Of a stretch of DNA of 64,000 nucleotides, positions 1 to 64,000 are shown one piece after another. Every line of letters begins with the position of its first letter. The stretch's first letter is position 1. The stretch lies in the NCBI GenBank assembly GCA_042572045.1, contig JBHPFI010000002.1, positions 92,245-156,244 of the forward strand. Direction: 5' to 3'. The notes beneath the pieces were generated by a model that had not been told where the DNA came from, did not search any database, and saw only the letters and a list, made by a program, of their open reading frames with translations. Made by a program: the position numbers and the translations under genes. Source of the stretch: Candidatus Omnitrophota bacterium. GTDB lineage: Bacteria; Omnitrophota; Gorgyraeia; Gorgyraeales; Gorgyraeaceae.

Positions 1-231
1 TGCCGGATAACCCGCTGTGATCTCTAGTTCTCCTCCTTCTAAAAATTTAAAAAACCTCTTGGCGTGTTCTTTTTCGTTTTCAGCTGTCTCCAGAAAAATA
101 GCGGCTATCTGTTCAAACCCTGCCTTTTTGGCCACTGATGCAAAATAAGTATACCGATTCCTTGCCTGAGACTCTCCTGCAAAAGAAGCCAAAAGATTTT
201 TCTCTGTTTTGGTCCCCTTTATAGACTTCAT
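1..231 (-). CDS. rbr: rubrerythrin (N-terminal 77 codons; 3' part runs off the window)
   Basis: Not in the ORF track because it is truncated. ATG at 231 with AGGAGG 7 nt upstream. Translation MKSIKGTKTEKNLLASFAGESQARNRYTYFASVAKKAGFEQIAAIFLETAENEKEHAKRFFKFLEGG fits the rubrerythrin diiron helices. Confidence 0.85.
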   Translation of the reverse strand, partial: MKSIKGTKTEKNLLASFAGESQARNRYTYFASVAKKAGFEQIAAIFLETAENEKEHAKRFFKFLEGGELEITAGYPA

Positions 232-261
232 CCATACCTCCTTTTTGTTTATGTAGACGCT

Positions 262-774
262 CTATTGCGTCGCTGGACTAATAACCGGCTGCGGACGGGT
301 TGCAAGCTCCTTATCAAGAAAAAGTATTCCTGCGGGCTGGCTGGATACATATTTAAGCTTTGCCAGGATATCCCCTGCGTTTTTCTCTTCTTCGACCTGC
401 TCATTAATAAACCACTGCAGAAATGTAAGGACAGCGTTGTCATTTGTATCCCTGGCCAGCGTATATAAGCTATTGATACTCGCTGTTACTTTTTTCTCAT
501 GCTCCAGGGTTTTTTGAAATACATCTTCGACTGACGTAAAATCTCCAGGCGGCTTATCAATGACCCCTAAAACAACTTTATGGCCACGCTCGTTCATGAA
601 ATCAAACAACTTCATTGCATGCAGTAACTCCTCCTGGACCTGCATCCTCATCCAATGGCTGAATCCCGAAAGGCTTTTGGATTCGAAATATCCTACCATC
701 GCAAGATAAAGGTATGATGAATAGAGCTCTTTCGTTATCTGTTCATTTATTGCCTTTTTTAATTTCTTGTCCAT
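262..774 (-). CDS. ferritin-like iron storage protein
   Basis: 170 aa. Ferroxidase-type helices (ELYSSYLYLAM, QVQEELLHA, NEQVEEE). Confidence 0.85.
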   Translation of the reverse strand: MDKKLKKAINEQITKELYSSYLYLAMVGYFESKSLSGFSHWMRMQVQEELLHAMKLFDFMNERGHKVVLGVIDKPPGDFTSVEDVFQKTLEHEKKVTASINSLYTLARDTNDNAVLTFLQWFINEQVEEEKNAGDILAKLKYVSSQPAGILFLDKELATRPQPVISPATQ

Positions 775-818
775 ACGGCTCTTCCTTTCCTTGTGCTGCG
801 GATACTATAAACATAATG

Positions 819-1523
819 TCAATATCCTATAAAATTCTCTATCTTTACCATGTCCTTATTGCACGCGGATGCTTCAAGGCATATATTCTGCATCGCCTTT
901 ACCATGACTGGCGGACCAAATATAAATATAGTGTGCTCCTTCGCGTCAGGCATATAATTCATCACCATATCTTTATCAATGTGCCCGACCTTATAATGCG
1001 CGTCTATCTCTTGACCTTTACTTAGGATATAGACGATCCGAAGATTAGGGCACTGTCCTTGCCAAGCATCCAGTTCTTTCTTGAAGGCAATATCTTCTAT
1101 TGAACGGTTCGAATATAACAGGCAGATATCTGTATTTATTTTTTTCTCTACAATGTATTCGATTATTGAGATGACAGGGGTTATGCCTATGCCTCCTATC
1201 AGAAAAGCGATCTTACCATTATCCTCTCGGAACACGCAATTTCCCATGGGAGCGCTGAAGGAGACCTCATCTCCTTTTCTTAGACCATCCAGGCGCTTGG
1301 AAAATTCACTTTCTGAAAGCCTTTTTGTTACTTCAATATAGCCCTTACCCGGAGCGCACGAAAAAGAAAGATACTTATTTAAATCGCGGTTGGCGTTCTT
1401 TTCTTCATCAAAAATAATCCGGGTAAATTGTCCTGGCAGGAAATCAACCTTCTCTCTACACGTAAACCTGAAACTCTTAATAGTCCCGGTTCTTTTTATT
1501 GCCTCAATAAATCTTGCCTTCAT
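819..1523 (-). CDS. FAD/NAD(P)-binding oxidoreductase (ferredoxin-NADP reductase fold)
   Basis: 234 aa. FAD-binding beta-barrel followed by a GGIGITP nucleotide loop. Confidence 0.75.
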   Translation of the reverse strand: MKARFIEAIKRTGTIKSFRFTCREKVDFLPGQFTRIIFDEEKNANRDLNKYLSFSCAPGKGYIEVTKRLSESEFSKRLDGLRKGDEVSFSAPMGNCVFREDNGKIAFLIGGIGITPVISIIEYIVEKKINTDICLLYSNRSIEDIAFKKELDAWQGQCPNLRIVYILSKGQEIDAHYKVGHIDKDMVMNYMPDAKEHTIFIFGPPVMVKAMQNICLEASACNKDMVKIENFIGY

Positions 1524-1540
1524 AAGTTTATATCAAAACC

Positions 1541-2011
1541 TTATCCGGTACTCTCTTTTAAAGGCGGGGACAAATCAATAATATCCGTTACATCTATTTC
1601 AATGACATATTTTGGTTTGGATGGAAGCTCTGCCTCAAAATGTGACTTTGACTTTGTGCTGGCCTGGATATTTTTGATCATCCGCGTTGAAATCCTTTTC
1701 AGTATACGCCTTTCCCACTCTGCGACAATATGTCCATGGATCTCTTTTCTGGGGATAAGCCTTGCGTGTCCCTGCAGTGTATACCCTTGGAACTTATGTT
1801 CGTCAACTGCGGTTATGCTTATCGTCTGGTTATTTCTTAAATTATTAAACGTCTCATGCGTATATAAATCTATTAGAAAAACCTTGCCCTTTTGTTCTAT
1901 GCCTACGATGCCCTTCACCGCACAGTGTATCTTTCCTTCGGCATTAAGCGTTGAGACGATAACGACTTTTTTTTCTTCCAGAAAATGTATAACCCTTTGC
2001 GACAACTTCAT
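1541..2011 (-). CDS. pyridoxamine-5'-phosphate-oxidase-like FMN-binding protein
   Basis: 156 aa. The split-barrel family is recognised only by overall pattern. It sits in a redox-stress operon. Confidence 0.55.
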   Translation of the reverse strand: MKLSQRVIHFLEEKKVVIVSTLNAEGKIHCAVKGIVGIEQKGKVFLIDLYTHETFNNLRNNQTISITAVDEHKFQGYTLQGHARLIPRKEIHGHIVAEWERRILKRISTRMIKNIQASTKSKSHFEAELPSKPKYVIEIDVTDIIDLSPPLKESTG

Positions 2012-2021
2012 ATATTAAGCT

Positions 2022-3197
2022 TTATTTCATCACCTTTTTAACTGCCGGCAGCAAATCTTCCAACTCTATCAATTCATCCTCATCAGGAACGAATTGTATA
2101 TATACGCCTTCTTTTAATAACTCAAAACCTGCTTCCTCCAATGATTGCTCAAACTCTTTGAATCCGATAGTTGACCATCCATAGGAACCAAAAGGGAGGA
2201 CATGTCTACCTTTAGGTTTAAGGCCTTTCAAATACATGATCAAACTCGCCACGCTCGGCAGAATACGGTTATTTAAAATAGGGCTTCCTACGAGTACCAC
2301 CTTGGAAGATAAAATCTCAGCGACAATGTCAGAAATATGCGTCTTTTGCAAATTTATAAGCTTTACCGGAATATGTTCGGCATCTATTAATCTGTATAAA
2401 TTACGCGCTATCTTTTCCGTTGAATGCCACATCGTATCATATACTATGAGGGCCTTATTATCTGTCTGGTGACTTGCCCATTTCTTATATAAACGCGCTA
2501 TTTTTTCAATATCTTCCTTCCTGCGCCAGATAAGGCCGTGGGAAGGGCAAATCGTATCGATAGTCAAGCTCGAGACCGCTTCAAGCGCCCGCAGTACCTG
2601 TGACCCATATGGCATTACAATGTTCGCATAGTATTTTGCTGCTTCTTGATAAATAATATCCAAGCTACGTTCATCGCTGAAACGCTCCGAAGATGCATAA
2701 TGCTGTCCAAACGCATCATTTGAAAATAAGATACTATCCTTTTCAGAATACGTCACCATGTTATCAGGCCAATGCACCATAGGCGTAAGAGAGAAGCTGA
2801 GTTTACGCTCTCCTATTTCAAGAGTATCTCCGGTATTTACGACTTTAAACTCCCATTCCTTTTTGAAATGCCGCTTTAAATGTTCTTTTCCCTTTGGCGA
2901 ACACACGACCTCTGCGTCAGGGCAGTATTCAAGCAATCTGTCAATAGTGCCTGAATGATCCATTTCCGTATGGTTGGATATGATATACCGGATCTCGGAA
3001 GGGTCTATGATCTCATTGATCCTGTTGAGCATTTCATCAAACCCGTAATCTTTTACAGTATCTATAAGGGTGGGCTTCTCGTCTATAATAAGATAGGAGT
3101 TATATGTAGAGCCATAAGGCGTAGAATATCCATGGAAATTCCGTAAATCCCAATCAATAAAACCTGTCCAGTAAATATCATGCTTTATCTTGTACAT
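2022..3197 (-). CDS. fprA: flavodiiron protein (O2/NO reductase type)
   Basis: 391 aa. Metallo-beta-lactamase-like diiron motif HTEMDHSG plus a C-terminal flavodoxin domain. Confidence 0.9.
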   Translation of the reverse strand: MYKIKHDIYWTGFIDWDLRNFHGYSTPYGSTYNSYLIIDEKPTLIDTVKDYGFDEMLNRINEIIDPSEIRYIISNHTEMDHSGTIDRLLEYCPDAEVVCSPKGKEHLKRHFKKEWEFKVVNTGDTLEIGERKLSFSLTPMVHWPDNMVTYSEKDSILFSNDAFGQHYASSERFSDERSLDIIYQEAAKYYANIVMPYGSQVLRALEAVSSLTIDTICPSHGLIWRRKEDIEKIARLYKKWASHQTDNKALIVYDTMWHSTEKIARNLYRLIDAEHIPVKLINLQKTHISDIVAEILSSKVVLVGSPILNNRILPSVASLIMYLKGLKPKGRHVLPFGSYGWSTIGFKEFEQSLEEAGFELLKEGVYIQFVPDEDELIELEDLLPAVKKVMK

Positions 3198-3220
3198 GAG
3201 GGCAGTACTCCATTATTGCA

Positions 3221-3361
3221 CTATGCTACTTTTTCAAACTGGTCTTTCCCAACCCCGCATTCAGGGCACACCCAATCGTCAGGCAAATCATTAAAGGAAA
3301 CATTGTTATTCTCTGCAGGGTCATATATATACCCGCATACCAGACACTTCCACTTGTCCAT
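3221..3361 (-). CDS. rubredoxin
   Basis: 46 aa from the internal ATG at 3361 (AGGGG RBS). Two CxxC knuckles (CLVCGY, CPECG). The 77-aa ORF-track N-extension is rejected. Confidence 0.9.
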
Positions 3362-3503
3362 TATAGTCCCCTTTCTTTTTACCATCAACAAGAATAAAGG
3401 CAGTTTAATGTCTTGCCCAGGACCAGATACTGCAGCCTTCTTTACAATGCGCAACAGGACGAAGCATAAATCTTATAGCTATATTCATATAGGTCACCTC
3501 CTT

Positions 3504-5144
3504 TTAAGTTTTAGCGATAACTTCTTCACCAGCCATCATTGCTTGTACATCATCTTTTACATTAGTTATCGGCTTAATGTTGAACTTCTCAACAAGCACC
3601 TTTACTACATTAGGCGACAAAAATGCCGGCAGAGTCGGCCCCAGTCTGATCCCTTTTATGCCCAAGAAAAGCACTGCCAATAAAACCGCGACTGCCTTTT
3701 GTTCATACCACGCAATATCAAACGATATAGGCAATTTATTTATATCATCAAGCCCGAATACCTCCTTTAATTTCAGCGCTATGACTGCGAGGGAATAGCA
3801 ATCATTACACTGCCCGGCATCAAGCACGCGCGGGATCCCCCCTATATCGCCAAGATTCAGCTTGTTGTATCTATACTTTGCGCACCCCGCTGTCAGGATA
3901 ACTGCATCCTTTGGCAAACTCTCAGCAACATCTGTAAAGTAATTCCTTGACGGGTGCCTGCCGTCACAGCCAGCCATAACAATAAACCGCTTAATGGCCC
4001 CGGATTTTACTGCCTCAACGACTTTATCAGCCAATGCCAAAACCTGATTATGCGCGAATCCGCCTACGATCTCTCCGGTTTCGATTTCTTTAGGAGACGG
4101 GCATGTCTTTGCCAATTTAATGATCTCTGAAAAATCCTTTGCGCTATTTTCTTTCCTGTCAGGGATATGCTTTACCCCGGGATATCCTGCCATGCCTGTT
4201 GTGAAGATCCTGTTTTTATAAGAATCCTTTACTGGAACGATGCAGTTTGTAGTCATTAAAATCGGGCCGTTAAAAGACTCAAATTCCTGATTCTGCTTCC
4301 ACCACGAACTACCGTAATTTCCTGCAAAATGTTTATATTTCTTAAACGCGGGGTAGTAATTCGCCGGAAGCATCTCGCTATGAGTATATACATCAACCCC
4401 TGAGTGTTCGGTTTGTTTAAGCAGTTCTTCCATATCCTTAAGGTCATGGCCTGATATAAGGATGCCCGGGTTATTGCGCACACCTATATTTACCTTTGTG
4501 ATCTCAGGATTGCCGTATGACTTGGTATTTGCCTCATCAAGGAGGGCCATGGTACTAACAGCTGTTTCACCTGTTTTTAAGACGAGCCCGACCAACTCGT
4601 CTACTGACAAATCTTCAGTCGTTGCTGAAAGAGCATTTACTATAAAATCGTAGATTTCCTGCTTTTGGTAACCCAATACCGCCGCATGGTCAGAATATGC
4701 AGCAATGCCCTTTATCCCGTAAGTTATTAGCTGCCGTAAAGACCTTATGTCTTGGTCCTCTGTTGAAGCTACGCCAACCTCCTTTGCTTTTTCATGGAAC
4801 GCATTAATATCATCAGCATACCATGTAACGGCATCGTGCAATTTTTCGTTGCCCATTATACCGCTTTTCTTCTTGATGTCTTCTTTGATATTAAGGCCTT
4901 CGCGAATCAACACAGTAAACCTTTCATCATTAAAATTAGCATTTGTAATCGTTGCAAAGAGCGACTGCGTAATAAATAACCCTACATTCTTGTCTACGCC
5001 TCTTTTTTTAGCAACGATCGCTATTCCTTTTAGAACGTAAATCAGTAGATCTTGCAGATTCGCTGTCTTTTCCTTTTTCCCGCACGCACCAGTTTTAGTG
5101 CATCCTGTGTTCTTGATCGTCTCCTGACACTGATAACAAAACAT
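3504..5144 (-). CDS. hcp: hybrid-cluster protein / hydroxylamine reductase
   Basis: Start moved to MFCYQCQET (ATG 5144, GGAGA RBS). N-terminal Cys cluster CxxC-x8-C-x5-C. 547 aa. Confidence 0.9.
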
Positions 5145-5145
5145 A

Positions 5146-5397
5146 CTAGCTCTCCTTTCCATTTTTATGTTTTTTGTATTTTTTAAACTTTTCAAGACCA
5201 ATGCATTCTTTTGCCATGCTGCACCAGTCAAGGCAAGACTGAGGCATGTTTCTGTCTACCCTTTTTTTGCACTGCGGGCATACGGTCTCTGTCTCGTCAG
5301 ACCATATTTCTACCTCCTTGCCGCACATACATTTAATATTCTCAGGAAAAGGCTCTCTTATCCTCTTAGAGCCCGGGCATCCGTCAAAAAAGCTCAT
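5146..5397 (-). CDS. small Cys-rich zinc-ribbon protein, function unknown
   Basis: 83 aa with CMCG...CPQC plus further Cys residues. Tightly packed between the ferredoxin-domain gene and hcp. Confidence 0.55.
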
Positions 5398-6110
5398 TTG
5401 AGGTCTCCTTTAATACCTATGGTAACTTCCTTAAGGGGCATCTTCTTTCCGGACAACCTCAAGGCTTCATTAACGATCTGCATAAGCCCGAAACAGCAAG
5501 GCACCTCCATATGGACTACTGTTATACTCTTTATACTGTTCACCTTGAATATTTCTGTTAGCTTTTCCTCGTATATCGTAGCTGCGTCAAGCTTCGGGCA
5601 TCCTATCACAAGCGCCTTACCTCTTAACAAATCCTGGTGAAAATCAGGGTATGAAAATGGAACGCAATCAGCAGCTATCAATAAATCAGCATCCTTTAAA
5701 TATGGGGCCTCTGTGGGTACAAGCATCAGCTGCACAGGCCAATTGATAAGCTCGGATTCGCTCTTCTTGCGTATTCCGCCCTTGGTAGCGGATGGACCAT
5801 CTTTTTTAAGGGTCTTGACCGCTGTGCCGGGACAGCCGCATGGCAATTCCTTTTTTTTCTTGTTTTTTAATTCCTCTAGATGTTTTTCTGTTGCTTTCTC
5901 GTTAAAGGCGTCGGCCTCTCTTTCTTCTATAGTTATTGCGCCTTCTGGACAATGGCCAAGACAGGCCCCCAGCCCATCGCAATAAATCTCCTTCGCGAGC
6001 CTTGCCTTTCCGTCTATTATCTGAAGGGCCCCTTCTGCGCAATTAGGGACACAAAGTCCGCATCCATTACATTTTCCTTCATCAATCTTTACGATTTTTC
6101 TTTTTGCCAT
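5394..6110 (-). CDS. 4Fe-4S dicluster domain protein (hcp-associated)
   Basis: 238 aa. Motifs CNGCGLCVPNC and CDGLGACLGHCP. Confidence 0.75.
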   Translation of the reverse strand: MAKRKIVKIDEGKCNGCGLCVPNCAEGALQIIDGKARLAKEIYCDGLGACLGHCPEGAITIEEREADAFNEKATEKHLEELKNKKKKELPCGCPGTAVKTLKKDGPSATKGGIRKKSESELINWPVQLMLVPTEAPYLKDADLLIAADCVPFSYPDFHQDLLRGKALVIGCPKLDAATIYEEKLTEIFKVNSIKSITVVHMEVPCCFGLMQIVNEALRLSGKKMPLKEVTIGIKGDLK

Positions 6111-6121
6111 GCGCTTTCTCC

Positions 6122-6523
6122 TTACTTATGCAACAATGACGCTATAGTGATCGATTTAAGCCTTTTAGTCACATACTGCTCAACGTTATCTATTTCTCTT
6201 TTAAGCGGGCATACCTTTATATTAGGGCAAATACTCTTTTTTAGAAAACACTCGTTTAATTTCAATCTCCCCTGAAATATTCTAATCAAATCAACTAAAA
6301 ATATTCCTTTTGCTTTTTTCCCTAATGTAAAACCTCCGCCCTGGCCTTTATGTGAAATCAATAGTTCTTTTTTATTTAAAATCTGCAGTATCTTTCTTAA
6401 AAAGGCCCGTGGGATTTTAAGCTCTTTTACAAGATCAGTGACAGAAATCCTTCTTTCCTCACTCTTGGCAATATAGCAAAGCGCCCTAACCGCGTAATCC
6501 GTATCTCTTGTTATCAGCTTCAT
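6122..6523 (-). CDS. Rrf2-family transcriptional regulator
   Basis: 133 aa. N-terminal wHTH signature TDYAVRALCYIA...ISVTDL. Confidence 0.85.
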   Translation of the reverse strand: MKLITRDTDYAVRALCYIAKSEERRISVTDLVKELKIPRAFLRKILQILNKKELLISHKGQGGGFTLGKKAKGIFLVDLIRIFQGRLKLNECFLKKSICPNIKVCPLKREIDNVEQYVTKRLKSITIASLLHK

Positions 6524-6538
6524 ATTCTGACCTCAATT

Positions 6539-6565
6539 CAAATGATACCATATCAGTATCATTTG
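6539..6565. promoter_or_regulatory. candidate Rrf2 operator overlapping the operon promoter
   Basis: Perfect inverted repeat CAAATGATAC-N7-GTATCATTTG. On the minus strand TTGACA (6564-6569) -N16- TATCAT (6542-6547) brackets it. Confidence 0.6.
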
Positions 6566-6614
6566 TCAAGGAGAATTTTTATTTTTTTTATTCCATATTC
6601 TCCTTATTCTAACT

Positions 6615-6651
6615 CGTTTGACACTTTCATCATTGACTGATTTGTCAAGTT
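6615..6651 (-). repeat. 37-bp nested TTGACA palindrome element, copy 1
   Basis: cgTTTGACACTTTcaTCATTGACTGATTTGTCAAGTT, about 32/37 match to copy 2. The acr3 stop codon overlaps its last 2 nt. It lies 92 nt upstream of the Rrf2 start. Confidence 0.8.
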
Positions 6652-7720
6652 AGGGATATGAAAATAGATGCTTGGTCTTTAAGCAGACCCTTACCAGCAT
6701 AAGCATGACCGGCACCTCGATCAACACGCCTACCACAGTTGCCAAAGATGCGCCTGAAGACAGGCCAAAAAGGAGTACTGATGTAGCTATTGCTACTTCA
6801 AAATGATTACTTGCCCCGATAAGGGCAGACGGGGCAGCGTCTTTATAGGGAAGTTTTAACCACCGAGCCAGGATATACGTCAAGGCAAATATCAGACAGG
6901 TCTGGATAAAAAGCGGAATTGCGATTAAAAAGATTGTTTGCGGCTCTCGAATAATCAACTCTCCCTTAAAGGAAAATAATAGAATAAGCGTAAAAAGTAA
7001 CGCCGTAATGGAAATCGGCGTCAAGCGATGTAAAAATTTCTCCTTAAACCACTTAATCCCCTTTTTAGCAAGTATCCTTTTCCGCGTATGATATCCTAAA
7101 AGAAGAGGTAGCCCTACATATATCAAGACAGATAAAAGTATTGTCTGCCAGGGAATGGGCATCTTATTAACCCCTAATAACCACCCACCTAAAGGGGCAT
7201 ACAGAAACAGCATGGTTAAAGAATTTATCGCTACCATCACGAGCGTATGGCCGTCGTTACCCTTGGATAAATGTCCCCAGACAAGGACCATGGCCGTACA
7301 GGGCGCTATTCCAAGCAATATGCAGCCGGAAATATACGACCTGTATAATTCTACCTGTGCGCCGCCCTTGACAATCTCAAATCCGGGAAGCAGGCCCTTA
7401 AATAACACGCCAAGAAACAATGTGGATATGGCAAGCATGGAGAATGGCTTAATACACCAGTTTACAAACAAGGTAAGCATAACAGGCTTCGGGGTCTTTC
7501 CTGCCTTGACAACCTCGGAAAAATCGATCTTTACCATAATCGGGTACATCATAAAAAAGAGGCATATCGCAATCGGAACCGAAACTTGATAAAAAGAGAA
7601 TTTATCTAATGTAAGCGCGACCCCTGGGAAAAGCTTGCCCAATAAAATCCCCAGACCTATACAGACAATTACCCATAGCGTTAAGTATTTCTCAAAAAAG
7701 CCTAAATTTCGCTCTTCCAT
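6650..7720 (-). CDS. acr3: arsenite efflux transporter, ACR3 family
   Basis: About 356 aa and 10 TM. ATG at 7720 is preferred over GTG at 7723 (GGAGAGG RBS). It forms a TGATG overlap with the upstream GIY-YIG gene. Confidence 0.85.
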
Positions 7721-7977
7721 CACCCTCTCCTTTTTGTGTTGCAGGAAAATAGAGTAACCTTTTTATTTTTAGTCCAACTTTTAATCTGGGCTTCTCTTTT
7801 TTGGGCCTTGGATCTATTTGTGTAGTTTTCTTTATAAAGCAGCCTGACTGGTCGGCGGATTCGAGTATAGCTTCCGCCATCACCAGAATTATGTTCTTTT
7901 ATTCTACGATGTATATCAGTAGTGCTGCCCGTGTAAAGACTGCCGTCTCGGCAGCGGATTATGTAGACGTACCACAT
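7720..7977 (-). CDS. GIY-YIG nuclease-domain protein (small stand-alone type)
   Basis: 85 aa. [23 protein letters not shown] matches the GIY-x10-YIG pattern. Confidence 0.8.
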
Positions 7978-8104
7978 GTCTTGTCCTTATTTATGGTGGT
8001 TTGACGCGCTCCTCGCTTCGTTCGTCACTTTCTCACGTCGAGGGAATATCTTCACCCTATTATCTCTTCGATGGCTCGTGACAGCTCCAACCTTTGAAGA
8101 TTAG

Positions 8105-10042
8105 CTAAAACATTGTTTTTACGCTAAACAAAATTGTCCTCCCCGAGAGAGGATAACCTTCCTCTTCTTGGTAATTTCTATCAAAGATATTTTCTATTGA
8201 GATACTGCCTTTCCAATGTTTGAGAAAGTTTTGAGAGAGTTTTGTATTCCAGACAAAATATCCGCCTAACTCATGCTGAACATTACTGCTATCGTAATAG
8301 TGACGTCTTCCAGTATATGCACCCAGAAGATCAAAGGATAGGCCAAAATCTGTAATACAGCTAAAATCAATATCGAGTTTATGCTTAGGGACATAAGGAA
8401 GCTCTTCTTCGGTCCTTCCTAAAAAGGATGGATCCTTGTCACTGGCATCAAGGTAGGTATGCGTTAATCTTCCGGAAAGATATTCGCCTATTTTTGTATA
8501 GATGCTGGTTTCAAACCCCTTAAATATTGACTTGGAGATATTTAAATATTGATCATTCCTGCTTGCCCGGTCTATCAGATCCTTTACATCATTATAGAAA
8601 TAACTCCACTCAAGAGTTGCCTTTTTTCTAAAATCACATCTTATACCTGCCTCGTAATTCACATTCTCCTGCTCCTTAAGATTGGGGTTGCCGGATGTAT
8701 TACTAAACACTTGATTCATCGTAGGAAAACGGGTCCTTTTTGATACTGAAGAATAAATCGAGATCTCTGGATTTAAAAGATATTCAAGGGAAAACATCGG
8801 ATTAAAAGAATCAACGGAACTCCCTTTTTGATTAGTAGCAGTCTTTATCTGATCAAACAGATCATAGCTCATACCTACTAAAAAAGACAAGCTCTCGTTA
8901 ATATCAATGGTGTCCTCAAGGCCAAAGGAATAGGTGTGTATTGAATAGGTCTCCCACGGCTCATCAGAATCGTCTTGCTCTCTATGTACATCTCTTTTGA
9001 AATTAACCGAACTCTTTAAGGAATGTACCTCGCCAGGAGTGAAGCCGAAGTATATACTCCCCCCCATCGCATACTCATCATAAATGCTTGTCCAGGAGGA
9101 ACCAGCATTTTGAGTTGTATATGTATTATCATCATATGCGTTTATCGTATTATCATATTTATCATAATAGACCCTGCCTTTAGCCGAAAGACTCTCTGTT
9201 ATATTGAATTCATCAGCGAGAGCGACCATCCACCTCTTCCATTCTGTAAAACGCCAATATCTTGGATTAGTGGAAGAAACATCAGGTGGAATCCCTTTCT
9301 TATTATCAATATAATTAAAAAACACAGTGGGGTCATGCCTTTCCAAGCCATCTAATCCCAACTTAAAAGACAAGGCGTCTTTTTCATAGAAACTGTTATC
9401 ACGAAGACCCCCATCTTCGTTAGGCATTGCCTCAAACTCCTTGCTTAACTCGAATCCATCCGACTCCCTATGGCTGCCTGAAAAGTACAAGCTAAGATTT
9501 TCAGTCCTAGCCCCGGTATTTAATACATAATGCTCTGTGTCCCGGTCTGAAAACTCACCACTTAACTCTACATGAGGACTCTTGCCAGGCTTTTTTGTAA
9601 CAATATTAATCACGCCCCCCATGGTGTTGGCGCCATAGAGAGGCGAGATAGAATTCTTGATAACCTTGATCTTTGAAACATTTTCTACAGGTATCTGATC
9701 TAGGTCTACGTAACCGAAGAATGGACTTGCTATCGGAATCCCATCCAATAAAATAAGCACCTTGTCCTGATTAAAACCCCTGATCTTAACATAGGGCTCA
9801 TTCTTTGGACCTACTGTAACCCTTACGCCAGGAATAAAATCTAGCGCCTGGTCTACTGTTTGCGCATTCTTTGATTCTATATCTTGAGAAGTAACTTCAG
9901 TGATATAAGGGACGCCAAGACCCTCCTGATCACCGGAAATCACTATCTCTCCTAAATCAAAAACAGTTTCTTCTTCAGCTAAAGAAGAAACCGGTAATAA
10001 AAAAATGAAAATTAGCGCAAAGAAGATTTTTCTTAGAACCAT
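8105..10042 (-). CDS. TonB-dependent outer-membrane receptor
   Basis: 645 aa with a signal peptide, a plug domain (DGIPI..) and a terminal aromatic residue F. Confidence 0.85.
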   Translation of the reverse strand: MVLRKIFFALIFIFLLPVSSLAEEETVFDLGEIVISGDQEGLGVPYITEVTSQDIESKNAQTVDQALDFIPGVRVTVGPKNEPYVKIRGFNQDKVLILLDGIPIASPFFGYVDLDQIPVENVSKIKVIKNSISPLYGANTMGGVINIVTKKPGKSPHVELSGEFSDRDTEHYVLNTGARTENLSLYFSGSHRESDGFELSKEFEAMPNEDGGLRDNSFYEKDALSFKLGLDGLERHDPTVFFNYIDNKKGIPPDVSSTNPRYWRFTEWKRWMVALADEFNITESLSAKGRVYYDKYDNTINAYDDNTYTTQNAGSSWTSIYDEYAMGGSIYFGFTPGEVHSLKSSVNFKRDVHREQDDSDEPWETYSIHTYSFGLEDTIDINESLSFLVGMSYDLFDQIKTATNQKGSSVDSFNPMFSLEYLLNPEISIYSSVSKRTRFPTMNQVFSNTSGNPNLKEQENVNYEAGIRCDFRKKATLEWSYFYNDVKDLIDRASRNDQYLNISKSIFKGFETSIYTKIGEYLSGRLTHTYLDASDKDPSFLGRTEEELPYVPKHKLDIDFSCITDFGLSFDLLGAYTGRRHYYDSSNVQHELGGYFVWNTKLSQNFLKHWKGSISIENIFDRNYQEEEGYPLSGRTILFSVKTMF

Positions 10043-10647
10043 CTAGCTATAGCTAAAAACCAAAGAGTAAGCGTGACAAAAGATACGCTACCAGTTGCTA
10101 TCCTTGACTTAAATTCAAAGGGATTGACCATCCCCTTCTTAAGCAACTGGCCAAAATAAAAAGCGAGAGGGACTACTACAAAATTGCCCAATGCAGCCAA
10201 AGAACCGCTTATCCCTACATAACGAACGACCTTTGGAAGCCCTTCTTGAATCCAGTAATGATAACGGAACAGATAGGTAATCGTTAACGCGAAGAGCATA
10301 TATCCTAAGTAAGTAGCGATTAAGCCGATAATGGCCCTATTCTTGATCTTTGAAAAATTCAGGACTAAATCATAAGAGAGGCCTAAAAGAAAAATACCCA
10401 AAAGATGGCAGGCAAAAAAGGGTGTATTCAAGAATTTGTAAAGCATAGCTATAGAGCCAATAAACGTAGCCGACCACCTATAAGGCAGATAGATTCTTGC
10501 AATAGTCAGAATCATAAAGGCAATGAGAGTCAGAGGAACTGATGCGCTATGAGTGGGGACACTATACAAAAATCCGCCCAGCGAGGCTTCGCAAGCGCCC
10601 CAAAGACTACCAAAAAACAAGATCCCCAATAAATAAGCCTTTTTCAT
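10033..10647 (-). CDS. integral membrane protein, unknown function
   Basis: 204 aa, about 6 TM. Overlaps the receptor start by 10 nt and mobB by 4 nt. Confidence 0.5.
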   Translation of the reverse strand: MKKAYLLGILFFGSLWGACEASLGGFLYSVPTHSASVPLTLIAFMILTIARIYLPYRWSATFIGSIAMLYKFLNTPFFACHLLGIFLLGLSYDLVLNFSKIKNRAIIGLIATYLGYMLFALTITYLFRYHYWIQEGLPKVVRYVGISGSLAALGNFVVVPLAFYFGQLLKKGMVNPFEFKSRIATGSVSFVTLTLWFLAIARWF

Positions 10648-11153
10648 TTTATTATCCCTTCTAGCCTGTATGCTTCTATAAAAGAAACTATTCCTCTGAT
10701 ATCATCTGGCCTATAAATCGGCTTATCTGTATCAAGCGATATATCGCTGAGGTAAGCAAGAATATCATCGGAATGATCCGTCTGGCCACCTACAACACAG
10801 CGGATAATCTGTATCTTTTTTATCCCAGTTCCATCATTGTAGCCTTCCATTAAGACAATATCGAAATCTGAGAAATAATCTTCGAGCTTATTCTTCAGGT
10901 TTAACAATGTCCCTTTTGGTCTTATAAGAGCGATCTGGTCATCCGAGGTAAGAAATATACCCTCGCTCCCGGCATGGGAGAATCTCCATGAATCCTTTCC
11001 CTCGATATCAAGATCAAAGCCATGAGGACAATGTTTAGCAACCGCAACTTTATTCCCCAGTCTTTTGAATTCTTTTAAAAGTTTGAGGATCAATGTAGTC
11101 TTTCCAGAATCAGACCTTCCGATTATAGATAAAATAAAAGGTCTTGTTTTCAT
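10644..11153 (-). CDS. mobB: molybdopterin-guanine dinucleotide biosynthesis adaptor MobB
   Basis: Start moved to ATG 11153 (ATGA overlap with fdhD). P-loop GRSDSGKTT. Confidence 0.8.
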   Translation of the reverse strand: MKTRPFILSIIGRSDSGKTTLILKLLKEFKRLGNKVAVAKHCPHGFDLDIEGKDSWRFSHAGSEGIFLTSDDQIALIRPKGTLLNLKNKLEDYFSDFDIVLMEGYNDGTGIKKIQIIRCVVGGQTDHSDDILAYLSDISLDTDKPIYRPDDIRGIVSFIEAYRLEGIIK

Positions 11154-11914
11154 ATGACCCTTTCTCTTGCTGTATAGATATTCATCTTCTGGCCACGCGC
11201 AAAACCCACTAAGGTCACATTCCAAGATTCTGCCAACTTAACTGCCTGATCAGTGGGGGCGCTTCTTGATATAATAAAAGAGGTGCCCATCTTTTGTATC
11301 TTAAACATTATATCGCTAGAGATACGACCTGAAGTCAAGACTATAAAGTCTTTCGTATCCAAGTCCTTCATTAATGCCTCGCCAATCACCTTATCTATGG
11401 CGTTATGCCTTCCGATATCTTCTTTAAAGATAGCAATATCTTTACCGTCACTTAAGGCAGCGCTATGCACCCCTCCTGTCTTACGATATGTTACGGATCT
11501 CTTTTCAAAACACTTCATTAAATCAAATATCCGATCCCCGGAAATCTTAAAGTCGTTGTTCAGCTTTTTGAAGTGCACTGGATCTAATGCATTATAAAAA
11601 ATCACCCCCCTGCCACAACCGGATGTATAGAGCCTTTTAAACAAAATTTCAGAGGGGTAATTATTATGCTTCAATGTGACGTATGAGGCCCATTTTTGCC
11701 TGACGATTACAATATCCTTTATTTCCTCGCGCTTCTTAATCAAACCCGCTGAAAAAAGAAAACCTGCGCTAAGCTCCTTAAGATCATCCGGACTACATGA
11801 AAGAGTAACAATTTCTTTATCATTAAGATAGAGGGTTAAAGGGACCTCTTCAATCACTATATCTTTAAGGTTATCTTTTTTGTCCTTATTTATTTTCAAT
11901 ATATCGATTTCCAT
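11150..11914 (-). CDS. fdhD: formate dehydrogenase accessory sulfurtransferase FdhD
   Basis: 254 aa. Conserved SGCG..G and GGVH blocks. Confidence 0.85.
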   Translation of the reverse strand: MEIDILKINKDKKDNLKDIVIEEVPLTLYLNDKEIVTLSCSPDDLKELSAGFLFSAGLIKKREEIKDIVIVRQKWASYVTLKHNNYPSEILFKRLYTSGCGRGVIFYNALDPVHFKKLNNDFKISGDRIFDLMKCFEKRSVTYRKTGGVHSAALSDGKDIAIFKEDIGRHNAIDKVIGEALMKDLDTKDFIVLTSGRISSDIMFKIQKMGTSFIISRSAPTDQAVKLAESWNVTLVGFARGQKMNIYTARERVI

Positions 11915-12489
11915 ATATTTCGCAAATCCTCTGGGCTGTTGATATTTATAAATGAAGTTGATTCTTCCTTTTCTGCTTTTACATATTTACAATTAACCTG
12001 GGTTAAAAGATTCGCCATGGAAAAATCTCGCCGTCTTATCGCATTCTCTAGACTGGCGATAGTCGCCTTGGAGTAAACAGCGTGCAAAGGCTCTAGGCCT
12101 CTATCACTACAGGGGACAACGCAATCAGCCTGATCCTCCTTTGCAACATCTAATAATCTTACGATTAACTCGTTATGCAAAAAAGGCATATCGCAGGCCA
12201 CAAAAAAGGCCTTGGGATTTACGATTGCCTTTAGGCCTGTGTAGATACCACCTAATGGACCGCAGTCCTTTACTACATCCTCGACTATCTTAATATCTTT
12301 AAATTCGGAAAATTTATCTTTATCATCAGTTACAATAAATATTTTGTCAAAAATCGAGCTAAACACATCTAAAATAATATCGATAATCCTTTTGCCATTG
12401 ACTCTAATAAATGGCTTGGGAGAACCCATTCTGCTACTTTTTCCGCCCGCTAAGATAACTCCTGAAAAAGAGTTACGCGCATTTCCCAT
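11896..12489 (-). CDS. mobA: molybdenum cofactor guanylyltransferase MobA
   Basis: 197 aa. The LAGGKSSRMG motif is present. Confidence 0.8.
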   Translation of the reverse strand: MGNARNSFSGVILAGGKSSRMGSPKPFIRVNGKRIIDIILDVFSSIFDKIFIVTDDKDKFSEFKDIKIVEDVVKDCGPLGGIYTGLKAIVNPKAFFVACDMPFLHNELIVRLLDVAKEDQADCVVPCSDRGLEPLHAVYSKATIASLENAIRRRDFSMANLLTQVNCKYVKAEKEESTSFININSPEDLRNIWKSIY

Positions 12490-12490
12490 A

Positions 12491-15160
12491 TCATTTCCTT
12501 AGCTTTTTTATTTGAACTGCGCAGACTTTGGTTTCAGGGATTTTAGCTACCGGATCCATAGCGGAGTTTGTGATGACATTTGTCGGGCTCTCTGAAAAAT
12601 GGAAAGTCATAGATACTACCCCCGGCGGACAAATATCCGTCAATTTTGTTCTGACCTTGATCTTGCCGCGACGGGAAATGATCTGGACTATTTCTCCGTC
12701 ATCAATCCCATGGCAAGCTGCATCCTTTGGATTAATATTCAATAATTCTTGAGGGTTTAGCGCATCTAATCCTTTCACCCTCCGCGTCAAAGTGCTCGTA
12801 TGAAAAAGATAGAGGCTGCGATCGGTTGTCAAAATTAAAGGGTATTCCTTATCCGGGCATTCAGCAGGAGCTCTATATTTTAAAGGTATAAATTTACCTT
12901 TTCCGTTTTTGGTGGCAAACTTCACGGCATGGAGGAATTGTGTACCGGGATGTTCCGAAGAAACGCAAGGCCATTGAAGTCCGATGTCTTCTATACGAGC
13001 ATACGATATCCCCTGATAGCTCGGTGTAAGTAAGGCAATCTCGTCCATAATCTCGCGGGGGTGCGTAAAATCAAACCCTTTAGCCTTAAGCCTTTTAGCA
13101 ATTTCGCAAATTATCCACCAGTCTGGTTTTGTTCCATTAATCGGATCTATTGCCTTGTGCACCCGTTGAATGCGCCTTTCGGTGTTGGTATAAGTGCCGT
13201 CTTTTTCTGCAAAACTTGCAGCAGGTAAAACTACATCCGCCAATTTCGCGGTCTCTGATAGAAATAGATCCTGGGCTACAAAAAATTCAAGTCTTTTTAA
13301 CGCCTTTTCAACATGTCTGGAATTTGCCTCGCTTAAAATCGGATTCTCACCCATTAAATAGAGCATCTTGATCTTTCCATTATATATAGCATCGGATATC
13401 TCAAGATGTGTCAGGCCTATTTTATCTGACAAGCTAACACCCCAAGCTGTTTCGAATTTCTCTTTCACATCCGCATCATTTACTTTCTGATAACCGGGAT
13501 AGACATTTGGTAAGGCTCCCAGATCACACGCGCCCTGAACATTATTCTGCCCCCTCAAGGGATTAACTCCACTGGAAGGTTTTCCGATATTACCTGTCAG
13601 TAGTGCCAGATTGCTGGTTGCGAGTACATTGTCAGTGCCATGAGTATGCTGCGTAATACCCATCGCATAAAAAATAGCTGCAGGCTTTCTGGTAGCATAA
13701 AAACAGGCTGCTTCGATTATCTTTTTCCTGGGTACATCTGTAGCCTTCTCTACAAAGTCTAGGTCGAAACTATCAAGTGCCTCTTCAAACGCTTGGAAAT
13801 TCTCGCAATTCTTCTCTATAAAAGGTTTATCGATCAGCCCTTTTTCAACAATGACACGCATTATACCCATAAGCAGCGCTACATCACTACCCGGTCGGTG
13901 CTGTAGAAAGATATCAGCATGCCGACATAGATCAATTTCTTTGGGATTAGCTACGATAAGCTTTGCGCCGTTTTGCACGGCCTCCTTTATTTTAAGGGCG
14001 ATTACCGGATGCGCAGCTGTAGTGTTTGTACCTATAGCCAAGATACATGCCGCGCGACTAATTTCACTAATAGAGTTCGTCATTGCGCCGCTTCCAAGAC
14101 TCTGTACTAAGCCAGCAACTGTAGGCGCATGACAAAGCCTTGCGCAATGGTCAATATTATTTGTACCCATTACAGCTCTGGTGAATTTCTGCATAAGGTA
14201 ATTTTCTTCGTTTGCGCACTTAGCAGAAGAAAGTGCAGCAAAATCATCGCTCTTACAATAAGAAAATTTTTCTGCAACTAAATCAAGGGCCTCTTTCCAG
14301 GAGGCCTTCACAAATTTACCTTTTTTCTTAATAAGCGGGGATCTGAGGCGTTCTGGATGATGAATAAAATCAAAACCAAATCTGCCCTTGACACAAAGTA
14401 TACCTCTATTAACAGGGTTATCTCGGTCGCCACTGACACTGACTATTTTTTTATTGCGCACCCATAAATATATGCCACAGCCAACACCACAATAAACACA
14501 GGTGGACCTTACTTTGCTATCTGGGTTCTGAGGTTTCTTCAATCTCAATGCATCTGTAGGACACCTAACGAGGCACTCTCCACATGCTTCGCATATTGAC
14601 TCTTTTAAAGGTTTATTTGCAAATGTGCCGATTGTCGTATCGTATCCGCGGAATAGAAAATCAATAGCGCCTAGTCTCTCGATTTCCTCGCAAGTACGCA
14701 CGCAGATTCCGCATAGTACGCATTTATTCATATCGCGATCAAAGAAAGGGTTTGAACTATCAATGGCATATTTCTTTTTAGATATCCTGAAGCGCTTCAA
14801 GTCTTCTTTTGTAATTCCTACGTACTTGGCAATTTTAAGAAGTTCATTTTGTTTATTTTGATCGCGACGAGCCTTGCCTGAAAGATTATTGACAATAAGC
14901 AATTGTGTAGACAATCGACGTACCTTATCGACCTCAGTGCTACGAGTCTTAACGACCATACCTTCTTGGATAGGAGTATGACAGGAAACAGTAAGTCCTT
15001 TCCCTTTAACATCTACCATGCATAACCTGCACACGCTAACAGGTTTTAGATCAGGATGATAACAAATATGAGGAATATAGATATTATTACTAAGAGCTGC
15101 CTCTAATATACTCATACCCTCTTTTAGTTGTATTTTTTTGTTATCAATAGTTATATTCAT
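12491..15160 (-). CDS. fdhA: formate dehydrogenase catalytic subunit (Mo/W-bisPGD, Cys type) with N-terminal 2Fe-2S/4Fe-4S domains
   Basis: 889 aa and uninterrupted. The active-site region HCARLCHAP has Cys where Sec-type enzymes have U. Confidence 0.9.
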   Translation of the reverse strand: MNITIDNKKIQLKEGMSILEAALSNNIYIPHICYHPDLKPVSVCRLCMVDVKGKGLTVSCHTPIQEGMVVKTRSTEVDKVRRLSTQLLIVNNLSGKARRDQNKQNELLKIAKYVGITKEDLKRFRISKKKYAIDSSNPFFDRDMNKCVLCGICVRTCEEIERLGAIDFLFRGYDTTIGTFANKPLKESICEACGECLVRCPTDALRLKKPQNPDSKVRSTCVYCGVGCGIYLWVRNKKIVSVSGDRDNPVNRGILCVKGRFGFDFIHHPERLRSPLIKKKGKFVKASWKEALDLVAEKFSYCKSDDFAALSSAKCANEENYLMQKFTRAVMGTNNIDHCARLCHAPTVAGLVQSLGSGAMTNSISEISRAACILAIGTNTTAAHPVIALKIKEAVQNGAKLIVANPKEIDLCRHADIFLQHRPGSDVALLMGIMRVIVEKGLIDKPFIEKNCENFQAFEEALDSFDLDFVEKATDVPRKKIIEAACFYATRKPAAIFYAMGITQHTHGTDNVLATSNLALLTGNIGKPSSGVNPLRGQNNVQGACDLGALPNVYPGYQKVNDADVKEKFETAWGVSLSDKIGLTHLEISDAIYNGKIKMLYLMGENPILSEANSRHVEKALKRLEFFVAQDLFLSETAKLADVVLPAASFAEKDGTYTNTERRIQRVHKAIDPINGTKPDWWIICEIAKRLKAKGFDFTHPREIMDEIALLTPSYQGISYARIEDIGLQWPCVSSEHPGTQFLHAVKFATKNGKGKFIPLKYRAPAECPDKEYPLILTTDRSLYLFHTSTLTRRVKGLDALNPQELLNINPKDAACHGIDDGEIVQIISRRGKIKVRTKLTDICPPGVVSMTFHFSESPTNVITNSAMDPVAKIPETKVCAVQIKKLRK

Positions 15161-17007
15161 ATTATCTTCACTGCCCCGAATTTACAGACATCAAAACAGA
15201 CATTGCATTTAATACATTTACTTTTGTTTATTTTGTGAGGCTTTTTCTTTTCTCCGGAAATAGCTTTATTAGGGCATGCTTTTTTGCATACGCCACAACC
15301 AATACATTTGACTTCATCAATAGAATATTGAATCAATGGCTTACAGACACCAGCAGGACATTTTTTATCTTTAATATGACTCTCATATTCTTTACGAAAA
15401 TACCTTATAGTAGTTAAAACAGGGTTTGGCGCTGTTTGTCCAAGACCACAGAGAGAGCCTGCTTTAACTGTTTCTGACAACTCAGAAAGTAAATCAATAT
15501 CTTTTTCTTTTCCTTTTCCCTCAGTTATATCATTTAAGATCTCTAGGATCTGTTTTGTACCTAACCTGCAAGGAACGCACTTACCACAAGATTCTTTCTG
15601 AGTAAAATCAAGGAAAAACTTCGCAAAATCCACCATGCAGGTATTTTCATCCATTACTACCATGCCGCCCGAACCCATAATAGTCCCAGCTGTTTTAAGC
15701 GAATCATAGTCTACTGGTATATCCAATAAGTCTTTAGGGATACATCCTCCTGAAGGACCTCCTGTCTGAATAGCCTTGAATGTCTTATCTTTAAGAACGC
15801 CTCCGCCTATATCATAGATCATCTTTCTGAGAGTAACACCAAAAGGCACTTCTACAAGGCCTGTCTTCTTTACCTTGCCCACTAATGCAAATGTCTTAGT
15901 GCCCTTGCTATCTTTAGTACCATACCTACTAAATACATCTGCTCCTTTTTGCAAGATAAATGCTACTGATGCAAGTGTTTCTACATTATTTATTATTGTA
16001 GGTTTTTTCCACAAACCTGAGATAGCAGGAAATGGCGGCCTGGGACAGGGCATTCCACGATTACCCTCAATAGAAGCAATAAGCGCCGTCTCCTCGCCGC
16101 ATACAAAGGCACCCGCGCCTTCTTTTATCTTTATATGGAACTTAAATCCTGAATCCAGGATATTATTGCCCAACAGCCCTAATTCTTGCACCTGTTTAAT
16201 AGCTATTCGCAATCTTTCCAATGCAAGCGGGTACTCTGCACGACAATAGATATAACCTTCCTTAGCTCCAATCGCAAAACCTGCTATAAGCATTCCCTCT
16301 ATCAGAGAATGAGGATCTCCTTCAAGAAGAGACCTATTCATAAAAGCGCCTGGATCACCTTCATCTGCATTACATATAAGATATTTTTCTTTTTCTTTAA
16401 CATCCCTACAGAGCTGCCATTTTCTCCATGTAGGAAAACCAGCTCCGCCCCTTCCTCTTAAACCTGATTTTTTTATTTCTTCTACTATTTTATCAGGCTC
16501 TAAACTGAGCGCTTTTACAAATCCAGCATAACCACCATTGGCAAGACTATGTTTTATATTTGTAGGATCAATAAAACCACAGTTTCTTAAAATCACCCTT
16601 ACTTGTGGTTGAAAAACGGGTGTTTGGAATAAATCAGGAAGGCCTTTTATCTCTCCATCACCAATAGTCCCTAATGCATAATTTAATAAAAGATCATCTT
16701 TAAGAAGATATTTATCAACAAGTTCTGCGGCCTTGCTGGAAGTAACATTAGCATAACAAATGATTGGCTTTGAAGGTTTTTTGATGCAGACTATTGGCTC
16801 AGCATAACATAATCCAATACAACCTACTTCGATTATATTGCAATCAATGTCGAGCTTCTTAACTCTTTCCCGAAAAACATCAAGTACATCTGAAGAACCA
16901 GCAGAATGACCGCAAGTAGCGTTGCCTACAAGCAGCAATGGCTTATTACTGGACTCCAGCTCTTTCCACTCTTTTTTCGCTGTATTCTTGAGTTCATCAA
17001 AGTTCAT
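15157..17007 (-). CDS. NuoF-like NAD(H)/FMN-binding Fe-S subunit of the FDH complex
   Basis: 616 aa. GRGGAGFPT FMN/NADH motif and C-terminal 2x[4Fe-4S] (CIGCGVCKKACP, CIKCNVCFDVC). Confidence 0.9.
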   Translation of the reverse strand: MNFDELKNTAKKEWKELESSNKPLLLVGNATCGHSAGSSDVLDVFRERVKKLDIDCNIIEVGCIGLCYAEPIVCIKKPSKPIICYANVTSSKAAELVDKYLLKDDLLLNYALGTIGDGEIKGLPDLFQTPVFQPQVRVILRNCGFIDPTNIKHSLANGGYAGFVKALSLEPDKIVEEIKKSGLRGRGGAGFPTWRKWQLCRDVKEKEKYLICNADEGDPGAFMNRSLLEGDPHSLIEGMLIAGFAIGAKEGYIYCRAEYPLALERLRIAIKQVQELGLLGNNILDSGFKFHIKIKEGAGAFVCGEETALIASIEGNRGMPCPRPPFPAISGLWKKPTIINNVETLASVAFILQKGADVFSRYGTKDSKGTKTFALVGKVKKTGLVEVPFGVTLRKMIYDIGGGVLKDKTFKAIQTGGPSGGCIPKDLLDIPVDYDSLKTAGTIMGSGGMVVMDENTCMVDFAKFFLDFTQKESCGKCVPCRLGTKQILEILNDITEGKGKEKDIDLLSELSETVKAGSLCGLGQTAPNPVLTTIRYFRKEYESHIKDKKCPAGVCKPLIQYSIDEVKCIGCGVCKKACPNKAISGEKKKPHKINKSKCIKCNVCFDVCKFGAVKII

Positions 17008-17009
17008 GA

Positions 17010-17465
17010 TTATTTTTTATCTTTCTTCGCGAAAAGTTCTTTTACCTTTTTAGGGGTCAATTTGGCTTTAACTTCTTTGTTTATCATGATACAAGGCGAT
17101 AAGCCGCACGCTCCTATACATGCGACAGTATCAAGCGAATATTCCAGATCAGGTGTGGTCTCTCCCTGTTTTATGCCAAGCTGTTTCTCTATTTCCTCTA
17201 ATATCCGCGGCACACCTTTTACATAACAGGCAGTGCCACGGCATACTACTACATGCTTCTTTCCAATGGGAGTGGATCTAAACTGTGCATAGAATGTAAC
17301 AACTGCATATACTCGACTCTCGGACACACGGACAAATTTGGCTATTTCCAACAAAGTATCTTCGGGGAGATATCCTAGCTTCTCCTGGACCTGTTGCAAA
17401 ATCGGAATCAACTCATCCCTTGTCCCTTTATAGCTTGATAAGATTTTTTTCAAACATGCCCGCAT
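17010..17465 (-). CDS. NuoE-like thioredoxin-fold [2Fe-2S] subunit
   Basis: Start set at MRACLKK (AAGGAG RBS); the ORF track allows a start at 17498. Cys ligands C..C....C.AC are present. Confidence 0.8.
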   Translation of the reverse strand: MRACLKKILSSYKGTRDELIPILQQVQEKLGYLPEDTLLEIAKFVRVSESRVYAVVTFYAQFRSTPIGKKHVVVCRGTACYVKGVPRILEEIEKQLGIKQGETTPDLEYSLDTVACIGACGLSPCIMINKEVKAKLTPKKVKELFAKKDKK

Positions 17466-17497
17466 CTTTTCTCCTTCTTTAACCCGGACTTTCTCCA

Positions 17498-17545
17498 ATT
17501 ATACACCCAAATAAAAACCCCATGCAACTTTTAAGGAGATTTTTT
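17498..17545 (-). promoter_or_regulatory. hairpin/promoter module upstream of the FDH operon
   Basis: Minus strand reads AAATCTCCTTAAAAGTTGCATGGGGTTTTTATTTGGGTGTATAAT. That is TTGCAT (17522-17527) -N18- TATAAT (17498-17503) with a TG extension. It belongs to the same family as the modules at 20832, 29397, 36763 and 39053. Confidence 0.55.
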
Positions 17546-17679
17546 ACAGGCTGCGGAATTATATCCTCTATTTTTTATAAGCGAATAAATCATTAAGGGT
17601 TTCAACATAACCCTTTTTCCCTACTGTTATAATGTCAAGATATAATTGGTAGCTGTCCCTAGTTATATAAAGTGTGACA

Positions 17680-19515
17680 TTATTTTGATTGTGCGCTACG
17701 GCTCACTCGCTTACGATCTACTTCTGCTAAATGCAATTTCCGGAGCCTTATATACTTGGGAGTTATCTCAACCAATTCATCATCCTCAATAAACTCAAGA
17801 GCAAACTCAAGGGTAATTTGCCGCGGAGGTATAAGCGCAATCGCGTCATCACTTCCTGAAGCGCGCATATTAGTTAATTTCTTTCCACGTAAGGCGTTTA
17901 CAACAATATCGGTCCCTTTGTTGTTTACACCAACAATCATCCCCTCATATAGCTTTTCTCCTGGTTTAACAAAAACCTCACCACGTGCCTGTAAATTATA
18001 AAGCGCATACGCCACCGCATCACCGCATCCATGTGAAATGAGAACACCGCTTTGACGTGTAGGCATATCTCCTTTATAGGTCTGATATTCAAGGAAATTT
18101 TGGTACATGATGCCGCTACCTCGGGTCATCATAAGAAACTCGCTTCTAAACCCAATTAATGCCCTTGAGGCAATAACAAATTCCATACGGATAGTGCCGG
18201 AAGATGTTGTCTTTAGGTCGCGCATTTGAGCCTTGCGAACTCCAAGCTTCTGCATAACAACGCCCTGATGCTCATCTTCCACCTCGATTATCACCTCTTC
18301 AACAGGCTCGAGCGTTTGACTGCCCATTTTCTTCAAAATAACCTGCGGTATGGAGACCTCCATCTCATACCCTTCACGACGCATTGTTTCAATAAGAATA
18401 GCAAGGTGCAGTTCACCACGACCTGAAACCTTTAACCGCTCAGTTCCCGCAATCTCCTCGACCTTGATGCCAACATTGATCATAGCCTCATGCTCAAGAC
18501 GCTCCCGTATATGTCGTGATGTTAAAAATCTGCCGCCATCCTTGCCTGAAAGAGGGCTTGTATTATGAGAAAAATTCATAGAGATCGTGGGCTCATCTAT
18601 CTTAATAGTAGGTAATCCTTTTGGCTCACTAATACACGTAAGCGTCTCTCCAACCTCTACGCCTTCTATACCGGAAATTGATATAATATCTCCTGCTATA
18701 GCCTCATTGGCCTCAATACGAATTAGTCCACGATACTTCATAATCTTAGTTGCCTTGCCTCTGGCAACAGTCCCATCGCGTTTCACAAGCGCCACGGGAT
18801 CCCCAACGCGGACAGCCCCATGAAAAACCCTCCCTATAGCAATTCGCCCAACATAAGAGTCATAATCAAGCATTGTAATCAGCATCTGAAAAGGCAGATC
18901 AGGATTAGCTATCGGCGGCAATACCCTATGCAGGATAGTCTCTAAAAGAGGCTTCATAGAGTCTCTCGGCTCATCAAGATCAAGGGTCGCGTAACCATCC
19001 TTTCCTGAAGCGTAAACAATCGGAAAATCAAGCTGTTCATCAGAAGCGTTCAGCTCACAAAAAAGATCAAATGTCATATCCGCCACTTCATCCGGGCGGG
19101 CATGAGGACGATCAAGCTTATTTATCACAAGTATTGGTTTTAAATGCAACTCGAGCGACTTCTTTAAAACAAATTTAGTCTGCGGCATAGGGCCTTCAAA
19201 AGCATCAACAAGAAGAAGTACGCCGTCAACCATCTTAAGAATACGTTCGACCTCACTGCCAAAATCAGCATGCCCAGGCGTATCAACAAGATTGAATTGT
19301 ACCCCTTTATATTGGAGAGAAGCGTTTTTAGACAGAATAGTAATACCTCTTTCTTTCTCAAGAGGATTTGAGTCCATTACGGCAACCTCACCCTCTTTAA
19401 ACTCATAGGCGCCTGTATATTTAAGGAGGGCATCTACAAGGGTAGTTTTCCCATGGTCAACGTGCGCTATAATCGCGAGGTTCCTTACATCTTTTCTTCT
19501 TTTTTGATTTGGCAT
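17680..19515 (-). CDS. typA: translational GTPase TypA/BipA
   Basis: 611 aa. AHVDHGKTT, DTPGH and NKLD G-motifs. Confidence 0.95.
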   Translation of the reverse strand: MPNQKRRKDVRNLAIIAHVDHGKTTLVDALLKYTGAYEFKEGEVAVMDSNPLEKERGITILSKNASLQYKGVQFNLVDTPGHADFGSEVERILKMVDGVLLLVDAFEGPMPQTKFVLKKSLELHLKPILVINKLDRPHARPDEVADMTFDLFCELNASDEQLDFPIVYASGKDGYATLDLDEPRDSMKPLLETILHRVLPPIANPDLPFQMLITMLDYDSYVGRIAIGRVFHGAVRVGDPVALVKRDGTVARGKATKIMKYRGLIRIEANEAIAGDIISISGIEGVEVGETLTCISEPKGLPTIKIDEPTISMNFSHNTSPLSGKDGGRFLTSRHIRERLEHEAMINVGIKVEEIAGTERLKVSGRGELHLAILIETMRREGYEMEVSIPQVILKKMGSQTLEPVEEVIIEVEDEHQGVVMQKLGVRKAQMRDLKTTSSGTIRMEFVIASRALIGFRSEFLMMTRGSGIMYQNFLEYQTYKGDMPTRQSGVLISHGCGDAVAYALYNLQARGEVFVKPGEKLYEGMIVGVNNKGTDIVVNALRGKKLTNMRASGSDDAIALIPPRQITLEFALEFIEDDELVEITPKYIRLRKLHLAEVDRKRVSRSAQSK

Positions 19516-19593
19516 ATTCTTTTAGTTTTATTTTTCCGCAACAATTCCTCTGCTATTTTAAAACCGTGTCTTCTGAAGACACGTTACCCCCCC

Positions 19594-19629
19594 AAAAAAA
19601 ATAAAAAAGGCGTTAGTCTTCTTACGCCT
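19594..19629 (-). terminator. rho-independent terminator after the zinc-ribbon gene
   Basis: Minus strand AGGCGT-N10-ACGCCT followed by TTTTTTATTTTTTTT. Confidence 0.6.
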
Positions 19630-19739
19630 TTTGGGATAAGTTACTTTGTGTTTTGAATTTGTGTAGCTTTCTTCCTTGCGCTCTCTTTTTTTAATGGTGA
19701 GCAAGGTAGCTGAAGGCTGCCACGTCGAACCACAAATAT

Positions 19740-20240
19740 TTAAGCACGTTTTTTTCTACGTGCAAAAAATGACTTCTTCTTTTTAACGGGCTTCTGCCTT
19801 TTCTCAAGCCTCTTTTTATCGGAATAACGTTCCCGGGAAAAATCTCTTTGTTCGGGCTTATTATTCCGGTTTGCGTTAAACAGGTTGCCTTTTTTGCGCT
19901 TTGAAAAACAATCCTTGCAGTATACCGGACGGTCTCCGCTGGGTTTAAAAGGGACTTCGCATTCTTTGCTGCAGTCTGCGCAAATAACCCGAGTATAAGT
20001 TCTTTCCCTGGGGCCACTGTCTTGTTTTCCCCTGTCATGGCGATGAAAGTGATTGAAGCGCTGGGAAGGCTTTTGGGAATAGCTTTTCTCAAAAGGCCTT
20101 TTTGAAGACTGGCTGATTAAGATATCCAGCTTCTTCTCCATGGCACTCAACTGCTGCTGCACTTTATTAATGCAGTCAGCTACACCCGGCTCATCCTGCG
20201 GCGCGACTAATAAACTTTTGTGTTTAAAACGCTTTTTCAC
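19740..20240 (-). CDS. basic zinc-ribbon protein (CxxC-x16-CxxC), long paralogue
   Basis: 166 aa with a GTG start. Core is ICADCSKECEVPFKPSGDRPVYCKDCFSKRK, flanked by K/R-rich tails. Confidence 0.6.
   Translation of the reverse strand: MKKRFKHKSLLVAPQDEPGVADCINKVQQQLSAMEKKLDILISQSSKRPFEKSYSQKPSQRFNHFHRHDRGKQDSGPRERTYTRVICADCSKECEVPFKPSGDRPVYCKDCFSKRKKGNLFNANRNNKPEQRDFSRERYSDKKRLEKRQKPVKKKKSFFARRKKRA
19894..19985 (-). repeat. 92-bp perfect direct repeat, copy A (zinc-ribbon core)
   Basis: Identical over 92/92 nt to 20447-20538, checked base by base. Confidence 0.9.
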
Positions 20241-20430
20241 ATTACACCTTTCTTTTTACCTACTGTAACACAAATAAAAACCCCTTGCGACTTATTTTGC
20301 TACAAGGAGTTAAAAGTAGTGGCCTTTCGACGCGTTCGTCGCTTCGCTCGCTTGCTCACCGCCACCGAACGATCCGTAAAGCTACCTTTGCGGATCTGCT
20401 AAAAGAAAGAAGCTAACAAAATCTATTCTT

Positions 20431-20601
20431 TTAACGCCTTTCGTTCTTGCGCTTTGAAAAACAATCCTTGCAGTATACCGGACGGTCTCCGCTGGGTTTA
20501 AAAGGGACTTCGCATTCTTTGCTGCAGTCTGCGCAAATCGCCTTGTGCATCTCCCGTGACCCTCCGCCGTATCCACCACCACTACCTCCTTGATATCCCA
20601 T
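20431..20601 (-). CDS. Gly-rich zinc-ribbon protein, short paralogue (56 aa, absent from ORF track)
   Basis: ATG at 20601 with a GGGGGT RBS. Translation is MGYQGGSGGGYGGGSREMHKAICADCSKECEVPFKPSGDRPVYCKDCFSKRKNERR*. Confidence 0.6.
   Translation of the reverse strand: MGYQGGSGGGYGGGSREMHKAICADCSKECEVPFKPSGDRPVYCKDCFSKRKNERR
20447..20538 (-). repeat. 92-bp perfect direct repeat, copy B
   Basis: Identical to 19894-19985. Confidence 0.9.
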
Positions 20602-20640
20602 ATTACCCCCTTTTTTTAGTTTTGGTAAAGATTTTAGTCC

Positions 20641-20781
20641 TTAATTCGAAGTCTGCTCTGAATCCGCTTTGGCCTGCATGTTTTTTTTATCCAGTTTACT
20701 TTGTTCCTTTTTTTCTTTTTTCTTTTTCTTTGCCAATTCTCTCTGATACTTCCTATATGAATAATTATCTCTTGCCAACAT
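20641..20781 (-). CDS. small Lys-rich protein (46 aa, absent from ORF track)
   Basis: AAAGGAGGG RBS then ATG at 20781. Translation is MLARDNYSYRKYQRELAKKKKKEKKEQSKLDKKNMQAKADSEQTSN*. Preferred over the overlapping 69-aa ORF, whose ATG sits inside the -10 box. Confidence 0.4.
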   Translation of the reverse strand: MLARDNYSYRKYQRELAKKKKKEKKEQSKLDKKNMQAKADSEQTSN

Positions 20782-20831
20782 ACCCTCCTTTTATCTTGGC
20801 TCATCCTACATGGTGACACCCTGTAGTTGAG

Positions 20832-20901
20832 ATTATACCTCAAACAAAAATCCCTTGCAACCTATTTTGTTAAAAGGGATTAGAAGTATTGGCTCCCCGG
20901 G
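20832..20901 (-). repeat. island boundary 1 (outermost): hairpin/promoter + tRNA-Asn 3'-end core
   Basis: Core TGGCTCCCCGGG at 20890-20901 is 12/12 identical to 39111-39122. Hairpin TCCCTT/AAGGGA. Minus-strand TTGCAA (20855-20860) -N17- TATAAT (20832-20837). No conserved arm. Confidence 0.75.
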
Positions 20902-20982
20902 TTGAACGATGTTTATAACGCTAAAATTATATCGTCAGTTATTGTAAATACAAAATTAATAATATTGTAAAGCCATGCGCGA

Positions 20983-22014
20983 CTACTTACTCCTTACCCT
21001 CTTAATCATAAAGTCTACGGCCCTGGAGCAATTTGTAGGCTCTATTGCCACCCCGGGATTACTTAACAGAAACACCCTAAATATTTCATCTGCAAACCCC
21101 TGGCCTATTGTTTTAACTTGATTAAAATCCAAAATTACTACTTTAAATTTGTTTAGTCCCGTAATGAGCCTCCTGGCCTGAGACCTTGAAGTATATTCTA
21201 CGTTCTTATGATAAAGTTTAACGATTACTTTTGTTTTGTTAAATTTGTAGTCACTGTCGGTGTACTGTGCGAAAATCGTACTTATATCTTTTCTGGTATT
21301 TTTATTTACTTGAAAGTATACTTTTGTACCCTTACGATACTTTATTTCATTTGTATAAATATCCTTTACCTTGTTATCGATAATCAGTCCTATCTTTGCA
21401 CTTTCAATCTTGAAGACATCTGCAGTTTTTGAAGTAAAAAATATACCTTCTCCTGTATGCTTTGACGGCATTGTAGTTCTTTTGCCTTTTAAAATTTCGG
21501 TTAGCGCATCATACTCATCGGCTAGCTTAAACTTTTTCTGTATATGCTTAAAAATACCTATGCCCTTATCAGTAACGTTAAAACTCGCCGTGTCGCTAGT
21601 TAAAGTTAGTAAAATATCTATATATTCGGAACTGGAATGCTCGATTGCGTTATTAAGCATTTCCGTAAAAGCGTATCTTATAATATCCTGAGTATTCTTT
21701 TGTAATTTTTTTAAAGACGGCATTCTATAGATAACCCTATTATAGACAAAATCCTCTTGTATTTTTTTGTTCCTCAGCCTTACCTTGTATACCTTGTCCT
21801 CTTTTTTTAATTTTCTTGCCTCTTCTTTTGAAAACAAAATATAATATGAGCCTCTTGTCTTGCCGATCTTGAGAAGATTTCGCGATTTAACTAATTCACG
21901 TAAATGTTGATGGGCCGCCTGGCGTGAGATATTACAAATTTTGGCAATGGCGTCGCTGTTTATGCTACCCTTGCTCCTAATTTGTTTCAATATTAAATCT
22001 TTTATGTTTCGCAT
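20983..22014 (-). CDS. HTH + histidine-kinase-like ATPase + STAS-like (DUF4325-type) protein
   Basis: 343 aa. N-terminal wHTH (ISRQAAHQHLRELV), an ATPase N-box-like EMLNNAIEH, and a C-terminal DUF4325-like segment. Confidence 0.6.
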   Translation of the reverse strand: MRNIKDLILKQIRSKGSINSDAIAKICNISRQAAHQHLRELVKSRNLLKIGKTRGSYYILFSKEEARKLKKEDKVYKVRLRNKKIQEDFVYNRVIYRMPSLKKLQKNTQDIIRYAFTEMLNNAIEHSSSEYIDILLTLTSDTASFNVTDKGIGIFKHIQKKFKLADEYDALTEILKGKRTTMPSKHTGEGIFFTSKTADVFKIESAKIGLIIDNKVKDIYTNEIKYRKGTKVYFQVNKNTRKDISTIFAQYTDSDYKFNKTKVIVKLYHKNVEYTSRSQARRLITGLNKFKVVILDFNQVKTIGQGFADEIFRVFLLSNPGVAIEPTNCSRAVDFMIKRVRSK

Positions 22015-22086
22015 ATTTTGAGTATACCATAATTGTAAAGTATTGTAAAGTATTTATTAGTTTTATTGTAAAGTAAGTAAAAACAA

Positions 22087-22131
22087 AAAATCCCAAGTGA
22101 AAACTTGGGATTTTGTCCAATATGGCTCCCC
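22087..22131 (-). repeat. island boundary 2: hairpin + core
   Basis: Hairpin AAATCCCAAGT-GAAA-ACTTGGGATTT at 22087-22112 with a T-run on the minus strand. Core TGGCTCCCCG at 22122-22131 (10/10). No conserved arm. Confidence 0.7.
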
Positions 22132-22377
22132 GATACATTCACTCATCAAACTACTTTTACGTATATATTTAGGTTCAAGGTTAATAGATATTGCTCGTAA
22201 TATTCTTTTTTATTGAACAACATATACGTCACATAGACTTACGCAACGCGTCTGGGGATTATGGGCATTATTCGAAACAGAGATAGATTTTTGATAACCT
22301 TCGAGTTATAATACGAACTATGGTTGCTCTTACATGATTCACGTCCCTATGATCAGAAATAATAATGCGAGGAAATA

Positions 22378-23376
22378 ATGGGATCGCAAAACGATATTCT
22401 GGTTAGTGTCGTAATTCCCTGTTACAATAGGCGGGATGATCTGCGCAGATGTCTCCAGGGACTTATTCTTCAGAAGCAAAACACATCGCACATTCCTGCA
22501 TTTGAGGTTATCGTTGTTGACAATGGCTCAGAAGATGGTACAGCCGATATGCTTCATACCGAATTTTCCTCTGTGCGTCTACTCCGAAATTCAGTAAATT
22601 TGGGTGCTTCTAAGGCAAGAAACCAGGCCTTAAAAATTATTTTGAATAAATATGTTTGGTTTCTTGACTCTGATTCGGTAGTTGAGAATTTAGATTCTCT
22701 TGTGTGGATGGTCAAAATAATGGAAGAAAATTACGACATCGGAAGTATTGGCGGTGAACTTATCAAAGATACTCAGGGCAAAGTAATTCTGAAAAGTAAG
22801 CGGATTCTCTTGAATGGCGAGACTGGAGCAAAGTCAATCGAACCTCATAAAGCTAAGCTCGTTAATTGTGACTATCTTGCGACTTGCAATTGTTTTACGC
22901 GACGAGAACTCCTCCTCAAAATCGGAGGATTTGACCCGGATTACTTCGTCTTTAGCGAGGATAAAGAGCTCGGGTTAAAAATCAAAAAACTTGGCTATCG
23001 TAATGTTTGTGATTACCGAACAGCCGTATTTCACAATATCACTTTTTCACAGCGAAGAAGTATTTTTTTGAAGTATCGTAACGTCATTAGGTTTGCGCTA
23101 AAAAATTTATCTATCTGCCAGATATTAATAATGCCTTTTTCAACCGTTCTTATAAAAATAAAGGTTGGAGAAGATGTTTATCGACAACTTAAGAAAGACG
23201 AACCAGCGGTTCTCAAGTATGTACCTAAGCATCTGTCTTTTTTTGGTAAGCTCTTTTTCTTAGGTGGTATGTATATTCTGGCATTACTTTGGGCTTATAT
23301 GTGGAACCTTTGGCATTTGTTTCCTACCTTGAAGGCGAGATTCAAAAGGAGGAATTATATAGAATATGATCCATAA
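22378..23376 (+). CDS. family-2 glycosyltransferase
   Basis: 332 aa. VVIPCYN...DNGSEDGT...DSD motifs. Confidence 0.8.
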   Translation: MGSQNDILVSVVIPCYNRRDDLRRCLQGLILQKQNTSHIPAFEVIVVDNGSEDGTADMLHTEFSSVRLLRNSVNLGASKARNQALKIILNKYVWFLDSDSVVENLDSLVWMVKIMEENYDIGSIGGELIKDTQGKVILKSKRILLNGETGAKSIEPHKAKLVNCDYLATCNCFTRRELLLKIGGFDPDYFVFSEDKELGLKIKKLGYRNVCDYRTAVFHNITFSQRRSIFLKYRNVIRFALKNLSICQILIMPFSTVLIKIKVGEDVYRQLKKDEPAVLKYVPKHLSFFGKLFFLGGMYILALLWAYMWNLWHLFPTLKARFKRRNYIEYDP

Positions 23377-24529
23377 ATTCTTTGGTATAAAAACCGAGCA
23401 ACGTCAAGGACTCTATAAAGCATTTTGTGCGCTTCCGAAAATTATTAAGAACCCTTTAATTAATATAGCTTGCTGGATAGGTAGGCATCAAATCAAATCT
23501 TTCTCTACGCCCCCCAGGCTTATCTGGTACGTTACCTCCCGTTGCAATGCTCGGTGTAGCCATTGTTTTTATGGCCGTCATATTAATCAGAAAGACGAAT
23601 TTACTATTGATGAATTTAAGAGGGTGGTTCGGAGCCTCGATACGAAACTTAGAGCGGTTAATCTTACGGGCGGAGAACCCTTTCTCCACGGAGATCTCCC
23701 TGAGCTTTGTCGTACTCTCGCTGAAATAAGTAAAACAGATTTAATTACACTCCCAACAAATGGGAGTAAGCCAGCCTCTATAGAGCTATCTCTCCAAAAA
23801 ATCCTCAAAACCGCTAAACTTAGGGTAAATGTTCAGGTTTCGCTGGAGGGGACGCGTGATGTTCACGATCAAATTTGCGGTATTTATGGCATTTTTGATA
23901 ATGCTGTCGAAACCGTACAGCGATTAAAAAAATTAAAATCCCACTACAAGAGACTCAACAATATATCAGTCATCACTACGCTCTCTTTGCAAAACGAGAA
24001 GTGCTTGTCAGAGTTAATGCGATTTGTCAGAGAAGAGCTTGGTGTTTTTCACAAGATTCAATTTATCCGTGGAGCTCATACAGATGTCTTTGGGATTGAG
24101 TTATGTGACTTGAGTGAACTCGATCCTTTACATCCAGAGAAACCGCACGATATTGTCGGTGTAGTAAATTTTTTAAGTAGAGATATTCTTCGATATAATA
24201 AAACTCTCCTAGCGCGTAAACAGATTGAACTTCTTTATCAAGCTGCCTCGATATTAACCAACAAGAAGCCAAGCGTAAATTGTCTTGCTGGACGTATTGA
24301 TGGTGTGATTTTTGCTAATGGTGACGTTGCTATCTGTGAGTTGACCAAACCTTTTGCTAATCTACGGGATTTCAGTTTTGACTTTCATAAACTATGGAAT
24401 AGCTCTCAAGCAAATGAGATGCGACGCAGAACCCAAAAATGTTTTTGTACGCATCCCTGCAATCTCACAACTTCAATGAGTTTTGATCCCCATATACTTA
24501 AAAAGCTTTCCGTTGAATATATACTGTAG
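23366..24529 (+). CDS. radical SAM protein with SPASM-like C-terminal Cys cluster
   Basis: 387 aa. CNARCSHC (CxxxCxxC) plus a C-terminal C..C....C...C cluster. Confidence 0.75.
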   Translation: MIHKFFGIKTEQRQGLYKAFCALPKIIKNPLINIACWIGRHQIKSFSTPPRLIWYVTSRCNARCSHCFYGRHINQKDEFTIDEFKRVVRSLDTKLRAVNLTGGEPFLHGDLPELCRTLAEISKTDLITLPTNGSKPASIELSLQKILKTAKLRVNVQVSLEGTRDVHDQICGIYGIFDNAVETVQRLKKLKSHYKRLNNISVITTLSLQNEKCLSELMRFVREELGVFHKIQFIRGAHTDVFGIELCDLSELDPLHPEKPHDIVGVVNFLSRDILRYNKTLLARKQIELLYQAASILTNKKPSVNCLAGRIDGVIFANGDVAICELTKPFANLRDFSFDFHKLWNSSQANEMRRRTQKCFCTHPCNLTTSMSFDPHILKKLSVEYIL

Positions 24530-24530
24530 C

Positions 24531-25976
24531 CTAGGTTTTGTATTTAGCACGGAACAAATATTTTAAAAGGTACTTGCCCATGCGGAGTAAGTTAGTGCAG
24601 TAACTCCTGCTCAAAACCATCATTCTAAGAAAACGCAAAAATATTTTTGGCCTCAAATGAAATTGCCAGAATGCCGATTTTGCCATTTTGTTCGGATCAA
24701 AATCTTCAAACAATAATATACCGCTATTATATTCCGGGAACAGATATCTCTCATTAATGGTATTCGGAACACAATTAGCAAAATACCAGTCTTTTTTAAT
24801 AAGATTATTCCTGACAGCATAGTCATACAGGTGCGTACCAGGATATGCTATGGCGGGGAAAAACCTCACGAAAAACGAGTTGAGCTTTTTTGCAAAATCC
24901 ACTGAATCCCTGATGCTCTGCGGTGTTTCATTTAGGTTTCCGATCATAAAAGTCGCATGCGTTTTAATTTTTGCTTTCCTGGCTAATTTGAATATCTTTA
25001 CAGCAAAATCTTTGTTGATCTCTTTGTTAATTGTGTTAAGCATATCTTCATTCCCGGATTCTATGCCGAAATTAATTAAATCAAACCCGCATTTTTTCAT
25101 ATTGGCCAATAAAGTCTTATCCACGCAGTCAACTCTCGTATTGCACCTGAAATTGACTTTTAATCCAGATTCCAATACTTTTTCACAGAACCGGTTTGCC
25201 CATTCCTTGTCTTTTGTGAACAAGCTGTCTTTAATAACAAAATACTTTATGCCGTATTTATGATAATTATATTTCAATTCTTCCATAATATTTTCTATAC
25301 TTCTGTTCCTCCATTTATGTCCGTGTATAATGTAAGCCGAACAGAAATTACAATTATAAGGGCAGCCCCTGCTTGTTATTATTGAAGCGGTTTGGGCAAG
25401 AGAATAAGGTACGTTATATAACTTAGGTCTGTAATTAATAATATGACTGAGTTCAGGAAACGGCAAAAGGTCCAAATCAACAATAAACTTTTGCGGTTTA
25501 TTCATAATTATATCTTTATTTGACCGATAAATAAGATTCGGGACTTCCATCAGCGGCATATTATTATTTAATTTTTGTATCAAATTAAGTAATGCCTCTT
25601 CTCCTTCCCCATAAATCAGATAATCAATATTCCTGTCATACTCCAGCATTTCTTCTTTAGTGCCGGATATATGCGGCCCTCCTAAAACAACAGGTATATC
25701 ATTAAATTCATCTTTCAATTTAGCGGAAAGCTGAATAACTGTATTCAAAAAGACCGTCATGACATTAAATCCAATCAGGTCTATGTTTTTTTCGATGATG
25801 ATATTCCGCAAATCCTGGTAGGAAAACCGCTGGATTTCTCCATCAAAGACATACGTTTTAACCTCATGCTGATTCAGGTAGGCTGATATATACAGGAGCC
25901 CCAAAGGGGGTAATCCGAACAACGCTTTACTGTTCAGACGTGCCGGAGGGCATATTAATAGAACATTTTTGATCAT
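24531..25976 (-). CDS. B12-binding-domain radical SAM protein
   Basis: 481 aa. N-terminal cobalamin-binding-type Rossmann fold and CPYNCNFC. Confidence 0.8.
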   Translation of the reverse strand: MIKNVLLICPPARLNSKALFGLPPLGLLYISAYLNQHEVKTYVFDGEIQRFSYQDLRNIIIEKNIDLIGFNVMTVFLNTVIQLSAKLKDEFNDIPVVLGGPHISGTKEEMLEYDRNIDYLIYGEGEEALLNLIQKLNNNMPLMEVPNLIYRSNKDIIMNKPQKFIVDLDLLPFPELSHIINYRPKLYNVPYSLAQTASIITSRGCPYNCNFCSAYIIHGHKWRNRSIENIMEELKYNYHKYGIKYFVIKDSLFTKDKEWANRFCEKVLESGLKVNFRCNTRVDCVDKTLLANMKKCGFDLINFGIESGNEDMLNTINKEINKDFAVKIFKLARKAKIKTHATFMIGNLNETPQSIRDSVDFAKKLNSFFVRFFPAIAYPGTHLYDYAVRNNLIKKDWYFANCVPNTINERYLFPEYNSGILLFEDFDPNKMAKSAFWQFHLRPKIFLRFLRMMVLSRSYCTNLLRMGKYLLKYLFRAKYKT

Positions 25977-26047
25977 TTTTTATGTGAAACCCGCATAGCT
26001 CAGTTCTGTGAATTAAATGTCTTATCCAATCCTTATTAGCATTATCT

Positions 26048-26743
26048 TTATAATATATTAGCAACAATATAGGACCAGATAAAATAAATCCCAACAATTA
26101 CAAATATAATACCAGTAATTTTTCTCGTATATAATTCGAGCGCCGTTGCTTTACGGAACCATTTTGAGAAAGAGGTTACACCCATAGCAATCCCCAATGC
26201 GAATATAACCACAGGAATGCCTGTGCCTATACCATAAAAGAAAGGTAGGATAATCCCATAAGTGCTTTTTAATGCAAGAGGAATTAGGCTGCCGAAAAAT
26301 AACGCGGCAGCGATGGGACAGAAAGATAGGGCAAAAATTACTCCAAGCATAAAAGAACCCTTTGTCCCTGATTCGGCTAATGCAGTCTGTTTATCTTGAG
26401 AAATTGAAAAGCTCGGAATGTTAATCTTTATTAAATCTAACAGAAACAATCCAACTATTAGTAAGACAGGGCCTAAAATCTTGTTCATATATTTCTGCAA
26501 AAAATTGGCTGTTGCGGGAACACTTGCTAATGAAGTTATGATAACAACTCCTAATACAGCATACGTAAGCATGCGCCCAACGGTATAAACAATGCTTGAT
26601 TGCAACACGAGCTTGGGATTGTTTATTTTTTTTGATAAGAACGATACAGCTGCTATATTTGTAGCAAGAGGACACGGGCTTATGGAAGTAAGAATACCGA
26701 ACCATAATGCAGAAACAAATGGTAGTATAATCTGAATCATCAC
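26048..26743 (-). CDS. CcdA/DsbD-family transmembrane thiol-disulfide transporter-like protein (family also contains ArsG-type permeases)
   Basis: 231 aa and 6 TM. An SPCP motif lies in TM1. Confidence 0.65.
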   Translation of the reverse strand: MMIQIILPFVSALWFGILTSISPCPLATNIAAVSFLSKKINNPKLVLQSSIVYTVGRMLTYAVLGVVIITSLASVPATANFLQKYMNKILGPVLLIVGLFLLDLIKINIPSFSISQDKQTALAESGTKGSFMLGVIFALSFCPIAAALFFGSLIPLALKSTYGIILPFFYGIGTGIPVVIFALGIAMGVTSFSKWFRKATALELYTRKITGIIFVIVGIYFIWSYIVANIL

Positions 26744-27159
26744 TGGTTATCCTTTAAGTAATTATTGATTTCGGTTGTGACGTAGTTGAAAAATTTCTTT
26801 TTATCTCTTACATATTCCCATATCTTCGTAAGATTGTCATGCTGTATCTCTTTACCATTTTCGACACGTGAAATTATAAGAGCTTTCGTATACAGTTGAT
26901 AATCATTTACGAAGTGCTCGTTTTCCTTTTCTTCAACGTTTACTGTTTTAACAACAAGCAAACCATTAGTCAATTCATCTTTAAAGTTCTCCTCGATCGC
27001 CTCCTTTGTATACTGCTCCATCTTATGGCAAGTCGAACAACGGGCATTACCGTGAAAATAGTAAGCAATTATCTTAACATCAGCACCAAGCACCATCGTT
27101 GTGCTTATTACTAACAGTGCCATTAAAATGATTGGTGTTAAGAAACGCTTTATAACCAT
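26740..27159 (-). CDS. membrane-anchored thioredoxin-like CxxC protein (ArsF-like family suspected)
   Basis: 139 aa. Signal anchor and YYFHGNARCSTCHKME. Confidence 0.5.
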   Translation of the reverse strand: MVIKRFLTPIILMALLVISTTMVLGADVKIIAYYFHGNARCSTCHKMEQYTKEAIEENFKDELTNGLLVVKTVNVEEKENEHFVNDYQLYTKALIISRVENGKEIQHDNLTKIWEYVRDKKKFFNYVTTEINNYLKDNQ

Positions 27160-27377
27160 TTTTTAATCTCCTCTGCTGATAAAATTTTTCCTGATGACTT
27201 GACTTCACCGTCTATAACAAGAACTGGCATCATCATAACGCCACATTTTGTAATCTTGTCCATATCCTCAACTTTAATAATCTCAGCTTGAATGCCTTTT
27301 TCCTCAACCGCTTTCTTTGCGTTTTCATAAAGCATTTTACATTGAGGACATCCTATTCCGAGAATTTCAATTTTCAT
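27150..27377 (-). CDS. small thioredoxin-fold redox-active disulfide protein
   Basis: 75 aa. GCPQC active site; resembles TM0504-like proteins. Confidence 0.75.
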   Translation of the reverse strand: MKIEILGIGCPQCKMLYENAKKAVEEKGIQAEIIKVEDMDKITKCGVMMMPVLVIDGEVKSSGKILSAEEIKKWL

Positions 27378-27421
27378 GTTTTCTCTTTTAGTTATTCTAT
27401 CGACACCTCAGGTCAATAACC

Positions 27422-28378
27422 TTACATTATCGATTGAAGTATATTGAACAAATATCCTGTAATGATGATAGCTACGGTTGTTACTCCAAAAAAGATTGCT
27501 ATTAGCTGTAGTTTCATTGCCCTTCTTAAGATTACCGCTTCAGGAAAACTCAAGGCAGCTGTTGCCATCATAAAAGCTAATGCTGTTCCCAATGGAACAC
27601 CTTTTCTGAACAAAACCACCGCTATTGGCACAATTGCTGCACAGCTTCCATACATCGGCACTCCAAGTATAGTTGCAAGAGGAACCGAAAAAATACCTGT
27701 TTTACTTATTATTCCGTGTATTGTTTCTTGAGGGATGTAGTTATGAATAAATGAACCTATACCCACACCCAACAATACCCACATCCATAGTTTCTTTGTA
27801 ATTGACTTGGCCTCATCTATTCCAAAGATAATTCTTTCTCTTATTCCTGTATAAACTTTTTCTTTGGCTTGTTGCATATCTTCTGAGACCAAGCCTTTAA
27901 CAAGGTATCTCTCCAAATGCATCTTGCCCAGAATAGCGCCTGAGATAACGCCTATCGTAATTCCGCTTAATACATAAAGAAGGGTAATTTTCCACCCGAA
28001 AAATCCAAGCATTACTATTACAAGATACTCGTTAATTAAAGGAGACGTTATTAAGAATGAGAATGTGGCTCCTAGCGGAATGCCAACTTCCAAGAAACTC
28101 AAGAAAATAGGTATAGAAGAGCATGAACAAAATGGAGTTACTGAACCAAAAAGCGAAGCAAAAAGATTACCCAATACCTTCTTCTTGCTAATCCAATCCT
28201 TAATCTTATTCTGAGATATATAAGTTCTAACAAAACCAATAGCTGCTATCATAAAAAATAGCAGCAACAGTATTTTAATAGAGTCATATAAAAAGAAATT
28301 GATTACTCCGCCCAGTCTTGAATCTGGATTTAATCCAAAAACAGAATAAACCAACCAGTCTATTATCAGCTGCAACAT
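27422..28378 (-). CDS. ArsP-type (PF03773-like) permease
   Basis: 318 aa, about 8 TM, with a TPFCSCSS vicinal-Cys motif. Confidence 0.7.
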   Translation of the reverse strand: MLQLIIDWLVYSVFGLNPDSRLGGVINFFLYDSIKILLLLFFMIAAIGFVRTYISQNKIKDWISKKKVLGNLFASLFGSVTPFCSCSSIPIFLSFLEVGIPLGATFSFLITSPLINEYLVIVMLGFFGWKITLLYVLSGITIGVISGAILGKMHLERYLVKGLVSEDMQQAKEKVYTGIRERIIFGIDEAKSITKKLWMWVLLGVGIGSFIHNYIPQETIHGIISKTGIFSVPLATILGVPMYGSCAAIVPIAVVLFRKGVPLGTALAFMMATAALSFPEAVILRRAMKLQLIAIFFGVTTVAIIITGYLFNILQSIM

Positions 28379-28503
28379 GACTTGCCTTTGCTTTTATCCT
28401 TGCTGTCACAACAAGGTTTTGCTTTTGCCTTTTCTTCCATTTTCTTGTCTAACTTTTCAAACAACTTACCAAAAAAACTTTTCTTCTTTTCTGGCCTATT
28501 CAT
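28366..28503 (-). CDS. 45-aa Lys-rich peptide with two CC pairs (absent from ORF track)
   Basis: Translation is MNRPEKKKSFFGKLFEKLDKKMEEKAKAKPCCDSKDKSKGKSCCS*. ATGA overlap with the DUF134 stop; its own stop overlaps the permease start. Confidence 0.45.
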   Translation of the reverse strand: MNRPEKKKSFFGKLFEKLDKKMEEKAKAKPCCDSKDKSKGKSCCS

Positions 28504-28802
28504 TTCTTCCTCCTTGTAATTCTGCAGCATCCACCTTCGATTTTAATCGCTTTTATATTTACTAATGCGTCGCCTATCTTGCTATGAGCGGAAGTAATGA
28601 TTCTTGAGAAAGTGGGCCGAGAGATTTTTAGTTTCTTTGCCGCTTCTTCTTGCTTTAATCCTTCATAATCAGATAATCTTACTGCCTCAAACTCATCTAA
28701 AGTCATGCATATGCCATCTAATTGATTGGATGGTTTACATTGCGGCCTGAAACATCTTTCTCCGGGTTCGCATTTAACCCATCGTGTCTTTTTCGGTCTC
28801 AT
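28500..28802 (-). CDS. DUF134 (UPF0251) putative DNA-binding regulator
   Basis: 100 aa. RPKKTRWV...F.P and a sigma-70-region-4-like HTH (QEEAAKKLKISRPTFSRI). Confidence 0.75.
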   Translation of the reverse strand: MRPKKTRWVKCEPGERCFRPQCKPSNQLDGICMTLDEFEAVRLSDYEGLKQEEAAKKLKISRPTFSRIITSAHSKIGDALVNIKAIKIEGGCCRITRRKK

Positions 28803-28817
28803 AACTACCTCTTTATA

Positions 28818-28837
28818 TTATGAACATATGTTCATAA
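28818..28837. promoter_or_regulatory. 20-bp perfect palindrome, candidate DUF134 operator
   Basis: TTATGAACATATGTTCATAA lies between the predicted promoter (TTGACA 28863-28868 / TAAAAT 28840-28845, minus strand) and the start codon. Confidence 0.6.
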
Positions 28838-28908
28838 AGATTTTATCACACCGCTAATAGCATGTCAAAGAAAAAGAGAGCTTGCCAAAAATGACAAACT
28901 CTCTTATC

Positions 28909-29046
28909 GTAACTTATTATATTTCAATAAGTTACATATCTTGGCTCCCTCAAGACTACGAGTTTCGCAACTTTTTGGAGGAGTTTAAGAATTGGTGTTT
29001 GAGTAAAGAAGCGACCAAATTGTCATTATTCCGACTTACAGCCTAA
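28909..29046 (-). repeat. island boundary 3: hairpin + core + conserved arm
   Basis: Hairpin GTAACTTATT/AATAAGTTAC. Core TGGCTCCC at 28942-28949. Arm in the plus frame reads WLPQDYEFRNFLEEFKNWCLSKEATKLSLFRLTA*. Confidence 0.75.
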
Positions 29047-29375
29047 CAGCAAGTATTTCCTTCTCCTGAACAATCACAGTTACAGCCTTTACCTTCATCT
29101 TTTATCGTTTCTCGATATTTAATCATTCTTTCTTTTCTAATTTTCTTCAAGTCGTCTCTATCAATAATAATATTCATACCATCTAGTGGCTTTGTTGCAC
29201 AGGCATACTCATTCTTACCATTTATCTCTACTACGCACGAGTTGCAGCAGCCCTTGCTTTTATTGTTTCTATAGCAGGGGGCTGCTATACTGATATTTAA
29301 CCTATCAGCAATATCAACTATATTTTTATCGTTACTACTAATCTGTATTTCTTTTCTATCAATGACAATCTTCAC
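29043..29375 (-). CDS. 2Fe-2S ferredoxin-like protein with Cys-rich tail
   Basis: 110 aa. C..C.....CC.SC pattern and a C-terminal CNCDCSGEGNTCC. Confidence 0.6.
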   Translation of the reverse strand: MKIVIDRKEIQISSNDKNIVDIADRLNISIAAPCYRNNKSKGCCNSCVVEINGKNEYACATKPLDGMNIIIDRDDLKKIRKERMIKYRETIKDEGKGCNCDCSGEGNTCC

Positions 29376-29396
29376 TGCTGTCTCCTTTTTATCCTG

Positions 29397-29445
29397 ATTA
29401 TATATAAAACAAAAACCCCTTGCAACTTATTTTGTTATAAAAGAG
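29397..29445 (-). promoter_or_regulatory. hairpin/promoter module (partial hairpin)
   Basis: Minus strand reads AAAATAAGTTGCAAGGGGTTTTTGTTTTATATATAAT. That is TTGCAA (29420-29425) -N17- TATAAT (29397-29402). Confidence 0.55.
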
Positions 29446-29498
29446 TAGTAAATAAACCAAGGATTATTTATTTTAGGGGTTTTGGGTAGGCCTACCTA

Positions 29499-29744
29499 TT
29501 ATCGATACCGAAAAATTAACAAAAGAATTAACAATGAAGAAATAAATCCGATAGAATACGATGAAATCAAAATCAAATCTTTAAGGAGCATCACATAAAC
29601 TAAGCCTGTGCCGTGTCCTGCCACCACCATTATCCATAATCCCACACTTAAACCAGATACATTTTTAGTTTTTATTATGGAAATAATCTGTGGAACAAAA
29701 CAAAAAGTAAACAAAACTACACTAATGACACCAAATATATACAT
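29499..29744 (-). CDS. PQ-loop / SemiSWEET-like 3-TM protein
   Basis: 81 aa and 3 TM, with a VPQI motif in TM1. Confidence 0.65.
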   Translation of the reverse strand: MYIFGVISVVLFTFCFVPQIISIIKTKNVSGLSVGLWIMVVAGHGTGLVYVMLLKDLILISSYSIGFISSLLILLLIFRYR

Positions 29745-29747
29745 TCT

Positions 29748-29882
29748 TTACTTTTGGGCAGTGCAACATTTCATACTTTTACCCATTATCGGACATTTCA
29801 TCATAGCGCATTTCATAAACATTAAAACTAAAGCACCGATTACCACTAACAATACTATCTGTCCAAACATTTTCCAACCCAT
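29748..29882 (-). CDS. 44-aa membrane peptide with Cys-rich tail (absent from ORF track)
   Basis: AAGGAGG RBS. Translation is MGWKMFGQIVLLVVIGALVLMFMKCAMMKCPIMGKSMKCCTAQK*. Confidence 0.45.
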   Translation of the reverse strand: MGWKMFGQIVLLVVIGALVLMFMKCAMMKCPIMGKSMKCCTAQK

Positions 29883-29909
29883 AACTACCTCCTTTTACTT
29901 TGGGTGTAT

Positions 29910-30170
29910 TTATTGCAATCTAGGAACAAGAAAAGAACTTACATAAAGATTTCCATCGCTTTTAAGAGAGTGCATTGTTCCTGCAGGGACAATAAATGCT
30001 TTTCCTACGCTTAACTCTACTTGCCCATCTTCTAAAACTCCAAAGCCAGAGCCTTTTATGCAATAAAATATCTCATCTTGTTTATCGTGTTTATGCAAAG
30101 GAACTTTTGTATCTGAATTGACATGATATGCTTTTACCACAATAGATTCTTTAATAGCGTTTAGGTCCAT
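29910..30170 (-). CDS. cupin-domain protein
   Basis: 86 aa. H.H....E...G and a second-motif H (GTMHSL). Confidence 0.7.
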   Translation of the reverse strand: MDLNAIKESIVVKAYHVNSDTKVPLHKHDKQDEIFYCIKGSGFGVLEDGQVELSVGKAFIVPAGTMHSLKSDGNLYVSSFLVPRLQ

Positions 30171-30180
30171 ATCTTTCTCC

Positions 30181-30360
30181 TTATCTGCCTCTTTTCTTGT
30201 TTCGTTTCCCTTTTGTTTTATCCGATTCTGGCTTATGTTCGTCTAACTCAATAAACTTAAACTCGTTTGATAGAACACAGCCATCGGAAGAAGGTTCACA
30301 TTTCTTTTTCCGTAATCCACAAAAACCATCTTTTATTTCATTAGGACAGGTCCAACTCAT
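30181..30360 (-). CDS. 59-aa Cys-rich protein (absent from ORF track)
   Basis: Translation is MSWTCPNEIKDGFCGLRKKKCEPSSDGCVLSNEFKFIELDEHKPESDKTKGKRNKKRGR*. It is the first gene behind a consensus promoter and replaces the spurious plus ORF 30197..30403. Confidence 0.45.
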   Translation of the reverse strand: MSWTCPNEIKDGFCGLRKKKCEPSSDGCVLSNEFKFIELDEHKPESDKTKGKRNKKRGR

Positions 30361-30370
30361 ATCGTTTCTT

Positions 30371-30399
30371 ATTATACGCTGCTATAGAATGGCAGTCAA
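30371..30399 (-). promoter_or_regulatory. sigma70-type promoter of the cupin cassette
   Basis: Minus strand TTGACT (30394-30399) -N17- TATAAT (30371-30376). Confidence 0.6.
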
Positions 30400-30421
30400 T
30401 TAACAAATAAATGCAAACAAA

Positions 30422-30561
30422 ATAACCCACTGCAACTTATTTAATCACAGTGGGTTATGTAATTTTGGCTCCTCTTCATGGACGAGTTTCGAACTTATTT
30501 GAGAGAGTTTAAGGTGTTTCGTTATACAGAAGAGCTGAATAGGTCAATCCAAAATCCAACA
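30422..30561 (-). repeat. island boundary 4: hairpin + core + diverged arm
   Basis: Hairpin ATAACCCACTG/CAGTGGGTTAT. Core TGGCTCC at 30467-30473. Arm reads ..MDEFRTYLREFKVFRYTEELNRS... Confidence 0.65.
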
Positions 30562-30864
30562 TTAAGATTGTACAAATTTTAGTTCAGTGCCATCATTTGG
30601 ACAATAATAAACATCTGAACTAAAGGTTTGGCCACATTCTGGACAGAATCTCTGCATATTTGAATCTCCTATCAATGCCCCTCCTGCAGCACCTACTGCT
30701 GCTCCTATAAGAGCACCCTCAGCTGCATGGTCTGACTGATGTCCTATAATCGCTCCAGCACCTGCTCCTACAAGACTACCTATCCCAGCTCCTTTTTGAG
30801 TACCTGTACAGCCTACAATAAACACCAACGAAATAAAAAGTAACACTAATAGATTCTTTTTCAT
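30562..30864 (-). CDS. lipoprotein with glycine-zipper and C-terminal zinc-ribbon
   Basis: 100 aa. Lipobox LVFIVGC, GxxxG repeats and CPECG...CPNDG. Confidence 0.6.
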   Translation of the reverse strand: MKKNLLVLLFISLVFIVGCTGTQKGAGIGSLVGAGAGAIIGHQSDHAAEGALIGAAVGAAGGALIGDSNMQRFCPECGQTFSSDVYYCPNDGTELKFVQS

Positions 30865-31373
30865 TACTCGCCTCCTTTTTTCATGCGTCCAAAACCCTTA
30901 CGATGTCTTTTCATTCCATTACGATGCTTCCCAATAAATGCTCTAAATTTTGTATACTGCTCAGGGCTTAGTATGTTCCTTACCTCTAAAATACCTTCAA
31001 GTCTGTTATCTTGCATTTCTGAATGTATAATTTTTAGTTCATTATTGAGCTGGTTTATTTTCTCCATATCAAGTTCTTGCTTTTGAAGTTCTTCTCTAAG
31101 TTCTTTCCTCTTATTTGAAATTTCATGACGAAATGCCTTCATCCCCTCTCTGTTCTGAGTCTTGTGGGCCTTTAACTGCTCTTCCTGCTCAGGTGTAAGG
31201 TTAAGTTCTTTAGAGATCTCTTTAAAACGTGCTTCCATTTTCCCTTTTATAACTTCCTTTTCTCCAGGATCAAAGCAGCGTTCCTTCCCTGACCATGCAT
31301 AGGCATTTGATGCCAGAAAAATACCTAAAATAAAAATGTAGAACCATATAGAATTCTTAAATTTTATATTCAT
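30864..31373 (-). CDS. periplasmic Spy/CpxP-family protein
   Basis: 169 aa with a signal peptide. Two LTPEQ/LSPEQ motifs. Confidence 0.7.
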   Translation of the reverse strand: MNIKFKNSIWFYIFILGIFLASNAYAWSGKERCFDPGEKEVIKGKMEARFKEISKELNLTPEQEEQLKAHKTQNREGMKAFRHEISNKRKELREELQKQELDMEKINQLNNELKIIHSEMQDNRLEGILEVRNILSPEQYTKFRAFIGKHRNGMKRHRKGFGRMKKGGE

Positions 31374-31428
31374 GACTTTTGCCCTCCTTTCACTAACTTA
31401 GACAAATAAAGCTCTCTAAAAGTTCCAA

Positions 31429-31932
31429 TTAGAGAAAATATTCTTCTATTGCTGTATTATAATCTACATTTTCTCCATTTGAGCCGTAACTGTTCTCTGT
31501 AAATAAATATGCTAGATACTCAACCTGTTCTCTTGACTGCATATTAACAATTTCTTGTTTGCTGGAATAAAACTTTGTAAATATGCCCAAGCAAAGTACT
31601 AATACCATCGCAGTCGCAACGGCAAAGATAGGTTTTGGGATATAGATAAAATTCCTTAGCTTATCCATTAAATTATGCGTGGGGTATGGTCTTGTTTCTT
31701 GCTGGGTTTCAGCTTCTATTTTCTCTTTTATGCGATACCAGATTGAATCAAGCGGCTCTTTTGTCTCTATTTTTCTAAATGGTCCTATAACGGATTTTGT
31801 AACCATAGACGCGAATTCTCTACAAGCTCTGCATTGTGCCAAATGTTCTTCTATGAGCTCTTTCTGAGTTGCTTTTATCTCTTTATCTGAATAATCTGTA
31901 AGAATCATATTTTTAACTTTTTTACACTTCAT
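31429..31932 (-). CDS. anti-sigma factor (zf-HC2 type), single TM
   Basis: 167 aa. H...C..C motif (HLAQCRAC). Overlaps the sigma gene. Confidence 0.7.
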   Translation of the reverse strand: MKCKKVKNMILTDYSDKEIKATQKELIEEHLAQCRACREFASMVTKSVIGPFRKIETKEPLDSIWYRIKEKIEAETQQETRPYPTHNLMDKLRNFIYIPKPIFAVATAMVLVLCLGIFTKFYSSKQEIVNMQSREQVEYLAYLFTENSYGSNGENVDYNTAIEEYFL

Positions 31933-32467
31933 TTTTTACCACCTCTCTTCTTAGAACTATTAGTTTTTGCCTGGCTCTCTTAAGTCTTGAACGCACTGTA
32001 TTAATATTAATCCTTAATACGCTGGATATCTCTTTATAGCTAAGTCCCTGGATTTCCTTCAATACTATACAGGTCTTGTGCTCTAGGCTAAGCTTACCCA
32101 GAAGATATCTAACTAAGTTCTCATTATCATGATCTTTTCCCTTATGGTCAGGACTAGTATTTAGTGCAAACTCATAATGTACTCTTTTATTTTCTTCCTT
32201 TGAGATTTTCTTTTTGAAATTTATGGCTGTATTCACAGCAATCCTGTAAAGCCATGTCTTCAAGGACGAACGAAAATTAAAGCTTCTTAGGTTCTTAAAT
32301 ACTTTAATAAATACCTCTTGGGTTATTTCTTCAGCATCTTTGCTATTATTGGCAACTCTAAATGCTACATTATATACAAAGCTCGAGCTCGACTTATAGA
32401 TTTCCTCAAATGCTCTCATATCTCCTTGAGACGCCTTTATTATTAAATCATTGTCTATTTCGACCAT
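31922..32467 (-). CDS. ECF (group 4) sigma-70 factor
   Basis: 181 aa. Region 2 (DAEEITQEVFIKVF) and region 4 HTH (LSYKEISSVLRININTVRSRL). Confidence 0.85.
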   Translation of the reverse strand: MVEIDNDLIIKASQGDMRAFEEIYKSSSSFVYNVAFRVANNSKDAEEITQEVFIKVFKNLRSFNFRSSLKTWLYRIAVNTAINFKKKISKEENKRVHYEFALNTSPDHKGKDHDNENLVRYLLGKLSLEHKTCIVLKEIQGLSYKEISSVLRININTVRSRLKRARQKLIVLRREVVKNEV

Positions 32468-32618
32468 CTCCTGCCCCTAATAATATTAGACAAAGAAAAC
32501 TCTCTAAAAGTTCCTTTATATTATAACATAACCAAAGACAAAGATAACCTGTTAGAGCATAACAGACTATCTCTGCCTTACTTTATTGAAAATGTTAGAT
32601 TAAAAATCTAAATTTGTT

Positions 32619-33233
32619 CTACTTACCATACATAACTTTGAGCTGTTCTACAGATGGAAATTCATAGTAAAATTCACCTTGCGGTCCAACAAACCCATCT
32701 CCTAATTTGTTCAATGTTACCGCTGTATAACTACCATTCGCATTAGGGATATTTACTGTATAACTATCTTCTGAATCTTTAGAATTAGATTCTATAACCT
32801 TTACTTCCTTTGGAAGCTCGACAATTTCATAAACTGGGTCGGGGATGACAATATATCTTCCTTTTTTTCTAACATAATAAATATCGTTGTAATAATAATA
32901 GGCATTACCTTTAATAACTATAGTTTTGTGGCCTTTTGGTAAAGCAGTAACTATAGCTCCTCTTGGTGCATCAACAATTATATACCCCGAAGGAGTCCTT
33001 TTGTAAAAATATCCATGATGATAATAATACTCTACTCCTGCATGAATAATTACTTTCGCTATTAGCTCAGGTAAGCTTACTATTTTTCCACGATAAGGAT
33101 GATGATGGTGACGGTGCTGTCTATGTCTTATGGATTTTTTTTTGCTTGCGAAAGCATCTACAGAATAAACTGATAAAAAACTACACACAACTATACTCAT
33201 AACAACCGTTCTTATAATCTTTTTTGTTACCAT
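32619..33233 (-). CDS. secreted His/Tyr-rich protein, unknown function
   Basis: 204 aa with a signal peptide. HRQHRHHHHP tract and YYY-rich beta repeats. Confidence 0.5.
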   Translation of the reverse strand: MVTKKIIRTVVMSIVVCSFLSVYSVDAFASKKKSIRHRQHRHHHHPYRGKIVSLPELIAKVIIHAGVEYYYHHGYFYKRTPSGYIIVDAPRGAIVTALPKGHKTIVIKGNAYYYYNDIYYVRKKGRYIVIPDPVYEIVELPKEVKVIESNSKDSEDSYTVNIPNANGSYTAVTLNKLGDGFVGPQGEFYYEFPSVEQLKVMYGK

Positions 33234-33346
33234 TTTGCCTCCTTTCTTAGTTATGTTTCATAATGAAATTTCTTTTTAATAACTTAGACAACCAAAATTA
33301 TAAAAAAGTTCCCTATCTATAATATTTTTAAAATATGGAAATAAAA

Positions 33347-33466
33347 AAACCGTTGTAACTTATTCAATTACAACGGTTTAGAAACAGTGGCTCCCCCCAA
33401 GACTACGAGTTTCGCAACTTTTTGGAGGAGTTTAGGGATTATTGCTTATCGCACGAAGCAAGAAAA
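33347..33466 (-). repeat. island boundary 5: hairpin + core + arm
   Basis: Hairpin AAACCGTTGTAA/TTACAACGGTTT. Core TGGCTCCCC at 33388-33396, followed by extra Cs that break the frame. Arm reads DYEFRNFLEEFRDYCLSHEARKL. Confidence 0.75.
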
Positions 33467-33832
33467 TTAGTGACAGCTATGGTTAATACATGCATTATCC
33501 ACGGTAATTTCTTCTAATTTACCTTCTTTGTATTTTTTGATTATTTCTTCTACTGTTCCGGCATTTGCTCTATAAGCTTTAATACCACCTTCATTAAGCT
33601 TTTGAACTGCCCTAGCTCCCATCCCACCGCATACTACTGCATCAATCCCCTTATTATCTAATGCTTTTAGTGGGTGGCACATTCCGTGCATATGTTGACT
33701 ATCGCCATTGTTAATAACTTCAAATGCTCCTTTTTCATTATCATAGATTAAAAAATAAGGAGCGCTCCCAAAATGAGCATTAACTTCTGACTTCAAGCCT
33801 TCATTTTCTACTATCGGAATACATATTTTCAT
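33467..33832 (-). CDS. NifB/NifX-type (dinitrogenase FeMo-cofactor-binding fold) small protein
   Basis: Start at MKICIPI (ATG 33832, sharing 1 nt with the upstream stop codon). HFG.A..F and GIDAVVCGGMG motifs. Confidence 0.7.
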   Translation of the reverse strand: MKICIPIVENEGLKSEVNAHFGSAPYFLIYDNEKGAFEVINNGDSQHMHGMCHPLKALDNKGIDAVVCGGMGARAVQKLNEGGIKAYRANAGTVEEIIKKYKEGKLEEITVDNACINHSCH

Positions 33833-34305
33833 CAAACTGCCCTCCCACATCTACCTCTACCACGACCTCCGCCCCCACCTGTCCTCGCCCAACCTCTATC
33901 TTGTGGCGCTCTATGAATATTTGAGCTGCTACACTTGGGGCACACATTTGGTCTGCCAGCTCCATATGGCGAAGTCCATTCATTTTTACAATCATAACAA
34001 ACAAAATATCTCTCCATCATTTTAACCACACCCCCTTCTATTTTTAATGCTTTACTATTAACTAATGCATCTGCTATTTTTCTATGTGCAGAGGAAATAA
34101 TATTTCCGAATGTTTGCCTTGAAACATTCATCTTTTTAGCAGCATCTTCTTGATACTTTTCTTCCAAATCAGCAAGTCTTATTGCCTCAAGTTCATCCAT
34201 AGTTAAATCAACTTCATCTAATGAATCAACAGGAATACCTCTGGGCTTAAAATAATTTGCATTAGGATTACAACGAACTCTCCTACATCTAAAAGGTCTT
34301 GGCAT
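33832..34305 (-). CDS. DUF134 regulator fused to C-terminal zinc-ribbon and RGG tail
   Basis: 157 aa. The first 95 aa are paralogous to 28500..28802. They are followed by CYDC...CPKC and GGGGGRGRGRCGR. Confidence 0.75.
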   Translation of the reverse strand: MPRPFRCRRVRCNPNANYFKPRGIPVDSLDEVDLTMDELEAIRLADLEEKYQEDAAKKMNVSRQTFGNIISSAHRKIADALVNSKALKIEGGVVKMMERYFVCYDCKNEWTSPYGAGRPNVCPKCSSSNIHRAPQDRGWARTGGGGGRGRGRCGRAV

Positions 34306-34320
34306 GTTATACCTCCATAG

Positions 34321-34340
34321 TTATTGGCATATGCCAATAA
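34321..34340. promoter_or_regulatory. 20-bp perfect palindrome, candidate operator of the second DUF134 gene
   Basis: TTATTGGCATATGCCAATAA lies immediately downstream of TTGACG (34364-34369) -N16- TATACT (34342-34347) on the minus strand. Confidence 0.6.
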
Positions 34341-34387
34341 TAGTATATCATATCTATAATTTTCGTCAAGATTATTATGTAAAAATA

Positions 34388-34430
34388 AATTGGCGCCAGA
34401 TAAAAAAATATCTGGCGCCAATTTTGGCTC
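34388..34430 (-). repeat. island boundary 6 (weak): hairpin + 6-nt core
   Basis: Hairpin AATTGGCGCCAGAT/ATCTGGCGCCAATT. Only TGGCTC (34425-34430) matches the tRNA end, and there is no arm. Confidence 0.45.
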
Positions 34431-34798
34431 GGGAGGTGGGGATATAGGACAGTTTAATCTCAGTATTTTGGCTGTATATATGGAGCAGGTTTTAGGGTCA
34501 ATTTTAGACTTTCGGCAATATCAGAGATAGAAGTTGTAGAGATATATAGCGCTTCAAGGCATGCTCGAACCATCAAAAACACTGTAAATTTGTCCAATTT
34601 TGTCCATCAAACATTATATAAAATTTATGTAACTATATTTAAAATAAGGAGGTGTATCAAATAGGTGTGGTTGTCCTGGACATTATCAAAAAAGTAGTTT
34701 TTACCTAGTTTAATACAAAACCTTTACTTAAAGAATCAGATATGCTATAATAAAAAATGTTGGGTTTAAATGGTTAACTAAAAAAAGGAGGTGACACA

Positions 34799-34906
34799 TG
34801 GCAAAAACTAAGAAGGCAAGATGTCCGGCTAAAACAAAAGAAGGCAAGGCATGTAAAAGTCGTGCATCTGGAAAATCTAAATTCTGCATTAGTCATAAGA
34901 AATAGC
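34799..34906 (+). CDS. 35-aa basic CCCH zinc-knuckle peptide (absent from ORF track)
   Basis: AAGGAGGTG RBS. Translation is MAKTKKARCPAKTKEGKACKSRASGKSKFCISHKK*. The promoter TTTACT-N17-TATAAT lies upstream. It is the only plus-strand gene in this part of the island. Confidence 0.45.
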
Positions 34907-34938
34907 AAAACGGGTTATTTATTTAAGTTTTTTCTTCC

Positions 34939-34980
34939 TGGCCCTTCGACGCGGCCCCTTCGGGGCCTTACTCAGGGCCA
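34939..34980 (+). other. GC-rich two-tier hairpin with UUCG tetraloop
   Basis: TGGCCCT-tcgacgc-GGCCCC-TTCG-GGGGCC-ttactc-AGGGCCA. It lies 30 nt after the small ORF stop. Confidence 0.5.
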
Positions 34981-34993
34981 AATTTGCCAAAAG

Positions 34994-35127
34994 AAAAGCC
35001 TCTGCTTATTATAACATAAGAGAGGCTTTTCCTACTGCAAATTTGGCTCCCCGCATTAGATGAGTTTCGCAACTGGTTATATGCTGAAGAAGCTAATAAA
35101 TTATATAAAGAACCGTTGTTAACCTAA
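34994..35127 (-). repeat. island boundary 7: hairpin + core + short-variant arm
   Basis: Hairpin AAAAGCCTCT/AGAGGCTTTT. Core TGGCTCCCCG at 35044-35053. Arm reads WLPALDEFRNWLYAEEANKLYKEPLLT*. Confidence 0.75.
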
Positions 35128-35193
35128 AAGTGATGGGTGTAAGATTTCTCAAATCTTTCAACTGATTATGCAAAGTATGTTATATATTTTTTA

Positions 35194-35727
35194 TTAGGTT
35201 GGTGTTGCGGTACCACCTAAAATAGAAAACAATAACATAAAGATTAACGCCTGAATAACCCAACCAATCGCGCAAACTCCCACAGCTCTTAACGTGTTCT
35301 TATAATCGAGTGCTTGTCTAACCGCAATGACCATTGCCGTTAGCATCCAAATTGAGGCCCCTAGAAAAACAATCCCTGTCAGTCCTGGGATAATGCCCAA
35401 TACCCGAATCAAACCCGGCGAGGTCGAAAAACCAATGGTTCGCAGCATCTCTCCCATATCTGCCTTGGTCTGAGATTCCGGAAGAAGTCTTGTACCGATA
35501 AAGTAAGTAAGAAAAGCCCATACATACCAGCTGATAAGAGCGACAATTGTCCCCATGAGGATTCCACCAAGGCCTCCTTTTGCAATGGTTCCTATTCCGG
35601 CGGCTATACTAGAGAGAATAACTACCCCCGTGGCCTGTCTCATCGCCGTAGTGTCAGCTTCAACCTCTTCATACAGCTTAACATCTAGTTTAGCAGCACG
35701 AATAATACGATCGTTAAAATCAGCCAT
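35194..35727 (-). CDS. Yip1-family integral membrane protein
   Basis: 177 aa and 5 TM, with an N-terminal cytosolic helix. Confidence 0.65.
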   Translation of the reverse strand: MADFNDRIIRAAKLDVKLYEEVEADTTAMRQATGVVILSSIAAGIGTIAKGGLGGILMGTIVALISWYVWAFLTYFIGTRLLPESQTKADMGEMLRTIGFSTSPGLIRVLGIIPGLTGIVFLGASIWMLTAMVIAVRQALDYKNTLRAVGVCAIGWVIQALIFMLLFSILGGTATPT

Positions 35728-35867
35728 TTCAATCTCCTTTCAAGTTTTGTTTAGATTAGTCCTCGTGCTCCGGACTCAGGAATCTTTATCTTGGAAGTTC
35801 TTGTACCGTTTTGAAACTTAGCTATCAATGTGTCTTATGGCAATCTTCAAACTGTCCCTTTTTTCTA

Positions 35868-35975
35868 CTAGTGTGTTTTTTCTTGTTTTTTCCTGTTTGC
35901 TTCGTTTTTTGCGTTTTTTGCTTTGTTTACTTGTTTGTTGTGTTTATTCTTATCTTTCCTACCTTTATCGCCCAT
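35868..35975 (-). CDS. 35-aa highly basic peptide (absent from ORF track; tentative)
   Basis: AAGGAGGAA RBS. Translation is MGDKGRKDKNKHNKQVNKAKNAKNEANRKKQEKTH*. The sequence is low complexity. Confidence 0.3.
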   Translation of the reverse strand: MGDKGRKDKNKHNKQVNKAKNAKNEANRKKQEKTH

Positions 35976-35994
35976 GGATATTCCTCCTTTTTTT

Positions 35995-36097
35995 CCTCCC
36001 CGTATTGGACGAGTTTCGCAACTGGTTAGAGGAGTTTAAGGATTATTGTCTTTCAGAAGAAGTCAGCAAGTTATGCAAAGAACTTGTTATCGCCTAA
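35995..36097 (-). repeat. island boundary 8: degenerate core + best-preserved arm
   Basis: TTCCTCCCCG matches the core at 8/10. Arm reads LPVLDEFRNWLEEFKDYCLSEEVSKLCKELVIA*, which is the end of ORF-track 35828..36097. No hairpin. Confidence 0.65.
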
Positions 36098-36104
36098 TCA
36101 CTTA

Positions 36105-36485
36105 TTACTTCGCATTAGGGTCAGCTTGCACTATACCAAACATAAGTCCACCCGGCTCTGCACATGTTGCATACCAACCGATAGTGGGTATAGCCATCTT
36201 TGGTTCAATGATATTGCCGCCATTCGCTTTTACCTTTTCAATAAACTCATCAAGGCTTTGAACCGGTATTGTTACTTGAGTTAAGGGCTTACCACCTGTG
36301 ATAGGAGTATCTTTGACTTCGCCAATACCTCCATCAATACCAATCTCTTTATCGCTTCCTGCGCTAATTCGGTAGTATTCATATGGCATAGGAAACTTTT
36401 CAAAACTCCAGCCAAAGACATTTTCAAAAAACTTTCTGGCATCTTTAAGATTGTTGACTGTGAAATCAAAATATGTTGGTCTCAT
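36105..36485 (-). CDS. VOC (glyoxalase/bleomycin-resistance fold) family protein
   Basis: 126 aa of paired beta-alpha-beta-beta-beta modules. Confidence 0.7.
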   Translation of the reverse strand: MRPTYFDFTVNNLKDARKFFENVFGWSFEKFPMPYEYYRISAGSDKEIGIDGGIGEVKDTPITGGKPLTQVTIPVQSLDEFIEKVKANGGNIIEPKMAIPTIGWYATCAEPGGLMFGIVQADPNAK

Positions 36486-36499
36486 CTTTTACCCTTTCT

Positions 36500-36742
36500 T
36501 TACCCAACAATGCGTAATGCAAAATATGGAATAACATTGAAAAAAAACACGGCTATCTTGTAGAACATCGCACCAGCATAGTGAATCTCATCAAACCTCT
36601 CAACTGATAACTTAAGAAACTTGCTATGGAACTTGTAGACAAAATCATGTAATACCGTAATAGCAAAAAACCACCAGAGAAGTATTCCTATATTGATTAT
36701 TGAACACCAGCCTAACACTGCACGCATCGTCTCAATTGTCAT
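36500..36742 (-). CDS. small 2-TM membrane protein
   Basis: Start at MTIETM (AAGGAGG RBS). The ORF track allows a start at 36760. Confidence 0.5.
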   Translation of the reverse strand: MTIETMRAVLGWCSIINIGILLWWFFAITVLHDFVYKFHSKFLKLSVERFDEIHYAGAMFYKIAVFFFNVIPYFALRIVG

Positions 36743-36762
36743 TTTGTCCTCCTTTTTCAATC

Positions 36763-36925
36763 ATTCTACTCCAAATAAAAACCCCTTGCAACTTATTTTA
36801 TTGCAAGGGGTTATAAGTAGTGGCTCCCCTCGGACTACGAGTTTCGCAACTTTTTGGATGAGTTCAAAAACTATTGTATCACTGAATAAGCAAGCAAGCT
36901 ATATGAAGAACTCGTGATTGCTTAA
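36763..36925 (-). repeat. island boundary 9: promoter/hairpin + core + arm
   Basis: 36772-36829 is 58/58 identical to 39062-39119 (hairpin AACCCCTTGCAA/TTGCAAGGGGTT plus TGGCTCCCC). Arm reads WLPSDYEFRNFLDEFKNYCITE*ASKLYEELVIA*, with an in-frame TAA at 36887-36889. Confidence 0.85.
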
Positions 36926-36960
36926 TCATTACTTTTGATTAGAATATCACTTTTGTGTGC

Positions 36961-37815
36961 TCATTTTGTCGCGACATTGAAAAATTCTACACCATGTTTA
37001 TCTAATTCGCCCACTAGTTCTCGCGAGTTTTCCCATCCTGTTTCTTTTAGAAAACCACCAAGTTTCTCAGGTTGTATGCTCCAGAGCCAAGGTTCTCCGG
37101 TAACCTTGAGAATCCACATGGTCAACCCTGTCCAACGGCCAGCATCAGGTCGACCATCTGTTCTGGTAGCGACATACGTAAAGGCAATTCGGCTGCCAGC
37201 ACCAGAGATTACAGCGCACTGGTTAAACAAGCCCCGGACTGCCTCAGGGGGCAGATACATCAGCAGCCCCTCAGCCACAATTACGGTCTGCATTTTCGAG
37301 TTCCATGAGTCATTAGCTTCTAGAACGTCCACCAGTTTGTGCTTACCCAAGTCCTCGCCGATTACATGAAGGTTATTCTGAGGTCCCATCGCCTCTATGC
37401 CTTTTGCTTTTAGACTGGCTGTAGCCGGGTGGTCTATTTCAAAAAAATGCACTTTAGGAAAATCCGGAGCTAATCGCCACCCCAGCGTATCATAACCAGC
37501 TCCCAAAACAAGAACCTGAGTAACGCCCCCAGCAATCCCTATCCTTACCTGGCGCTCACAAAATGCTTTTCTGTGAGCAAAAGCTTCAAACTGTCCCGGC
37601 ATCATCCAATCGAATGCCTTGTAAATTGAGACTGCTCTTCGCGAGCGGGAAAATTGAACTGCAGTTTTACTAACTGCACCAGAGGTAAGAAGAAGTTTTG
37701 CCGTAGTTTCAACAATCCCAGGGGGAAGAACTTTGTCCATCCCTGGCTTTGCCCCCAAAGTAACAATGTTCAGGGCAACCTTGCGCGCGGTATAGCTCGG
37801 TGCATCTTTACGCAT
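36961..37815 (-). CDS. class I SAM-dependent methyltransferase (LCMT/O-MT-like)
   Basis: 284 aa. VLVLGAGYDTLGWR SAM motif. Confidence 0.7.
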   Translation of the reverse strand: MRKDAPSYTARKVALNIVTLGAKPGMDKVLPPGIVETTAKLLLTSGAVSKTAVQFSRSRRAVSIYKAFDWMMPGQFEAFAHRKAFCERQVRIGIAGGVTQVLVLGAGYDTLGWRLAPDFPKVHFFEIDHPATASLKAKGIEAMGPQNNLHVIGEDLGKHKLVDVLEANDSWNSKMQTVIVAEGLLMYLPPEAVRGLFNQCAVISGAGSRIAFTYVATRTDGRPDAGRWTGLTMWILKVTGEPWLWSIQPEKLGGFLKETGWENSRELVGELDKHGVEFFNVATK

Positions 37816-37841
37816 AACATACTCCTATGATTAGAACTATA

Positions 37842-38177
37842 TTATTTCGACTTAACTAAAAATAAAATACCAATAACGACTAGTGGCAAACTAATTATTG
37901 AAAATTGAACAAGCCCTTGGTAGGTATGAAAGAAAAACATGGAAACTATTGCCAAAGCTAGAAATAATATCCCACCTACTTTTGGCTTTTTCCATGCAAT
38001 AAATACAGCTACCCAAACTAAAAGCCAAGGAGCAATATTTGGCAGATTCAATAATACTCTTTTAATTCCATTTGCATTTTCTGCACCTGAAAGCATGGCA
38101 AAAACAGTAAATAGTCCCGCATAAAGTAAGACCAATATTTTTGAGATAGTCGTAGTCATAGAAAAAACTCCGGACAA
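37842..38177 (-). CDS. small 4-TM membrane protein
   Basis: 111 aa, hydrophobic throughout. Confidence 0.5.
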   Translation of the reverse strand: MSGVFSMTTTISKILVLLYAGLFTVFAMLSGAENANGIKRVLLNLPNIAPWLLVWVAVFIAWKKPKVGGILFLALAIVSMFFFHTYQGLVQFSIISLPLVVIGILFLVKSK

Positions 38178-38235
38178 ATACCCTGACCTTATTTTTTCCA
38201 GTATACCACAAATGAGCCTCTCGCACTATTCAATA

Positions 38236-38382
38236 AAAAATGCCTGACTTTTTAATCAGGCATTTTTATCGTAACTTCATTATATTTAATTAGTTACGAA
38301 ATATTGGCTCCCCGTATTGGACGAGTTTCGCAACTGGTTATATTCAAAAGAAACTAATAAATTCTCTCTGTCTCTTAAGTAA
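38236..38382 (-). repeat. island boundary 10: hairpin + core + short-variant arm
   Basis: Hairpin AAAAATGCCTGA/TCAGGCATTTTT. Core TGGCTCCCCG at 38305-38314. Arm reads WLPVLDEFRNWLYSKETNKFSLSLK*. Confidence 0.8.
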
Positions 38383-38388
38383 TGGCTT

Positions 38389-39030
38389 CTATATCCATTT
38401 AATGATAGGTTCTTTTTTGTTTGGTCGTATAATATCCAATGCACTGGAATCGCTTTTTGGATAACCAAGCACGACAGGTCCGAAGATTCGTTCATCATCT
38501 CTTAGTTCAAGGACTTGTTTGATATCAGCATCACCTGTCACCATCGCTCCAAAACCAACATAACAACTTCCCAAGCCAAAAGACGTTGCAGCAATCATAA
38601 TATTTTCACATGCAAGTGCACAACTTACATCAGACCCATTTGGACCTACGACAAAGATAATAACAGGTGCAAAATAATAAATCATGTCTTTGGGCTCATT
38701 CATCGCCTCATAAAGCCTCATTGCTTGCTCATACATTTCAGGCATAGTCTTTTTCATTCCTTCAACAAACTTTGACCTAATCGGTTCAGTGGTCTGAACG
38801 AGTTTTTTCTTAAACTCTGGGTCTTCTACAACAACAAACCGCCAGGGCTGAACAATATCTTCAGGCTTCTCATGCTTCTCCGACATAAAAGGCGCTTGAT
38901 TACCAGCCTTTATTATCGTTTTTATTATATCTTTTGGAATTGGTTTTGCCTCATAAGACCTGATAGAACGCCTGTTGTTTATGGCTTCAATTATTGAGCT
39001 TGTCATTGCTTTATTTTTTTCTGATAACAT
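38389..39030 (-). CDS. nitroreductase-family protein
   Basis: 213 aa. RRSIRSY FMN-binding N-terminus. Confidence 0.8.
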   Translation of the reverse strand: MLSEKNKAMTSSIIEAINNRRSIRSYEAKPIPKDIIKTIIKAGNQAPFMSEKHEKPEDIVQPWRFVVVEDPEFKKKLVQTTEPIRSKFVEGMKKTMPEMYEQAMRLYEAMNEPKDMIYYFAPVIIFVVGPNGSDVSCALACENIMIAATSFGLGSCYVGFGAMVTGDADIKQVLELRDDERIFGPVVLGYPKSDSSALDIIRPNKKEPIIKWI

Positions 39031-39052
39031 AAAACGTTACCTCCTTTGCAAT

Positions 39053-39102
39053 ATTTTACAACAAATAAAAACCCCTTGCAACTTATTTTATTGCAAGGGG
39101 TT
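39053..39102 (-). promoter_or_regulatory. tRNA-Asn terminator hairpin that also carries the -35 of the next promoter
   Basis: Minus strand reads AACCCCTTGCAA-TAAAATAAG-TTGCAAGGGGTT-TTTATTTGTTG-TAAAAT. That is TTGCAA (39076-39081) -N17- TAAAAT (39053-39058). Confidence 0.6.
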
Positions 39103-39110
39103 ATAAGTAG

Positions 39111-39186
39111 TGGCTCCCCGGGCAGGACTCGAACCTGCGACTTACTGGTTAACAGCCAGTCGCTCTACCAACTGAGCTACCGGGGA
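39111..39186 (-). tRNA. tRNA-Asn(GUU): tRNA-Asn (anticodon GUU), CCA encoded
   Basis: TCCCCGGTAGCTCAGTTGGTAGAGCGACTGGCTGTTAACCAGTAAGTCGCAGGTTCGAGTCCTGCCCGGGGAGCCA. Acceptor TCCCCGG/CCGGGGA, anticodon loop CTGTTAA, T-arm GCAGG-TTCGAGT-CCTGC. Confidence 0.9.
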
Positions 39187-39202
39187 AAGTTTGATTTATA
39201 TA

Positions 39203-40138
39203 TTACGCTACTTTACAACTGGCCTCACACAAACGCTCCAAGCGAGCCCAGTTTTCATCTATGTCTTTTTGAATTTCGTCAAGAATGTGCTTATTTTCTT
39301 CTTTGAAGAGATGTTTGAAACGACCTTGGGGTTTTAAAAATTCAACGACTGGTTTACGCTGTTTTGGTTTGTATGTAAATTTCCACTCTCCGTTTTCTAC
39401 TTCTATTAATGGCCAAAATCCTGTTTCTACTGCCAATTTTGAAATACTAATTGTATCTTCCTGCGGAAATCTCCATCCTCTATGGCACATTGCTATCACA
39501 TTCAAAAACGCAGGGCCATCTACCTTAAACGCCTTTTCCGCCTTTGTGACTAGATCATTCCAGCTGGAAGCAGAGGCCTGCGCTACATAAGGGATCCTAT
39601 GTGCTGCCACTATAGCAGTAAGGTCTTTTCTGAACTGCGCCTTGCCATGGCTTACCTTTCCTGCAGGTGCGGTTGTCGTCGATGCGCCTTTAGGCGTGGC
39701 TCCTGAACGTTGAATTCCCGTATTCATATAAGCTTCGTTGTTATAGCAGACATATACAAAATTATGGCCTCGCTCTAATGCGCCTGAAAGCGCCTGGATG
39801 CCAATATCATACGTGCCTCCGTCGCCTCCGAACGCCACGAATTTTATATCCTTTTTAATCTTTCCCTTTTTCTTTAAAGCACGGTAGGCTGTTTCTACGC
39901 CGCTTATTGTAGCAGCAACATTTTCAAATGCATTATGGATAAACGGCGTCTTCCAAGCAGTATATGGATAAATAGTTGTTGCGACTTCAAGACATCCTGT
40001 AGATGCGCCTACTACCACAGGGTCCTTTGTGCCCATTAAAACCTGGCGTACTATAATAGACGCGCCGCATCCTGCGCAAAGCCTGTGCCCGCCTGATAAA
40101 CGCTCTGGTTGCTTTGCTAATTCTTTTATACTGGCCAT
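39203..40138 (-). CDS. porB: pyruvate:ferredoxin oxidoreductase beta (TPP-binding) subunit
   Basis: 311 aa. CAGCG and GGDGG..DIG TPP motifs. Confidence 0.9.
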   Translation of the reverse strand: MASIKELAKQPERLSGGHRLCAGCGASIIVRQVLMGTKDPVVVGASTGCLEVATTIYPYTAWKTPFIHNAFENVAATISGVETAYRALKKKGKIKKDIKFVAFGGDGGTYDIGIQALSGALERGHNFVYVCYNNEAYMNTGIQRSGATPKGASTTTAPAGKVSHGKAQFRKDLTAIVAAHRIPYVAQASASSWNDLVTKAEKAFKVDGPAFLNVIAMCHRGWRFPQEDTISISKLAVETGFWPLIEVENGEWKFTYKPKQRKPVVEFLKPQGRFKHLFKEENKHILDEIQKDIDENWARLERLCEASCKVA

Positions 40139-41331
40139 TATTCCCTCGATCCTAAATAATTTAAACGGGTACTTATTTTATTGTTCTTTACTATGTCCTG
40201 TAAATCTGCGTAGACCTTGCTTATGTCTTTTGGAAAAACATCTCTCCCCCCAAGACCGTATATATAATTTACTGCAAGCGGTTTTATATCTGAATCATAT
40301 AATGCTGCCTTGATCTCGCTATAAAGAGGCCCGCCCTCTGCTGAAAAAGAATCGCTCCTATCAAGTACAGCAATCGCCTTTACTTTAGTCAGAGCATTTA
40401 TTATCTTTTTCTTAGGAAAAGGCCTGAAAAACCTGGGGCGTAAAAGTCCTACCTTTACTCCTTTTTGTCTCAACTCGTCCACTACAAACTTTACAGTGCC
40501 TGCTGTAGATGAAAGTGCGACTATCGCAACTTCAGCGTCCTCTAATCTATATGTCTCGATAAAATCGTATTTTGTTCCAAATGTCTTTTTGAATTCCTTT
40601 AATACTTCAGGGATCGCTGTCAAGGCATCCTTCATGGCCTCGGTCTGCTGGCGCTTGTGCTCAAAATAATAATCCTGAAGGTCAAGCGGCCCGTACGTCA
40701 CCGGGTGTTCAACATCTAACAGAGGATTTTCTATTCTGTATTCTCCGACAAAATCCTTTATCTTTTTATCCTCGAGGATGTCTATGCCTTCCACACCATG
40801 GCTTGTTATAAAACCGTCCTGACATACCATTACAGGTAGAAGTATTTTTTTGTGCTCCGCGATCCTTACCGCGAGTATTGTATTTTCATACACCTCTTGG
40901 GCATTTTCGCAGTAGATCTGTATCCAGCCTGAATCCCTCGCGCCCATTGTATCAGAATGGTCACAGTGAATATTTATCGGGCCTGAAAGAGCACGGTTTA
41001 CAACCGGCATTACAATAGGAAGGCGGGTTGAGGCAGCTATATAAATGATCTCCCACATAAGAGCAAGGCCGTTTGCTGATGTTGCAGTCATTGTTCGAGC
41101 GCCTGCTGCTGCCGCGCCCACGCACGCGCTCATCGCGCTGTGCTCTGATTCAACAGGGATAACCTCTGTCGAGACCTGGCCATTTGCCACATAGTTTGAA
41201 AAGCTCATTACGATCGCGGTCTGCGGAGTAATAGGATATGCCGCTACGACATCCGGCTCTATCTGCTTCATTGCATACGCAACTGCCTGGTCACCTGTCA
41301 GTGGAATCTTTTTAGTCTTAGCGCCTGCCAT
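40138..41331 (-). CDS. porA: pyruvate:ferredoxin oxidoreductase alpha subunit
   Basis: 397 aa, in the gamma-delta-alpha-beta operon order. Confidence 0.9.
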   Translation of the reverse strand: MAGAKTKKIPLTGDQAVAYAMKQIEPDVVAAYPITPQTAIVMSFSNYVANGQVSTEVIPVESEHSAMSACVGAAAAGARTMTATSANGLALMWEIIYIAASTRLPIVMPVVNRALSGPINIHCDHSDTMGARDSGWIQIYCENAQEVYENTILAVRIAEHKKILLPVMVCQDGFITSHGVEGIDILEDKKIKDFVGEYRIENPLLDVEHPVTYGPLDLQDYYFEHKRQQTEAMKDALTAIPEVLKEFKKTFGTKYDFIETYRLEDAEVAIVALSSTAGTVKFVVDELRQKGVKVGLLRPRFFRPFPKKKIINALTKVKAIAVLDRSDSFSAEGGPLYSEIKAALYDSDIKPLAVNYIYGLGGRDVFPKDISKVYADLQDIVKNNKISTRLNYLGSRE

Positions 41332-41334
41332 TTT

Positions 41335-41616
41335 TTATTCCTTCACCATATCTATGCACTTTACAGGACATATTGATGCGCATATACCGCAGCCTTTGCA
41401 GTGGTCATAATCAAAACCTGACATCTTTCCATCTTTTACCTTTATAGAAGAATCAGGGCAAAATATCCAGCACTGGAGGCAATTTATGCATTTTTTCTCG
41501 TTCTTCTCAGGCCTAAATGTACGCCAACTGCCTGTTTTATAGTTCTCGGCATTACCTGCCTCTACGATCTTTCCACCTATAGGAATCTCTTTCCAGTTCT
41601 TTTTCTTCTCTGCCAT
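41335..41616 (-). CDS. porD: pyruvate:ferredoxin oxidoreductase delta subunit (2x4Fe-4S)
   Basis: 93 aa. CINCLQCWIFCP and CKGCGICASICP. Confidence 0.9.
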   Translation of the reverse strand: MAEKKKNWKEIPIGGKIVEAGNAENYKTGSWRTFRPEKNEKKCINCLQCWIFCPDSSIKVKDGKMSGFDYDHCKGCGICASICPVKCIDMVKE

Positions 41617-41618
41617 AA

Positions 41619-42188
41619 CTAACCTATATTTACTTCGTTGTAAGCTCTTTTTATGCCCTCTAGATTAGCATTTGTCTTTTCTTCGCCAATCTTCTTTGAA
41701 AACTTTGCCTTTACCCTTTCAGAAAGCTGATCTATCGTAACAAGCGCATTTACCTTTAATAATGCCCCGAGCATAGGCATATTTGGCATAGGCAGCTTAA
41801 GCGTCTCAAGCGCAATCTTTGTAGCGTCAACCGTACCAACCTTGCCCTTTTTAAAATTTACTGCCTTTCGGATGTCTTCCGGAGATTTATCTGTGTTTAC
41901 CAAAAGTATACCATCATCACCCAGGCCTTCTGTAACATCAATAGCGCTGATAAGCGTAGGGTCTATTACCACTACTATCTCTGGATTTGTAACAGAAGAA
42001 TGTATATATATGGGCTTTTCGCTTATACGGTTAAAAGCCCTCATCGGAGCACCAGCCCTTTCAGGGCCATACTCAGGAAATGACTGTATGTATTTCCCTG
42101 TATCAAGGGTTGCCTCTCCTAAAAACTGAGAAGCTGTTTTTGCACCTTGCCCGCCTCTTCCATGCCATCTAACTTCTACCATTGCCAT
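41619..42188 (-). CDS. porG: pyruvate:ferredoxin oxidoreductase gamma subunit
   Basis: 189 aa. GRGGQG motif. Confidence 0.9.
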   Translation of the reverse strand: MAMVEVRWHGRGGQGAKTASQFLGEATLDTGKYIQSFPEYGPERAGAPMRAFNRISEKPIYIHSSVTNPEIVVVIDPTLISAIDVTEGLGDDGILLVNTDKSPEDIRKAVNFKKGKVGTVDATKIALETLKLPMPNMPMLGALLKVNALVTIDQLSERVKAKFSKKIGEEKTNANLEGIKRAYNEVNIG

Positions 42189-42246
42189 AAAAATTTCCTC
42201 TTCTGAATTAAAAATGTCTTACTATTTTATAATCTTGGACCTTATC

Positions 42247-42304
42247 TGTCAAGTTTTAAGAAGCGCTAACTTGACACTTTTGTCATTGACTGATTTGTCA
42301 AGTT
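42247..42304 (-). repeat. 37-bp nested TTGACA palindrome element, copy 2 (consensus) plus an extra half-site
   Basis: 42268-42304 reads AACTTGACACTTTTGTCATTGACTGATTTGTCAAGTT. An extra TGTCAAGTT sits at 42247-42255. The recR stop overlaps the last 2 nt, and the element is 80 nt upstream of the porG start. Confidence 0.85.
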
Positions 42305-42902
42305 ACATGGAGCTTCGGCCTTCAAGGGCCTTTATAAGGGTTGCCTGGTCTATATAATCTAAATTTTCCCCTACTGGTATGCCATACGCGATACGGCTTA
42401 TTTTAACATTAAATGGCTTGAGCTCTTTTGAAAGGTATAAAGCTGTTGTCTCTCCTTCAGCATTGGAATCAGTAGCAATTATCGCCTCTTTTACCTTATC
42501 CGCTTTAACGCGTGATATGAGCTCTTTTACTCTTAAGTCATCCGGGCCTATTCCGTCCAAAGGCGCTATTGCTCCAAAAAGCACATGATATGTGCCTTTA
42601 TAATGGCCTGATTTCTCTATCAAAATTAAATCCTTGGGTTCTTCTATCACGCATACAACAGTCTTGTCCCTCCTGGGGTCACTGCAAATCCTGCAAAATT
42701 CGGTTTCGCTTAGATTGCCGCATTTTTCGCAAAATCTTACTAGCTCCCTGAGGTTCTTTATGGCCAAAGAAAATTTCTCCATGTCTTTTTTAGGCGACTT
42801 TAACACATGAAATGCGAACCTCTCGGCAGTCTTTGCGCCTACCCCGGGCATCTTTTTAAAATGTTCTATTAATTCATGCATCGATTTCGTATATGCGCTC
42901 AT
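42303..42902 (-). CDS. recR: recombination protein RecR
   Basis: 199 aa. C4 zinc finger (CEKCG...CRIC) plus Toprim. Confidence 0.95.
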   Translation of the reverse strand: MSAYTKSMHELIEHFKKMPGVGAKTAERFAFHVLKSPKKDMEKFSLAIKNLRELVRFCEKCGNLSETEFCRICSDPRRDKTVVCVIEEPKDLILIEKSGHYKGTYHVLFGAIAPLDGIGPDDLRVKELISRVKADKVKEAIIATDSNAEGETTALYLSKELKPFNVKISRIAYGIPVGENLDYIDQATLIKALEGRSSM

Positions 42903-44591
42903 TTATGCGTTCCTTGGTTTATAACGCAGGATCTTTCCTCCGAATATATCAAGAGCAGCGTCAATTACGGGCTCTTGCTTTTTTAATTCTTCCTTACTAA
43001 TCGGGGTGGGTTCCTGTTTGGGTTTTTCTAATTTTCTGTCAGTAGCGATAAACTCTAACTTTACAGGCGTATCCATTATCTGTGAAAATACTTGTTGCAC
43101 AGAATCTTTATTATGTTTTTCCTCAAGCACCTCTCTGTGAAAATTCAACTCCCTTGCAAACGCAATAAAAGCAGTGTCCCCTTTGGTGAAATCAGGCTCT
43201 CCCTCTGCAAGATATGAAGATATAGACATTTTCTTAACAGCCATTGCCTTTACAAGAATAGGCCAGGCATCCTTTACCCTGTTTATGTCCACGGGGCCCT
43301 TTGATCCCAGAGAATCCCCTTTTTCCGGCTTTACGGCCTTTGCAACATGCTTAATGCCTTGTTGAAGTTTTTTTGCAATGGCCTGCTGCAGATGCACCCC
43401 AGGCATTGGCTTGGCTGGATCAGCGGCATGAGCGGACGGAGATTGTTGCGAGGCCTTTGTAAGCTCAGGCAGCTTTGAAATTATTTCCTCTATTGAAGAA
43501 ATAGAATCCCTGGAGGTAAGCTTTATAATGGAAAACTCCAGTACAATCCTTTCAGGGAGAAGCTGCTTTAGCATCTTAAGGCCATTCGAAAGTACATTCA
43601 CTACATAAAATACATCTCCCTGGGAAAGTCTTTCAGATTGTTTCCTTACGCGCTCTATCGACTCCGCAGGCAGATCTATCAAGTCTCCTGACGAAACCCC
43701 GATTTTTGCAATCATAATATTTCTGAAATGCTCCAGTATTTCAATCAGAAATTGCTTTGCATCCTTTCCTGAATTCAATATCTCATCTACTAAATAAATG
43801 GCGGCTTTCGTGTCTTTATTGATAATTAAATCAGTGCATTGAAAAACAGTCTCTTCGTCTATCATGCCAAGGGCTTCAGCAACATGCTTCAGCGAAACCT
43901 TGCCTTTAGAAAAAGAAGAGACCTGGTCAAGTATGCTTTCTGCATCCCGCATGCTGCCATCAGAGGCCTTTGCGATATATAGAAATACGTCTTCTTCTAT
44001 GTTAAGCTTTTCCTGTTTGGCTACTTCTTTGAGCTTCGAAACAATGTCTTTAATAAGTATGCGCCTGAAATCAAATCTCTGACAGCGGGAGAGTATGGTC
44101 GCAAGAAGTTTGTGCGACTCTGTAGTGGCAAATATAAACTTTACATGTCGAGGCGGCTCTTCCAGCGTCTTTAAAAGCGCGTTAAAGGCCTCGGTGGTAA
44201 GCATGTGTACTTCATCTATAATGTAAATCTTGTAGCGGCCTTTTGAAGGCGCGAATTTTACTGACTCGCGAAGATTGCGTATTTCATCTATACCGCGATT
44301 TGACGCGCCGTCTATCTCTATAACATCCATGCTCGAACCAACGCCTATCTCATAACAGGAACTGCACTTATTGCACGGCGTTGGCAAAGGCCCTTTTTCG
44401 CAGTTTAAGGCCTTACTCAATATGCGGGCAGTTGAAGTTTTTCCTATCCCGCGCGGTCCTGTAAATAAATAAGCATGGTGTACGCGGTTTAACGAAATGG
44501 CGTTTTTAAGCGTAGTGGTGATGTGTTCCTGGCCTATCACTTCGTCAAAATTCTGAGGACGATGTTTGCGTGCAAAAGGTAGATATGACAT
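42903..44591 (-). CDS. dnaX: DNA polymerase III subunit tau/gamma
   Basis: 562 aa. GPRGIGKTS, DEVHML, SRC motif and a zinc module CNKCSSC. Confidence 0.95.
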   Translation of the reverse strand: MSYLPFARKHRPQNFDEVIGQEHITTTLKNAISLNRVHHAYLFTGPRGIGKTSTARILSKALNCEKGPLPTPCNKCSSCYEIGVGSSMDVIEIDGASNRGIDEIRNLRESVKFAPSKGRYKIYIIDEVHMLTTEAFNALLKTLEEPPRHVKFIFATTESHKLLATILSRCQRFDFRRILIKDIVSKLKEVAKQEKLNIEEDVFLYIAKASDGSMRDAESILDQVSSFSKGKVSLKHVAEALGMIDEETVFQCTDLIINKDTKAAIYLVDEILNSGKDAKQFLIEILEHFRNIMIAKIGVSSGDLIDLPAESIERVRKQSERLSQGDVFYVVNVLSNGLKMLKQLLPERIVLEFSIIKLTSRDSISSIEEIISKLPELTKASQQSPSAHAADPAKPMPGVHLQQAIAKKLQQGIKHVAKAVKPEKGDSLGSKGPVDINRVKDAWPILVKAMAVKKMSISSYLAEGEPDFTKGDTAFIAFARELNFHREVLEEKHNKDSVQQVFSQIMDTPVKLEFIATDRKLEKPKQEPTPISKEELKKQEPVIDAALDIFGGKILRYKPRNA

Positions 44592-44690
44592 TAGTTTAAA
44601 AGTTTAAAGATTTGAAAGTTACGAACCACATTAAAATTAACGGCTAGCCCTATATGAGCTCAGGATCGTCACCCTGAGCCTGTCGAAGGG

Positions 44691-44710
44691 TGGCGGAGAG
44701 GCAGGGATTC
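44691..44710 (-). repeat. 20-nt duplicate of the tRNA-Ser(GCU) 3' end (distal att-like repeat)
   Basis: TGGCGGAGAGGCAGGGATTC is 20/20 identical to 45736-45755, in the same orientation. Confidence 0.85.
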
Positions 44711-45735
44711 TTGTATGCACGATTCCCTAACTTACCGTCGATAAATATGTTACGACATAAGCTTTTTATTGTCAAGGAATTAAGGATTCCACCTGTTTTC
44801 CTCTAGTTTGCTGTATTTTACTTTTAGTTTGTCTCAAATCTGTCACAAGAATTACGCTTTGGATGGGTACGATTTGGACACTGAATTTTATTTTAAATGG
44901 CTAATAGAGCACCTTCTCGTAATTACTCTTCAATTTTTCCTTTAAAAATAAATGCTATATTATGATAAAAGTGGGTGGATGTAATATGTTTATCGAAATA
45001 AGTAGGCACATACACTTGTTTCTTAAATTCTTTGTAATTTAAGCCATCGGTAATATTTTTCAATAAATTCATTACAGTATTTGGACTATTTAAATTTTCA
45101 GAATTCCCTCCAAATTCAGGCCAGTAAGATGCTTGAGTATCTTCAATAACATATATCCCTCCATTATTTAGCAATGGGAATAGCGTCTTAAAGGTAGTAA
45201 TAACATGTTCATTTATATGACTCCCATCATCAATTATAATGTCCAAGGAACCAATTTTATCAAATACATTCCTTAGAAATTTTTCATCGCTTTGATCGCC
45301 TCGGAATGTTTTTATGCGCTTTTCTTGCATAAAACTTTTATCATAAATATCTATCCCATAAATAATGCTATTTGAAAAATATCGCTTCCACATCCGCAAT
45401 GACCCGCCACCTTTATTTAATCTTTTACCTTCTCCAATACCGATTTCTAAAATATTTAATTTCTTTTTTCTTAAATGATGGAAATATTTCTGATAATATT
45501 GAATATAATTATGGTACTCGGGTCTTTTATCAGTCCTATATAGTACTGAGAGCTCATTTAAATTTCGAGAATATATTCGTGACAAAAGGTGAACGAATAA
45601 TTTTCTGATTGCTTCATATTGATTGTGTGAAAATACTTTTTTAAAAAATATGTAAATTAAATATATTTTATTTTTTAACATTTTACATTTTCGAAATATT
45701 TAAACTTTACTTATTGAACACCCTCTATGCAAGAC
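44711..45735 (-). mobile_element. about 1.0-kb single-gene insertion at tRNA-Ser(GCU)
   Basis: Bounded by the 20-bp direct repeat. It carries only the methyltransferase gene and no recombinase. Confidence 0.6.
44923..45681 (-). CDS. class I SAM-dependent methyltransferase
   Basis: 252 aa. ILEIGIGEG SAM loop, DIIIDDGSH and GGIYVIED. Confidence 0.75.
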   Translation of the reverse strand: MLKNKIYLIYIFFKKVFSHNQYEAIRKLFVHLLSRIYSRNLNELSVLYRTDKRPEYHNYIQYYQKYFHHLRKKKLNILEIGIGEGKRLNKGGGSLRMWKRYFSNSIIYGIDIYDKSFMQEKRIKTFRGDQSDEKFLRNVFDKIGSLDIIIDDGSHINEHVITTFKTLFPLLNNGGIYVIEDTQASYWPEFGGNSENLNSPNTVMNLLKNITDGLNYKEFKKQVYVPTYFDKHITSTHFYHNIAFIFKGKIEE

Positions 45736-45831
<96 letters not shown>

Positions 45832-45871
45832 TTTTTTTCTAAGAAAAAATTTATTCTGAGCAAGGCTCGAG

Positions 45872-46330
45872 TCAAAAGACCTTTCTTTTCTTCTTAAAAA
45901 ACTCTTTTATCAACAAACTTGCTTCATGCCCCAAAACGCCTTTTTCTATTTTGACATTATGGTTTAATTTTTTATGGCTAATTATATTTACGATAGACCC
46001 GCATGCGCCGGTCTTTGGATCACTGGCAGCATAGATTAATTTTCCAATGCGCGCCAAAACCATTGCCCCTGCGCACATGCTGCAAGGTTCAATTGTAACA
46101 TACATTCTGCAGCCTATCAACCTCTCATTTTGCAGATAGTTACTAGCTTGCGTAATGGCTATCATTTCTGCATGGGCAGTAGGATCCTTCAAGGTCTTTA
46201 TCTGATTATAAGCCCTGCCTACAATCACGCCCTTATGTACAATTACTGCCCCTACAGGCACTTCATCATTATAAAATGCCTTTTTTGCCTCCCGCAAGGC
46301 TTCTTTCATGTAAAATTCATCCTTTTTCAT
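45872..46330 (-). CDS. tadA: tRNA adenosine(34) deaminase
   Basis: 152 aa. HAE and PCSMC zinc motifs. Confidence 0.9.
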   Translation of the reverse strand: MKKDEFYMKEALREAKKAFYNDEVPVGAVIVHKGVIVGRAYNQIKTLKDPTAHAEMIAITQASNYLQNERLIGCRMYVTIEPCSMCAGAMVLARIGKLIYAASDPKTGACGSIVNIISHKKLNHNVKIEKGVLGHEASLLIKEFFKKKRKVF

Positions 46331-48153
46331 AATGTTGCCTTTGTCATGCCACGTATTGAATTTACCATATATACCTCATCCGCTTCTCTAATATCTTTTT
46401 TATACAACACCTTCTCTTTTATAGAAAATCTCTTATTTTTAAAGAGTGTCTTCCGAAAAACACCGTTTAAAAGCCCGCATTCAATGGGCGGGGTATAATA
46501 AAACCTGCCTTTTTTTATTATTATATTAGAAATCGCTCCCTCTGCAATCTGATTCTTTTCATTGGTAAAAATAACATCAAAATATCCCCTTTTGTTCCAT
46601 TTCTTATGCTCCTCATCGTATAAATACCTATCCGTAGTCTTGTGATACAAGGATACATTTCCCGAGCAAGTCTTTTTATCCGAAAACCTGACCTTGACCA
46701 AACAGTCGTTTCCGCTTTTATCTATCCTCTTAAAAGTCAACTCCCTTTTTCCGCTACTATCAAGAAGAAGCCTTACTTTATAGTCAAAATTATTATTAAA
46801 CCTTTTTTCCAGATCCCTAAGCCCTTGGACTATATATCTTTTGTCGCGCTTAAAACCGAAATACTCCGCAGACAAGGAAAGTCTGTCAAGGTGTTCCTTT
46901 AAAAGAAAATAGCCTTTTCCCGAACGCCACAGGATAGCTTCAATAAGCTTAAAAGTCTTTTTCTTCTGGGTTATAAAATTTGCTTTTAGTTTACACTCTT
47001 CAAATTCCTTGCGCGGGTCCGCGTCGTACACGATACCGCTGCCAACCCCCATCTCGCCTTTCTTTGTCCTATTATTTACTAAAACAGTTCTTATGGCTAC
47101 ATTAAAAACAGAATTCCCGTCAGGCGCAAAAAAACCAATGCCCCCTGTATATACATAGCGAGGTTCTTTTTCAAGGGCATTTATTATCTTCATGGTACTT
47201 ATCTTAGGAGCTCCCGTAACAGAACCTGACGGGAAAATAGCCCTGAAGAGATCATAAGGCGCGACATCTCTCTTGAGCGCGCCTTCAACTATCGATATCA
47301 TCTGTAGCAGGGTTTCGTATTGCTCTACCTCGAATAGTTTTAGAGTCTTAACCGTGCCGGTTCTTGAAATCCTGCCAAGGTCATTCCTCAGCAGATCAAC
47401 TATCATTACATTTTCGCTTCTATTCTTAAGGCTCTTTTCTAATGCCTCTATGTTGCGCTCGTCTTCCTGCGCATCTCTCCCACGCTCAAGAGTGCCTTTC
47501 ATAGGCCTTACCTCTATGCGCTTTTTATCTTTTCTAAAAAATAATTCCGGCGAGAGGGACAATACAGAAATCTCGGGCGTCTTTATAAGAGCCGAGTAAG
47601 AAACGCTTTGTTTTGCCTTGAGGTCTTCGTAAAGAGCAAAAATGGAACCCAGAAAATCAAACTTATACTTAAATGTATAATTCACCTGGTAGGTATCCCC
47701 GAGCCTTATGAACTTTTTAATCTTTTTTACATTATCAATATAGCTTTTTTCAGATATATTAGACCGTAGATTTTTGACTGTATAATGAGATTTTTTGTGA
47801 GGCAATAAATCGATCTTTTCTCTATGTCTGAATACATCGGGCTTTTCGTAGATTCCAAACCAAAGCAATGGGAAAGGAGACTTTAACTTTAAGCCCTTTA
47901 AGCTATCTTCAAAAGAAAAACCTGCTTCATAAGAGATAAAGCCGGCCGCATAATATCCCTTTGAAATAAACCTTTCTAATTCCAAAAACGACTCCCTTAC
48001 TTCTTCGAGCCTATAACAGGAGATTATTCTGGCAGGATTAGAAAAGAGGACTGAGCGGCAATTATTCCTATCAAACTTATTTGTTTCAAGAAAAACAAAA
48101 TTATCCCTTGGGAATTTATTCTTTGCTTGTGATGTTGGCAATATCCTGTTCAA
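46327..48153 (-). CDS. pabB: aminodeoxychorismate synthase component I fused to class-IV aminotransferase-like ADC lyase
   Basis: 608 aa. Chorismate-binding core (SPELFF, PSGSVTGAPK, YTGGIGF) then an approximately 200-aa C-terminal PabC-like domain. Confidence 0.8.
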   Translation of the reverse strand: MNRILPTSQAKNKFPRDNFVFLETNKFDRNNCRSVLFSNPARIISCYRLEEVRESFLELERFISKGYYAAGFISYEAGFSFEDSLKGLKLKSPFPLLWFGIYEKPDVFRHREKIDLLPHKKSHYTVKNLRSNISEKSYIDNVKKIKKFIRLGDTYQVNYTFKYKFDFLGSIFALYEDLKAKQSVSYSALIKTPEISVLSLSPELFFRKDKKRIEVRPMKGTLERGRDAQEDERNIEALEKSLKNRSENVMIVDLLRNDLGRISRTGTVKTLKLFEVEQYETLLQMISIVEGALKRDVAPYDLFRAIFPSGSVTGAPKISTMKIINALEKEPRYVYTGGIGFFAPDGNSVFNVAIRTVLVNNRTKKGEMGVGSGIVYDADPRKEFEECKLKANFITQKKKTFKLIEAILWRSGKGYFLLKEHLDRLSLSAEYFGFKRDKRYIVQGLRDLEKRFNNNFDYKVRLLLDSSGKRELTFKRIDKSGNDCLVKVRFSDKKTCSGNVSLYHKTTDRYLYDEEHKKWNKRGYFDVIFTNEKNQIAEGAISNIIIKKGRFYYTPPIECGLLNGVFRKTLFKNKRFSIKEKVLYKKDIREADEVYMVNSIRGMTKATL

Positions 48154-48262
48154 GACCTCTCCGAGTTTATGGGCCTACCACGCCAGGTAGCTATTATTTA
48201 TTATTATTCTAACTTCGCAATGAGTCGAAATCAAGGAGTTTAAAAAATCAGAGAAAAACCTT

Positions 48263-48361
48263 AACTTGACAAATCAGTCAATGACAAAAGTTGTCCACCC
48301 TCGTTTATTATTCGGTGGATAATCCACCTCTGGAGGGTGACTCAATTTCATATGTCAAGTT
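48263..48361 (+). repeat. 37-bp nested TTGACA palindrome element, copy 3 (opposite strand, split by a 44-nt nested hairpin)
   Basis: 48263-48290 reads AACTTGACAAATCAGTCAATGACAAAAG, the reverse complement of the copy-2 core. The matching arm TGTCAAGTT is displaced to 48353-48361. It lies upstream of the plus-strand gene at 48428. Confidence 0.75.
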
Positions 48362-48427
48362 AATGCAGAATAGCTAGAAATAAATTGTTTTGACTATTTG
48401 TAGGTTTAAGGCTAAAATAGGCTTTAC

Positions 48428-49108
48428 ATGCGAAAAGCAAAGTTTACCTGCGCTCTAATATTAGCTGCATTGGCCGTACTGATTTATTATGCGCATGCCT
48501 CTGATCTACCCAAACATTTCTTATTCGATGAAGAAGATTCCCTCACGGAATGGCAGGAAAAAATATTTAAAAACAGGGTGCTATACACCGTAGAGCCTGC
48601 TCAAAAACTTAAGCACCTTTCAGCCAAAAGTCAAGAAGCCTGCTCTGGACTATTCTATAGAATTAACTTCGACGCTAAAAAGTTTCCAATGATAAGCTGG
48701 TACTGGAAAGTAAGAAAATTCCCTGAAAAAGATACGGTTAGCGAAGATAAGGGAGGATGGATAGAAAAAGACGACTATGCCGCAAGGGTATATGTGATCT
48801 TTCCAAGATTGCATTTTACAAAAACAAAAAGCATTGAATACATCTGGCACCAAACTCTGCCCAAAGAAACAATAATGACAAGTCCATATTTTCGAAATAT
48901 TAAGTTAATAGTGGTTGAGTCAGGCAGGGAAAACATGGATAGGTGGGTATTTGAAGAACGTAATATCTATGAAGACTATAAAAAGGCCTTTGATAAGGTC
49001 CCATCTTCTAAAGTCGGCGCCATAGCGCTGATGACCGATACAGACAACACATTATCCACTGCTGAGGCATTGTATAAAGATATAAAAGTGGGGTACAAAA
49101 ATGAATAA
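48428..49108 (+). CDS. DUF3047-like secreted protein
   Basis: 226 aa with a signal anchor. W.WKV..FP...D..DDYAARVYV pattern. Confidence 0.65.
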   Translation: MRKAKFTCALILAALAVLIYYAHASDLPKHFLFDEEDSLTEWQEKIFKNRVLYTVEPAQKLKHLSAKSQEACSGLFYRINFDAKKFPMISWYWKVRKFPEKDTVSEDKGGWIEKDDYAARVYVIFPRLHFTKTKSIEYIWHQTLPKETIMTSPYFRNIKLIVVESGRENMDRWVFEERNIYEDYKKAFDKVPSSKVGAIALMTDTDNTLSTAEALYKDIKVGYKNE

Positions 49109-49526
49109 ACAAAGTAGAAGAAAAAAAGTCTTCGCCAATAAAATGCACAGAGAGATATTTCTGCTTGTATTTTTGGCATCTTTGTTGCCGGCGCTTATTG
49201 TCACGGTCTGTCTTTACTATTTAATCTTTAACATTACAGCCCAACAATTCGGCATCCCAGAAGCCATTGCATATAATATAATCCCGGCCGCAAGAAAAGT
49301 GATTCTTATTTTATGGTTAGTAGCTCCGATTTCCATCCTAACCATATTGATCTTCGCCTATAAAATAAGCCATAGAATAATCGGACCTTTTGACAGGATA
49401 GTAAGGGAATTGGACGAATGCATAGATGGTAAAAAACAAGGCCATGTAGCAATAAGAAAAGCCGATAAGTTCAGGCCTTTAGTGGATAGGATCAATAAAT
49501 TATTAGATAGGCTTCGCTCCTCCTAA
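49101..49526 (+). CDS. 2-TM protein with HAMP-like cytoplasmic domain
   Basis: 141 aa. HRIIGPFDRIVRELDE...LVDRINKLLD. Confidence 0.55.
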   Translation: MNKQSRRKKVFANKMHREIFLLVFLASLLPALIVTVCLYYLIFNITAQQFGIPEAIAYNIIPAARKVILILWLVAPISILTILIFAYKISHRIIGPFDRIVRELDECIDGKKQGHVAIRKADKFRPLVDRINKLLDRLRSS

Positions 49527-49535
49527 CAAAAATTA

Positions 49536-49554
49536 TGGCGGAGGAGGAAGGATT
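49536..49554 (-). repeat. 19-nt duplicate of the tRNA-Ser(CGA) 3' end (distal att-like repeat)
   Basis: TGGCGGAGGAGGAAGGATT is 19/19 identical to 51116-51134, in the same orientation. Confidence 0.85.
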
Positions 49555-51115
49555 ATCCCTCCTTGAAACCGTAACCTCTTTATTTATAATCACTTTCTTG
49601 CCTGAAAGCCCTTTCCACCACCAAGAAAACCACCAAAATAAGTTTATCATTTAATTTAGAGATACCCTAAACTTTTTAAATCGTCCTTTTGCTCATCAGT
49701 CAAAAATCCAGTCTTTTGATCTTCAGAAGAAAAGGATTCCTTTCTGTATACCTCTAATAATATCTTTTTAAATTCCCTGAATTTATTTTGTTTCTCGCTT
49801 ATTAGATTGTGCTGCTCCTGAGGGTCTTCTATAAGGTTATACAATTCGTAGTCGGATTCTATGTTGTTACGAATCAATTTGCACTGCTCCCCTCTTATAG
49901 AAACTGTTTCGTGACCAGATGAAGTATAAACATAAGGATGGAAGCTAGCTTCTTTCTTTCTAAAAAGGTTTATCAAGGTCTTACCTTGTATATATGAAGG
50001 GGCTTTTATATCCAAAATATCTAAGACAGTAGGGGCTATATCTGTGAGGCTAACCTGCTGAGAAATGTTTTTTCCTTTGGGGAATAATCTTGGGAACCTT
50101 ATGATTAAAGGAACCTTTAGAATCTCCTCGTAAGATGTCCAGTGGCAAAAATAATAATCATGCTCCCCCAGCATTTCTCCGTGGTCAGACGTTAGAACAA
50201 TAAACGTATTTTCTAATAAATTCAATTTTCTCAAGTTATCCATCAAATAGCCTATCTGGGTATCTGTATAAGAAATTGCACCGTCGTATTGAGCGATATA
50301 ATAGCTCACGTTTGAAATGCCATTCTCAGCTACTATATAAGGGATCTTTCCCTCGCCTTCATACTTTTCATACTCATATGAACTATCCTTGGAAACAGGC
50401 ACCTCTTTCTTGTCTCTGAACCTATCCTGAAGATATTTATTTTTATATGAGCTGGGAAGTTTGTAAGGGACGTGGGGCCCCTTATAATGAAGATATACAA
50501 AAAACTGCTTGGCTCTATTTCTTTCAAGCCAATCTATCGCTTCAATGGTTAATTGATGGTCGTTTTGTTCTATAATTTCTACTGTATCAAAACCATCTTT
50601 AACATCTAGCATACTAAAGCATGAATGGTTGGTAAATAAAGCAGATTTGTAACCCTTAGATTTTAAAAACTGCGGCAATGTTGTTATGTCGGAATTCAAA
50701 CGGCTATCCCAATCGTTGATTCCGTGAATAAAAGAATAGGTTCCGGTTAATATGGAAGGAACGGATTCAGCAGTCCACCCCCCTGCGGTAATCGCCTGTG
50801 TAAAAACCGTGCTCTGTTCTGTTAATTCGTCAATATGTGGAGAGGTATTTCTTTTATACCCATAACAGCCAAGGTGGTCGGGCCTTAAGGCATCTATGAC
50901 AACTATAATAATGTGCGGTCTAACCGATGTAGATTTATAATAAACAAACGCTAAAATAAAACCTGTTAAAATAGCTACTGCAAGGATAATAAGAGGTTTT
51001 CTGGGGATATAATATTTTTTCATTCTCTACGACTCAAATAAAGTGAATTCGCGATTACGGCGTGGCTGACAGTAAAGACCGATCTGTCATTTTTATCTTT
51101 GCCTATTGTAAGGTA
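49555..51115 (-). mobile_element. about 1.6-kb single-gene insertion at tRNA-Ser(CGA)
   Basis: Bounded by the 19-bp direct repeat. It carries only the sulfatase-like gene. Confidence 0.6.
49656..51023 (-). CDS. sulfatase-like hydrolase/transferase (alkaline-phosphatase superfamily)
   Basis: 455 aa with an N-terminal TM. DALRPDHLGCYGY and SDHGEMLGEH. The nucleophile position is not a classic CxPxR. Confidence 0.75.
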   Translation of the reverse strand: MKKYYIPRKPLIILAVAILTGFILAFVYYKSTSVRPHIIIVVIDALRPDHLGCYGYKRNTSPHIDELTEQSTVFTQAITAGGWTAESVPSILTGTYSFIHGINDWDSRLNSDITTLPQFLKSKGYKSALFTNHSCFSMLDVKDGFDTVEIIEQNDHQLTIEAIDWLERNRAKQFFVYLHYKGPHVPYKLPSSYKNKYLQDRFRDKKEVPVSKDSSYEYEKYEGEGKIPYIVAENGISNVSYYIAQYDGAISYTDTQIGYLMDNLRKLNLLENTFIVLTSDHGEMLGEHDYYFCHWTSYEEILKVPLIIRFPRLFPKGKNISQQVSLTDIAPTVLDILDIKAPSYIQGKTLINLFRKKEASFHPYVYTSSGHETVSIRGEQCKLIRNNIESDYELYNLIEDPQEQHNLISEKQNKFREFKKILLEVYRKESFSSEDQKTGFLTDEQKDDLKSLGYL

Positions 51116-51205
51116 TGGCGGAGGAGGAAGGATTCGAACCCTCGAGGCCCTTGCGAGCCTAACGGTTTTCGAGACCGCCGCATTCGACCGCTCTGCCACT
51201 CCTCC
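51116..51205 (-). tRNA. tRNA-Ser(CGA): tRNA-Ser (anticodon CGA), CCA encoded
   Basis: GGAGGAGTGGCAGAGCGGTCGAATGC..GGTCTCGAAAACC..variable arm..GAGGGTTCGAATCCTTCCTCCTCCGCCA. Confidence 0.85.
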
Positions 51206-51244
51206 GGAAATCTAATGAGGATTTCTCAAGTTAGAAAAACAAGT

Positions 51245-51321
51245 TGGCGCGCCCACCCTGGTTCGAACAGGGAACCTACGGCTTCGTAGGCCGGCACTCT
51301 ATCCAATTGAGCTATGGGCGC
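51245..51321 (-). tRNA. tRNA-Arg(ACG): tRNA-Arg (anticodon ACG), CCA encoded
   Basis: GCGCCCATAGCTCAATTGGATAGAGTGCCGGCCTACGAAGCCGTAGGTTCCCTGTTCGAACCAGGGTGGGCGCGCCA. Confidence 0.9.
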
Positions 51322-51383
51322 GTGTGTATTACAGAAATTTCAATATAAACAAAAACTAACCCCGGTGTTACGCCAAGATCGAC

Positions 51384-51596
51384 TTATTTAGCCCTTAAAC
51401 TAATACCGTATTTCTTGCATAATTTATAGATATATGACTTCGAACAGTTGAACTCCTTTGCTATATCTCCTAATGGTATTTTGTTCTTATGATATATTTC
51501 TTTGAGTAATTTCTTATCTAATACCTTGGATATTTTATTTATACTTATATCTCTAATAAAAACATCGTGAAATTCCTTCTGGCTGTTCCTCTTCAT
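51384..51596 (-). CDS. small helix-turn-helix protein
   Basis: 70 aa. C-terminal HTH (LGDIAKEFNCSKSYIYKLCKKYGI). Confidence 0.5.
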   Translation of the reverse strand: MKRNSQKEFHDVFIRDISINKISKVLDKKLLKEIYHKNKIPLGDIAKEFNCSKSYIYKLCKKYGISLRAK

Positions 51597-51797
51597 ACAC
51601 CCCTCCTAAAAACAACCTAAAACTATTTAGCTCCGGATTATGGAAATTCTTTATTGCTGCCGCTTTTTCACGAAGACAAACCAGTAAACCTTCTGTTCGT
51701 TTTGTTATATATAATACTACTGTGGAAAAATATAGACAAGATTAAAATGTATTGCTTAAACTGATTTTTTTACTTTGGGACTAGTAAAGATACATAT

Positions 51798-52286
51798 TTA
51801 CAATCCGGCCATATCTAAGCCAAGCTCTTTCTTAATCTTTATTTTAGCATCAATAAAATCCTTATGCGATATGTGAAACAACCCTGATATCTTCCTTATT
51901 GCCTCAAGCTCACTACCATCCAATCCTTTATCAGCACAGGCAACACGAAAAAGGTCTTCTAGAATTGATTTTTTATTAGCATACGGCAAACCTTCGCTTA
52001 TCTCATTGGTGAAACTATATAGGTCTATTCTCTCTTTGGCAGCCTCCCGAACCGAAGCTAAAACAAGAGGCATATCTTTTTTTGAAACTGCACTATTAGA
52101 GGTGAGTATTTCTCTGATTTTTTCCTCTTCTTCTAATAGGAATTTACCATCGGTCTCGGCAACAACCCATAATAAAACCCCCAACGCAATCTTGTCGTCC
52201 ATATCTTTTATTTTAGGTTCATCAATTTTATCTTTCCAAACAGATAAAACTACGTTTTTTCTAAATTTATCTAAAAAGCCTGACAT
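51798..52286 (-). CDS. TerB-family (tellurite-resistance-like) protein
   Basis: 162 aa. The paired ADG.....E helices are typical of TerB/DjlA-N. Confidence 0.65.
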   Translation of the reverse strand: MSGFLDKFRKNVVLSVWKDKIDEPKIKDMDDKIALGVLLWVVAETDGKFLLEEEEKIREILTSNSAVSKKDMPLVLASVREAAKERIDLYSFTNEISEGLPYANKKSILEDLFRVACADKGLDGSELEAIRKISGLFHISHKDFIDAKIKIKKELGLDMAGL

Positions 52287-52390
52287 ATATCCCTCCCTGT
52301 TATCTACTTGCGGGTCAATATCCTAGTACAACATTTACCCCGAATTCTTTAGAATTATTATCCGGCTCAACTCCAGCCAAGGGAATGATT

Positions 52391-53167
52391 TTATGGTCTT
52401 AAACGCGAACGGAATTTATCCCAAGGGAATTTTTTACCAGGGCACTCTGTGCTAGCGCCCTTCACATTATTATGACCCAATATACGTGAATCGGGAATAT
52501 CATAATATTCCTTTAAATGACTAACTAAAAATACGAGGGATTCCATCTGTTTAGGCGTAACTTTTTCTTCACTAAAGTTCCCGACGAGGCATATGCCTAT
52601 GCCTTTATAATTCATGCCATTTGCTTTACAATGCGCGCCGCTCTCCTGATGCAGCCATCTTGGAGAAATCTCTATTTGGCCGTCATTCTTTCCAGATGTG
52701 CCATTGTCGATCACAAAATGATAGCCAAGACCTTTCCAGCGCCTTTTCTTTGAATGCACATAGTCAAAAGCAAGCGCATTTCCGACATCTGTTGCGCTAT
52801 GGTGGACGATGATATATTTCCATTTTTTAGAAGGCCACAAAGGTACCACTGCCCTCAAAGGCGCGGCTCTCGGTATGCGCAGCCTCTGTCCTTTTTCGAG
52901 GATCGCGGCATCTTGTAAATTGTTAACCATCACAATGTCTTCTATCGAAACATCGTACATCTGGCTTATTCTCCAGACTGTCTCTCCCGGTCCTACTTCA
53001 TGATATATATCAGTTCTTAATGCGCCAGGCATACTTACTGCCGCTCCCTCTATAAGAGGATATGGCTCTATGGTATGGAGTGGGCGTGCATCTCTTAAAG
53101 GCGCCCGCGCGCAAGAAGCAAGGAACATTACCAAAAAAATGTTTGATAAAAAAACTATTTTTTTCAT
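52391..53167 (-). CDS. LysM + N-acetylmuramoyl-L-alanine amidase (amidase_2/PGRP fold)
   Basis: 258 aa with a lipobox. LysM (GETVWRISQMYDVSIEDI) and IIVHHSAT...GYHF. Confidence 0.8.
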   Translation of the reverse strand: MKKIVFLSNIFLVMFLASCARAPLRDARPLHTIEPYPLIEGAAVSMPGALRTDIYHEVGPGETVWRISQMYDVSIEDIVMVNNLQDAAILEKGQRLRIPRAAPLRAVVPLWPSKKWKYIIVHHSATDVGNALAFDYVHSKKRRWKGLGYHFVIDNGTSGKNDGQIEISPRWLHQESGAHCKANGMNYKGIGICLVGNFSEEKVTPKQMESLVFLVSHLKEYYDIPDSRILGHNNVKGASTECPGKKFPWDKFRSRLRP

Positions 53168-53168
53168 A

Positions 53169-53942
53169 TCATTTCACCAATTCTTTTAAAGGCACTATCT
53201 TTATGCCTTTTGCTTCCAGTTCAGGTATAGAATCTTTTATAACCTGAAGAGTGATTTTCTCGTTATGACCTATCCCTATGGCGCTTCCTTTTTGCGTCGC
53301 TATATAGGATAATTCTTGAATCTGTTTTTTTATATAAGATTCAAAATTTTTAAAATCAGTTTGATCTGTGATGTCCAAAAAAACATCTCTCTCGGCACAT
53401 TTCAACCCTATGCTGCGGGCGACATCCAAACTCACCGAATTAGGTGTCGTCAGGCTATCCAGAAAAAATAATTTTCTCTGCTTTAATTCGGTCAGGATAA
53501 TATTCATCACGCTTTCGTCTTCAGTGGCCTTTGAACCTTGATGATTCGAAACGCCTATAAGCCCAACAACGTTCCTGATATCCTTTTCCAATATAGAAAG
53601 TATCTCATTTTTTTTCATGCCAGACCGAATAGTATTAGCCTCCACTGCTCTATTAACTTTGGACTCCATGGGTAAATGTAAAATTATATCATGTATTTTG
53701 CCATTTTTCCTGACCTCCGTGGCAATATCATGAGAATAGCGTAGATTCGGCAATATCGACACGGTAATAGGCCTGTCTATCTGAAAAACCAAATCGAGAT
53801 TCTTTCGATTATAACCCCAATCGTCAATCACAAACGCAACAAGCCCTTTGGATTTATCGCCTGGCTTACTGTGTTTCGTCAGAACTATCAAACCTATTAT
53901 TACAAATATAATTATCCCTATTATAACTACATGTCTCTTCAC
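53169..53942 (-). CDS. divergent polysaccharide deacetylase (YibQ-like)
   Basis: 257 aa with a GTG start (GAGAGGGG RBS). FVIDDWG...HLPME...NHQGS. Confidence 0.75.
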   Translation of the reverse strand: MKRHVVIIGIIIFVIIGLIVLTKHSKPGDKSKGLVAFVIDDWGYNRKNLDLVFQIDRPITVSILPNLRYSHDIATEVRKNGKIHDIILHLPMESKVNRAVEANTIRSGMKKNEILSILEKDIRNVVGLIGVSNHQGSKATEDESVMNIILTELKQRKLFFLDSLTTPNSVSLDVARSIGLKCAERDVFLDITDQTDFKNFESYIKKQIQELSYIATQKGSAIGIGHNEKITLQVIKDSIPELEAKGIKIVPLKELVK

Positions 53943-53958
53943 CTAAACACCCCTCTCT

Positions 53959-53995
53959 AACTTAACACTTTAGTCATTGACTGAATTGTCAAGTT
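53959..53995 (-). repeat. 37-bp nested TTGACA palindrome element, copy 4
   Basis: AACTTaACACTTTaGTCATTGACTGAaTTGTCAAGTT (34/37). It lies 17 nt upstream of the start at 53942 and 4 nt after the stop of the HD gene. Confidence 0.85.
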
Positions 53996-53998
53996 ATA

Positions 53999-54583
53999 TC
54001 AACGCTTAAATTCGCTCAAGCTCTCCCACCATTCATTAAGGTCTGCTGTTTTTGCTATTGACCATAGGTTTTTGGCGGTTTTTGTCCTAAGGAAACACGG
54101 TGCTTTTTTCATAAATTTGATTGCCTCTTTAAATCCATGCCCTTGGTACTCTCTCGCCTGAATCAGACATTCTAAAATATCAGCATCTCTTGCGATAATA
54201 GCTTCCTTCGTATCTTGCTTCCTGTACTCTTTATGCATGCCGGACAGCTCGCCTTTAATACCGACGGGCAAAGAATCTATCTGTTCTTTAAACGCCTTGT
54301 CTTCTGCCTTCAGAAGTTCGATATAACGTTGCGACATCTTATGTAAATCACTTATGCGGGCTTCATGTATGTCATTAAAGAGTGTCATCAGTAACACTTT
54401 ATAAGAAGAGGCCTTTTCCCTACAAGCTATGATATAGCCTATAACCGCGCATCTGAAACTATGCTCTGCTACTGTCTCTGTATCCTTTACGCCTAAAACC
54501 CACCATCCAGAACGCCTGACGCGCTTAAGCATTCCTGCTTCACATATAAAATTCACTAACTTCTTATCCTCTTTTTTGTTCAT
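53999..54583 (-). CDS. HD-domain phosphohydrolase (YfbR-like)
   Basis: 194 aa. AEHS...HD-type (NDIHEARISD) motifs. Confidence 0.75.
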   Translation of the reverse strand: MNKKEDKKLVNFICEAGMLKRVRRSGWWVLGVKDTETVAEHSFRCAVIGYIIACREKASSYKVLLMTLFNDIHEARISDLHKMSQRYIELLKAEDKAFKEQIDSLPVGIKGELSGMHKEYRKQDTKEAIIARDADILECLIQAREYQGHGFKEAIKFMKKAPCFLRTKTAKNLWSIAKTADLNEWWESLSEFKR

Positions 54584-54584
54584 C

Positions 54585-55346
54585 CTAGACCTTTCTACCC
54601 GCGCACCTCTGCTTGGCTATCTCATGACAAAAAATAGCACAGGCCATTGCAACATTAAAAGAAAGCGCTGCCCCTTTCATAGGAAGGCTCGATTTTAAGT
54701 CAAGATGCTTATCTATGCCATGCCTTATTCCTTTGCCCTCGGAACCCAACACAAGACATATAGGAAAAGGGAGGCTTCTATTATTTATATCCTCTCCATT
54801 TTCCACCACAGCGCCCACGATCCAATATCCTGCATCTTTTGCCTTTATGAGGGCCGTGGTCATATTGGTAACCATCGACACAGGAATAAAATTTTCTCCG
54901 CCGGAAGCAACATGCATAACAGCATCCGTGACCTCGCAGGACCTATGCCTTGGTATAATAACAGCAAAACCTCCAAAGCAAGCCGAGATCCTTATTATAG
55001 AGCCTAAATTATGTGGGTCGTTTAGATTGTCCAAACATATAAAAGACAATCTTTCATCAGACTGAGCATCAGGGCGCCTATTCAACAACTCTTCAAAATC
55101 TGCATATTGAAATTTATCCACCTCAGCGACGATCCCCTGAAGTCGGTCAGCGCGTTTAATCTTCGCGAGTTCCTTTTCGCTTACGCGTTCTGTATGGATG
55201 CCGATAGAATCTATAAGATTCAGTATGTGAGGAGCGTCAAAATTTTTCTGAAGGGATATCTTCTTTATGGTTTTGGGGGCGATTTTCAATCGCTCCAAAA
55301 TGGAGTTTTTACCGTATAGATACATCGAATCCTTGGCCAATCGCAC
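54585..55346 (-). CDS. rlmB: 23S rRNA (guanosine-2'-O)-methyltransferase, SpoU/TrmH family
   Basis: 253 aa. N-terminal substrate-binding domain plus the SPOUT knot (LVLGSEGKGI). Confidence 0.85.
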   Translation of the reverse strand: MRLAKDSMYLYGKNSILERLKIAPKTIKKISLQKNFDAPHILNLIDSIGIHTERVSEKELAKIKRADRLQGIVAEVDKFQYADFEELLNRRPDAQSDERLSFICLDNLNDPHNLGSIIRISACFGGFAVIIPRHRSCEVTDAVMHVASGGENFIPVSMVTNMTTALIKAKDAGYWIVGAVVENGEDINNRSLPFPICLVLGSEGKGIRHGIDKHLDLKSSLPMKGAALSFNVAMACAIFCHEIAKQRCAGRKV

Positions 55347-55361
55347 CTCTTTTTTATCTGC

Positions 55362-56108
55362 CTAACATAATACTTTACCGGATTGACGATTTATTTTATA
55401 TTGTAAATACAGAAAACGGAAAAAAAATGTTAAAAAAATCGAAATGTCAGCTGAAATCGTAACCCTTGATTTCAAATGATTCCCAAGCATCTTCTTTACC
55501 CTAAATGCTATTATTATGCTAAAACACCAAGGGAGAATCCAGAATAATTTTGCCCCGAGATTAAAATTAACAACGCAATAAAGATTCTGAACCAATATAA
55601 GAACTAACAATAATACCGGAAACAATACGTTCAATTTTACTTTAGTATTCAATGAATTTATCGAGTTCCTGCGACGTAAATACCAAATAGGCTCATAGAG
55701 CGTAAATGTTACGGCATAAAGGAACAATACCAGAAAAATGTTCATTTTCGGAATAGAGACAAACAGGTTATCTGAAGCGGAGGGCAATTCTTCGGTCAGA
55801 CGCGAGATAATCCTTTTGCCCTTTTCAGCAAGTCCCTTGAATATCCTGTCCATCTTTATAGGCTCCACAAGAAGCACTCCTAACTTATCCTCGCCATTCT
55901 TGAAATCAATAGCGATGCTTAGTTGCTTCTCTTTCCTCCAGTATTTTAAAATCAAGGGGGCTGATCTTATACCGCTGTCTTGTATAAGTTTTACAGCGTG
56001 ATCTGCGCTATCAGGTACAATGCCGTTGATGCTTTTTATTCTATCGCCTACTTTTAAACCAGCCTTTTCTGCCAAACTAGCTTCTATAACTTCAATGACA
56101 ATTACCAT
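55362..56108 (-). CDS. PDZ-domain membrane protein
   Basis: 248 aa. N-terminal PDZ (AEKAGLKVGDRIKSING) and 4 C-terminal TM. Confidence 0.55.
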   Translation of the reverse strand: MVIVIEVIEASLAEKAGLKVGDRIKSINGIVPDSADHAVKLIQDSGIRSAPLILKYWRKEKQLSIAIDFKNGEDKLGVLLVEPIKMDRIFKGLAEKGKRIISRLTEELPSASDNLFVSIPKMNIFLVLFLYAVTFTLYEPIWYLRRRNSINSLNTKVKLNVLFPVLLLVLILVQNLYCVVNFNLGAKLFWILPWCFSIIIAFRVKKMLGNHLKSRVTISADISIFLTFFFRFLYLQYKINRQSGKVLC

Positions 56109-56133
56109 AGTATTTCAAAGCGCTCCCCTTATA

Positions 56134-56958
56134 CTAAAACCATTGCCTTATTAACGCCACGGCCTTACCTATTATCATAGTAACCGGCAAGACTATGAGT
56201 ATGCCCACTATTTTAACCTTACGATATCTAGACCTTTCATCCTTGATAGCCTTTAACGCCACATAAAAAGCGTAGATGGCTAACGCCCAAAACATACAGA
56301 CCATTAAAGGAAGTGTCAATATTCTAAAGAGGCCTCCGCTATATTGTATATTAAAGATATTCGCCAACGAGTCAACCAAATCCTTTCCCTTTGTAGTTTC
56401 ATATATAGAAATAATTGAATACCTGCATAAAAAAACCAAAATAGGGTTAAATGCTATTATAATTAGACACCAAAACCTTTTCGAAAATCCCCAAAAGGTA
56501 AAATCTGTCTTATCTCTCTTGTCAAGGTAACTTATCCTTCTCGCATATCTATATCCGAGATACGACCCCAAAAATGTCACACTAAGATCCACTAAAAGCG
56601 TTACTATGTTTTCTGGTTCGGAAAGAAGGCCTAAAAAACTTGTTTCTCTTTTCATAAGCAACGGTGAAAGAATGAATAGTTCTCTGGCATATCGCATTAA
56701 AAAACCAAGCAATAAATAGACCCCTAGTTTAAAATGCCTAAACCAATATACAAACAAAGCGACCATCACTGCTATAGAAAAAAAATAACAAATAATCGCT
56801 ATAGCAGAAAATATAGAGGTCTGGAGCTGCGATATCATTATATCGTTTTTCGTACAGACATTATAAAAATTATCTATCACTGAGCCGGCTATATTAAAAT
56901 AAAAAATCTTCAAATATATACAAAATAAAATCGTAAAGATTAATTGTTTTCTATGCAT
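56134..56958 (-). CDS. polytopic membrane protein, unknown function
   Basis: 274 aa, about 7 TM. Confidence 0.5.
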   Translation of the reverse strand: MHRKQLIFTILFCIYLKIFYFNIAGSVIDNFYNVCTKNDIMISQLQTSIFSAIAIICYFFSIAVMVALFVYWFRHFKLGVYLLLGFLMRYARELFILSPLLMKRETSFLGLLSEPENIVTLLVDLSVTFLGSYLGYRYARRISYLDKRDKTDFTFWGFSKRFWCLIIIAFNPILVFLCRYSIISIYETTKGKDLVDSLANIFNIQYSGGLFRILTLPLMVCMFWALAIYAFYVALKAIKDERSRYRKVKIVGILIVLPVTMIIGKAVALIRQWF

Positions 56959-56993
56959 TTAAATCTTTCTTCATAATGACAATAAGATATTTT

Positions 56994-57503
56994 TCACTTT
57001 TGTTTATCTGGCACAAGCTTTATACTTAATGCGTAAACCTTTACGGCAACCGCCTTCAAAACCTCAAAGCTGCCCTTAAATTCATAGCTCTCGCCAGGCT
57101 CCATAACCTTTGCCTTAAATGGATTTGAATCTAAAAATAAACCGTGAGGCGCGTTGAGTTCAAAACCGTTTCTGTCATATAAAAAAGGCGCTGGGCAAAC
57201 GCTGTAAGTCTTATTTGAATTGTTAATAATAGTAAACTTGCAGATATAACCATATTCATTTCCCTTCTTATACGAAAATCTCCAAGCGCCGCCTCTTATC
57301 TCTATCTCGCCCCCTTCAACAAGAAAAGAAGCGTCCTTCATCTTTTTCGCAGAAGAAAAATCATGCGCACCAGCAGATCCGGATTTTGTCTCAGCTAGAC
57401 CATTGCCCTGTAATAGTAAAATATTCGCGTATATCAATAAACAGAGTATTTCTTTCATGCTTGATCTCTTGCTATTAGTAATCCTGGACGACCTTCTTTT
57501 CAT
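56994..57503 (-). CDS. secreted protein, unknown function
   Basis: 169 aa with a signal peptide. Confidence 0.5.
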   Translation of the reverse strand: MKRRSSRITNSKRSSMKEILCLLIYANILLLQGNGLAETKSGSAGAHDFSSAKKMKDASFLVEGGEIEIRGGAWRFSYKKGNEYGYICKFTIINNSNKTYSVCPAPFLYDRNGFELNAPHGLFLDSNPFKAKVMEPGESYEFKGSFEVLKAVAVKVYALSIKLVPDKQK

Positions 57504-57567
57504 TTAGATTTTAAAATCCTTGGAGCGGGTATTGGAGCATAAAATTAGGGGGCTGTAGACCTGCCGC

Positions 57568-59649
57568 TTATCGTGTATTCTTTGAATGATTTCTTTCAGC
57601 GCGCTCTTCAAATCTTCTTGCCTTATCTTCATTCCCAACCGTTCTATATAATTCTGCCATATTCCGTAACACATTTACAACATCAGGATGGTCCGGGCCA
57701 AGTGCTTTTTCGCTTATTTCCAAGGAGCGCTTGTAAAGGGTTTCGGCATCAGCATATTTCTCTTGAGCTCTATAAAGCGCCGCCAGGTTATTCAAGGATA
57801 TCGCTACCTCAGGATGATATTCACCAAGTGCCTTTTTATCTATTTCTAAGGCGCGTTTATAGAGGGGCTCGGCGTCAGCGTACCTGGCCTGGTCATGATA
57901 AACTGCTGCCAGATTATTCAAGGACGTAGCTACATCAGGGTGGCTTTTACCAAGAATGCTTTCGTCTATTTCTAATGCCCATTTGTAAAGGGTTTCGGCA
58001 TCAGCATATCTAGACTGAATCCTATAAATTGCTGCCAGATTATTTAATGACGTAGCTACATTCAGGTGGTTTCTGCCAAAAACCTTCTCATCTATCTCCA
58101 GGGCCCGTTTGTAGAGAGGTTCGGCATCGCTATATCTAGACTGATCGCGATAAAGCGTCGCCAGATTCTTTAGAAAAGTTGCCACATATGGATGGTATGG
58201 CCCAAGCGTCTTTTCGTTTATCTCTAAGGCGCGCTTGTATAACTTCTCAGACTCAGCAAACTTTCCTTGAGCTTTATAAAGCGCGGCAAGGTTATTCATG
58301 TCACTTGCCAGATCTGGGTGATTTTTACCAAGTGCCTTTTCATCTATCGCCAGGGCGCGCTTGTAGAGAGGTTCGGCTTTGTTAAACTTGCCTTGGTTAT
58401 GATAAAGTGCTGCTAGATTGTTCAAGTCACTAGCCAGATTGGGATGATCTTTGCCAAGGACCTTTTCATCTATCGCCAGGGCCTGCTTGTAGAGAGGCTC
58501 GGCGTCGCTATATTTATTCTGGTCGTGATAAAGCGCTGCCAAATTATTCAAGGCCGTAGCCACATCTGGATGCTCACTGCCAAGAGTTTTTACCTTTATT
58601 TCCCATGCGCGCTTGTAGAGAGGCTCGGCTTTATTGTATTTACCGTGATCGTGATAGAATGCCGCAAGATTATTCAGGTCGCTTGCTAAACCTGGATGGT
58701 TTTTACCAAGAATCTTTTCATCTATTTCCAAGGCACGCTTGTAAAGGGGCTCAGCTTCAGCGTACCAGTCTTGGACATGATAAAGTGCTGCTAGATTATT
58801 CAGGTCGCTTGCAACGTCTGGATGAGATGCCCCAAGCGCCTTCTCGTCTATTTCCAGGGCACGTTTATAGAGAGGCTCGGCTTCAGCGTATTTACCCTGA
58901 TCTTTATAGAGAGCTGCCAGATTATTCAGCTCGCTTGCTACGCTCGGGTGCTCTTTGCCAAGGGCCTTCTCATCTATTGCCAGGGCCTGTTTGTAAAGGG
59001 GCTCGGCGTCGGCATATCTACCTTGATCATGATAGAGTAAGGCTAAATTACTTAGATCGCTTGTCACATCTGGATGATCTTTGCCAAAGGCCTTTATCTT
59101 TATTTTTTGCGCCTCTTTGTAAAGGGATTCGGCATCGTCATACCTGCCCTGTTCATGATAAAGCAATGCCAGATTATTCAACGATATAGACACGTCCGGA
59201 TGATCTTTACCAAGGGTTTTCTTGTCTATCTCCAGCACGCGTTTGTAGAGAGGTTCGGCGTCTTTGTATCTGGACTGGGCATGGTAAAGCGCTGCTAGAT
59301 TATTGAAGTCGTTTGCCAGGTCTGGATGATTCTTGCCAAGCGACTTCATTTTTATTGTCAATGCGCGGCTGTAGAGGGGTTCGGCGTCTTTGTATCTGGT
59401 CTGGGCATGGTAAAGCAATGCCAGATGGCTCAAGGAGGTAGCAACAGCAAGATGGTCTGTTCCAAATTGTTTCTCTGCTGTCTTTAGAGCATCTTCCGCC
59501 AACTTTATCGCCTCAGAATATTTACCTTGCTCATAAAGCTTTGCAACCTTTTTAAGCAATGCCTCTTGTGAAGGCTCTTCGGCGCGAAGACAAGCATTAA
59601 ATAATATGACTAACGTAATCACTAACCCAATTTTTATCAATGTCTTCAT
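57568..59649 (-). CDS. secreted tetratricopeptide-repeat protein (about 15 tandem 42-aa units)
   Basis: 693 aa. The unit [41 protein letters not shown] repeats with 126-nt periodicity. Confidence 0.85.
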   Translation of the reverse strand: [693 protein letters not shown]

Positions 59650-59703
59650 GCTATTAAGTCTATTGGTCTTACATAAATTCGGAATAATGCCGCCCTTCTA
59701 AAC

Positions 59704-61722
59704 CTATATCTTCCCAATATTATATAAGTCCTCTGTTGCCTCTACTACAAGAGGGTCAAAATAAATACCCTTATATCTTCTAATCTCCTCCATGGCCTTT
59801 TCCCTGCTTAATGCCGGACTAAAAGGCCTTTCCGACAACATAGCGTCAAAGGCATCTACCACCCTTATTATTCGAGAAAACAAATGTATGTCTTCTTCCT
59901 TCTGACCATCAGGATAACCTGAGCCGTCATAATTCTCATGATGATGCAGTATGCCTGAGCAGATATCCTCGCCAAGCCATTCCTGAAAAGGGCCTATAAT
60001 CTTTATCCCATTTATAGGGTGCTCCTTTATCTTTGCCCACTCTTTTTTATCTAAAGGTCCTGGCTTGAGAAGAATAGAATCAGGGATGCTTATCTTGCCT
60101 ACATCGTGTAGCTGAGCGGCTAAGTTGAGTTCGGACAAACCATTGGAAAAAATACGTAAATCTCTCTCTAATTTGTCACCTACAAGAGCGCTGTAACGAG
60201 CCACCCTGTCAGTATGGCCGCGCGTATAGCGGTCTTTAGCCTCTATAGCGCTGATTAATATATTTTGAGAGGCCACTATAAGATGGACCTTTTCTTCCTT
60301 GAGCATAAAGCTATAAATAGCCCTGGCGATATGGTTAGACAACGAGAAGAATATTTCTAAATCTTCATCAGTAATTATCTCGCTAGCGTTTAGCTTCTGG
60401 CCTATATTTATTACGGCCAGGACCTCTCCCTCGCAAACACTGGGCACGCTTATCTCTGCGCCCAGCTTTCTCATCTCCCTGATCACATTAATAAGTGGCT
60501 CTTTTTGATCAAAGGGAATCTCTTTAGATGCAAGCTGATATTCGATTTTACTGCGGACCAAAGGCCTTCTTCTTTTGCATAGCTCCCTCACCAAAGCATT
60601 ATCTCTGCTCAAGGCTATACCCGAAACGATTTTCTTTCTTTTTTTGCTACGCGTAAGGCTTTTCTCAAGGACAAACCTTTTTTTCGGAATATTCCAGATA
60701 AATATCCCTACGTAGTCCAGCCTGACCAAGCTGGTTAGATCACGCGTTATATAGATAAGAAGCTCTTTTATATTACGGACCACGGAAATCCTCTGTGCCT
60801 CTTTTCTGAGAAGAGGGCGATAAGCAAATTTTCTAGAAAGCTCGTTTTCTTCTATATGTCTTACAAAGTTTATAAACCAGAATAAACCCAGGCTAGCCAG
60901 AAAAGAGACAGAAACAGGAAATATTATCCAGTTTTCACCCAAGAGGCTGGATAAATAAGGGCCGATCCAAAAAGTTCCTGTGTAGACAAGTCCCATAGAA
61001 ACCATAAACCCTAAGGTTATCAAAGATAACCGTTTTATTATAATCTCAAGGTCTAACAGTCTATAGCGGTTAATATTGTAAGTGGTAGATACAATGAAAA
61101 ATATCACCGGTATAAGCCCAAACGGGTACATCTCTACGCCATAACTAGGGAGATAATCTACTGTACCCAAGTAAGCAATTGGGAAGGTTATCAAAAAATA
61201 CTTGATTCTCTTTTTATTAAAAGGGGACTCTGTTTCCTTATATCTCTTGTATAGCTCTATTAAAGTCAAACTAACTGGAATTATCCATAAGCAAAGGAAG
61301 ATGTTATGCATAGTAAAATTTACCTGAGGATAGTATCCCCAGAAAAATTTTCTAGCGCCTGTAAAAAAATGATCGCTTCTCACTATAAAAAGCAGGGAAA
61401 CAACAGAAAAAATATAGAATAAACGAACCAGTTTCTTTCTTTTTAGATTCAAAAACGAAATTATAAAGTGATAGGTGGCAGGGGGTATAAAAACCACACC
61501 GCAGTAAGCGAATTTTGACCAGGGTATGACGAAAGAAATATCAGTAATATGAGAAACTATAAGGTATGCGAAATCCCTTAAGGAAAGGGATAATGCCAGT
61601 ATAAAAAAACTTCTGTTAATCTTCGATTTTTTATTCTTCAGTAAGGCGAATAAGCCTACAGAAAAGGCAAGAACAAAGACGACCAAGCGAGGTATCGAAT
61701 AAATATTTAGTTCTACACCCAT
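59704..61722 (-). CDS. membrane-bound HD-GYP c-di-GMP phosphodiesterase-type protein (multi-TM + GAF-like + HD-GYP)
   Basis: 672 aa. HDVGK and HHENYDGSGYP motifs. Confidence 0.8.
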   Translation of the reverse strand: MGVELNIYSIPRLVVFVLAFSVGLFALLKNKKSKINRSFFILALSLSLRDFAYLIVSHITDISFVIPWSKFAYCGVVFIPPATYHFIISFLNLKRKKLVRLFYIFSVVSLLFIVRSDHFFTGARKFFWGYYPQVNFTMHNIFLCLWIIPVSLTLIELYKRYKETESPFNKKRIKYFLITFPIAYLGTVDYLPSYGVEMYPFGLIPVIFFIVSTTYNINRYRLLDLEIIIKRLSLITLGFMVSMGLVYTGTFWIGPYLSSLLGENWIIFPVSVSFLASLGLFWFINFVRHIEENELSRKFAYRPLLRKEAQRISVVRNIKELLIYITRDLTSLVRLDYVGIFIWNIPKKRFVLEKSLTRSKKRKKIVSGIALSRDNALVRELCKRRRPLVRSKIEYQLASKEIPFDQKEPLINVIREMRKLGAEISVPSVCEGEVLAVINIGQKLNASEIITDEDLEIFFSLSNHIARAIYSFMLKEEKVHLIVASQNILISAIEAKDRYTRGHTDRVARYSALVGDKLERDLRIFSNGLSELNLAAQLHDVGKISIPDSILLKPGPLDKKEWAKIKEHPINGIKIIGPFQEWLGEDICSGILHHHENYDGSGYPDGQKEEDIHLFSRIIRVVDAFDAMLSERPFSPALSREKAMEEIRRYKGIYFDPLVVEATEDLYNIGKI

Positions 61723-61741
61723 AATGTAAGATTATACTCCT

Positions 61742-61778
61742 AGCTTGACACTTTTGTCATTGACTGATTTAGTCCTTA
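61742..61778 (-). repeat. 37-bp nested TTGACA palindrome element, copy 5 (one arm degenerate)
   Basis: AgCTTGACACTTTTGTCATTGACTGATTTaGTCcttag. The PilZ stop codon (61769-61771) lies inside it. It is 20 nt upstream of the HD-GYP start, and ATGACA-N18-TATAAT can be read from its centre. Confidence 0.75.
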
Positions 61779-62143
61779 GATAATTCTCTAAGTTTCTCTG
61801 TCAGCTTGCGGCAATAAAATTTCAAAAATCTGGTCTCGTCTGTTTTAGGTATATCAATTAACTTTAGGCCATTGACATATTTCTTTTTCTTGAGAGCTAC
61901 GTTTTTAATCTCTGAAGACCACGCTACCTTACCAATAAGAGACGCAGTACTCTCTTCGTCTCCTAAATTCACTTCCAGCTGCACATAGACCCCTAACCTT
62001 AATAATTCATCCGACTCAAAACATATGCCTTCTGCAGAAATATTTCGCGTGCTGCCTACTGAGCAAAACTCTTTAGGGTCCATAACCCTATACTTGGCTT
62101 GCACTCTTAATTCAAACCTTGGATACCTTCTTCTCTCAATCAT
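61769..62143 (-). CDS. PilZ-domain protein
   Basis: 124 aa. RRYPRF and N.S..G motifs. Confidence 0.8.
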   Translation of the reverse strand: MIERRRYPRFELRVQAKYRVMDPKEFCSVGSTRNISAEGICFESDELLRLGVYVQLEVNLGDEESTASLIGKVAWSSEIKNVALKKKKYVNGLKLIDIPKTDETRFLKFYCRKLTEKLRELSKD

Positions 62144-62392
62144 ATCCCTTCTCCTTCTTTTATCTCTACTATTTAAATCAGTTTTTGACTCGAAGCGTAT
62201 CTATATTTTTCCGTTTTCTTTTTATTCCAAACCATCTTCTGATTCGTGTCTGTATTTTAAATCTTCTTCTGCATAACTTACTGTTTATCAGCTTCATGTG
62301 TCCCTAAAACAAAAAAACAACCCTACTCTTCTTACAGAAAGATTGCTTTTTCAATTAGAAATATATTAACTCTCTATACAACATCTACTGTT

Positions 62393-63220
62393 TCAATCTT
62401 GCATCAAGTCAGATTTTGTAAATAAAGTAACCCACTCTTTAGTATCAAAAACAATCTCTGAAATAGAGGAACAGTGATATTTTGAGAATATATTCCTGGA
62501 AAATTCTTCAAGTGAAGATACGTTGGTTTTTTTAAGCTTCGCATTGTCAAACCACAAATAATGGCTGTCCTTCTCAAAGACACAAATGGCATGACTAGTT
62601 ATAAATCTCCCTGCTAATACTCTAATGTTACCCATGGCCAATACTTTGGGTTTATAGCCCAATACACGCAGTATAGACGCGTTTAAAAAGGCAAGATCTT
62701 CGCAATCTCCATATTTTCTTTCAATGGTCTCTTTTGGCAGGGCCCAGATATCGCCAAATTTATCCTTTTTGTACTTTACATTTTCCCGTAACCATTGCGC
62801 GTAATCCTCAAGGGACTTGATATTATTGGCCTTTAACATATTCAAGGCTATCATATCTATTTCAACGGGCCTACTGACCAAGGCGGCGCCGCTTCTATAT
62901 GTCTGTTTTCTAATAATAAAATTTCCTACGTTGAAATTTGGCTTTTCTTTGCTGACCAAGGCATGGTTAGCTTGGTATGTCTTTTTGTTAATAAAAGCAT
63001 TGTTCGAAAGCCTCCTACCTTCTTTGCTTACTAACGCGCCTTTACTTTTGTATATTTCTGATGCCAATAAAGGGGTATGATTAAACGCGAAAAGGAATAG
63101 GATAATCGAATAAAGCAGTGCCCTCAAGACGATCGCCTTTTTTAGCGCATCTTCACTCTTCGCTCTTTTACTCGGTTCTCTTATTAACATTTTGTTCTTT
63201 ACCTTACTTAAGTCATTCAT
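62393..63220 (-). CDS. transglutaminase-like cysteine protease-fold protein
   Basis: 275 aa with a TM anchor. GDCEDLAF...HAICVF...D catalytic pattern. There are three Y..x.ALVS[KR] repeats in the linker. Confidence 0.65.
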   Translation of the reverse strand: MNDLSKVKNKMLIREPSKRAKSEDALKKAIVLRALLYSIILFLFAFNHTPLLASEIYKSKGALVSKEGRRLSNNAFINKKTYQANHALVSKEKPNFNVGNFIIRKQTYRSGAALVSRPVEIDMIALNMLKANNIKSLEDYAQWLRENVKYKKDKFGDIWALPKETIERKYGDCEDLAFLNASILRVLGYKPKVLAMGNIRVLAGRFITSHAICVFEKDSHYLWFDNAKLKKTNVSSLEEFSRNIFSKYHCSSISEIVFDTKEWVTLFTKSDLMQD

Positions 63221-63250
63221 TATATTTTGTATAAATGCGACTGCAAATAA

Positions 63251-64000
63251 TTAATTGTCGCCAAAATGACGAATAACGCCCGTAGAACGCGAGACCACAA
63301 TATCCGCCTTGCGCACTTCTTCTTGTTCGGAGCTGCGGTAATCCAAATCTATTAATTCTAAAAATTCCGCAGTATAGTTATTCAAAATACCTAGATGTTC
63401 AATTATCTTGCCTTCACTGCTTAGCTGCAAGATAACCTTTTTGCCTAAATAATTTTCTATTAGAGGCTCGAAAGATGCATTTAACGCAGAAAACGCCTCT
63501 TTCTTCATTTGAGAAACATACTTATCCTGGCTGGATAAAACCTTGCCCATGCCCGTGGCCTGCTTCGCCTTCCCTATAAATAAATTCACTATTTCTATAA
63601 CTGTGTCTCTTACTGTGGCAAATAGATTTCTTATCCTCCTTTTCGTTCTCCTGAAAACTTTCTGATAATAGGCGCTGTTTAAAAAACGAGCGCGCATTTC
63701 TTTTTTCTTATCATCCAAGTCGTCGAGAAAACGCACAATACACTGAATATTAGCATATTCGTTTTTATAAAAAATAAAGCTGGTCTCAATATGTCCATCA
63801 TTTTTATCTAAATAAGGCTCTTTGTATTTGAGTTCGAGTCCTGTTGCTTCAAGCCGTAAGACACCCCAGATAGTCTTGCCATCTTTCAGCTCAAGGTTTA
63901 CCAAATCTCCGGCAAAATCCAAAAGACACCTATCCCGCACTCTACCTTTTATGAAGACGCCCACCACAGCCGACAAAGCAATAAAGATTATTGTTATAGC
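63251..64000 (-). CDS. hypothetical protein (N-terminus runs off the window)
   Basis: The frame stays open to base 64000, reading AITIIFIALSAVVGVF, a likely N-terminal TM. No family recognised. Confidence 0.5.
   Translation of the reverse strand, partial: AITIIFIALSAVVGVFIKGRVRDRCLLDFAGDLVNLELKDGKTIWGVLRLEATGLELKYKEPYLDKNDGHIETSFIFYKNEYANIQCIVRFLDDLDDKKKEMRARFLNSAYYQKVFRRTKRRIRNLFATVRDTVIEIVNLFIGKAKQATGMGKVLSSQDKYVSQMKKEAFSALNASFEPLIENYLGKKVILQLSSEGKIIEHLGILNNYTAEFLELIDLDYRSSEQEEVRKADIVVSRSTGVIRHFGDN

Follow-up and report, generated by a model that had tools for sequence, protein, structure and literature searches.

Bacterial MITE-like repeats are non-coding, A+T-rich, multi-copy elements of less than 200 bp whose terminal inverted repeats have 5'-TA-3' ends, and Correia elements occur in forms of 107 bp and 155 bp (Delihas 2008, PMC2229807). 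REPs are marked at one end by the tetranucleotide GTAG or CGTC; they are extragenic and lie mainly 3' of coding regions, where the neighbouring genes are unidirectional or convergent (Di Nocera 2013, PMC3733652). Here we analysed a short palindromic element that is present in five copies in a 64-kb stretch of DNA from a Candidatus Omnitrophota metagenome-assembled genome (MAG) (hereafter the window). Omnitrophota are uncultured, and to our knowledge neither their mobile non-coding DNA nor their cis-regulatory signals have been described. A literature search returned nothing on palindromic repeats in Omnitrophota.

The element resembles Correia/NEMIS of Neisseria and RUP of pneumococcus in that it is non-coding, A+T-rich, multi-copy and intergenic beside genes, has inverted terminal repeats that carry 5'-TA-3' at each end (copy 5 has a degenerate left arm), contains promoter-like hexamers and is predicted to form a hairpin when transcribed. 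As in Correia, a short form coexists with a long one that contains an additional internal segment of some 50 to 60 bp, here a 62-nt palindrome. Unlike these families, which measure about 100 to 160 bp, the element is only 37 to 41 bp long and its inverted ends nearly adjoin; it is also shorter than the described bacterial MITEs. It differs further in having no demonstrable target-site duplication, empty site or IS with matching ends, and in that one copy has been kept across genera above the neutral expectation. REPs and REPINs share with the element a 20- to 40-bp imperfect palindrome and a lineage-specific sequence (PMC3733652). Also in common are the extragenic position, mostly just 3' of coding regions between co-directional genes, and the ability to persist by vertical descent. 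REPs near stop codons are reportedly the subject of a separate paper. A RAYT-like gene is present in one relative (L108), as in RAYT systems. Unlike REPs, the element has neither the GTAG nor the CGTC tag at its ends, and its stem is A+T-rich and moderately stable; unlike REPINs and BIMEs, its copies are single rather than in inverted pairs, with no RAYT gene in the window. Tandem-palindrome operators are bound by dimer-of-dimers regulators, for example at the TetR/QacR-type and CRP/FNR-type sites. They are comparable to the element in its four inverted half-sites within about 31 bp, in its symmetry, which makes orientation immaterial, and in the location of three copies in 5' regions. Unlike such operators, the element has no fixed promoter geometry, no graded sites and no identified cognate regulator; its spacers are conserved as strongly as its half-sites, and at porG it is not conserved together with the promoter that it would control.

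Results

Five copies of the element had been proposed, at 6615, 42268, 48263, 53959 and 61742, and all five were borne out; chance would be expected to give none. There are exactly five occurrences of the invariant core CTTTNNTCATTGACTGANTT in the window, at 6624, 42277, 48271 (minus strand), 53968 and 61751, and in none of 100 dinucleotide-preserving shuffles were there at least five core occurrences. The sequence TGTCAAGTT is found seven times against 0.56 expected. Copies 1 to 5 have 32, 37, 29, 34 and 29 of 37 positions identical to the 37-mer consensus, and across them positions 10 to 28 match at 17 to 19 of 19. A hidden Markov model (HMM) built from the five copies and run on the 64-kb window recovered no additional diverged copy. 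The G+C content of the element is 32%, compared to 35 to 43% across the window. All copies in the window are single, with no inverted pairs; the short form measures 37 to 41 bp, and the long form, represented by copy 3 only, measures 103 bp. The repeat is extragenic, as had been claimed: all five copies are intergenic, while intergenic DNA makes up 12.4% of the window (p about 3e-5). Four copies lie between co-directional genes and one (copy 3) between divergent genes, and three of the four co-directional copies are at most 3 nt from the upstream stop codon (p about 4e-4).

Copy 1 (6609..6653, minus strand) lies between the Acr3/SBF gene (6650-7723) and the Rrf2 gene (6122-6523). In gene sense it reads CTAACTTGACAAATCAGTCAATGATGAAAGTGTCAA[ACGA]GTTAG; the TAA in its left arm is the Acr3 stop codon, and its right arm carries a 4-nt insertion. 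Copy 2 (42266..42306, minus strand), which is identical to the consensus, is located between recR (42303-42902) and porG (41619-42188), with the recR stop codon as the TAA of its left arm. Copy 4 (53957..53997, minus strand), between an HD hydrolase gene (53999-54583) and yibQ (53169-53942), takes up most of a 56-nt spacer, ends about 16 to 17 nt before the GTG start codon of yibQ and is directly followed by the yibQ ribosome-binding site GAGAGGGG. Copy 5 (61740..61780, minus strand) is situated at the 46-nt spacer between the PilZ gene (61769-62143) and the HD-GYP gene (59704-61722); its degenerate left arm contains the final codons and the stop of PilZ, and its core and right arm match the consensus exactly. 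The distances to the start codons given in the original prediction (92, 80, 129, 17 and 20 nt for copies 1 to 5) are correct, and so is its statement that three upstream stop codons are embedded in the element.

Other parts of the earlier description need correction. The outer arms are palindromic as described but longer than the 9 bp assigned to them: in copies 1 to 4 they read (C)TAACTTGACA and TGTCAAGTTA(G), which extends them to 10 to 11 bp with TA at each end, and the ends of the element read CTAAC and GTTAG. Copy 3 (48261..48363, plus strand), in the divergent region between a pabB fusion gene and DUF3047, has 29 of 37 identities as it stands but is not degenerate. It is a perfect copy that is split by 62 nt, and once spliced it matches the consensus at 37 of 37 positions. 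The insert between its left arm plus core (48261-48290) and its right arm TGTCAAGTTAA (48353-48363) is a nested palindrome (48291..48352, plus strand) of the form GTCCACCCTC ... GGTGGAT-A-ATCCACC ... GAGGGTGAC, which has one copy in the window and was found in none of the fetched loci. The supposed extra half-site at 48353 is this displaced right arm of copy 3 itself. Another one, at 42247, is the -35 box of the porG promoter (TTGACA-17-TAAAAT, 42224..42252, minus strand), which is not part of the repeat and is conserved in relatives L096, L103 and L104. The observation that orientation follows the downstream gene is weakly informative: nearly all genes are encoded on one strand, which also holds four of the five copies, and between divergent genes either orientation would face one of the two. 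The copies share an identical non-palindromic interior (AATCA ... AAAAG); as the flanks of the five copies are unrelated in sequence, the copies must derive from one source sequence and are not convergent binding sites.

The comparison of orthologous intergenic regions gave a mixed result. Between recR and porG the element is absent from all three relatives in which it was sought (L096, L103 and L104-106), with the porG promoter kept. At the yibQ site it is present in one of five relatives (L107, GCA_974317405.1) and absent from the other four (L111, L112/113, L114 and L115). The L107 copy lies behind a different upstream gene and its interior is inverted relative to yibQ, which runs counter to the orientation claim. 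It is identical at 30 of 37 positions, compared to 46% identity at four-fold degenerate sites (p about 1e-5). Because this copy has been kept far better than neutral sites, there must be sequence-specific constraint of some kind. At the least, this copy is either under selection or homogenised against a master sequence of the family, and a decaying selfish remnant would not be expected to persist so well. The recR-porG and yibQ loci of relatives that lack the element offer no cleanly alignable empty site, and because TA is self-complementary, a duplication of the target site is indistinguishable from an extension of the palindrome.

Searches outside the window were also performed. A contig scan with a pattern of 17 specified bases gave, among the matches listed, only single chance hits in unrelated genomes. 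A metagenome scan with the exact 20-mer core, a search blind to diverged copies such as that of L107, gave six matches, none of which had arms and which we consider chance matches; a scan of viral contigs gave no match. Loci L001 to L102 were chosen for containing the core and are not valid as a negative control for the HMM. No transposase gene is encoded in the 64-kb window, where neither a Y1 transposase nor a RAYT gene was found, and we saw no full-length IS whose ends match. The RAYT-like gene of L108, with a score of 75.7 bits where the cutoff is 80, is flanked by repeats unrelated to the element. Over the window, Rfam 15 gave only four tRNAs above the gathering thresholds and, around copies 2 and 3, nothing at E <= 1; a known RNA family was rejected on the absence of any match beyond the tRNAs. 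We also rejected a mini-ORF (MTKVSS*), since it has no ribosome-binding site and the inverted interior in L107 encodes a different peptide, and an integron attC site or orphan CRISPR repeat, since the copies are single and are flanked by core genes whose synteny is conserved.

Sigma-70-like promoters are found downstream of copies 1, 2 and 3, with 46, 16 and 91 nt, respectively, between the end of the element and the -35 box; for copy 2 this is the -35 box of porG. The Rrf2 promoter (TTGACA-16-TATCAT, 6541..6569, minus strand) lies outside the repeat, 46 nt downstream of copy 1, and its -10 box is overlain by a separate palindrome, AATGATAC-N7-GTATCATT. As the Rrf2 promoter has its own, different palindrome, we rejected copy 1 as an operator of the adjacent Rrf2 regulator. 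No sigma-70-like promoter was found at copy 4. Copy 5 overlaps a match, a candidate hybrid promoter (61731..61760, minus strand) made of an internal ATGACA, an 18-nt spacer and a flanking TATAAT, which by consensus match alone has 11 of 12 bases. The element itself was rejected as a complete promoter because it has no internal -10 box, and the earlier view that it is too long and too conserved for a plain promoter is supported. A common origin of the left arm and the -35 region of porG in L096, which share 13 identical nucleotides, was rejected as well: in this lineage -35 boxes usually stand in the context CTTGACAAAT, which leaves only three extra matching bases. None of the five copies has a terminator-like site, and an intrinsic terminator was rejected as the stem is A+T-rich and the T-run is absent.

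Folding separates the copies. The long form of copy 3 folds into one hairpin of -33.5 kcal/mol (z -4.1). The other two intact copies, 2 and 4, gave z values of -4.4 and -3.7, and the L107 copy gave -3.0. Copies 1 and 5 fold like shuffled sequence (z = -1.05 and -0.9). In the covariation test of the hairpin, 82% of the cells were paired, which is not above shuffles.

Discussion

We propose, with moderate confidence, that the element is a TA-bounded interspersed palindrome of the MITE/REP-like type, tolerated at stop codons, transcribed as a hairpin and occasionally a donor of a -35 box. We favour this family because the copies are intergenic, lie near upstream stop codons rather than downstream promoters, and are present or absent at orthologous sites. 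Among the three roles originally put forward, a REP/MITE-like one fits best. The element is no new kind of system. It may have spread in trans by means of a transposase encoded outside the window, and TA would be the insertion target, as four of the five sites read TAG and one reads TAA. Since the first base of the element is A, a stop codon hit at its TA would be restored as TAA, and because of this regeneration copies at stop codons would be harmless and could survive in a compact genome. The copies are probably co-transcribed with their neighbours, as there is no terminator upstream of them. A transcribed copy would form a hairpin with a 10-bp stem of about -13 kcal/mol, directly after a stop codon or before a ribosome-binding site. 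By analogy with REP and Correia, such a hairpin could alter the stability of an mRNA segment, termination or access to the ribosome-binding site, or it could bind a host protein. The TTGACA-like hexamers may, in addition, lend a -35 box to a chance -10 box, for example at copy 5.

The main rival reading, in our opinion unlikely, is that the element is an operator for a global regulator, where a dimer of dimers would control the neighbouring transcription units. The layout would be two tandem 16-bp palindromes, TTGACA-N4-TGTCAA, at positions 4 to 19 and 19 to 34, with four TTGACA-like half-sites at a 15-bp period. This symmetric architecture speaks for an operator, as do the sigma-70-like promoters downstream of copies 1 to 3, the two of three substitutions in copy 4 that raise the symmetry, and the conservation of the L107 copy behind a different upstream gene, whose inverted interior would be immaterial to a symmetric binder. 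However, the distance to the promoter varies; no promoter lies at copy 4, and at copy 5 the element overlaps one. The spacer bases are conserved as much as the half-sites, the flanked genes have no common function, and copy 3 shows no decay even though it is split by 62 nt. Weaker or single-palindrome sites are lacking: besides the five elements, the window contains only two hits to TTGACANNNNTGTCAA with up to two mismatches, where 3.3 would be expected overall. Three relatives keep the porG promoter but lack the element, at yibQ it is missing from four of the five relatives, the -10 box of the adjacent Rrf2 promoter is covered by a different palindrome, and an operator does not account for the stop-codon link and the TA ends. 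The view of the element as a 5' operator of the downstream operons could not be upheld in view of the varying promoter distance, the anchoring at stop codons, the porG promoter kept without the element, the lack of weaker sites and the separate Rrf2 palindrome. We find it quite unlikely that the element is a host-selected 31-bp double operator of four -35-like TTGACA hexamers, bound by a global dimer-of-dimers regulator or by region 4 of the housekeeping sigma factor, which would act as an insulator or polymerase sink between transcription units and be kept at yibQ across genera. That the element is a promoter or a decoy for sigma-70 or RNA polymerase, recruiting the polymerase by its TTGACA arms, seems highly improbable. 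The arms do match the extended -35 context of this lineage, which is also present at the porG and Rrf2 promoters, and copy 5 yields ATGACA-18-TATAAT. However, on neither strand is there a -10 box 16 to 18 nt from any of the four internal hexamers, and a chance flanking -10 box is present at one of five copies only.

More doubtful still than the double operator is a non-mobile RNA hairpin, that is, an intercistronic mRNA module that is selected and does not transpose, and that might be processed, form a stability barrier, or modulate translation termination and access to the ribosome-binding site. Copies 4 and 5 make up nearly the whole spacer between co-directional genes with no promoter or terminator between them, and an intact stem is found in copy 2, the long form of copy 3, copy 4 and the L107 copy. 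A palindrome gives the same stem either way round, which fits the inverted L107 copy, and the observed stem substitutions are G-U compatible on the sense strand. Against this reading, covariation is no greater than in shuffles, shuffled sequence folds as well as copies 1 and 5, the loop is conserved as strongly as the stem, and there is no Rfam match. Copy 3 lies upstream of both divergent promoters and so may not be transcribed, and the spread of identical copies to unrelated loci is left unexplained.

A short TA-bounded palindromic repeat at stop codons would help in strain typing and in checks of MAG binning, and it would be an unusually small case of MITE/REP-like survival in compact genomes through regeneration of stop codons. 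The conservation of the L107 copy above neutral sites would be compatible with a domesticated role, be it that of an mRNA hairpin or of a protein-binding site. As a separate observation, the real terminators of this genome are a different, G+C-rich repeat family.

Results

The original prediction, made from sequence alone, was that one palindromic repeat occurs five times in the window, and this was borne out. A window search with the exact 37-mer and its variants found the invariant core CTTTNNTCATTGACTGANTT at 6624, 42277, 48271 (minus strand), 53968 and 61751, and none of the dinucleotide-preserving shuffles of the window reached five occurrences. The predicted gene contexts were also correct for all five copies, numbered here by rising position. 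Copy 1 lies between Acr3/SBF and Rrf2, copy 2 between recR and porG, copy 3 between the divergent pabB fusion and DUF3047 genes, copy 4 between an HD gene and yibQ, and copy 5 between PilZ and HD-GYP. The gene-sense consensus is (C)TAACTTGACAAATCAGTCAATGACAAAAGTGTCAAGTTA(G), with arms of 10 to 11 bp and TA at each end, and it reads as two 16-bp palindromes, TTGACA-N4-TGTCAA. Copies 1 to 5 are identical to the 37-mer consensus at 32, 37, 29, 34 and 29 of 37 positions, and positions 10 to 28 match at 17 to 19 of 19. The right arm of copy 1 bears a 4-nt insertion, and copy 5 has a degenerate left arm at its overlap with the final codons of PilZ. The DNA flanking the copies is unrelated between them, and a profile HMM built from the five found no sixth, diverged copy in the window. 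The repeat family is real, well defined and lineage specific.

Copy 3 had been taken for an imperfect copy (29/37), with an extra half-site at 48353. When 62 nt (48291 to 48352) are removed, its left part and right arm are identical to the consensus at 37 of 37 positions, and the whole copy (48261 to 48363) folds as one long hairpin (-33.5 kcal/mol; z = -4.1) with an 11-bp outer stem built from the element arms. The half-site is therefore the right arm of copy 3. The insert is itself a nested palindrome, is single copy in the window and was found in none of the loci fetched. It includes GGTGGAT-A-ATCCACC, one strand of which gives the DnaA-box-like TTATCCACC. A second supposed half-site, at 42247, does not belong to the repeat; it is the -35 box of a porG promoter rated good (TTGACA-17-TAAAAT). 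Three relatives (loci L096, L103 and L104-106) keep this promoter as ACTTGACAAAT...TAyAAT and have no element between recR and porG.

Nearly all genes in the window are on the minus strand. Intergenic DNA makes up 12.4% of the window and contains all five copies (p about 3e-5). The position of the element relative to downstream promoters is not constant. From its end to the sigma-70-like -35 box there are 46 nt at Rrf2, 16 nt at porG and 91 nt at DUF3047; no yibQ promoter was found downstream of copy 4, and in copy 5 ATGACA inside the element pairs with TATAAT in the flank. The position relative to the upstream gene is tight. The stop codon of that gene coincides with the left-arm TAA in copies 1 and 2, lies 3 nt upstream of copy 4 and is inside copy 5; for copies 1, 2 and 4, such proximity has a probability of about 4e-4 under random placement in their spacers. 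None of the five copies has a terminator-like site, and identity as a terminator was rejected on this basis.

The real terminators of this genome belong to a family of their own, made up of G+C-rich hairpins. Read on the minus strand, a second repeat family in the window (17507, 20276, 20846, 29411, 30421, 33344, 36777 and 39067; 38 to 67 nt each) consists of a G+C-rich hairpin, CCCCTTGCAA...TTGCAAGGGG, and then a T-run, and is therefore an intrinsic terminator, reused behind numerous small genes of that strand. Fragments similar to tRNA 3' ends (TGGCTCCCC) often come after it, with only four tRNAs called. The region from 20 to 39 kb has a lower G+C content (0.35 to 0.38) and resembles an island made up of small cassettes. 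Two further repeats are a 95-nt direct repeat (19891 to 19985 and 20444 to 20538; 99% identical, 553 nt apart) next to a small zinc-finger open reading frame, and thirteen tandem repeats of 126 nt (57646 to 59457) inside the gene of a 693-amino-acid TPR protein (57568 to 59649).

RecR, RlmB and YibQ encoded in the window match, at 100% identity, proteins from a 163-kb contig of a Candidatus Omnitrophota MAG. The relatives compared share proteins about 65 to 80% identical in amino acids. Upstream of yibQ, the element is absent from four (L111, L112/113, L114 and L115), and a fifth, L107 (GCA_974317405.1), carries the copy ACTTGACACTTTTGACAATGACAGATTTGTCAG, which stops 7 nt short of the ribosome-binding site AAGAGGGG and about 25 nt short of the yibQ start. 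Copy 4, which adjoins GAGAGGGG, has this same placement, although the upstream gene in L107 is a different one. On the opposite strand, the HMM matched the L107 copy (E about 1e-4), which agrees with the inverted consensus at 30/37 positions and with the gene-sense consensus at 25/37; its interior is thus inverted relative to yibQ. From the plastid literature, such a flip of the segment between inverted arms is known as a neutral event in hairpin loops. Fourfold degenerate sites in six orthologous genes of the window and L107 are 46% identical (198/432), and at that rate 30/37 has a probability of about 1e-5. The yibQ copy is therefore either under selection or homogenized against a master sequence of the family. 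In L107 (5330 to 8178), the HD gene and yibQ are separated by a tRNA and about 2.6 kb of small open reading frames and tRNA-3'-end-like fragments, none of which is in the window; this junction, which holds copy 4, is therefore a rearrangement point. Exact searches with the 20-mer core, which would overlook diverged forms like the one in L107, gave only six chance matches in JGI metagenome contigs, all without arms, and none in viral contigs.

Among side observations, L096 (9724 to 11202) encodes a PorB of 492 amino acids, versus 311 in the window and in L104, with a faint LAGLIDADG match, so an intein or homing-endonuclease insertion may be present. A GIY-YIG gene (85 amino acids; 7720 to 7977) lies one gene from copy 1. 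In L108, another relative's locus, a small GIY-YIG gene (82 amino acids) sits between two 29-nt palindromic direct repeats (ATTTGC...GCAAAT; 18220 to 18248 and 18882 to 18910; 97% identical).

Discussion

The element most likely adds a new member to an established class, the small interspersed palindromes. The original interpretation, which centered on an operator, is supported only in part. The above-neutral conservation of the yibQ copy is the best argument for this rival reading, a symmetric operator bound by a protein. However, promoter distance is variable, with no promoter at yibQ and an overlap at copy 5, and there are no stand-alone or weaker TTGACA-N4-TGTCAA palindromes elsewhere in the window beyond chance, whereas a regulon is normally expected to have a gradient of site strengths. 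Moreover, the Rrf2 promoter has its own, different palindrome, AATGATAC-N7-GTATCATT, over the -10 box (6541 to 6563, minus strand). This is likelier than the element to be the Rrf2 operator, and it is a plausible autoregulatory site for the Rrf2, ferredoxin, hcp and flavodiiron protein gene cluster. Overall, we consider the operator unlikely.

Folding is better than that of shuffled sequence for copy 2 (z = -4.4), copy 4 (-3.7), long copy 3 and the L107 copy (-3.0), and no better for copies 1 and 5. The six sequences give no covariation above shuffles, and the hairpin is thus a possible structure that may or may not be under selection. The element matches no Rfam family, so identity with a known RNA family was rejected, and a module acting purely at the RNA level seems improbable. 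A complete promoter was rejected after the promoter search at the five copies, and we regard a promoter or sigma decoy as very improbable.

Taken together, the evidence agrees better with an interspersed repeat of the MITE/REP kind than with an operator, and we give this reading an even chance. It is favored because the nonpalindromic interior is identical between copies, the inverted termini are TA bounded, the element is A+T rich, short and long forms exist, the location is strictly intergenic and anchored at stop codons, promoter geometry varies, orthologous sites in relatives are filled or not, and the neighboring genes are functionally unrelated. Bacterial MITE-like repeats are noncoding, under 200 bp and A+T rich, with terminal inverted repeats, TA ends and target duplications, and Correia elements have 107-bp and 155-bp forms that differ by a 50-bp internal segment (Delihas, PMC2229807). 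All of these features are mirrored in the element except size and target duplication, which is not provable here. The other close kind are the REPs, found chiefly downstream of coding regions between codirectional genes (PMC3733652), but the element has neither their GTAG or CGTC tag nor their paired arrangement.

The insertion target is probably TA, with four of the five sites reading TAG. As the first base of the element is A, insertion into a stop codon would restore TAA, which would account for the survival of copies there. In 2015, Liang, Rudd and Deutscher reportedly described that, in E. coli, REPs near a stop codon can influence translation. A weak point of the MITE/REP-like reading is that the window has no transposase gene. 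L108 (12158 to 12852), like L109, encodes a 157-amino-acid Y1 transposase that matches the REP-associated tyrosine transposases with 75.7 bits (cutoff, 80 bits). RAYT-type systems are therefore present in the clade, but with a repeat unrelated to the element: the gene lies between 77-nt inverted repeats that contain GGGGTGTCCC motifs.

Follow-up and report, generated by a model that had tools for sequence, protein, structure and literature searches.

Junction units behind a tRNA-Asn gene in an Omnitrophota genome, probably derived from attachment sites of large serine recombinase elements

The motif shared by six minus-strand sites in the window (the whole stretch of 64,000 nucleotides analysed here) is one part of a larger unit, about 12 of which lie at 39.1-20.3 kb, all downstream of a tRNA-Asn(GTT) gene. 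Read in antisense, this unit corresponds to the 3'-terminal ~45 codons of a gene for a large serine recombinase (LSR). We consider it likely, with a probability of roughly 0.78, that the repeated sites represent the distal side of the attachment site used by LSR-driven elements that insert at the CCA end of tRNA-Asn; the module would be repeated because each insertion behind the tRNA puts a copy at the new junction. If the junctions act as terminator and promoter, the cassettes of the array would be individually transcribed and shielded against read-through.

Junction units and their predicted transcription signals

The six sites, all on the minus strand, are lettered A (39102-39053), B (36812-36763), C (29445-29397), D (20880-20832), E (about 20311-20262) and F (17545-17498). 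An earlier note on this DNA had described them as sharing a motif, and a search with TTGCAAGGGGTTTTT at up to two mismatches agrees: six minus-strand matches (17513, 20276, 20846, 29411, 36777 and 39067) were obtained in the 64 kb against a chance expectation of 0.21 from shuffles, and none of 100 shuffles attained six. The two plus-strand matches correspond to the ascending arms in A and B, and no further copy was found beyond the six sites in the whole 64 kb. The 58-nt identity claimed for the first two sites is exact (39119-39062 = 36829-36772, GGGGAGCCACTACTTATAACCCCTTGCAATAAAATAAGTTGCAAGGGGTTTTTATTTG), though it starts inside the tRNA. The hexamers and spacers are also as claimed, with the architecture TTGCAA-17/18-TAnAAT upheld: A-E have a spacer of 17 nt and F has one of 18 nt, the -10 boxes from A to F are TAAAAT, TAGAAT, TATAAT, TATAAT, TACAGT and TATAAT, and the distance from the end of the -10 box to the start codon is 21-22 nt for A, B, C and E but 33 nt for F. 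The invariant spacer, which had been thought unusual, is trivial, since its first 14 nt are part of the conserved att/T-run sequence.

The larger unit consists, in order, of a conserved 80-100 nt, GGGGAGCCA (the tRNA 3' end), a spacer of ~10 nt, a hairpin and a T-run. Copies of the tRNA 3' end in B, D and E had previously been missed (GGGGAGCCA or CCCGGGGAGCCA is present in these three and at 22123), as had at least six units with other hairpin sequences in the same interval. Seven units were detected in the window by nhmmer, every one on one strand, and the conserved block AAAAGTTGCGAAACTCGTAGTC has three exact occurrences versus 0.00 expected. The features are as follows.

tRNA-Asn(GTT), 39111-39186, minus strand: anchor of the array (ARAGORN; Rfam RF00005, 75 bits); the core recurring in the units is its final 9 nt, GGGGAGCCA
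Junction A, 39053-39110, minus strand: 9-nt spacer, 13-bp hairpin (39102-39070, -20.4 kcal/mol), T-run; predicted promoter with -35 TTGCAA (39081-39076) and -10 TAAAAT (39058-39053); nitroreductase gene (39030-38389) next
Unit 38305, 38236-38382, minus strand: antisense tail WLPVLDEFRNWLYSKETNKFSLSLK-stop (plus strand 38305-38382), nhmmer E=1e-16; core GGGGAGCCA (38313-38305); AT-rich palindrome GTAACTAATT..GAAGTTAC; GC hairpin and T-run (38267-38236)
Unit B, 36763-36925, minus strand: tail WLPSDYEFRNFLDEFKNYCITE-stop-ASKLYEELVIA-stop (plus strand 36821-36925), core (36829-36821), hairpin (36812-36780), -10 TAGAAT (36768-36763); DUF6868 gene next
Unit 35993, 35993-36097, minus strand: intact 34-codon tail FLPVLDEFRNWLEEFKDYCLSEEVSKLCKELVIA-stop, degenerate core GGGGAGGAA, no hairpin
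Unit 35044, 34992-35127, minus strand: tail WLPALDEFRNWLYAEEANKLYKEPLLT-stop, core, 18-bp hairpin of different sequence (35034-34992)
Junction I, 34387-34431, minus strand: core remnant GAGCCA and 16-bp hairpin with T-run; separate predicted promoter TTGACG-16-TATACT (34369-34342), then a DUF134/NifX-like cassette
Unit H, 33347-33490, minus strand: frame-shifted tail (..PQDYEFRNFLEEFRDYCLSHEARKL..), core GGGGGGAGCCA, hairpin AAACCGTTGTAA..TTACAACGGTTT (33379-33347, -17.1 kcal/mol), a compensatory variant of type A
Unit G, 30422-30582, minus strand: diverged tail WLLFMDEFRTYLREFKV.., core GAGGAGCCA, hairpin ATAACCCACTGTGA..TTGCAGTGGGTTAT (30458-30422, -21.9 kcal/mol), then a separate predicted promoter TTGACT-17-TATAAT (30399-30371)
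Module C, 29397-29445, minus strand: descending arm, T-run and -10 TATAAT only; Fer2 gene (29375-29043) next
Unit 28942, 28840-29046, minus strand: tail WLPQDYEFRNFLEEFKNWCLSKEATKLSLFRLTA-stop, core AGGGAGCCA, palindrome GTAACTTATT-N7-AATAAGTTAC (28936-28908), terminator hairpin (28905-28874) and promoter TTGACA-17-TAAAAT (28868-28840), both predicted
Junction 22123, 22087-22131, minus strand: core GGGGAGCCA, no tail; 12-16-bp hairpin and T-run
Unit D, 20832-20901, minus strand: 12 nt of the tRNA 3' end (CCCGGGGAGCCA), imperfect type A hairpin (20882-20850, -12.8 kcal/mol), -10 TATAAT (20837-20832); two small-protein genes next
Unit E, 20262-20400, minus strand: tail destroyed by a GC-rich insert, core remnant GGCCA (20324-20320), hairpin (20311-20281, -15.6 kcal/mol), -10 TACAGT (20267-20262); zf and BipA genes next
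Module F, 17498-17545, minus strand: 25-nt partial copy (descending arm TTGCAT, T-run), 18-nt spacer, TATAAT; hairpin, core and tail all absent; upstream of the NuoE-like gene that opens the FDH operon

Only four of the six sites form a hairpin (A, -20.4; B, -21.4; E, -15.6; D, -12.8 kcal/mol). The folding test found none in C (-5.3 kcal/mol, z -0.5) or F (-9.1 kcal/mol, z 0.0), where the ascending arm is lost and the descending arm and -10 box remain. The proposal that the same DNA stops and starts transcription, while backed by sequence statistics and comparison, is impossible in these two for want of the ascending arm; they have kept the putative promoter half after its loss. The copy at the FDH operon had been taken to show that the module extends beyond the island, which is a weak argument given that F is a hairpin-less partial copy; it lies ~2.7 kb past E, the final unit that can be recognised, and the zf and BipA genes are upstream of it.

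A dual reading, in which the descending arm of a predicted terminator hairpin serves as a -35 box and is followed by a -10 box, is supported by comparison of the hairpins. The 13-bp type A stem carries compensatory changes at three pairs, and its U.G wobbles pair on the tRNA-sense strand only. A hairpin follows the unit in 64 of 69 cases, and 9 of 19 related hairpins have a strong -10 box at a distance of 16-18 nt (P=2.6e-10); of the 11 hairpins from other genomes, 4 do so (P=1e-4). Each cassette in the array appears to be preceded by a terminator and to possess its own promoter, and transcription would probably terminate and initiate at the junctions themselves; Junction A is the predicted terminator of tRNA-Asn (39111-39186), a role the earlier note had missed.

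Recombinase coding signature and distribution of the unit

In antisense, the hairpin reads ..KPF..AKG.., GGGGAGCCA (the tRNA end) reads WLP, and the tail reads xLDEFRNWL..KELxxxT-stop. A coding signature is evident on this strand, with a synonymous fraction of 0.32-0.55 in frame 0 versus 0.07-0.22 in the other frames, 13 stop codons in frame 0 versus 60 and 56 in the others, and a tail stop that falls consistently at 28 or 34 codons. The ORFs P0155, P0184 and P0187 continue across the hairpin into the tail, and PF13408 is present in P0189 and P0199. The full-length LSR relatives (~490-550 aa) contain Resolvase, Recombinase and Zn_ribbon_recom domains. Overlap with tRNA genes is seen in many metagenome loci: 50 of 81 ORFs of this kind terminate within a tRNA gene of the opposite strand, the overlapped tRNA being tRNA-Asn in L057, L068, L069, L088, L090, L092 and L046, and the LSR C-termini diverge after W, continuing either as the tail or as an antisense-tRNA peptide, e.g., WLPGQDSNLR. 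The type A hairpin of the window, read in the WLP frame, gives K-stop-KPLATYFIARGYK-stop-WLP, with a K-to-W distance of 14 codons that equals that of the LSR sequence KPFDLLAKGLSRSN-W, and a decay intermediate is seen in L132, where an array unit retains a 220-aa LSR fragment.

No recombinase of any kind was found in the 64-kb window (Pfam on 40 ORFs; motif scan of all ORFs of at least 150 aa), tblastn of LSR fragments gave no match there, and the 45 array loci examined contain none beyond short remnants. The Omnitrophota-type DEFRNWL tail was not recovered on any full-length LSR, only on fragments of at most 220 aa from short contigs, and no attR of intact tRNA-Asn elements was found within the flanks examined.

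The unit pattern is present at 37 genome loci, almost all of them from Candidatus Omnitrophota, often several times per locus and on one strand; in L003 the array is likewise headed by tRNA-Asn. Cassette order and content in the window differ from those in the close Omnitrophota relatives SAG AM-312-C06 (L012, L026) and L037, and the genes common to the window and these two show 50-96% protein identity, mostly above 75%. The block common to the window and L037 begins at the core of Unit D, and the L037 counterpart of Unit E is intact.

Serial insertion and its alternatives

We suggest the following scenario. The recombinase gene, which lies on the strand opposite the tRNA, would carry attP in its own last ~45 codons, with a tail of 25-31 codons after WLP. 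Insertion would spare the tRNA body and place the spacer and hairpin of the element directly behind it, the newly placed hairpin acting as a fresh intrinsic terminator for the tRNA, while tail and core would become joined to the former downstream neighbour. Successive insertions would displace older junctions downstream, giving rise to the ~19-kb array with at least 12 junction units, and the recombinase bodies would have been lost from the window, leaving tail, core, hairpin and T-run at each junction; both a crossover point near CCA and the way in which the recombinase genes were lost are what we infer. In the type A variant, the TTGCAA of the descending arm, the T-run and the -10 box would constitute a sigma-70-type hybrid promoter whose -10 lies in cargo-specific DNA, just beyond the conserved junction sequence and 17 nt from TTGCAA. 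Canonical LSRs recombine attP with attB only and do not recombine attP with attL, so that repeated insertion at the same tRNA requires either relaxed site choice (as in CcrAB) or an attB-like attL. Moreover, the homology of all type A copies breaks off at one point (..ATTTG), and this common end point is not predicted by independent erosion of recombinase genes and counts against the proposed origin.

A possible, if doubtful, alternative is an integron-like variant, in which recombinase-less cassettes exist as small circles with a complete attP (tail-core-hairpin) and are inserted at tRNA-Asn in trans by an LSR whose gene resides at another genomic site or on a helper element. It would fit the termination of type A homology at the same base and the 58 identical nucleotides of A and B despite different cargo, as well as the absence of a recombinase from the window and the 45 array loci, the small size (0.36-3 kb) and common orientation of the cassettes, and the attP-like order of P arm, core and P' arm at internal junctions. 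Against it, units are associated with progressively 5'-truncated LSR fragments (74, 105, 166 and 220 aa), which indicates that at least some derive from eroded complete elements; neither a circular cassette nor a trans-acting LSR was seen, and the canonical restriction on attP x attL applies here too.

The view of the earlier note, a free-standing portable terminator/promoter spreading through its regulatory usefulness with no recombination involved, now appears improbable. The -35/-10 geometry with its fixed distance to start codons, the hairpin-less promoter halves in C and F, and the same architecture in other genomes are in keeping with it; however, the copies lie solely downstream of tRNA-Asn, the hairpin is homologous to LSR codons, and quite different hairpins occupy the equivalent position in the unit. 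The continuity of the copies with a tRNA 3' end copy and a recombinase-derived tail already contradicts it, the module being better described as the probable distal half of a recombinase attachment site. Still less credence is given to scars of classical tyrosine-integrase elements (tycheposon- or P4-like) integrating in the T-loop or anticodon loop of the tRNA: tandem tRNA-anchored islands with scattered partial tRNAs are their known outcome (10.1101/2020.12.28.424599), and L026 holds a true 20-nt tRNA 3' fragment, yet no tyrosine recombinase occurs near any array (the sole motif match is an Xer-like gene in L011), the unit can be shown to be the 3' end of serine recombinase genes, and the switch between element and tRNA in LSR genes falls at CCA, not in a tRNA loop. 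REP/MITE-like hairpins mobilised by a Y1 transposase of the IS200/RAYT type, or a genuine attC-based integron, can practically be dismissed, for while L038, L041 and L046 have Y1_Tnp genes close to units or LSR remnants and the arrays resemble integron cassette arrays, the window and L001-L037 contain no Y1 gene, the copies are not dispersed, IntI is absent, the units lack RYYYAAC/GTTRRRY boxes (read directly in the sequences), and there is no Rfam match.

Comparison with known systems

Among known systems, the array comes nearest to SCC composite islands, tycheposon islands and integron arrays. SCC elements of staphylococci and enterococci are inserted by the large serine recombinases CcrAB/CcrC at the 3' end of rlmH/orfX, and their serial insertion results in composite tandem arrays with a repeat of the target 3' end at each junction, many members having no recombinase genes. 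Tandem arrays, junction repeats, the lack of recombinase genes and, probably, LSR insertion at the 3' end of one conserved gene are common to both. In the Omnitrophota array, by contrast, the proposed target is the CCA end of a tRNA gene, the recombinase belongs to a family other than Ccr, the cassettes are much smaller, the junction carries a predicted terminator and -35 box, and attP would be located within the 3' end of the recombinase gene itself, the C-terminus of the protein being altered on integration.

The tycheposon islands of Prochlorococcus are likewise tRNA-anchored, with new elements displacing older ones deeper, scattered partial tRNAs and degenerated elements, and a minority use large serine recombinases; neither a conserved recombinase 3'-end fossil nor a promoter function of the att site is reported in the study describing them (10.1101/2020.12.28.424599). 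The anchoring, displacement, partial tRNAs and degeneration resemble what we observe or propose for the array. Most tycheposons, however, use tyrosine recombinases and att sites of ~40 nt in length within the tRNA, and recombinases and replication modules are commonly present. Integrons (IntI, attI, attC) share with the array small, co-oriented cassettes without a recombinase of their own, each ending in a covarying structured repeat; here, in contrast, a tyrosine IntI, attC boxes and a common Pc promoter are all missing, the repeat consists of a serine recombinase gene fragment plus a tRNA end, and a separate terminator and promoter seem to come with each junction.

An attP within the coding region of the element, such that free and integrated forms encode different proteins, is also found in SSV-type archaeal integrases and in the integration-dependent immunity of mycobacteriophages (attP in the repressor gene). 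These are tyrosine integrase systems, whereas in our case it is a serine recombinase gene that would be affected, with only its last 25-31 codons swapped for antisense-tRNA codons. Hybrid promoters at mobile-element junctions, in which a -35 box from an IS end is combined at a fixed spacing of 17 nt with a -10 box from the target or circle junction, resemble the type A junctions in that the conserved end of the element holds the -35 and adjacent DNA the -10, 17 nt away; the difference is that the -35 box here is predicted to lie in the descending arm of an intrinsic-terminator hairpin that would also form part of the att site.

The motif sites and the junctions behind tRNA-Asn(GTT)

A search with TTGCAAGGGGTTTTT allowing up to two mismatches recovered the six minus-strand loci that the earlier note had proposed, here labelled A to F; 0.21 matches were expected, and none of 100 shuffled sequences equalled the observed six. 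The two plus-strand matches are the ascending arms of A and B. The 58-nt identity claimed for the first two sites is exact (39119-39062 and 36829-36772), and the run starts inside the acceptor strand of tRNA-Asn, with GGGGAGCCA. The proposed spacing of the hexamers was likewise confirmed, and a positional link to start codons could be seen: in A, B, C and E the -10 box ends 21-22 nt ahead of the start codon, and in F the gap is 33 nt, so that the motif is tied to gene positions.

Motif sites (match position, strand, description, hexamers with spacer length in nt)
39067, minus strand, site A, directly behind tRNA-Asn(GTT) at 39111-39186, TTGCAA-17-TAAAAT
36777, minus strand, site B, TTGCAA-17-TAGAAT
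29411, minus strand, site C, TTGCAA-17-TATAAT
20846, minus strand, site D, TTGCAA-17-TATAAT
20276, minus strand, site E, TCGCAA-17-TACAGT
17513, minus strand, site F, TTGCAT-18-TATAAT

The motif is part of a larger unit, composed of a tail, a core that copies the tRNA 3' end, a hairpin and a T-run. The tRNA end is also carried by B, D and E, with GGGGAGCCA or a longer stretch present at the tRNA itself and at 38305, B, 35044, H, 22123 and D, and with one-base variants of the core at the further junction unit G (GAGGAGCCA) and at 28942 (AGGGAGCCA). Inserted segments thus have the target-end repeat at both borders, as expected for the attachment (att) site of a large serine recombinase (LSR). 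The block AAAAGTTGCGAAACTCGTAGTC upstream of the tRNA end occurs in 3 exact copies, against 0.00 expected. A profile search of the window found seven units, all on the minus strand, and a terminator scan added hairpins at 34424, 33379 and 30458; the latter two are compensatory variants of the stem seen at A (type A), each preceded by a tRNA-end copy. At 34424 the stem is of another sequence, and only a GAGCCA remnant precedes it. Counting the remnants at 34431, 22123, D and E, about 12 junctions span 39.1-20.3 kb, and within the 64 kb the motif copies are confined to this tRNA-Asn island.

The cassettes between junctions hold one to a few genes each, with the exception of one block of about 6.7 kb. 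G+C content at 22000-36000 is 0.34-0.38, compared with 0.40-0.43 in the flanks, which fits horizontal acquisition of the cassettes.

Cassette cargo in the window
nitroreductase
DUF7670 and LCM methyltransferase
DUF6868 and glyoxalase-like protein
Yip1
DUF134 and NifX-like protein
ECF sigma/anti-sigma block
cupin and PQ-loop protein
Fer2
28.8-22.1 kb (the block of about 6.7 kb), DUF134 with ArsP, DsbD-like and radical SAM enzymes
HTH-HATPase protein
two small proteins

ArsP permease, ACR3-like SBF, DsbD-like, Fic and radical SAM proteins recur beside units of other genomes. The small-protein cassette includes a 56-aa Gly-rich CxxC zinc-ribbon protein (20431-20601), which has a zinc-ribbon segment in common with a 166-aa protein (PF23477; 19740-20240) just after unit E, and both are conserved beside units in L001, L012, L027 and L037. 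Unit E (20325-20400) is itself broken by GC-rich inserts, e.g., gtgagcaagcgagcgaagcgacgaacgcgtcg, and L012 (190-330) contains a 27-nt GC-rich palindromic insert inside its hairpin; all of them resemble small insertions of a MITE-like or repair-derived kind.

A second type of junction has an AT-rich perfect palindrome, GTAACTTATT-N7-AATAAGTTAC, after CCA, with a GC-rich terminator of its own behind it. The motif AATAAGTTRC is common to this junction type and to the type A hairpin, where it falls in the loop and descending arm. In L007, a contig of SAG AM-312-B13 (JBHPHU010000001), a junction of the second type follows the true tRNA-Asn.

Junctions of the second type
window 38268-38296, palindrome after CCA
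window 28908-28936, palindrome after CCA
L007 about 4322-4352, palindrome after CCA

The anticodon loop of this L007 tRNA-Asn(GTT) (4360-4697, minus strand) is split by a group I intron (Rfam RF00028, 81 bits, 4411-4638), and ARAGORN missed the interrupted gene; the tRNA-Asn of the window has no intron.

Hairpin and predicted promoter at the junctions

A hairpin follows 64 of the 69 units from all loci. Its presence at every one of the six sites, as previously claimed, stands for A, B, D and E (-20.4, -21.4, -12.8 and -15.6 kcal/mol; z -3.0 to -5.3), where T5 comes next and sequence and folding together give the stem-loop and U-run of an intrinsic terminator; it does not hold for C (-5.3 kcal/mol, z -0.5) and F (-9.1 kcal/mol, z 0.0), which have lost the ascending arm and with it the terminator structure. 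An alignment of 16 type A hairpins, six from the window and ten from other genomes, gives a stem of 13 bp and a loop of 7 nt. Compensatory changes are seen at three stem pairs (at one of them CG 7, UA 4, GC 3, AU 2), and the U.G wobbles would be C.A mismatches if read on the opposite strand, which argues that the structure was selected on the tRNA-sense strand. The type A hairpin and T-run fit a candidate intrinsic terminator. Rfam searches of the window, at the gathering threshold and with E up to 5, returned tRNA and no other RNA family.

The descending arm supplies TTGCAA as the predicted -35 box, and the arrangement of hexamers 17 +/- 1 nt apart upstream of a gene is, at the level of sequence, that of a sigma-70-type promoter. 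A promoter scan gave 9-10 of 12 consensus matches for A, B, C and D; F (10/12) and the weaker E (8/12), absent from the scan output, were counted by hand. When a strong -10 box was defined by at least 5/6 matches including A2 and T6 (background 0.8% per position), nine of 19 related hairpins had one 16-18 nt past the descending-arm hexamer (P=2.6e-10), as did 4/11 hairpins in loci outside the window (P=1e-4). In C and F the hairpin is gone but the promoter half persists, as would be expected if selection acted on the descending arm as a -35 box. Conservation of TTGCAA may also reflect a role as the recombinase P' half-site, and a TTGCGAA motif is found at the mirror position in the P arm. At other junctions a separate TTGACA-type promoter sits right after the terminator, indicating that the organism uses such promoters and that a predicted terminator tends to be paired with a predicted promoter at every junction.

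The two cassette-opening DUF134 (HTH) genes each have a perfect palindrome between -10 box and ribosome-binding site, TTATTGGCATATGCCAATAA at 34321-34340 and ATGAACATATGTTCAT at 28820-28835; both look like autoregulatory operators.

Units and the 3' ends of recombinase genes

Read antisense to the tRNA, each unit reads TGG CTC CCC.., which translates to WLPxLDEFRNWL..EEAxKLYKELxxxT*. The tail runs for 28 codons before the stop, and for 34 in a subtype that has gained an EEFKxYC insert. In this frame the synonymous fraction reaches 0.32-0.55, compared with 0.07-0.22 in the other two, and stop codons number 13 as opposed to 60 and 56; the antisense tail carries a statistically clear coding signature. 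It is not in general an independent micro-protein: versions beginning MSWLP do exist, but an in-frame start is missing from half of the intact copies, and in some a stop codon comes immediately before the tail. When the tail was looked for at the end of known long proteins, in two very large protein searches, it turned up only in orphan ORFs of 29-120 aa, and there it is invariably C-terminal.

Its identity was resolved by a few rare, longer ORFs that run through the hairpin (..LLSNCTLNDGNLYPTYRKPFDLLAKGLSRSN-WLP-tail). Their relatives have the zinc-ribbon recombinase domain PF13408, one of them bearing the source name site-specific DNA recombinase. Full-length members of about 490-550 aa contain Resolvase, Recombinase and Zn_ribbon_recom domains and are large serine recombinases; Pfam and NCBIfam searches of the short LSR fragments gave nothing significant. 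Among 81 LSR ORFs, taken from the best-matching loci only, 50 end within a tRNA gene on the opposite strand, seven of these being tRNA-Asn (including that of L046). The targets extend to at least 10 tRNA species (Pro, Asn, Asp, Arg, His, Gln, Glu, Ala, Ile and, in L047, Leu), and each locus combines a single LSR with the 3' end of a single tRNA. The family is very widespread: at least 551 stretches of metagenome DNA match it, and across the loci L052-L131 each subgroup ends in its own particular tRNA.

In the family alignment the C-terminus is conserved up to W, the antisense of CCA. Beyond it, the ORFs P0184 and P0187 continue into the tail, and P0199, which overlaps tRNA-Asn in L046, into antisense-tRNA peptide, e.g., WLPGQDSNLRPIG. 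The tail form is the un-integrated configuration and the antisense-tRNA form the integrated one, and this switch suggests a crossover near CCA. The hairpin arms AAGCCCTT and AAGGGCTT correspond to the codons KPF and KGL, and in the WLP frame the type A hairpin of the window reads K*KPLATYFIARGYK*WLP, with 14 codons from K to W as in the LSR genes. Given the read-through ORFs and this hairpin homology, the unit from T-run to tail stop is a fossil of the last ~45 LSR codons; it shows the homology to the attP region expected of an LSR attachment site, and those codons are the predicted attP of a tRNA-targeting LSR element. In L062-L067 the same P-arm DNA is read in a different frame (..STCPIGRVQNF*) and overlaps no tRNA; these are probably un-integrated attP forms.

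Other origins of the unit fared less well. Apart from a few bases of the T-arm, only the acceptor end of the tRNA is similar to the unit, which speaks against a decayed tRNA 3' half. A viral origin is at odds with the 0 matches of the exact unit pattern among the viral contigs of IMG/VR and with an LSR alignment that matched only two viral contigs, and a group I intron remnant with the lack of similarity to the L007 intron.

Origin of the array and comparison with known systems

Integration at the CCA end would leave the tRNA intact and place the spacer and hairpin of the element behind it, while tail and core would become joined to the former downstream sequence; serial integration would then stack the junctions into the observed order of tail, core and hairpin. 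This model is supported by a decay series of recombinase fragments attached to units (220, 166, 105 and 74 aa), by L132, where an internal array unit retains the 220-aa LSR fragment, and by differences in cassette order between close relatives. The window shows 72-91% nucleotide identity over aligned blocks to contigs of the Omnitrophota SAGs AM-312-B13 and AM-312-C06, which identifies it as Omnitrophota DNA. AM-312-C06 has the DUF134/NifX cassette between the small-protein cassette and the DsbD/ArsP block, and at the place of the window's decayed unit E, with zf and BipA behind it, L037 carries another cassette and a unit that is intact. tRNA-Asn followed by units is also seen in L003. The pattern AGTTGCGAAACTCRT-N6-9-GGGAGCCA occurs in 37 genome loci, nearly all of them Candidatus Omnitrophota MAGs or SAGs, and several copies per locus, on a single strand, are common.

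No recombinase was found in the window (Pfam on 40 ORFs, a motif scan of all ORFs of at least 150 aa, and tblastn with LSR fragments) or next to the site in 45 array loci, where an LSR attachment site would be expected to have one adjacent, and no attR of intact tRNA-Asn LSR elements was found within the flanks examined. All type A junctions lose homology at one base, after ..ATTTG. For canonical LSRs, attL is not known to serve as a target. Since no recombinase remains, the homology ends at a shared base and attL is no canonical target, the cassettes could be non-autonomous, attP-bearing units moved in trans, an integron-like reading that we put forward tentatively.

Mobilization by a Y1 transposase was also considered. 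In three independent metagenome loci a Y1 gene (IS200/RAYT-type, PF01797) is found no more than a few kb from units or LSR remnants:

L038 11074-11412, Y1 transposase gene
L041 2710-3396, Y1 transposase gene
L046 4413-4844, Y1 transposase gene

Homologues are absent from the other loci, with no Y1 gene in the window or in L001-L037, and the link is doubtful; the proximity may reflect chance or IS elements drawn to the hairpins. Compared with REP/BIME elements that have a RAYT, or with IS200/IS605-type MITEs, which are expected in many dispersed intergenic hairpin copies, the copies seen within the 64 kb keep to the tRNA-Asn island.

Taken as a whole, and with a probability of roughly 0.3, Omnitrophota and some other uncultivated lineages may run an integron-like cassette system with a different enzyme. 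Small recombinase-less cassettes, each with a complete attP, would be stacked at the CCA end of tRNA-Asn by an LSR acting in trans; the att site would have been co-opted as terminator and -35 box, so that cassettes are insulated and expressed at once; and the LSR would come in two isoforms, a free one that ends in the DEFRNWL tail and an integrated one that ends in the antisense-tRNA tail. If true, cassette arrays of the integron type would have a second origin, independent in mechanism and based on a serine recombinase and a tRNA gene, in a phylum from which, to our knowledge, no member has been cultivated and about whose mobile elements almost nothing is known. A single att site would do three jobs, as recombination half-site, predicted terminator for the tRNA or previous cassette, and -35 box of the next promoter. 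The C-terminal swap could be a built-in switch of recombination directionality, and tail exchange on integration offers a directly testable idea on how directionality of serine integrases is controlled. Large as it is, and with each LSR paired to one tRNA 3' end, the family might supply site-specific integrases whose targets are predictable and conserved. In annotation, the short orphan ORFs of WLPxLDEFRNWL type, of which the protein library searched holds 192 clusters, could be recognised as att scars that mark the borders of cassettes.

Among the closest known systems are integron arrays, tycheposons and SCC composite islands. Integrons differ in that the window has no IntI/attI pair ahead of the array, the genes upstream of the tRNA being of the pyruvate:ferredoxin-oxidoreductase type, and the units lack the R''/R' boxes of attC (RYYYAAC...GTTRRRY). 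Tycheposon islands likewise sit at tRNAs, contain partial tRNAs and have their older elements displaced inward (10.1101/2020.12.28.424599). However, neither a recombinase of the tycheposon/P4-like kind nor a tyrosine-recombinase motif was found in the window, and compared with the att core of tyrosine-integrase islands, which extends within the tRNA from the T-loop or anticodon loop to the 3' end, the units share only 9-12 nt of acceptor-end identity with the tRNA. SCC islands resemble the array in using a serine recombinase, in targeting the 3' end of one conserved gene and in having members without a recombinase. What appears to be new is a family of LSRs that specialises in the CCA ends of tRNAs and has its attP within the 3' end of its own gene, the exchange of the recombinase C-terminal tail on integration, the very small cassettes arrayed between fossils of the recombinase gene, and an att site that would double as predicted terminator and -35 box.

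Follow-up and report, generated by a model that had tools for sequence, protein, structure and literature searches.

What are the short, co-oriented copies of a tRNA 3' end that punctuate about 18.8 kb of the 64-kb stretch of DNA analysed here (the window)? The region extends from a tRNA-Asn(GTT) on one side to a zinc-finger/BipA flank on the other and consists of some ten small mobile units in tandem that carry accessory genes (table 1). The first-pass annotation had read it as repeated site-specific insertion at an intact tRNA starting at 39111, and both ARAGORN and Rfam bear out that tRNA. Its last 9 nt, GGGGAGCCA (39111-39119 in plus-strand coordinates), are also the core of the array sites and, to judge from the sequence, represent the putative tRNA-side recombination site. 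We put at roughly 0.7 the probability that the array is the product of site-specific recombination at the 3' end of tRNA-Asn, via attachment sites of a large serine recombinase (LSR) family.

Table 1. Features of the tRNA-Asn array, listed outward from the tRNA (window coordinates).
Feature	Position	Strand	Support or remark
tRNA-Asn(GTT)	39111..39186	-	ARAGORN; Rfam tRNA 75 bits
Hairpin and T-run, directly behind tRNA	39070..39102	-	
Unit 1: nitroreductase	38389..39030	-	Pfam PF00881
Site, core TGGCTCCCC and LSR tail WLPVLDEFRNWLYSKETNKFSLSLK, stop	38305..38382	+	nhmmer E=1.4e-14
Two hairpins, T-run on second; left arm of site 38305	38236..38299	-	
Unit 2: DUF7670 (37842-38177), LCM-type methyltransferase (36961-37815)	36961..38177	-	Pfam
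Site, core and tail WLPSDYEFRNFLDEFKNYCITE, stop, ASKLYEELVIA, stop (internal stop)	36821..36924	+	nhmmer E=1.8e-10
Hairpin and T-run, left arm of site 36821	36780..36812	-	
Unit 3: DUF6868 (36500-36760), VOC/glyoxalase protein (36105-36485)	36105..36760	-	Pfam
Site, degenerate core TTCCTCCCC, intact tail FLPVLDEFRNWLEEFKDYCLSEEVSKLCKELVIA, stop	35993..36097	+	nhmmer E=1.1e-12
Unit 4: 35-aa lysine-rich ORF (35868-35975), Yip1-domain protein (35194-35727)	35194..35975	-	
Site, core and tail WLPALDEFRNWLYAEEANKLYKEPLLT, stop	35044..35127	+	nhmmer E=1.4e-14
Hairpin and T-run, left arm of site 35044	34981..35043	-	
Strong terminator hairpin, then GAGCCA only	34387..34430	-	not supported as site
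Unit 5: DUF134 (33832-34305), NifX-like protein (33467-33850)	33467..34305	-	Pfam
Site, core with one extra C, tail ..PQDYEFRNFLEEFRDYCLSHEARKL..	33388..33490	+	nhmmer E=6e-11
Hairpin and T-run, left arm of site 33388	33347..33379	-	
Unit 6: DUF6515, ECF sigma factor, zf-HC2 anti-sigma factor, LTXXQ/metal-resistance protein, Gly-zipper protein	30562..33233	-	Pfam
Degenerate site, TGGCTCCTC and tail ..MDEFRTYLREFK..	30466..30582	+	nhmmer E=8e-6
Hairpin and T-run, beside site 30466	30422..30458	-	
Unit 7: cupin, SemiSWEET (PQ-loop) protein, 2Fe-2S protein	29043..30170	-	Pfam
Site, TGGCTCCCT and tail WLPQDYEFRNFLEEFKNWCLSKEATKLSLFRLTA, stop	28942..29046	+	nhmmer E=5e-11
Two hairpins, T-run on second, beside site 28942	28874..28935	-	
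Unit 8: DUF134, ArsP_1 permease, Thioredoxin_3, 139-aa ORF, DsbD_2, B12-binding radical SAM protein	22378..28802	-	
Unit 8: radical SAM-SPASM, GT2	within 22378..28802	+	Pfam
Core-only remnant	22087..22132		TGGCTCCCCG at 22123-22132, terminator hairpin 22087-22114
Unit 9: HTH-HATPase-DUF4325 protein	20983..22014	-	Pfam
Decayed outer site	20849..20970		hairpin 20849-20881, exact 12-mer TGGCTCCCCGGG at 20890
Outermost remnant	20280..20323		same-family hairpin (20280-20310) and TGGC at 20320

The 9-12-nt cores are no more than the tip of a far longer repeat, about 100 nt in length. Each copy opens on the plus strand with TGGCTCCCC, which is the tRNA-Asn 3' end in reverse complement, past which it encodes a conserved peptide of 27-34 codons, WLP..(D/Y)EFRN(W/F)L..EEA.KLYKEL and a stop; across the core from this tail stands a hairpin with a T-run. 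The complete site is thus a composite, asymmetric element of about 100-150 bp. Read along the tRNA strand, a unit ends with some 80-100 nt antisense to the last 27-34 codons of an LSR gene, followed by GGGGAGCCA and the hairpin. The boundaries had been taken to mimic a tRNA end plus terminator, which holds for core and hairpin, but they are composite sites, some 130-150 bp in size, and the larger of their arms consists of the coding tail of an LSR gene on the opposite strand. Co-orientation of the copies beyond chance, also part of the first-pass claim, is confirmed: TGGCTCCCCGGG with up to two mismatches has seven matches, all on the plus strand, against 1.55 expected (none of 100 shuffles reaches seven), and for the longer motif GACGAGTTTCGCAAC, three mismatches allowed, there are again seven, all plus, against 0.93 expected (0/100 shuffles).

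Seven of the ten copies originally listed are true ones in the nhmmer search, all in the same orientation (E-values 1e-14 to 8e-6; 35995 and 30467 in that list are the sites placed here at 35993 and 30466). At 20890 the exact 12-mer and the hairpin stand beside a decayed tail, WLPGLNDVYN... (E=0.09), while the copy given as 22122 starts at 22123 and keeps its 10-nt core and terminator but has no tail homology with nhmmer. The listed copy at 34425 was rejected as a site, being only TGGCTC beside a terminator, a 6-mer match expected by chance. Conversely, the outermost remnant had been missed; in the related locus L057 an intact tail site occupies its position. Degeneracy of the window sites in nhmmer grows with distance from the tRNA, a gradient that fits older units lying farther from it.

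Of the terminator-like hairpins on the minus strand of the region, the strongest adjoin the cores (39102-39070, 36812-36780, 34424-34387, 33379-33347, 30458-30422, 28905-28874 and 22114-22087). The one behind the tRNA, whose region contains a -35-like TTGCAA, is identical to that at 36780-36812, within a shared block of 58 nt including flanks and the 9-nt core; we read it as the left arm carried in by the newest unit. Site 35993 has no hairpin, as first noted, and the minus strand there continues with a ribosome-binding site and ATG. Pfam agrees with the gene content initially described. Cargo is encoded on the same strand as the tRNA and usually has a promoter-like sequence of its own upstream, such as the 11/12 sigma-70-like promoter at 30399-30371 and the promoter-like site at 28868-28840, each following the hairpins of the adjacent site. 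Site 33388 and the NifX-like gene overlap, the tail of the former running into the end of the latter.

Frame 0 stays open for 26 codons or more in 89% of the 172 unique tails, compared with 12-14% for the remaining frames, and the entropy of the three codon positions (1/2/3) is 0.57/0.45/1.00. This pattern shows the tail repeat to be coding sequence. It also bears on whether the repeat might instead be a structured minus-strand RNA, either a tRNA-like 3'-UTR element or a riboswitch plus terminator, acting on the stability or expression of neighbouring genes. Its placement with a gene's stop codon on one side and a terminator on the other, its tRNA-like ending ..GGGGAGCCA and a small internal GNRA hairpin (AGTT-GCGA-AACT) would suit such a role. 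However, the three-base periodicity of variation with the open frame kept on the opposite strand, the occurrence of the same sequence as the 3'-terminal part of recombinase genes that are intact, and the lack of any Rfam match at the gathering threshold or at E<=1 largely refute it. Copy 35993, with no terminator, is a further point against this very improbable reading.

The full-length ORFs bearing the tail peptide contain Resolvase, Recombinase and Zn_ribbon_recom domains, and the peptide is the C-terminal end of an LSR family. In other genomes the LSR gene ends either in the tail (free or array-adjacent form, C-terminus ...NWLP..DEFRN...) or, when integrated, within antisense tRNA-Asn (...NWLPG and stop, as in 493-aa homologues), and the recombinase therefore carries att within its own 3' end. 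In loci L146 and L147 the LSR ORF and tRNA-Asn overlap by 15 nt, and most among the 120 homologues listed have C-termini that are reverse-complement tRNA peptides, for example W..DSNLRP. The left arm of the cassettes is homologous to the last ~40 nt of the LSR gene. In turn, the first ~30 nt of the tail resemble the tRNA acceptor and T arm, a stretch that looks more invariant than it is because the loci were retrieved by an exact 23-base pattern. A profile search of 1.84e9 representatives found short spurious ORFs and no full-length LSR with the tail subtype of the window (VLD/QDY), and a related C-terminal fragment as query returned remnants of 93-203 aa but no full-length LSR. Within the 64-kb window, as already noted in the first pass, Pfam finds no recombinase or transposase domain in any major ORF, and an LSR query has no tblastn match. 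The units of the window are thus non-autonomous.

Small, co-oriented, diverse accessory genes, repeats of about 100-150 bp between them and no integrase nearby also describe an integron cassette array devoid of integrase (CALIN), with the repeats as attC sites. The anatomy of the sites refutes this reading, to which we give practically no credence: they lack RYYYAAC...GTTRRRY inverted cores and share homology with a serine recombinase gene instead of being tied to the tyrosine recombinase IntI, and the array is anchored on a tRNA. Furthermore, integron attC sites are folded, whereas those described here are double-stranded and asymmetric, attI and Pc are absent, and the cassettes have their own terminators and promoter-like sequences. 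The tRNA-Asn array is not a member of the integron family. The likeness is one of analogy only, in that a fixed site by a conserved gene gathers many small co-oriented variable cassettes and that arrays without integrase exist.

The same architecture was found in 146 loci with 225 sites, mostly from Omnitrophota and Atribacterota, and in six loci other than that of the window the same array adjoins tRNA-Asn. Orientation is mixed in none of the 50 multi-site loci, and site spacing ranges from 146 bp to 7.7 kb (median 1769 bp). Between near-identical arrays, the differences amount to single cassettes whose breakpoints fall at the site. A 595-bp cassette of L120 is absent from L067 and L136, with flanks 94-99% identical, and the single site of L067 consists of the left arm of L120 site A and the right arm of site B. 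L120 also has an additional MNT-HEPN unit directly at the tRNA. In L035 a 20890-type left flank is joined to a 33388-type tail, with a different cassette after the junction. The single-cell genome SAG C06 (loci L008 and L017 joined) has cassettes in common with the window, including part of unit 8 (26091-28837), in a different order. The DUF134/NifX-like pair occupies other array positions in SAG C06 and L035; in the former, the upstream end of the NifX block is not at a site. Some shared blocks end away from any site. These relatives, together with L057, display cassette-level presence and absence and not one uniform block; with breakpoints at the cores and LSR genes fused to tRNA-Asn elsewhere, they support site-specific recombination at the tRNA-Asn 3' end.

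Nevertheless, deletions between identical stretches of 36-60 bp could also derive from homologous recombination. The array might be a fossil, left by successive full LSR islands at tRNA-Asn that each lost the recombinase by deletion or decay. Differences would then have arisen when the 100-150-bp scars underwent RecA-type homologous recombination, or when DNA taken up replaced resident sequence, without cassette-wise site-specific exchange. The frequent LSR C-terminal remnants (one cut by an IS21-like insertion, in L152), the decayed outer sites and missing LSR of the window, the position of the L120/L067 deletion inside a 36-bp identical stretch and the block boundaries off sites are all in line with such a history. 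However, the units are much smaller than islands (median 1.8 kb, with nine empty ones of about 147 bp each), and there are about 40 sites per LSR gene. Moreover, hairpin arms are uniform despite many different cargos, coding-type constraint persists in the tails of LSR-less units, common cassettes appear in varying order with varying neighbours, and the new unit of L120 sits exactly at the tRNA. We consider the fossil scenario unlikely.

In autonomous elements the LSR gene spans its own att site, and under site-specific recombination one protein might bind both partners because the start of the tail mimics the tRNA acceptor and T arm. The tail-bearing LSR would catalyse recombination of a circular unit (hairpin, core, tail) with the chromosomal hairpin, core and tRNA, with the crossover probably falling within the 9-bp core. 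The tRNA end would be regenerated, the newcomer's hairpin would become the tRNA terminator, and earlier units would be displaced outward at each insertion, so setting the probable order of the units. No circular contig was found in a search for circular forms. In canonical LSR biochemistry, reactions of the attP x attR type are unproductive, which means that successive insertions at an already occupied tRNA need a non-canonical use of sites.

The first-pass interpretation is partly supported overall, but its view that no described bacterial system is alike does not hold. We rate the Dehalococcoides ssrA-specific genomic islands with the serine recombinase DsiB (McMurdie et al. 2011; PMC3146451) as the nearest described relative, and the tRNA-Asn array as a variant of a known architecture. 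In these islands the target is the tRNA-like ssrA at its 3' end, with tandem islands between short direct repeats of that end; the 3' end of the recombinase gene always overlaps att, its stop codon being outside the island, and some units without an integration module are proposed to be cis-mobilizable, while DsiB C-termini are reported as divergent (PMC3146451). The likeness (LSR, tRNA-like 3' end as target, tandem units, gene-att overlap, module-less units) is drawn here at the level of architecture. In contrast, it is tRNA-Asn that is targeted here, most units measure 0.15-7 kb and contain 0-8 genes, integration genes are rare among them, the six-gene Dsi module is not seen in the tRNA-Asn arrays, the severed tail is conserved with coding constraint at every boundary, and such arrays occur in Omnitrophota, Atribacterota and other hosts.

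SCC/SCCmec composite islands and psi-SCC, with the LSR CcrAB, accrete in tandem at one chromosomal site, the 3' end of the protein gene rlmH; each unit, tens of kb long, brings a replacement copy of the target 3' end, and units without recombinase occur in the same array. They resemble the tRNA-Asn array in recombinase type, tandem accretion and recombinase-less units, but the SCC repeat restores a host gene, whereas the repeat here is the recombinase's own tail. SCC islands are also discussed in PMC3146451. Tandem accretion at tRNA genes is well known from integrative-element arrays and CIMEs (PMC7192596) and from tycheposons (preprint 10.1101/2020.12.28.424599), where successive integrations at one tRNA likewise displace older elements outward and leave partial tRNA copies at boundaries and degenerate, integrase-less remnants. 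However, those elements are larger, mostly use tyrosine integrases, and have plain tRNA fragments as boundary repeats, not a recombinase-gene tail. An att inside the recombinase gene that matches the 3' part of a tRNA is known from archaeal SSV-type 'suicidal' integrases, whose gene is split by integration (PMC8371274). These are tyrosine recombinases split mid-way, whereas in the present family the exchange affects no more than the final ~30 codons and leaves the catalytic protein whole.

The units of the window are either moved by an LSR encoded elsewhere or now fixed, and the array may still be active today. The tRNA-Asn array represents integron-like gene collecting, common in uncultivated bacteria.

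The 9-nt core, which repeats the 3' end of tRNA-Asn at each unit boundary, recurs in the window more often than chance allows. The 12-mer TGGCTCCCCGGG, with up to two mismatches, has seven matches where 1.55 would be expected, every one of them on the + strand, and since none of 100 shuffles reaches seven, chance can be ruled out; with up to three mismatches the 15-mer GACGAGTTTCGCAAC likewise has seven matches, all on the + strand, against 0.93 expected. The non-random, co-oriented recurrence reported in the first-pass annotation, made by a model from the window sequence, is thus upheld, as is the tRNA-Asn(GTT) at the end of the array, called by both ARAGORN and Rfam (see table). The core copies described there as boundary elements are likewise present, but their extent had been underestimated: each core is just one end of a far longer repeat that has a coding tail. 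On the minus strand the consensus around these copies reads ...GCTTCTT...AAACTCCTCC-AAAAA-GTTGCGAAACTCGT-N7/8-GGGGAGCCA, followed by a hairpin with a T-run and then, usually, by a sigma-70-like promoter and the ribosome-binding site of the next gene. As had been noted, hairpins directly adjoin the cores; among all terminator-like hairpins in the region, these are the strongest. An nhmmer profile run on the window recovered seven of the listed copies as significant matches; another gave a weak match, one consists of core and terminator, and one proved a mere 6-mer beside a terminator and was left out of the site count. In total, the window holds the tRNA, seven full sites and three remnants, all in a single orientation; one remnant had been overlooked. 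Site degeneracy grows with distance from the tRNA, and the hairpin behind the tRNA has an identical copy further into the array, both of which fit insertion at the tRNA end.

Coordinates of the tRNA, repeat sites and accompanying features in the window and in related loci
Feature	Locus	Position	Strand	Remarks
tRNA-Asn(GTT)	window	39111-39186	minus	ARAGORN and Rfam
Full site	window	28942
Full site	window	30466
Full site	window	33388
Full site	window	35044
Full site	window	35993
Full site	window	36821
Full site	window	38305
Weak copy	window	20890
Core and terminator	window	22123		10-nt core, no tail
6-mer, not counted	window	34425
Overlooked remnant	window	20280-20310		hairpin, plus TGGC
Hairpin matching that behind tRNA	window	36780-36812
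Hairpin 3' half AAGTTGCAAGGGG	window	39053-39081; 36763-36791	minus	-35-like TTGCAA 17 nt upstream of -10-like box
Second short repeat TGGCCYTTCGACGCG	window	20320-20334; 34939-34953	+	GC-rich surroundings
GIY-YIG nuclease-domain ORF	window	7720-7977	minus	stand-alone, 85 aa
GT2, radical SAM-SPASM and B12-binding radical SAM trio	window	22378-25976		within unit 8
LSR C-terminal remnant with IS21-like pair upstream	L152	7622-10612		203 aa
Three cargo-free sites in a row	L115	1965-2355		147-148 bp apart
tRNA-Asn(GTT), array side	L005	~4363-4693		group I intron in anticodon loop
Group I intron	L005	4411-4638	minus	Rfam Intron_gpI, 81 bits, E=4e-21
typA/bipA with LSR-tail sites	L148	300-5109
typA/bipA with LSR-tail sites	L149	5761-8405
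typA/bipA with LSR-tail sites	L062	682-2770

Two copies of the hairpin's 3' half contain a -35-like element, and an att hairpin may thereby serve at once as terminator for the unit upstream and as a promoter component for the next cargo; promoter-like matches overall are not enriched (66 vs 59.7 expected). The second short repeat, TGGCCYTTCGACGCG, is co-oriented with the cores and stands at a unit boundary in both of its copies; it occurs in none of the ~150 fetched loci and may represent a different kind of att arm. Pfam bears out the cargo genes previously listed and, also in agreement with the earlier reading, finds no recombinase or transposase domain in ORFs of sizeable length across the 64 kb. 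A GIY-YIG nuclease-domain ORF lies between transporter and TonB-dependent receptor genes. No recognisable site separates the radical SAM/GT2 trio from the DsbD operon; since the DsbD operon of SAG C06, an Omnitrophota single-cell genome represented by the joined loci L008 and L017, occurs without the trio, the latter was gained or lost by another route.

The nature of the longer repeat emerges from its translation. On the + strand, all copies in the window encode a conserved peptide that begins exactly at the core, WLP(V/Q)(L/D)(D/Y)EFRN(W/F)L..EEA.KLYKEL..., and stops after 27-34 codons. Among 172 distinct tails, 89% are open for at least 26 codons in frame 0 against 12-14% in the other two frames, and beyond the first 30 nt codon position 3 is about twice as variable (entropy 1.00) as positions 1 and 2 (0.57 and 0.45); these values show that tail conservation is of the coding type. 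The near-invariance of the first 30 nt is in part artefactual, that pattern having served to fetch the loci. This stretch resembles the tRNA (tail TGGCTCCCCAGACAGGACGAGTTTCGCAAC, tRNA TGGCTCCCCGGGCAGGACTCGAACCTGCGAC), a likeness that would allow one protein to bind both partners. In a few loci the tail ORF runs 400-500 codons further upstream, and the full-length ORF of one of them (L134) carries Resolvase (PF00239), Recombinase (PF07508) and Zn_ribbon_recom (PF13408) domains, which identify the protein as a large serine recombinase (LSR). What lies at each boundary is therefore the cut-off 3' end of an LSR gene, read on the opposite strand from the cargo. In many cassette sites, moreover, a hairpin arm shows homology to the ~40 nt of the LSR gene that immediately precede the core; thus, cassette sites look like attP with the recombinase body removed. 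A riboswitch or tRNA-like 3'-UTR RNA, first suggested by a long minus-strand repeat followed by terminators, was rejected in view of the coding opposite strand and of Rfam, which at the gathering threshold and at E<=1 matches the tRNA alone and not the repeat.

Used as a profile, the tail subtype of the window matched short spurious ORFs only, and querying with a related LSR C-terminus gave nothing but LSR remnants. In L152 the remnant comes immediately downstream of a transposase/IstB pair of the IS21-like type; its recombinase body was apparently destroyed by an insertion sequence. That cassettes lacking an LSR keep a coding-constrained tail raises the possibility that the tail becomes the C-terminus of the recombinase when a cassette inserts beside an LSR body.

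More than 1600 LSR homologues were found, the closest being 493 aa long and ending in ...KCGQNENWLPG before the stop. Among the best 120 of these >1600 homologues, most C-termini correspond to the reverse complement of a tRNA T arm/acceptor stem (for example W..DSNLRP and WRWRESNSRP) and the remainder are tails of the D.FR(T/N) type. The family thus targets tRNA 3' ends, with the att site inside the 3' end of its own gene. In two long contigs (L146, L147) the LSR ORF and an opposite-strand tRNA-Asn(GTT) overlap over 15 nt, with rpoD and dnaG close by, and only a small HTH_3 gene accompanies the LSR; this arrangement of LSR body, core and tRNA is the integrated form. A cognate recombinase using tRNA-Asn is present in related loci only, with none in the window.

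The same architecture is found well beyond this contig. A scan of public collections for exact matches to GTTGCGAAACTCGTN{7,8}GGGGAGCCA yielded 25 genome contigs, mostly from Omnitrophota MAGs and SAGs, with other bins including Planctomycetia, Atribacterota, Clostridia and Aminicenantes, and at least 120 metagenome contigs; the same scan of IMG/VR matched 0 viral contigs, and the arrays thus show no link to known viral contigs. Over all loci, 225 sites were counted in 146 loci, spaced 146 bp to 7.7 kb apart (median 1769 bp), including nine empty units of ~147 bp each, and none of the 50 multi-site loci mixes site orientations. In six further loci tRNA-Asn(GTT) adjoins the array, in all six with cargo on the tRNA strand and tails antisense. 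One of the six (L067) has the POR genes upstream of the tRNA in common with the window (78-81% identity) and carries different cassettes. The array-side tRNA-Asn of an Omnitrophota single-cell genome (L005) was missed by ARAGORN because it is split by a group I intron. Only five or six of the loci contain an LSR body. In four (L115, L134, L106, L055) an LSR with an intact tail is followed by cargo and further sites, the order expected if cassettes insert between LSR body and tRNA. Downstream of the intact-tail LSR gene of L115 lie three empty cassettes in a row. The BipA gene of the window forms the outer flank of the array, its product being 89-95% identical to BipA of Omnitrophota MAGs, which places the host in this phylum; among bipA homologues at 90-94% amino-acid identity, neighbourhoods were too divergent for a clean empty-site comparison. 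In three related Omnitrophota contigs typA/bipA, 93-95% identical to that of the window, lies between two LSR-tail sites or beside one, so that either arrays can enclose core genes or core genes sit in old cassettes.

Comparison of relatives reveals unit presence/absence with breakpoints at the repeats, the cassette-level polymorphism on which the first-pass annotation had staked its model. The arrays of L067, L120 and L136 have flanks 94-99% identical, and L120 carries one additional 595-bp unit with a PNPOx-like gene. In the alignment, the single site of L067 combines the left arm known from L120 site A with the right arm known from its site B, the exchange falling within a 36-bp stretch that begins at the core GCTC; the sole internal marker, an extra G in L120 site A, would place it within GCTC. 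Similarly, L035 joins a left flank of the window's 20890 type to a tail of the 33388 type with its NifX cassette, and L057 has an intact site at the position of the window's 20320 remnant. Both L120 and L005 contain an additional MNT-HEPN unit directly at the tRNA, accompanied by a tRNA repeat of 25 bp. SAG C06 shares the NifX/DUF134 and DsbD-operon cassettes in an order different from that of the window, and some shared blocks have no site at their end. Cassette deletions could also arise by homologous recombination between the repeats, and the main rival explanation, which we regard as unlikely, is a fossil array reshaped in this manner.

In the reading that we favor and consider likely, an LSR would catalyse exchange between a circular unit (hairpin, core, tail) and the chromosomal hairpin, core and tRNA; we infer that the recombination point lies within the 9-bp core, and the crossover dinucleotide is predicted to fall in CTC of TGG-CTC-CCC. 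Such an exchange would regenerate the tRNA end and leave a competent target behind, following integron logic. A more far-reaching reading, to which we give a probability of roughly 40%, is that the arrays are a working serine-recombinase counterpart of integrons, widespread in uncultivated phyla, with tRNA-Asn as attI; an LSR acting in trans would capture, excise and shuffle promoter-bearing cassettes of ~0.15-7 kb. Each cassette would bring an exchangeable C-terminal tail, so that insertion beside the LSR gives the enzyme a new C-terminus, and this tail could be a built-in switch between a tailed and a tRNA-truncated form. Large serine recombinases cleave their att sites of ~40-50 bp in the middle, with a 2-bp stagger, and show attP x attB directionality. 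The exchange mechanism is less certain because canonical serine integrases, to our knowledge, do not recombine hybrid sites, because the window has no LSR and its tail subtype gave only the spurious ORFs and remnants, because some shared blocks end away from sites, and because no circular contig was found among the fetched loci. The earlier model of stacking at a tRNA site was largely right, if incomplete, the LSR-tail nature of the sites having gone unseen.

Tandem accretion at tRNAs is established (PMC7192596; tycheposon preprint 10.1101/2020.12.28.424599), and the present arrays share with tRNA-anchored accretion/CIME an intact tRNA at one end and co-oriented 3'-end repeats at the boundaries. 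Literature searches found no publication on this exact system, and the earlier note knew of no described bacterial counterpart, but the ssrA islands of Dehalococcoides provide a near precedent, indeed the nearest, the recombinases being compared by description. The gene for their 540-aa serine recombinase, DsiB, always overlaps attL, and the islands lie in tandem, bounded by 20-bp ssrA repeats, some units being without integration modules (PMC3146451); the authors suggested that the recombinase gene is maybe complete only on the circle or beside another island (PMC3146451). As in those islands, the 3' end of the LSR gene overlaps the att site. In contrast, the target is tRNA-Asn rather than ssrA, the units are integron-sized, few recombinase bodies occur, every boundary has a conserved tail, the hosts differ, and the six-gene module (DsiB, DsiA, RecF-like, ParB, Mom, tRNA-like) was not found, the only companion being the HTH_3 gene. 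With LSR systems the arrays share a protein that combines the Resolvase catalytic, Recombinase and zinc-ribbon domains (the L134 ORF). Unlike integrons and CALIN, they show neither an IntI tyrosine recombinase (no Phage_integrase domain in the window by Pfam) with attI nor the imperfect attC palindromes with RYYYAAC / GTTRRRY cores; the sites are asymmetric, running from tail through core to hairpin, an anatomy that rules out attC/CALIN. Recombinases disrupting the gene that encodes them have been described as exclusively archaeal in a review covering tyrosine recombinases (PMC8371274); the LSR family found here and DsiB are bacterial serine counterparts, in which only the last ~30 codons are exchanged.

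The feature is real and of fairly high interest. It reveals a very large LSR family with tRNA 3' ends as targets and the att site inside its own gene. Because the C-terminus of the recombinase spells the target tRNA, att sites are readable from sequence, and integrases whose targets are conserved and predictable can therefore readily be drawn from this family. The conserved, exchangeable tail offers a testable idea on how recombination direction is controlled without a separate directionality factor. If true, the proposed system would mean that genes can be stacked in integron style by a second route, mechanistically unrelated to the first and based on a serine recombinase and a tRNA gene, and it would account for a hotspot of the flexible genome in Omnitrophota, Atribacterota and other hardly studied lineages.
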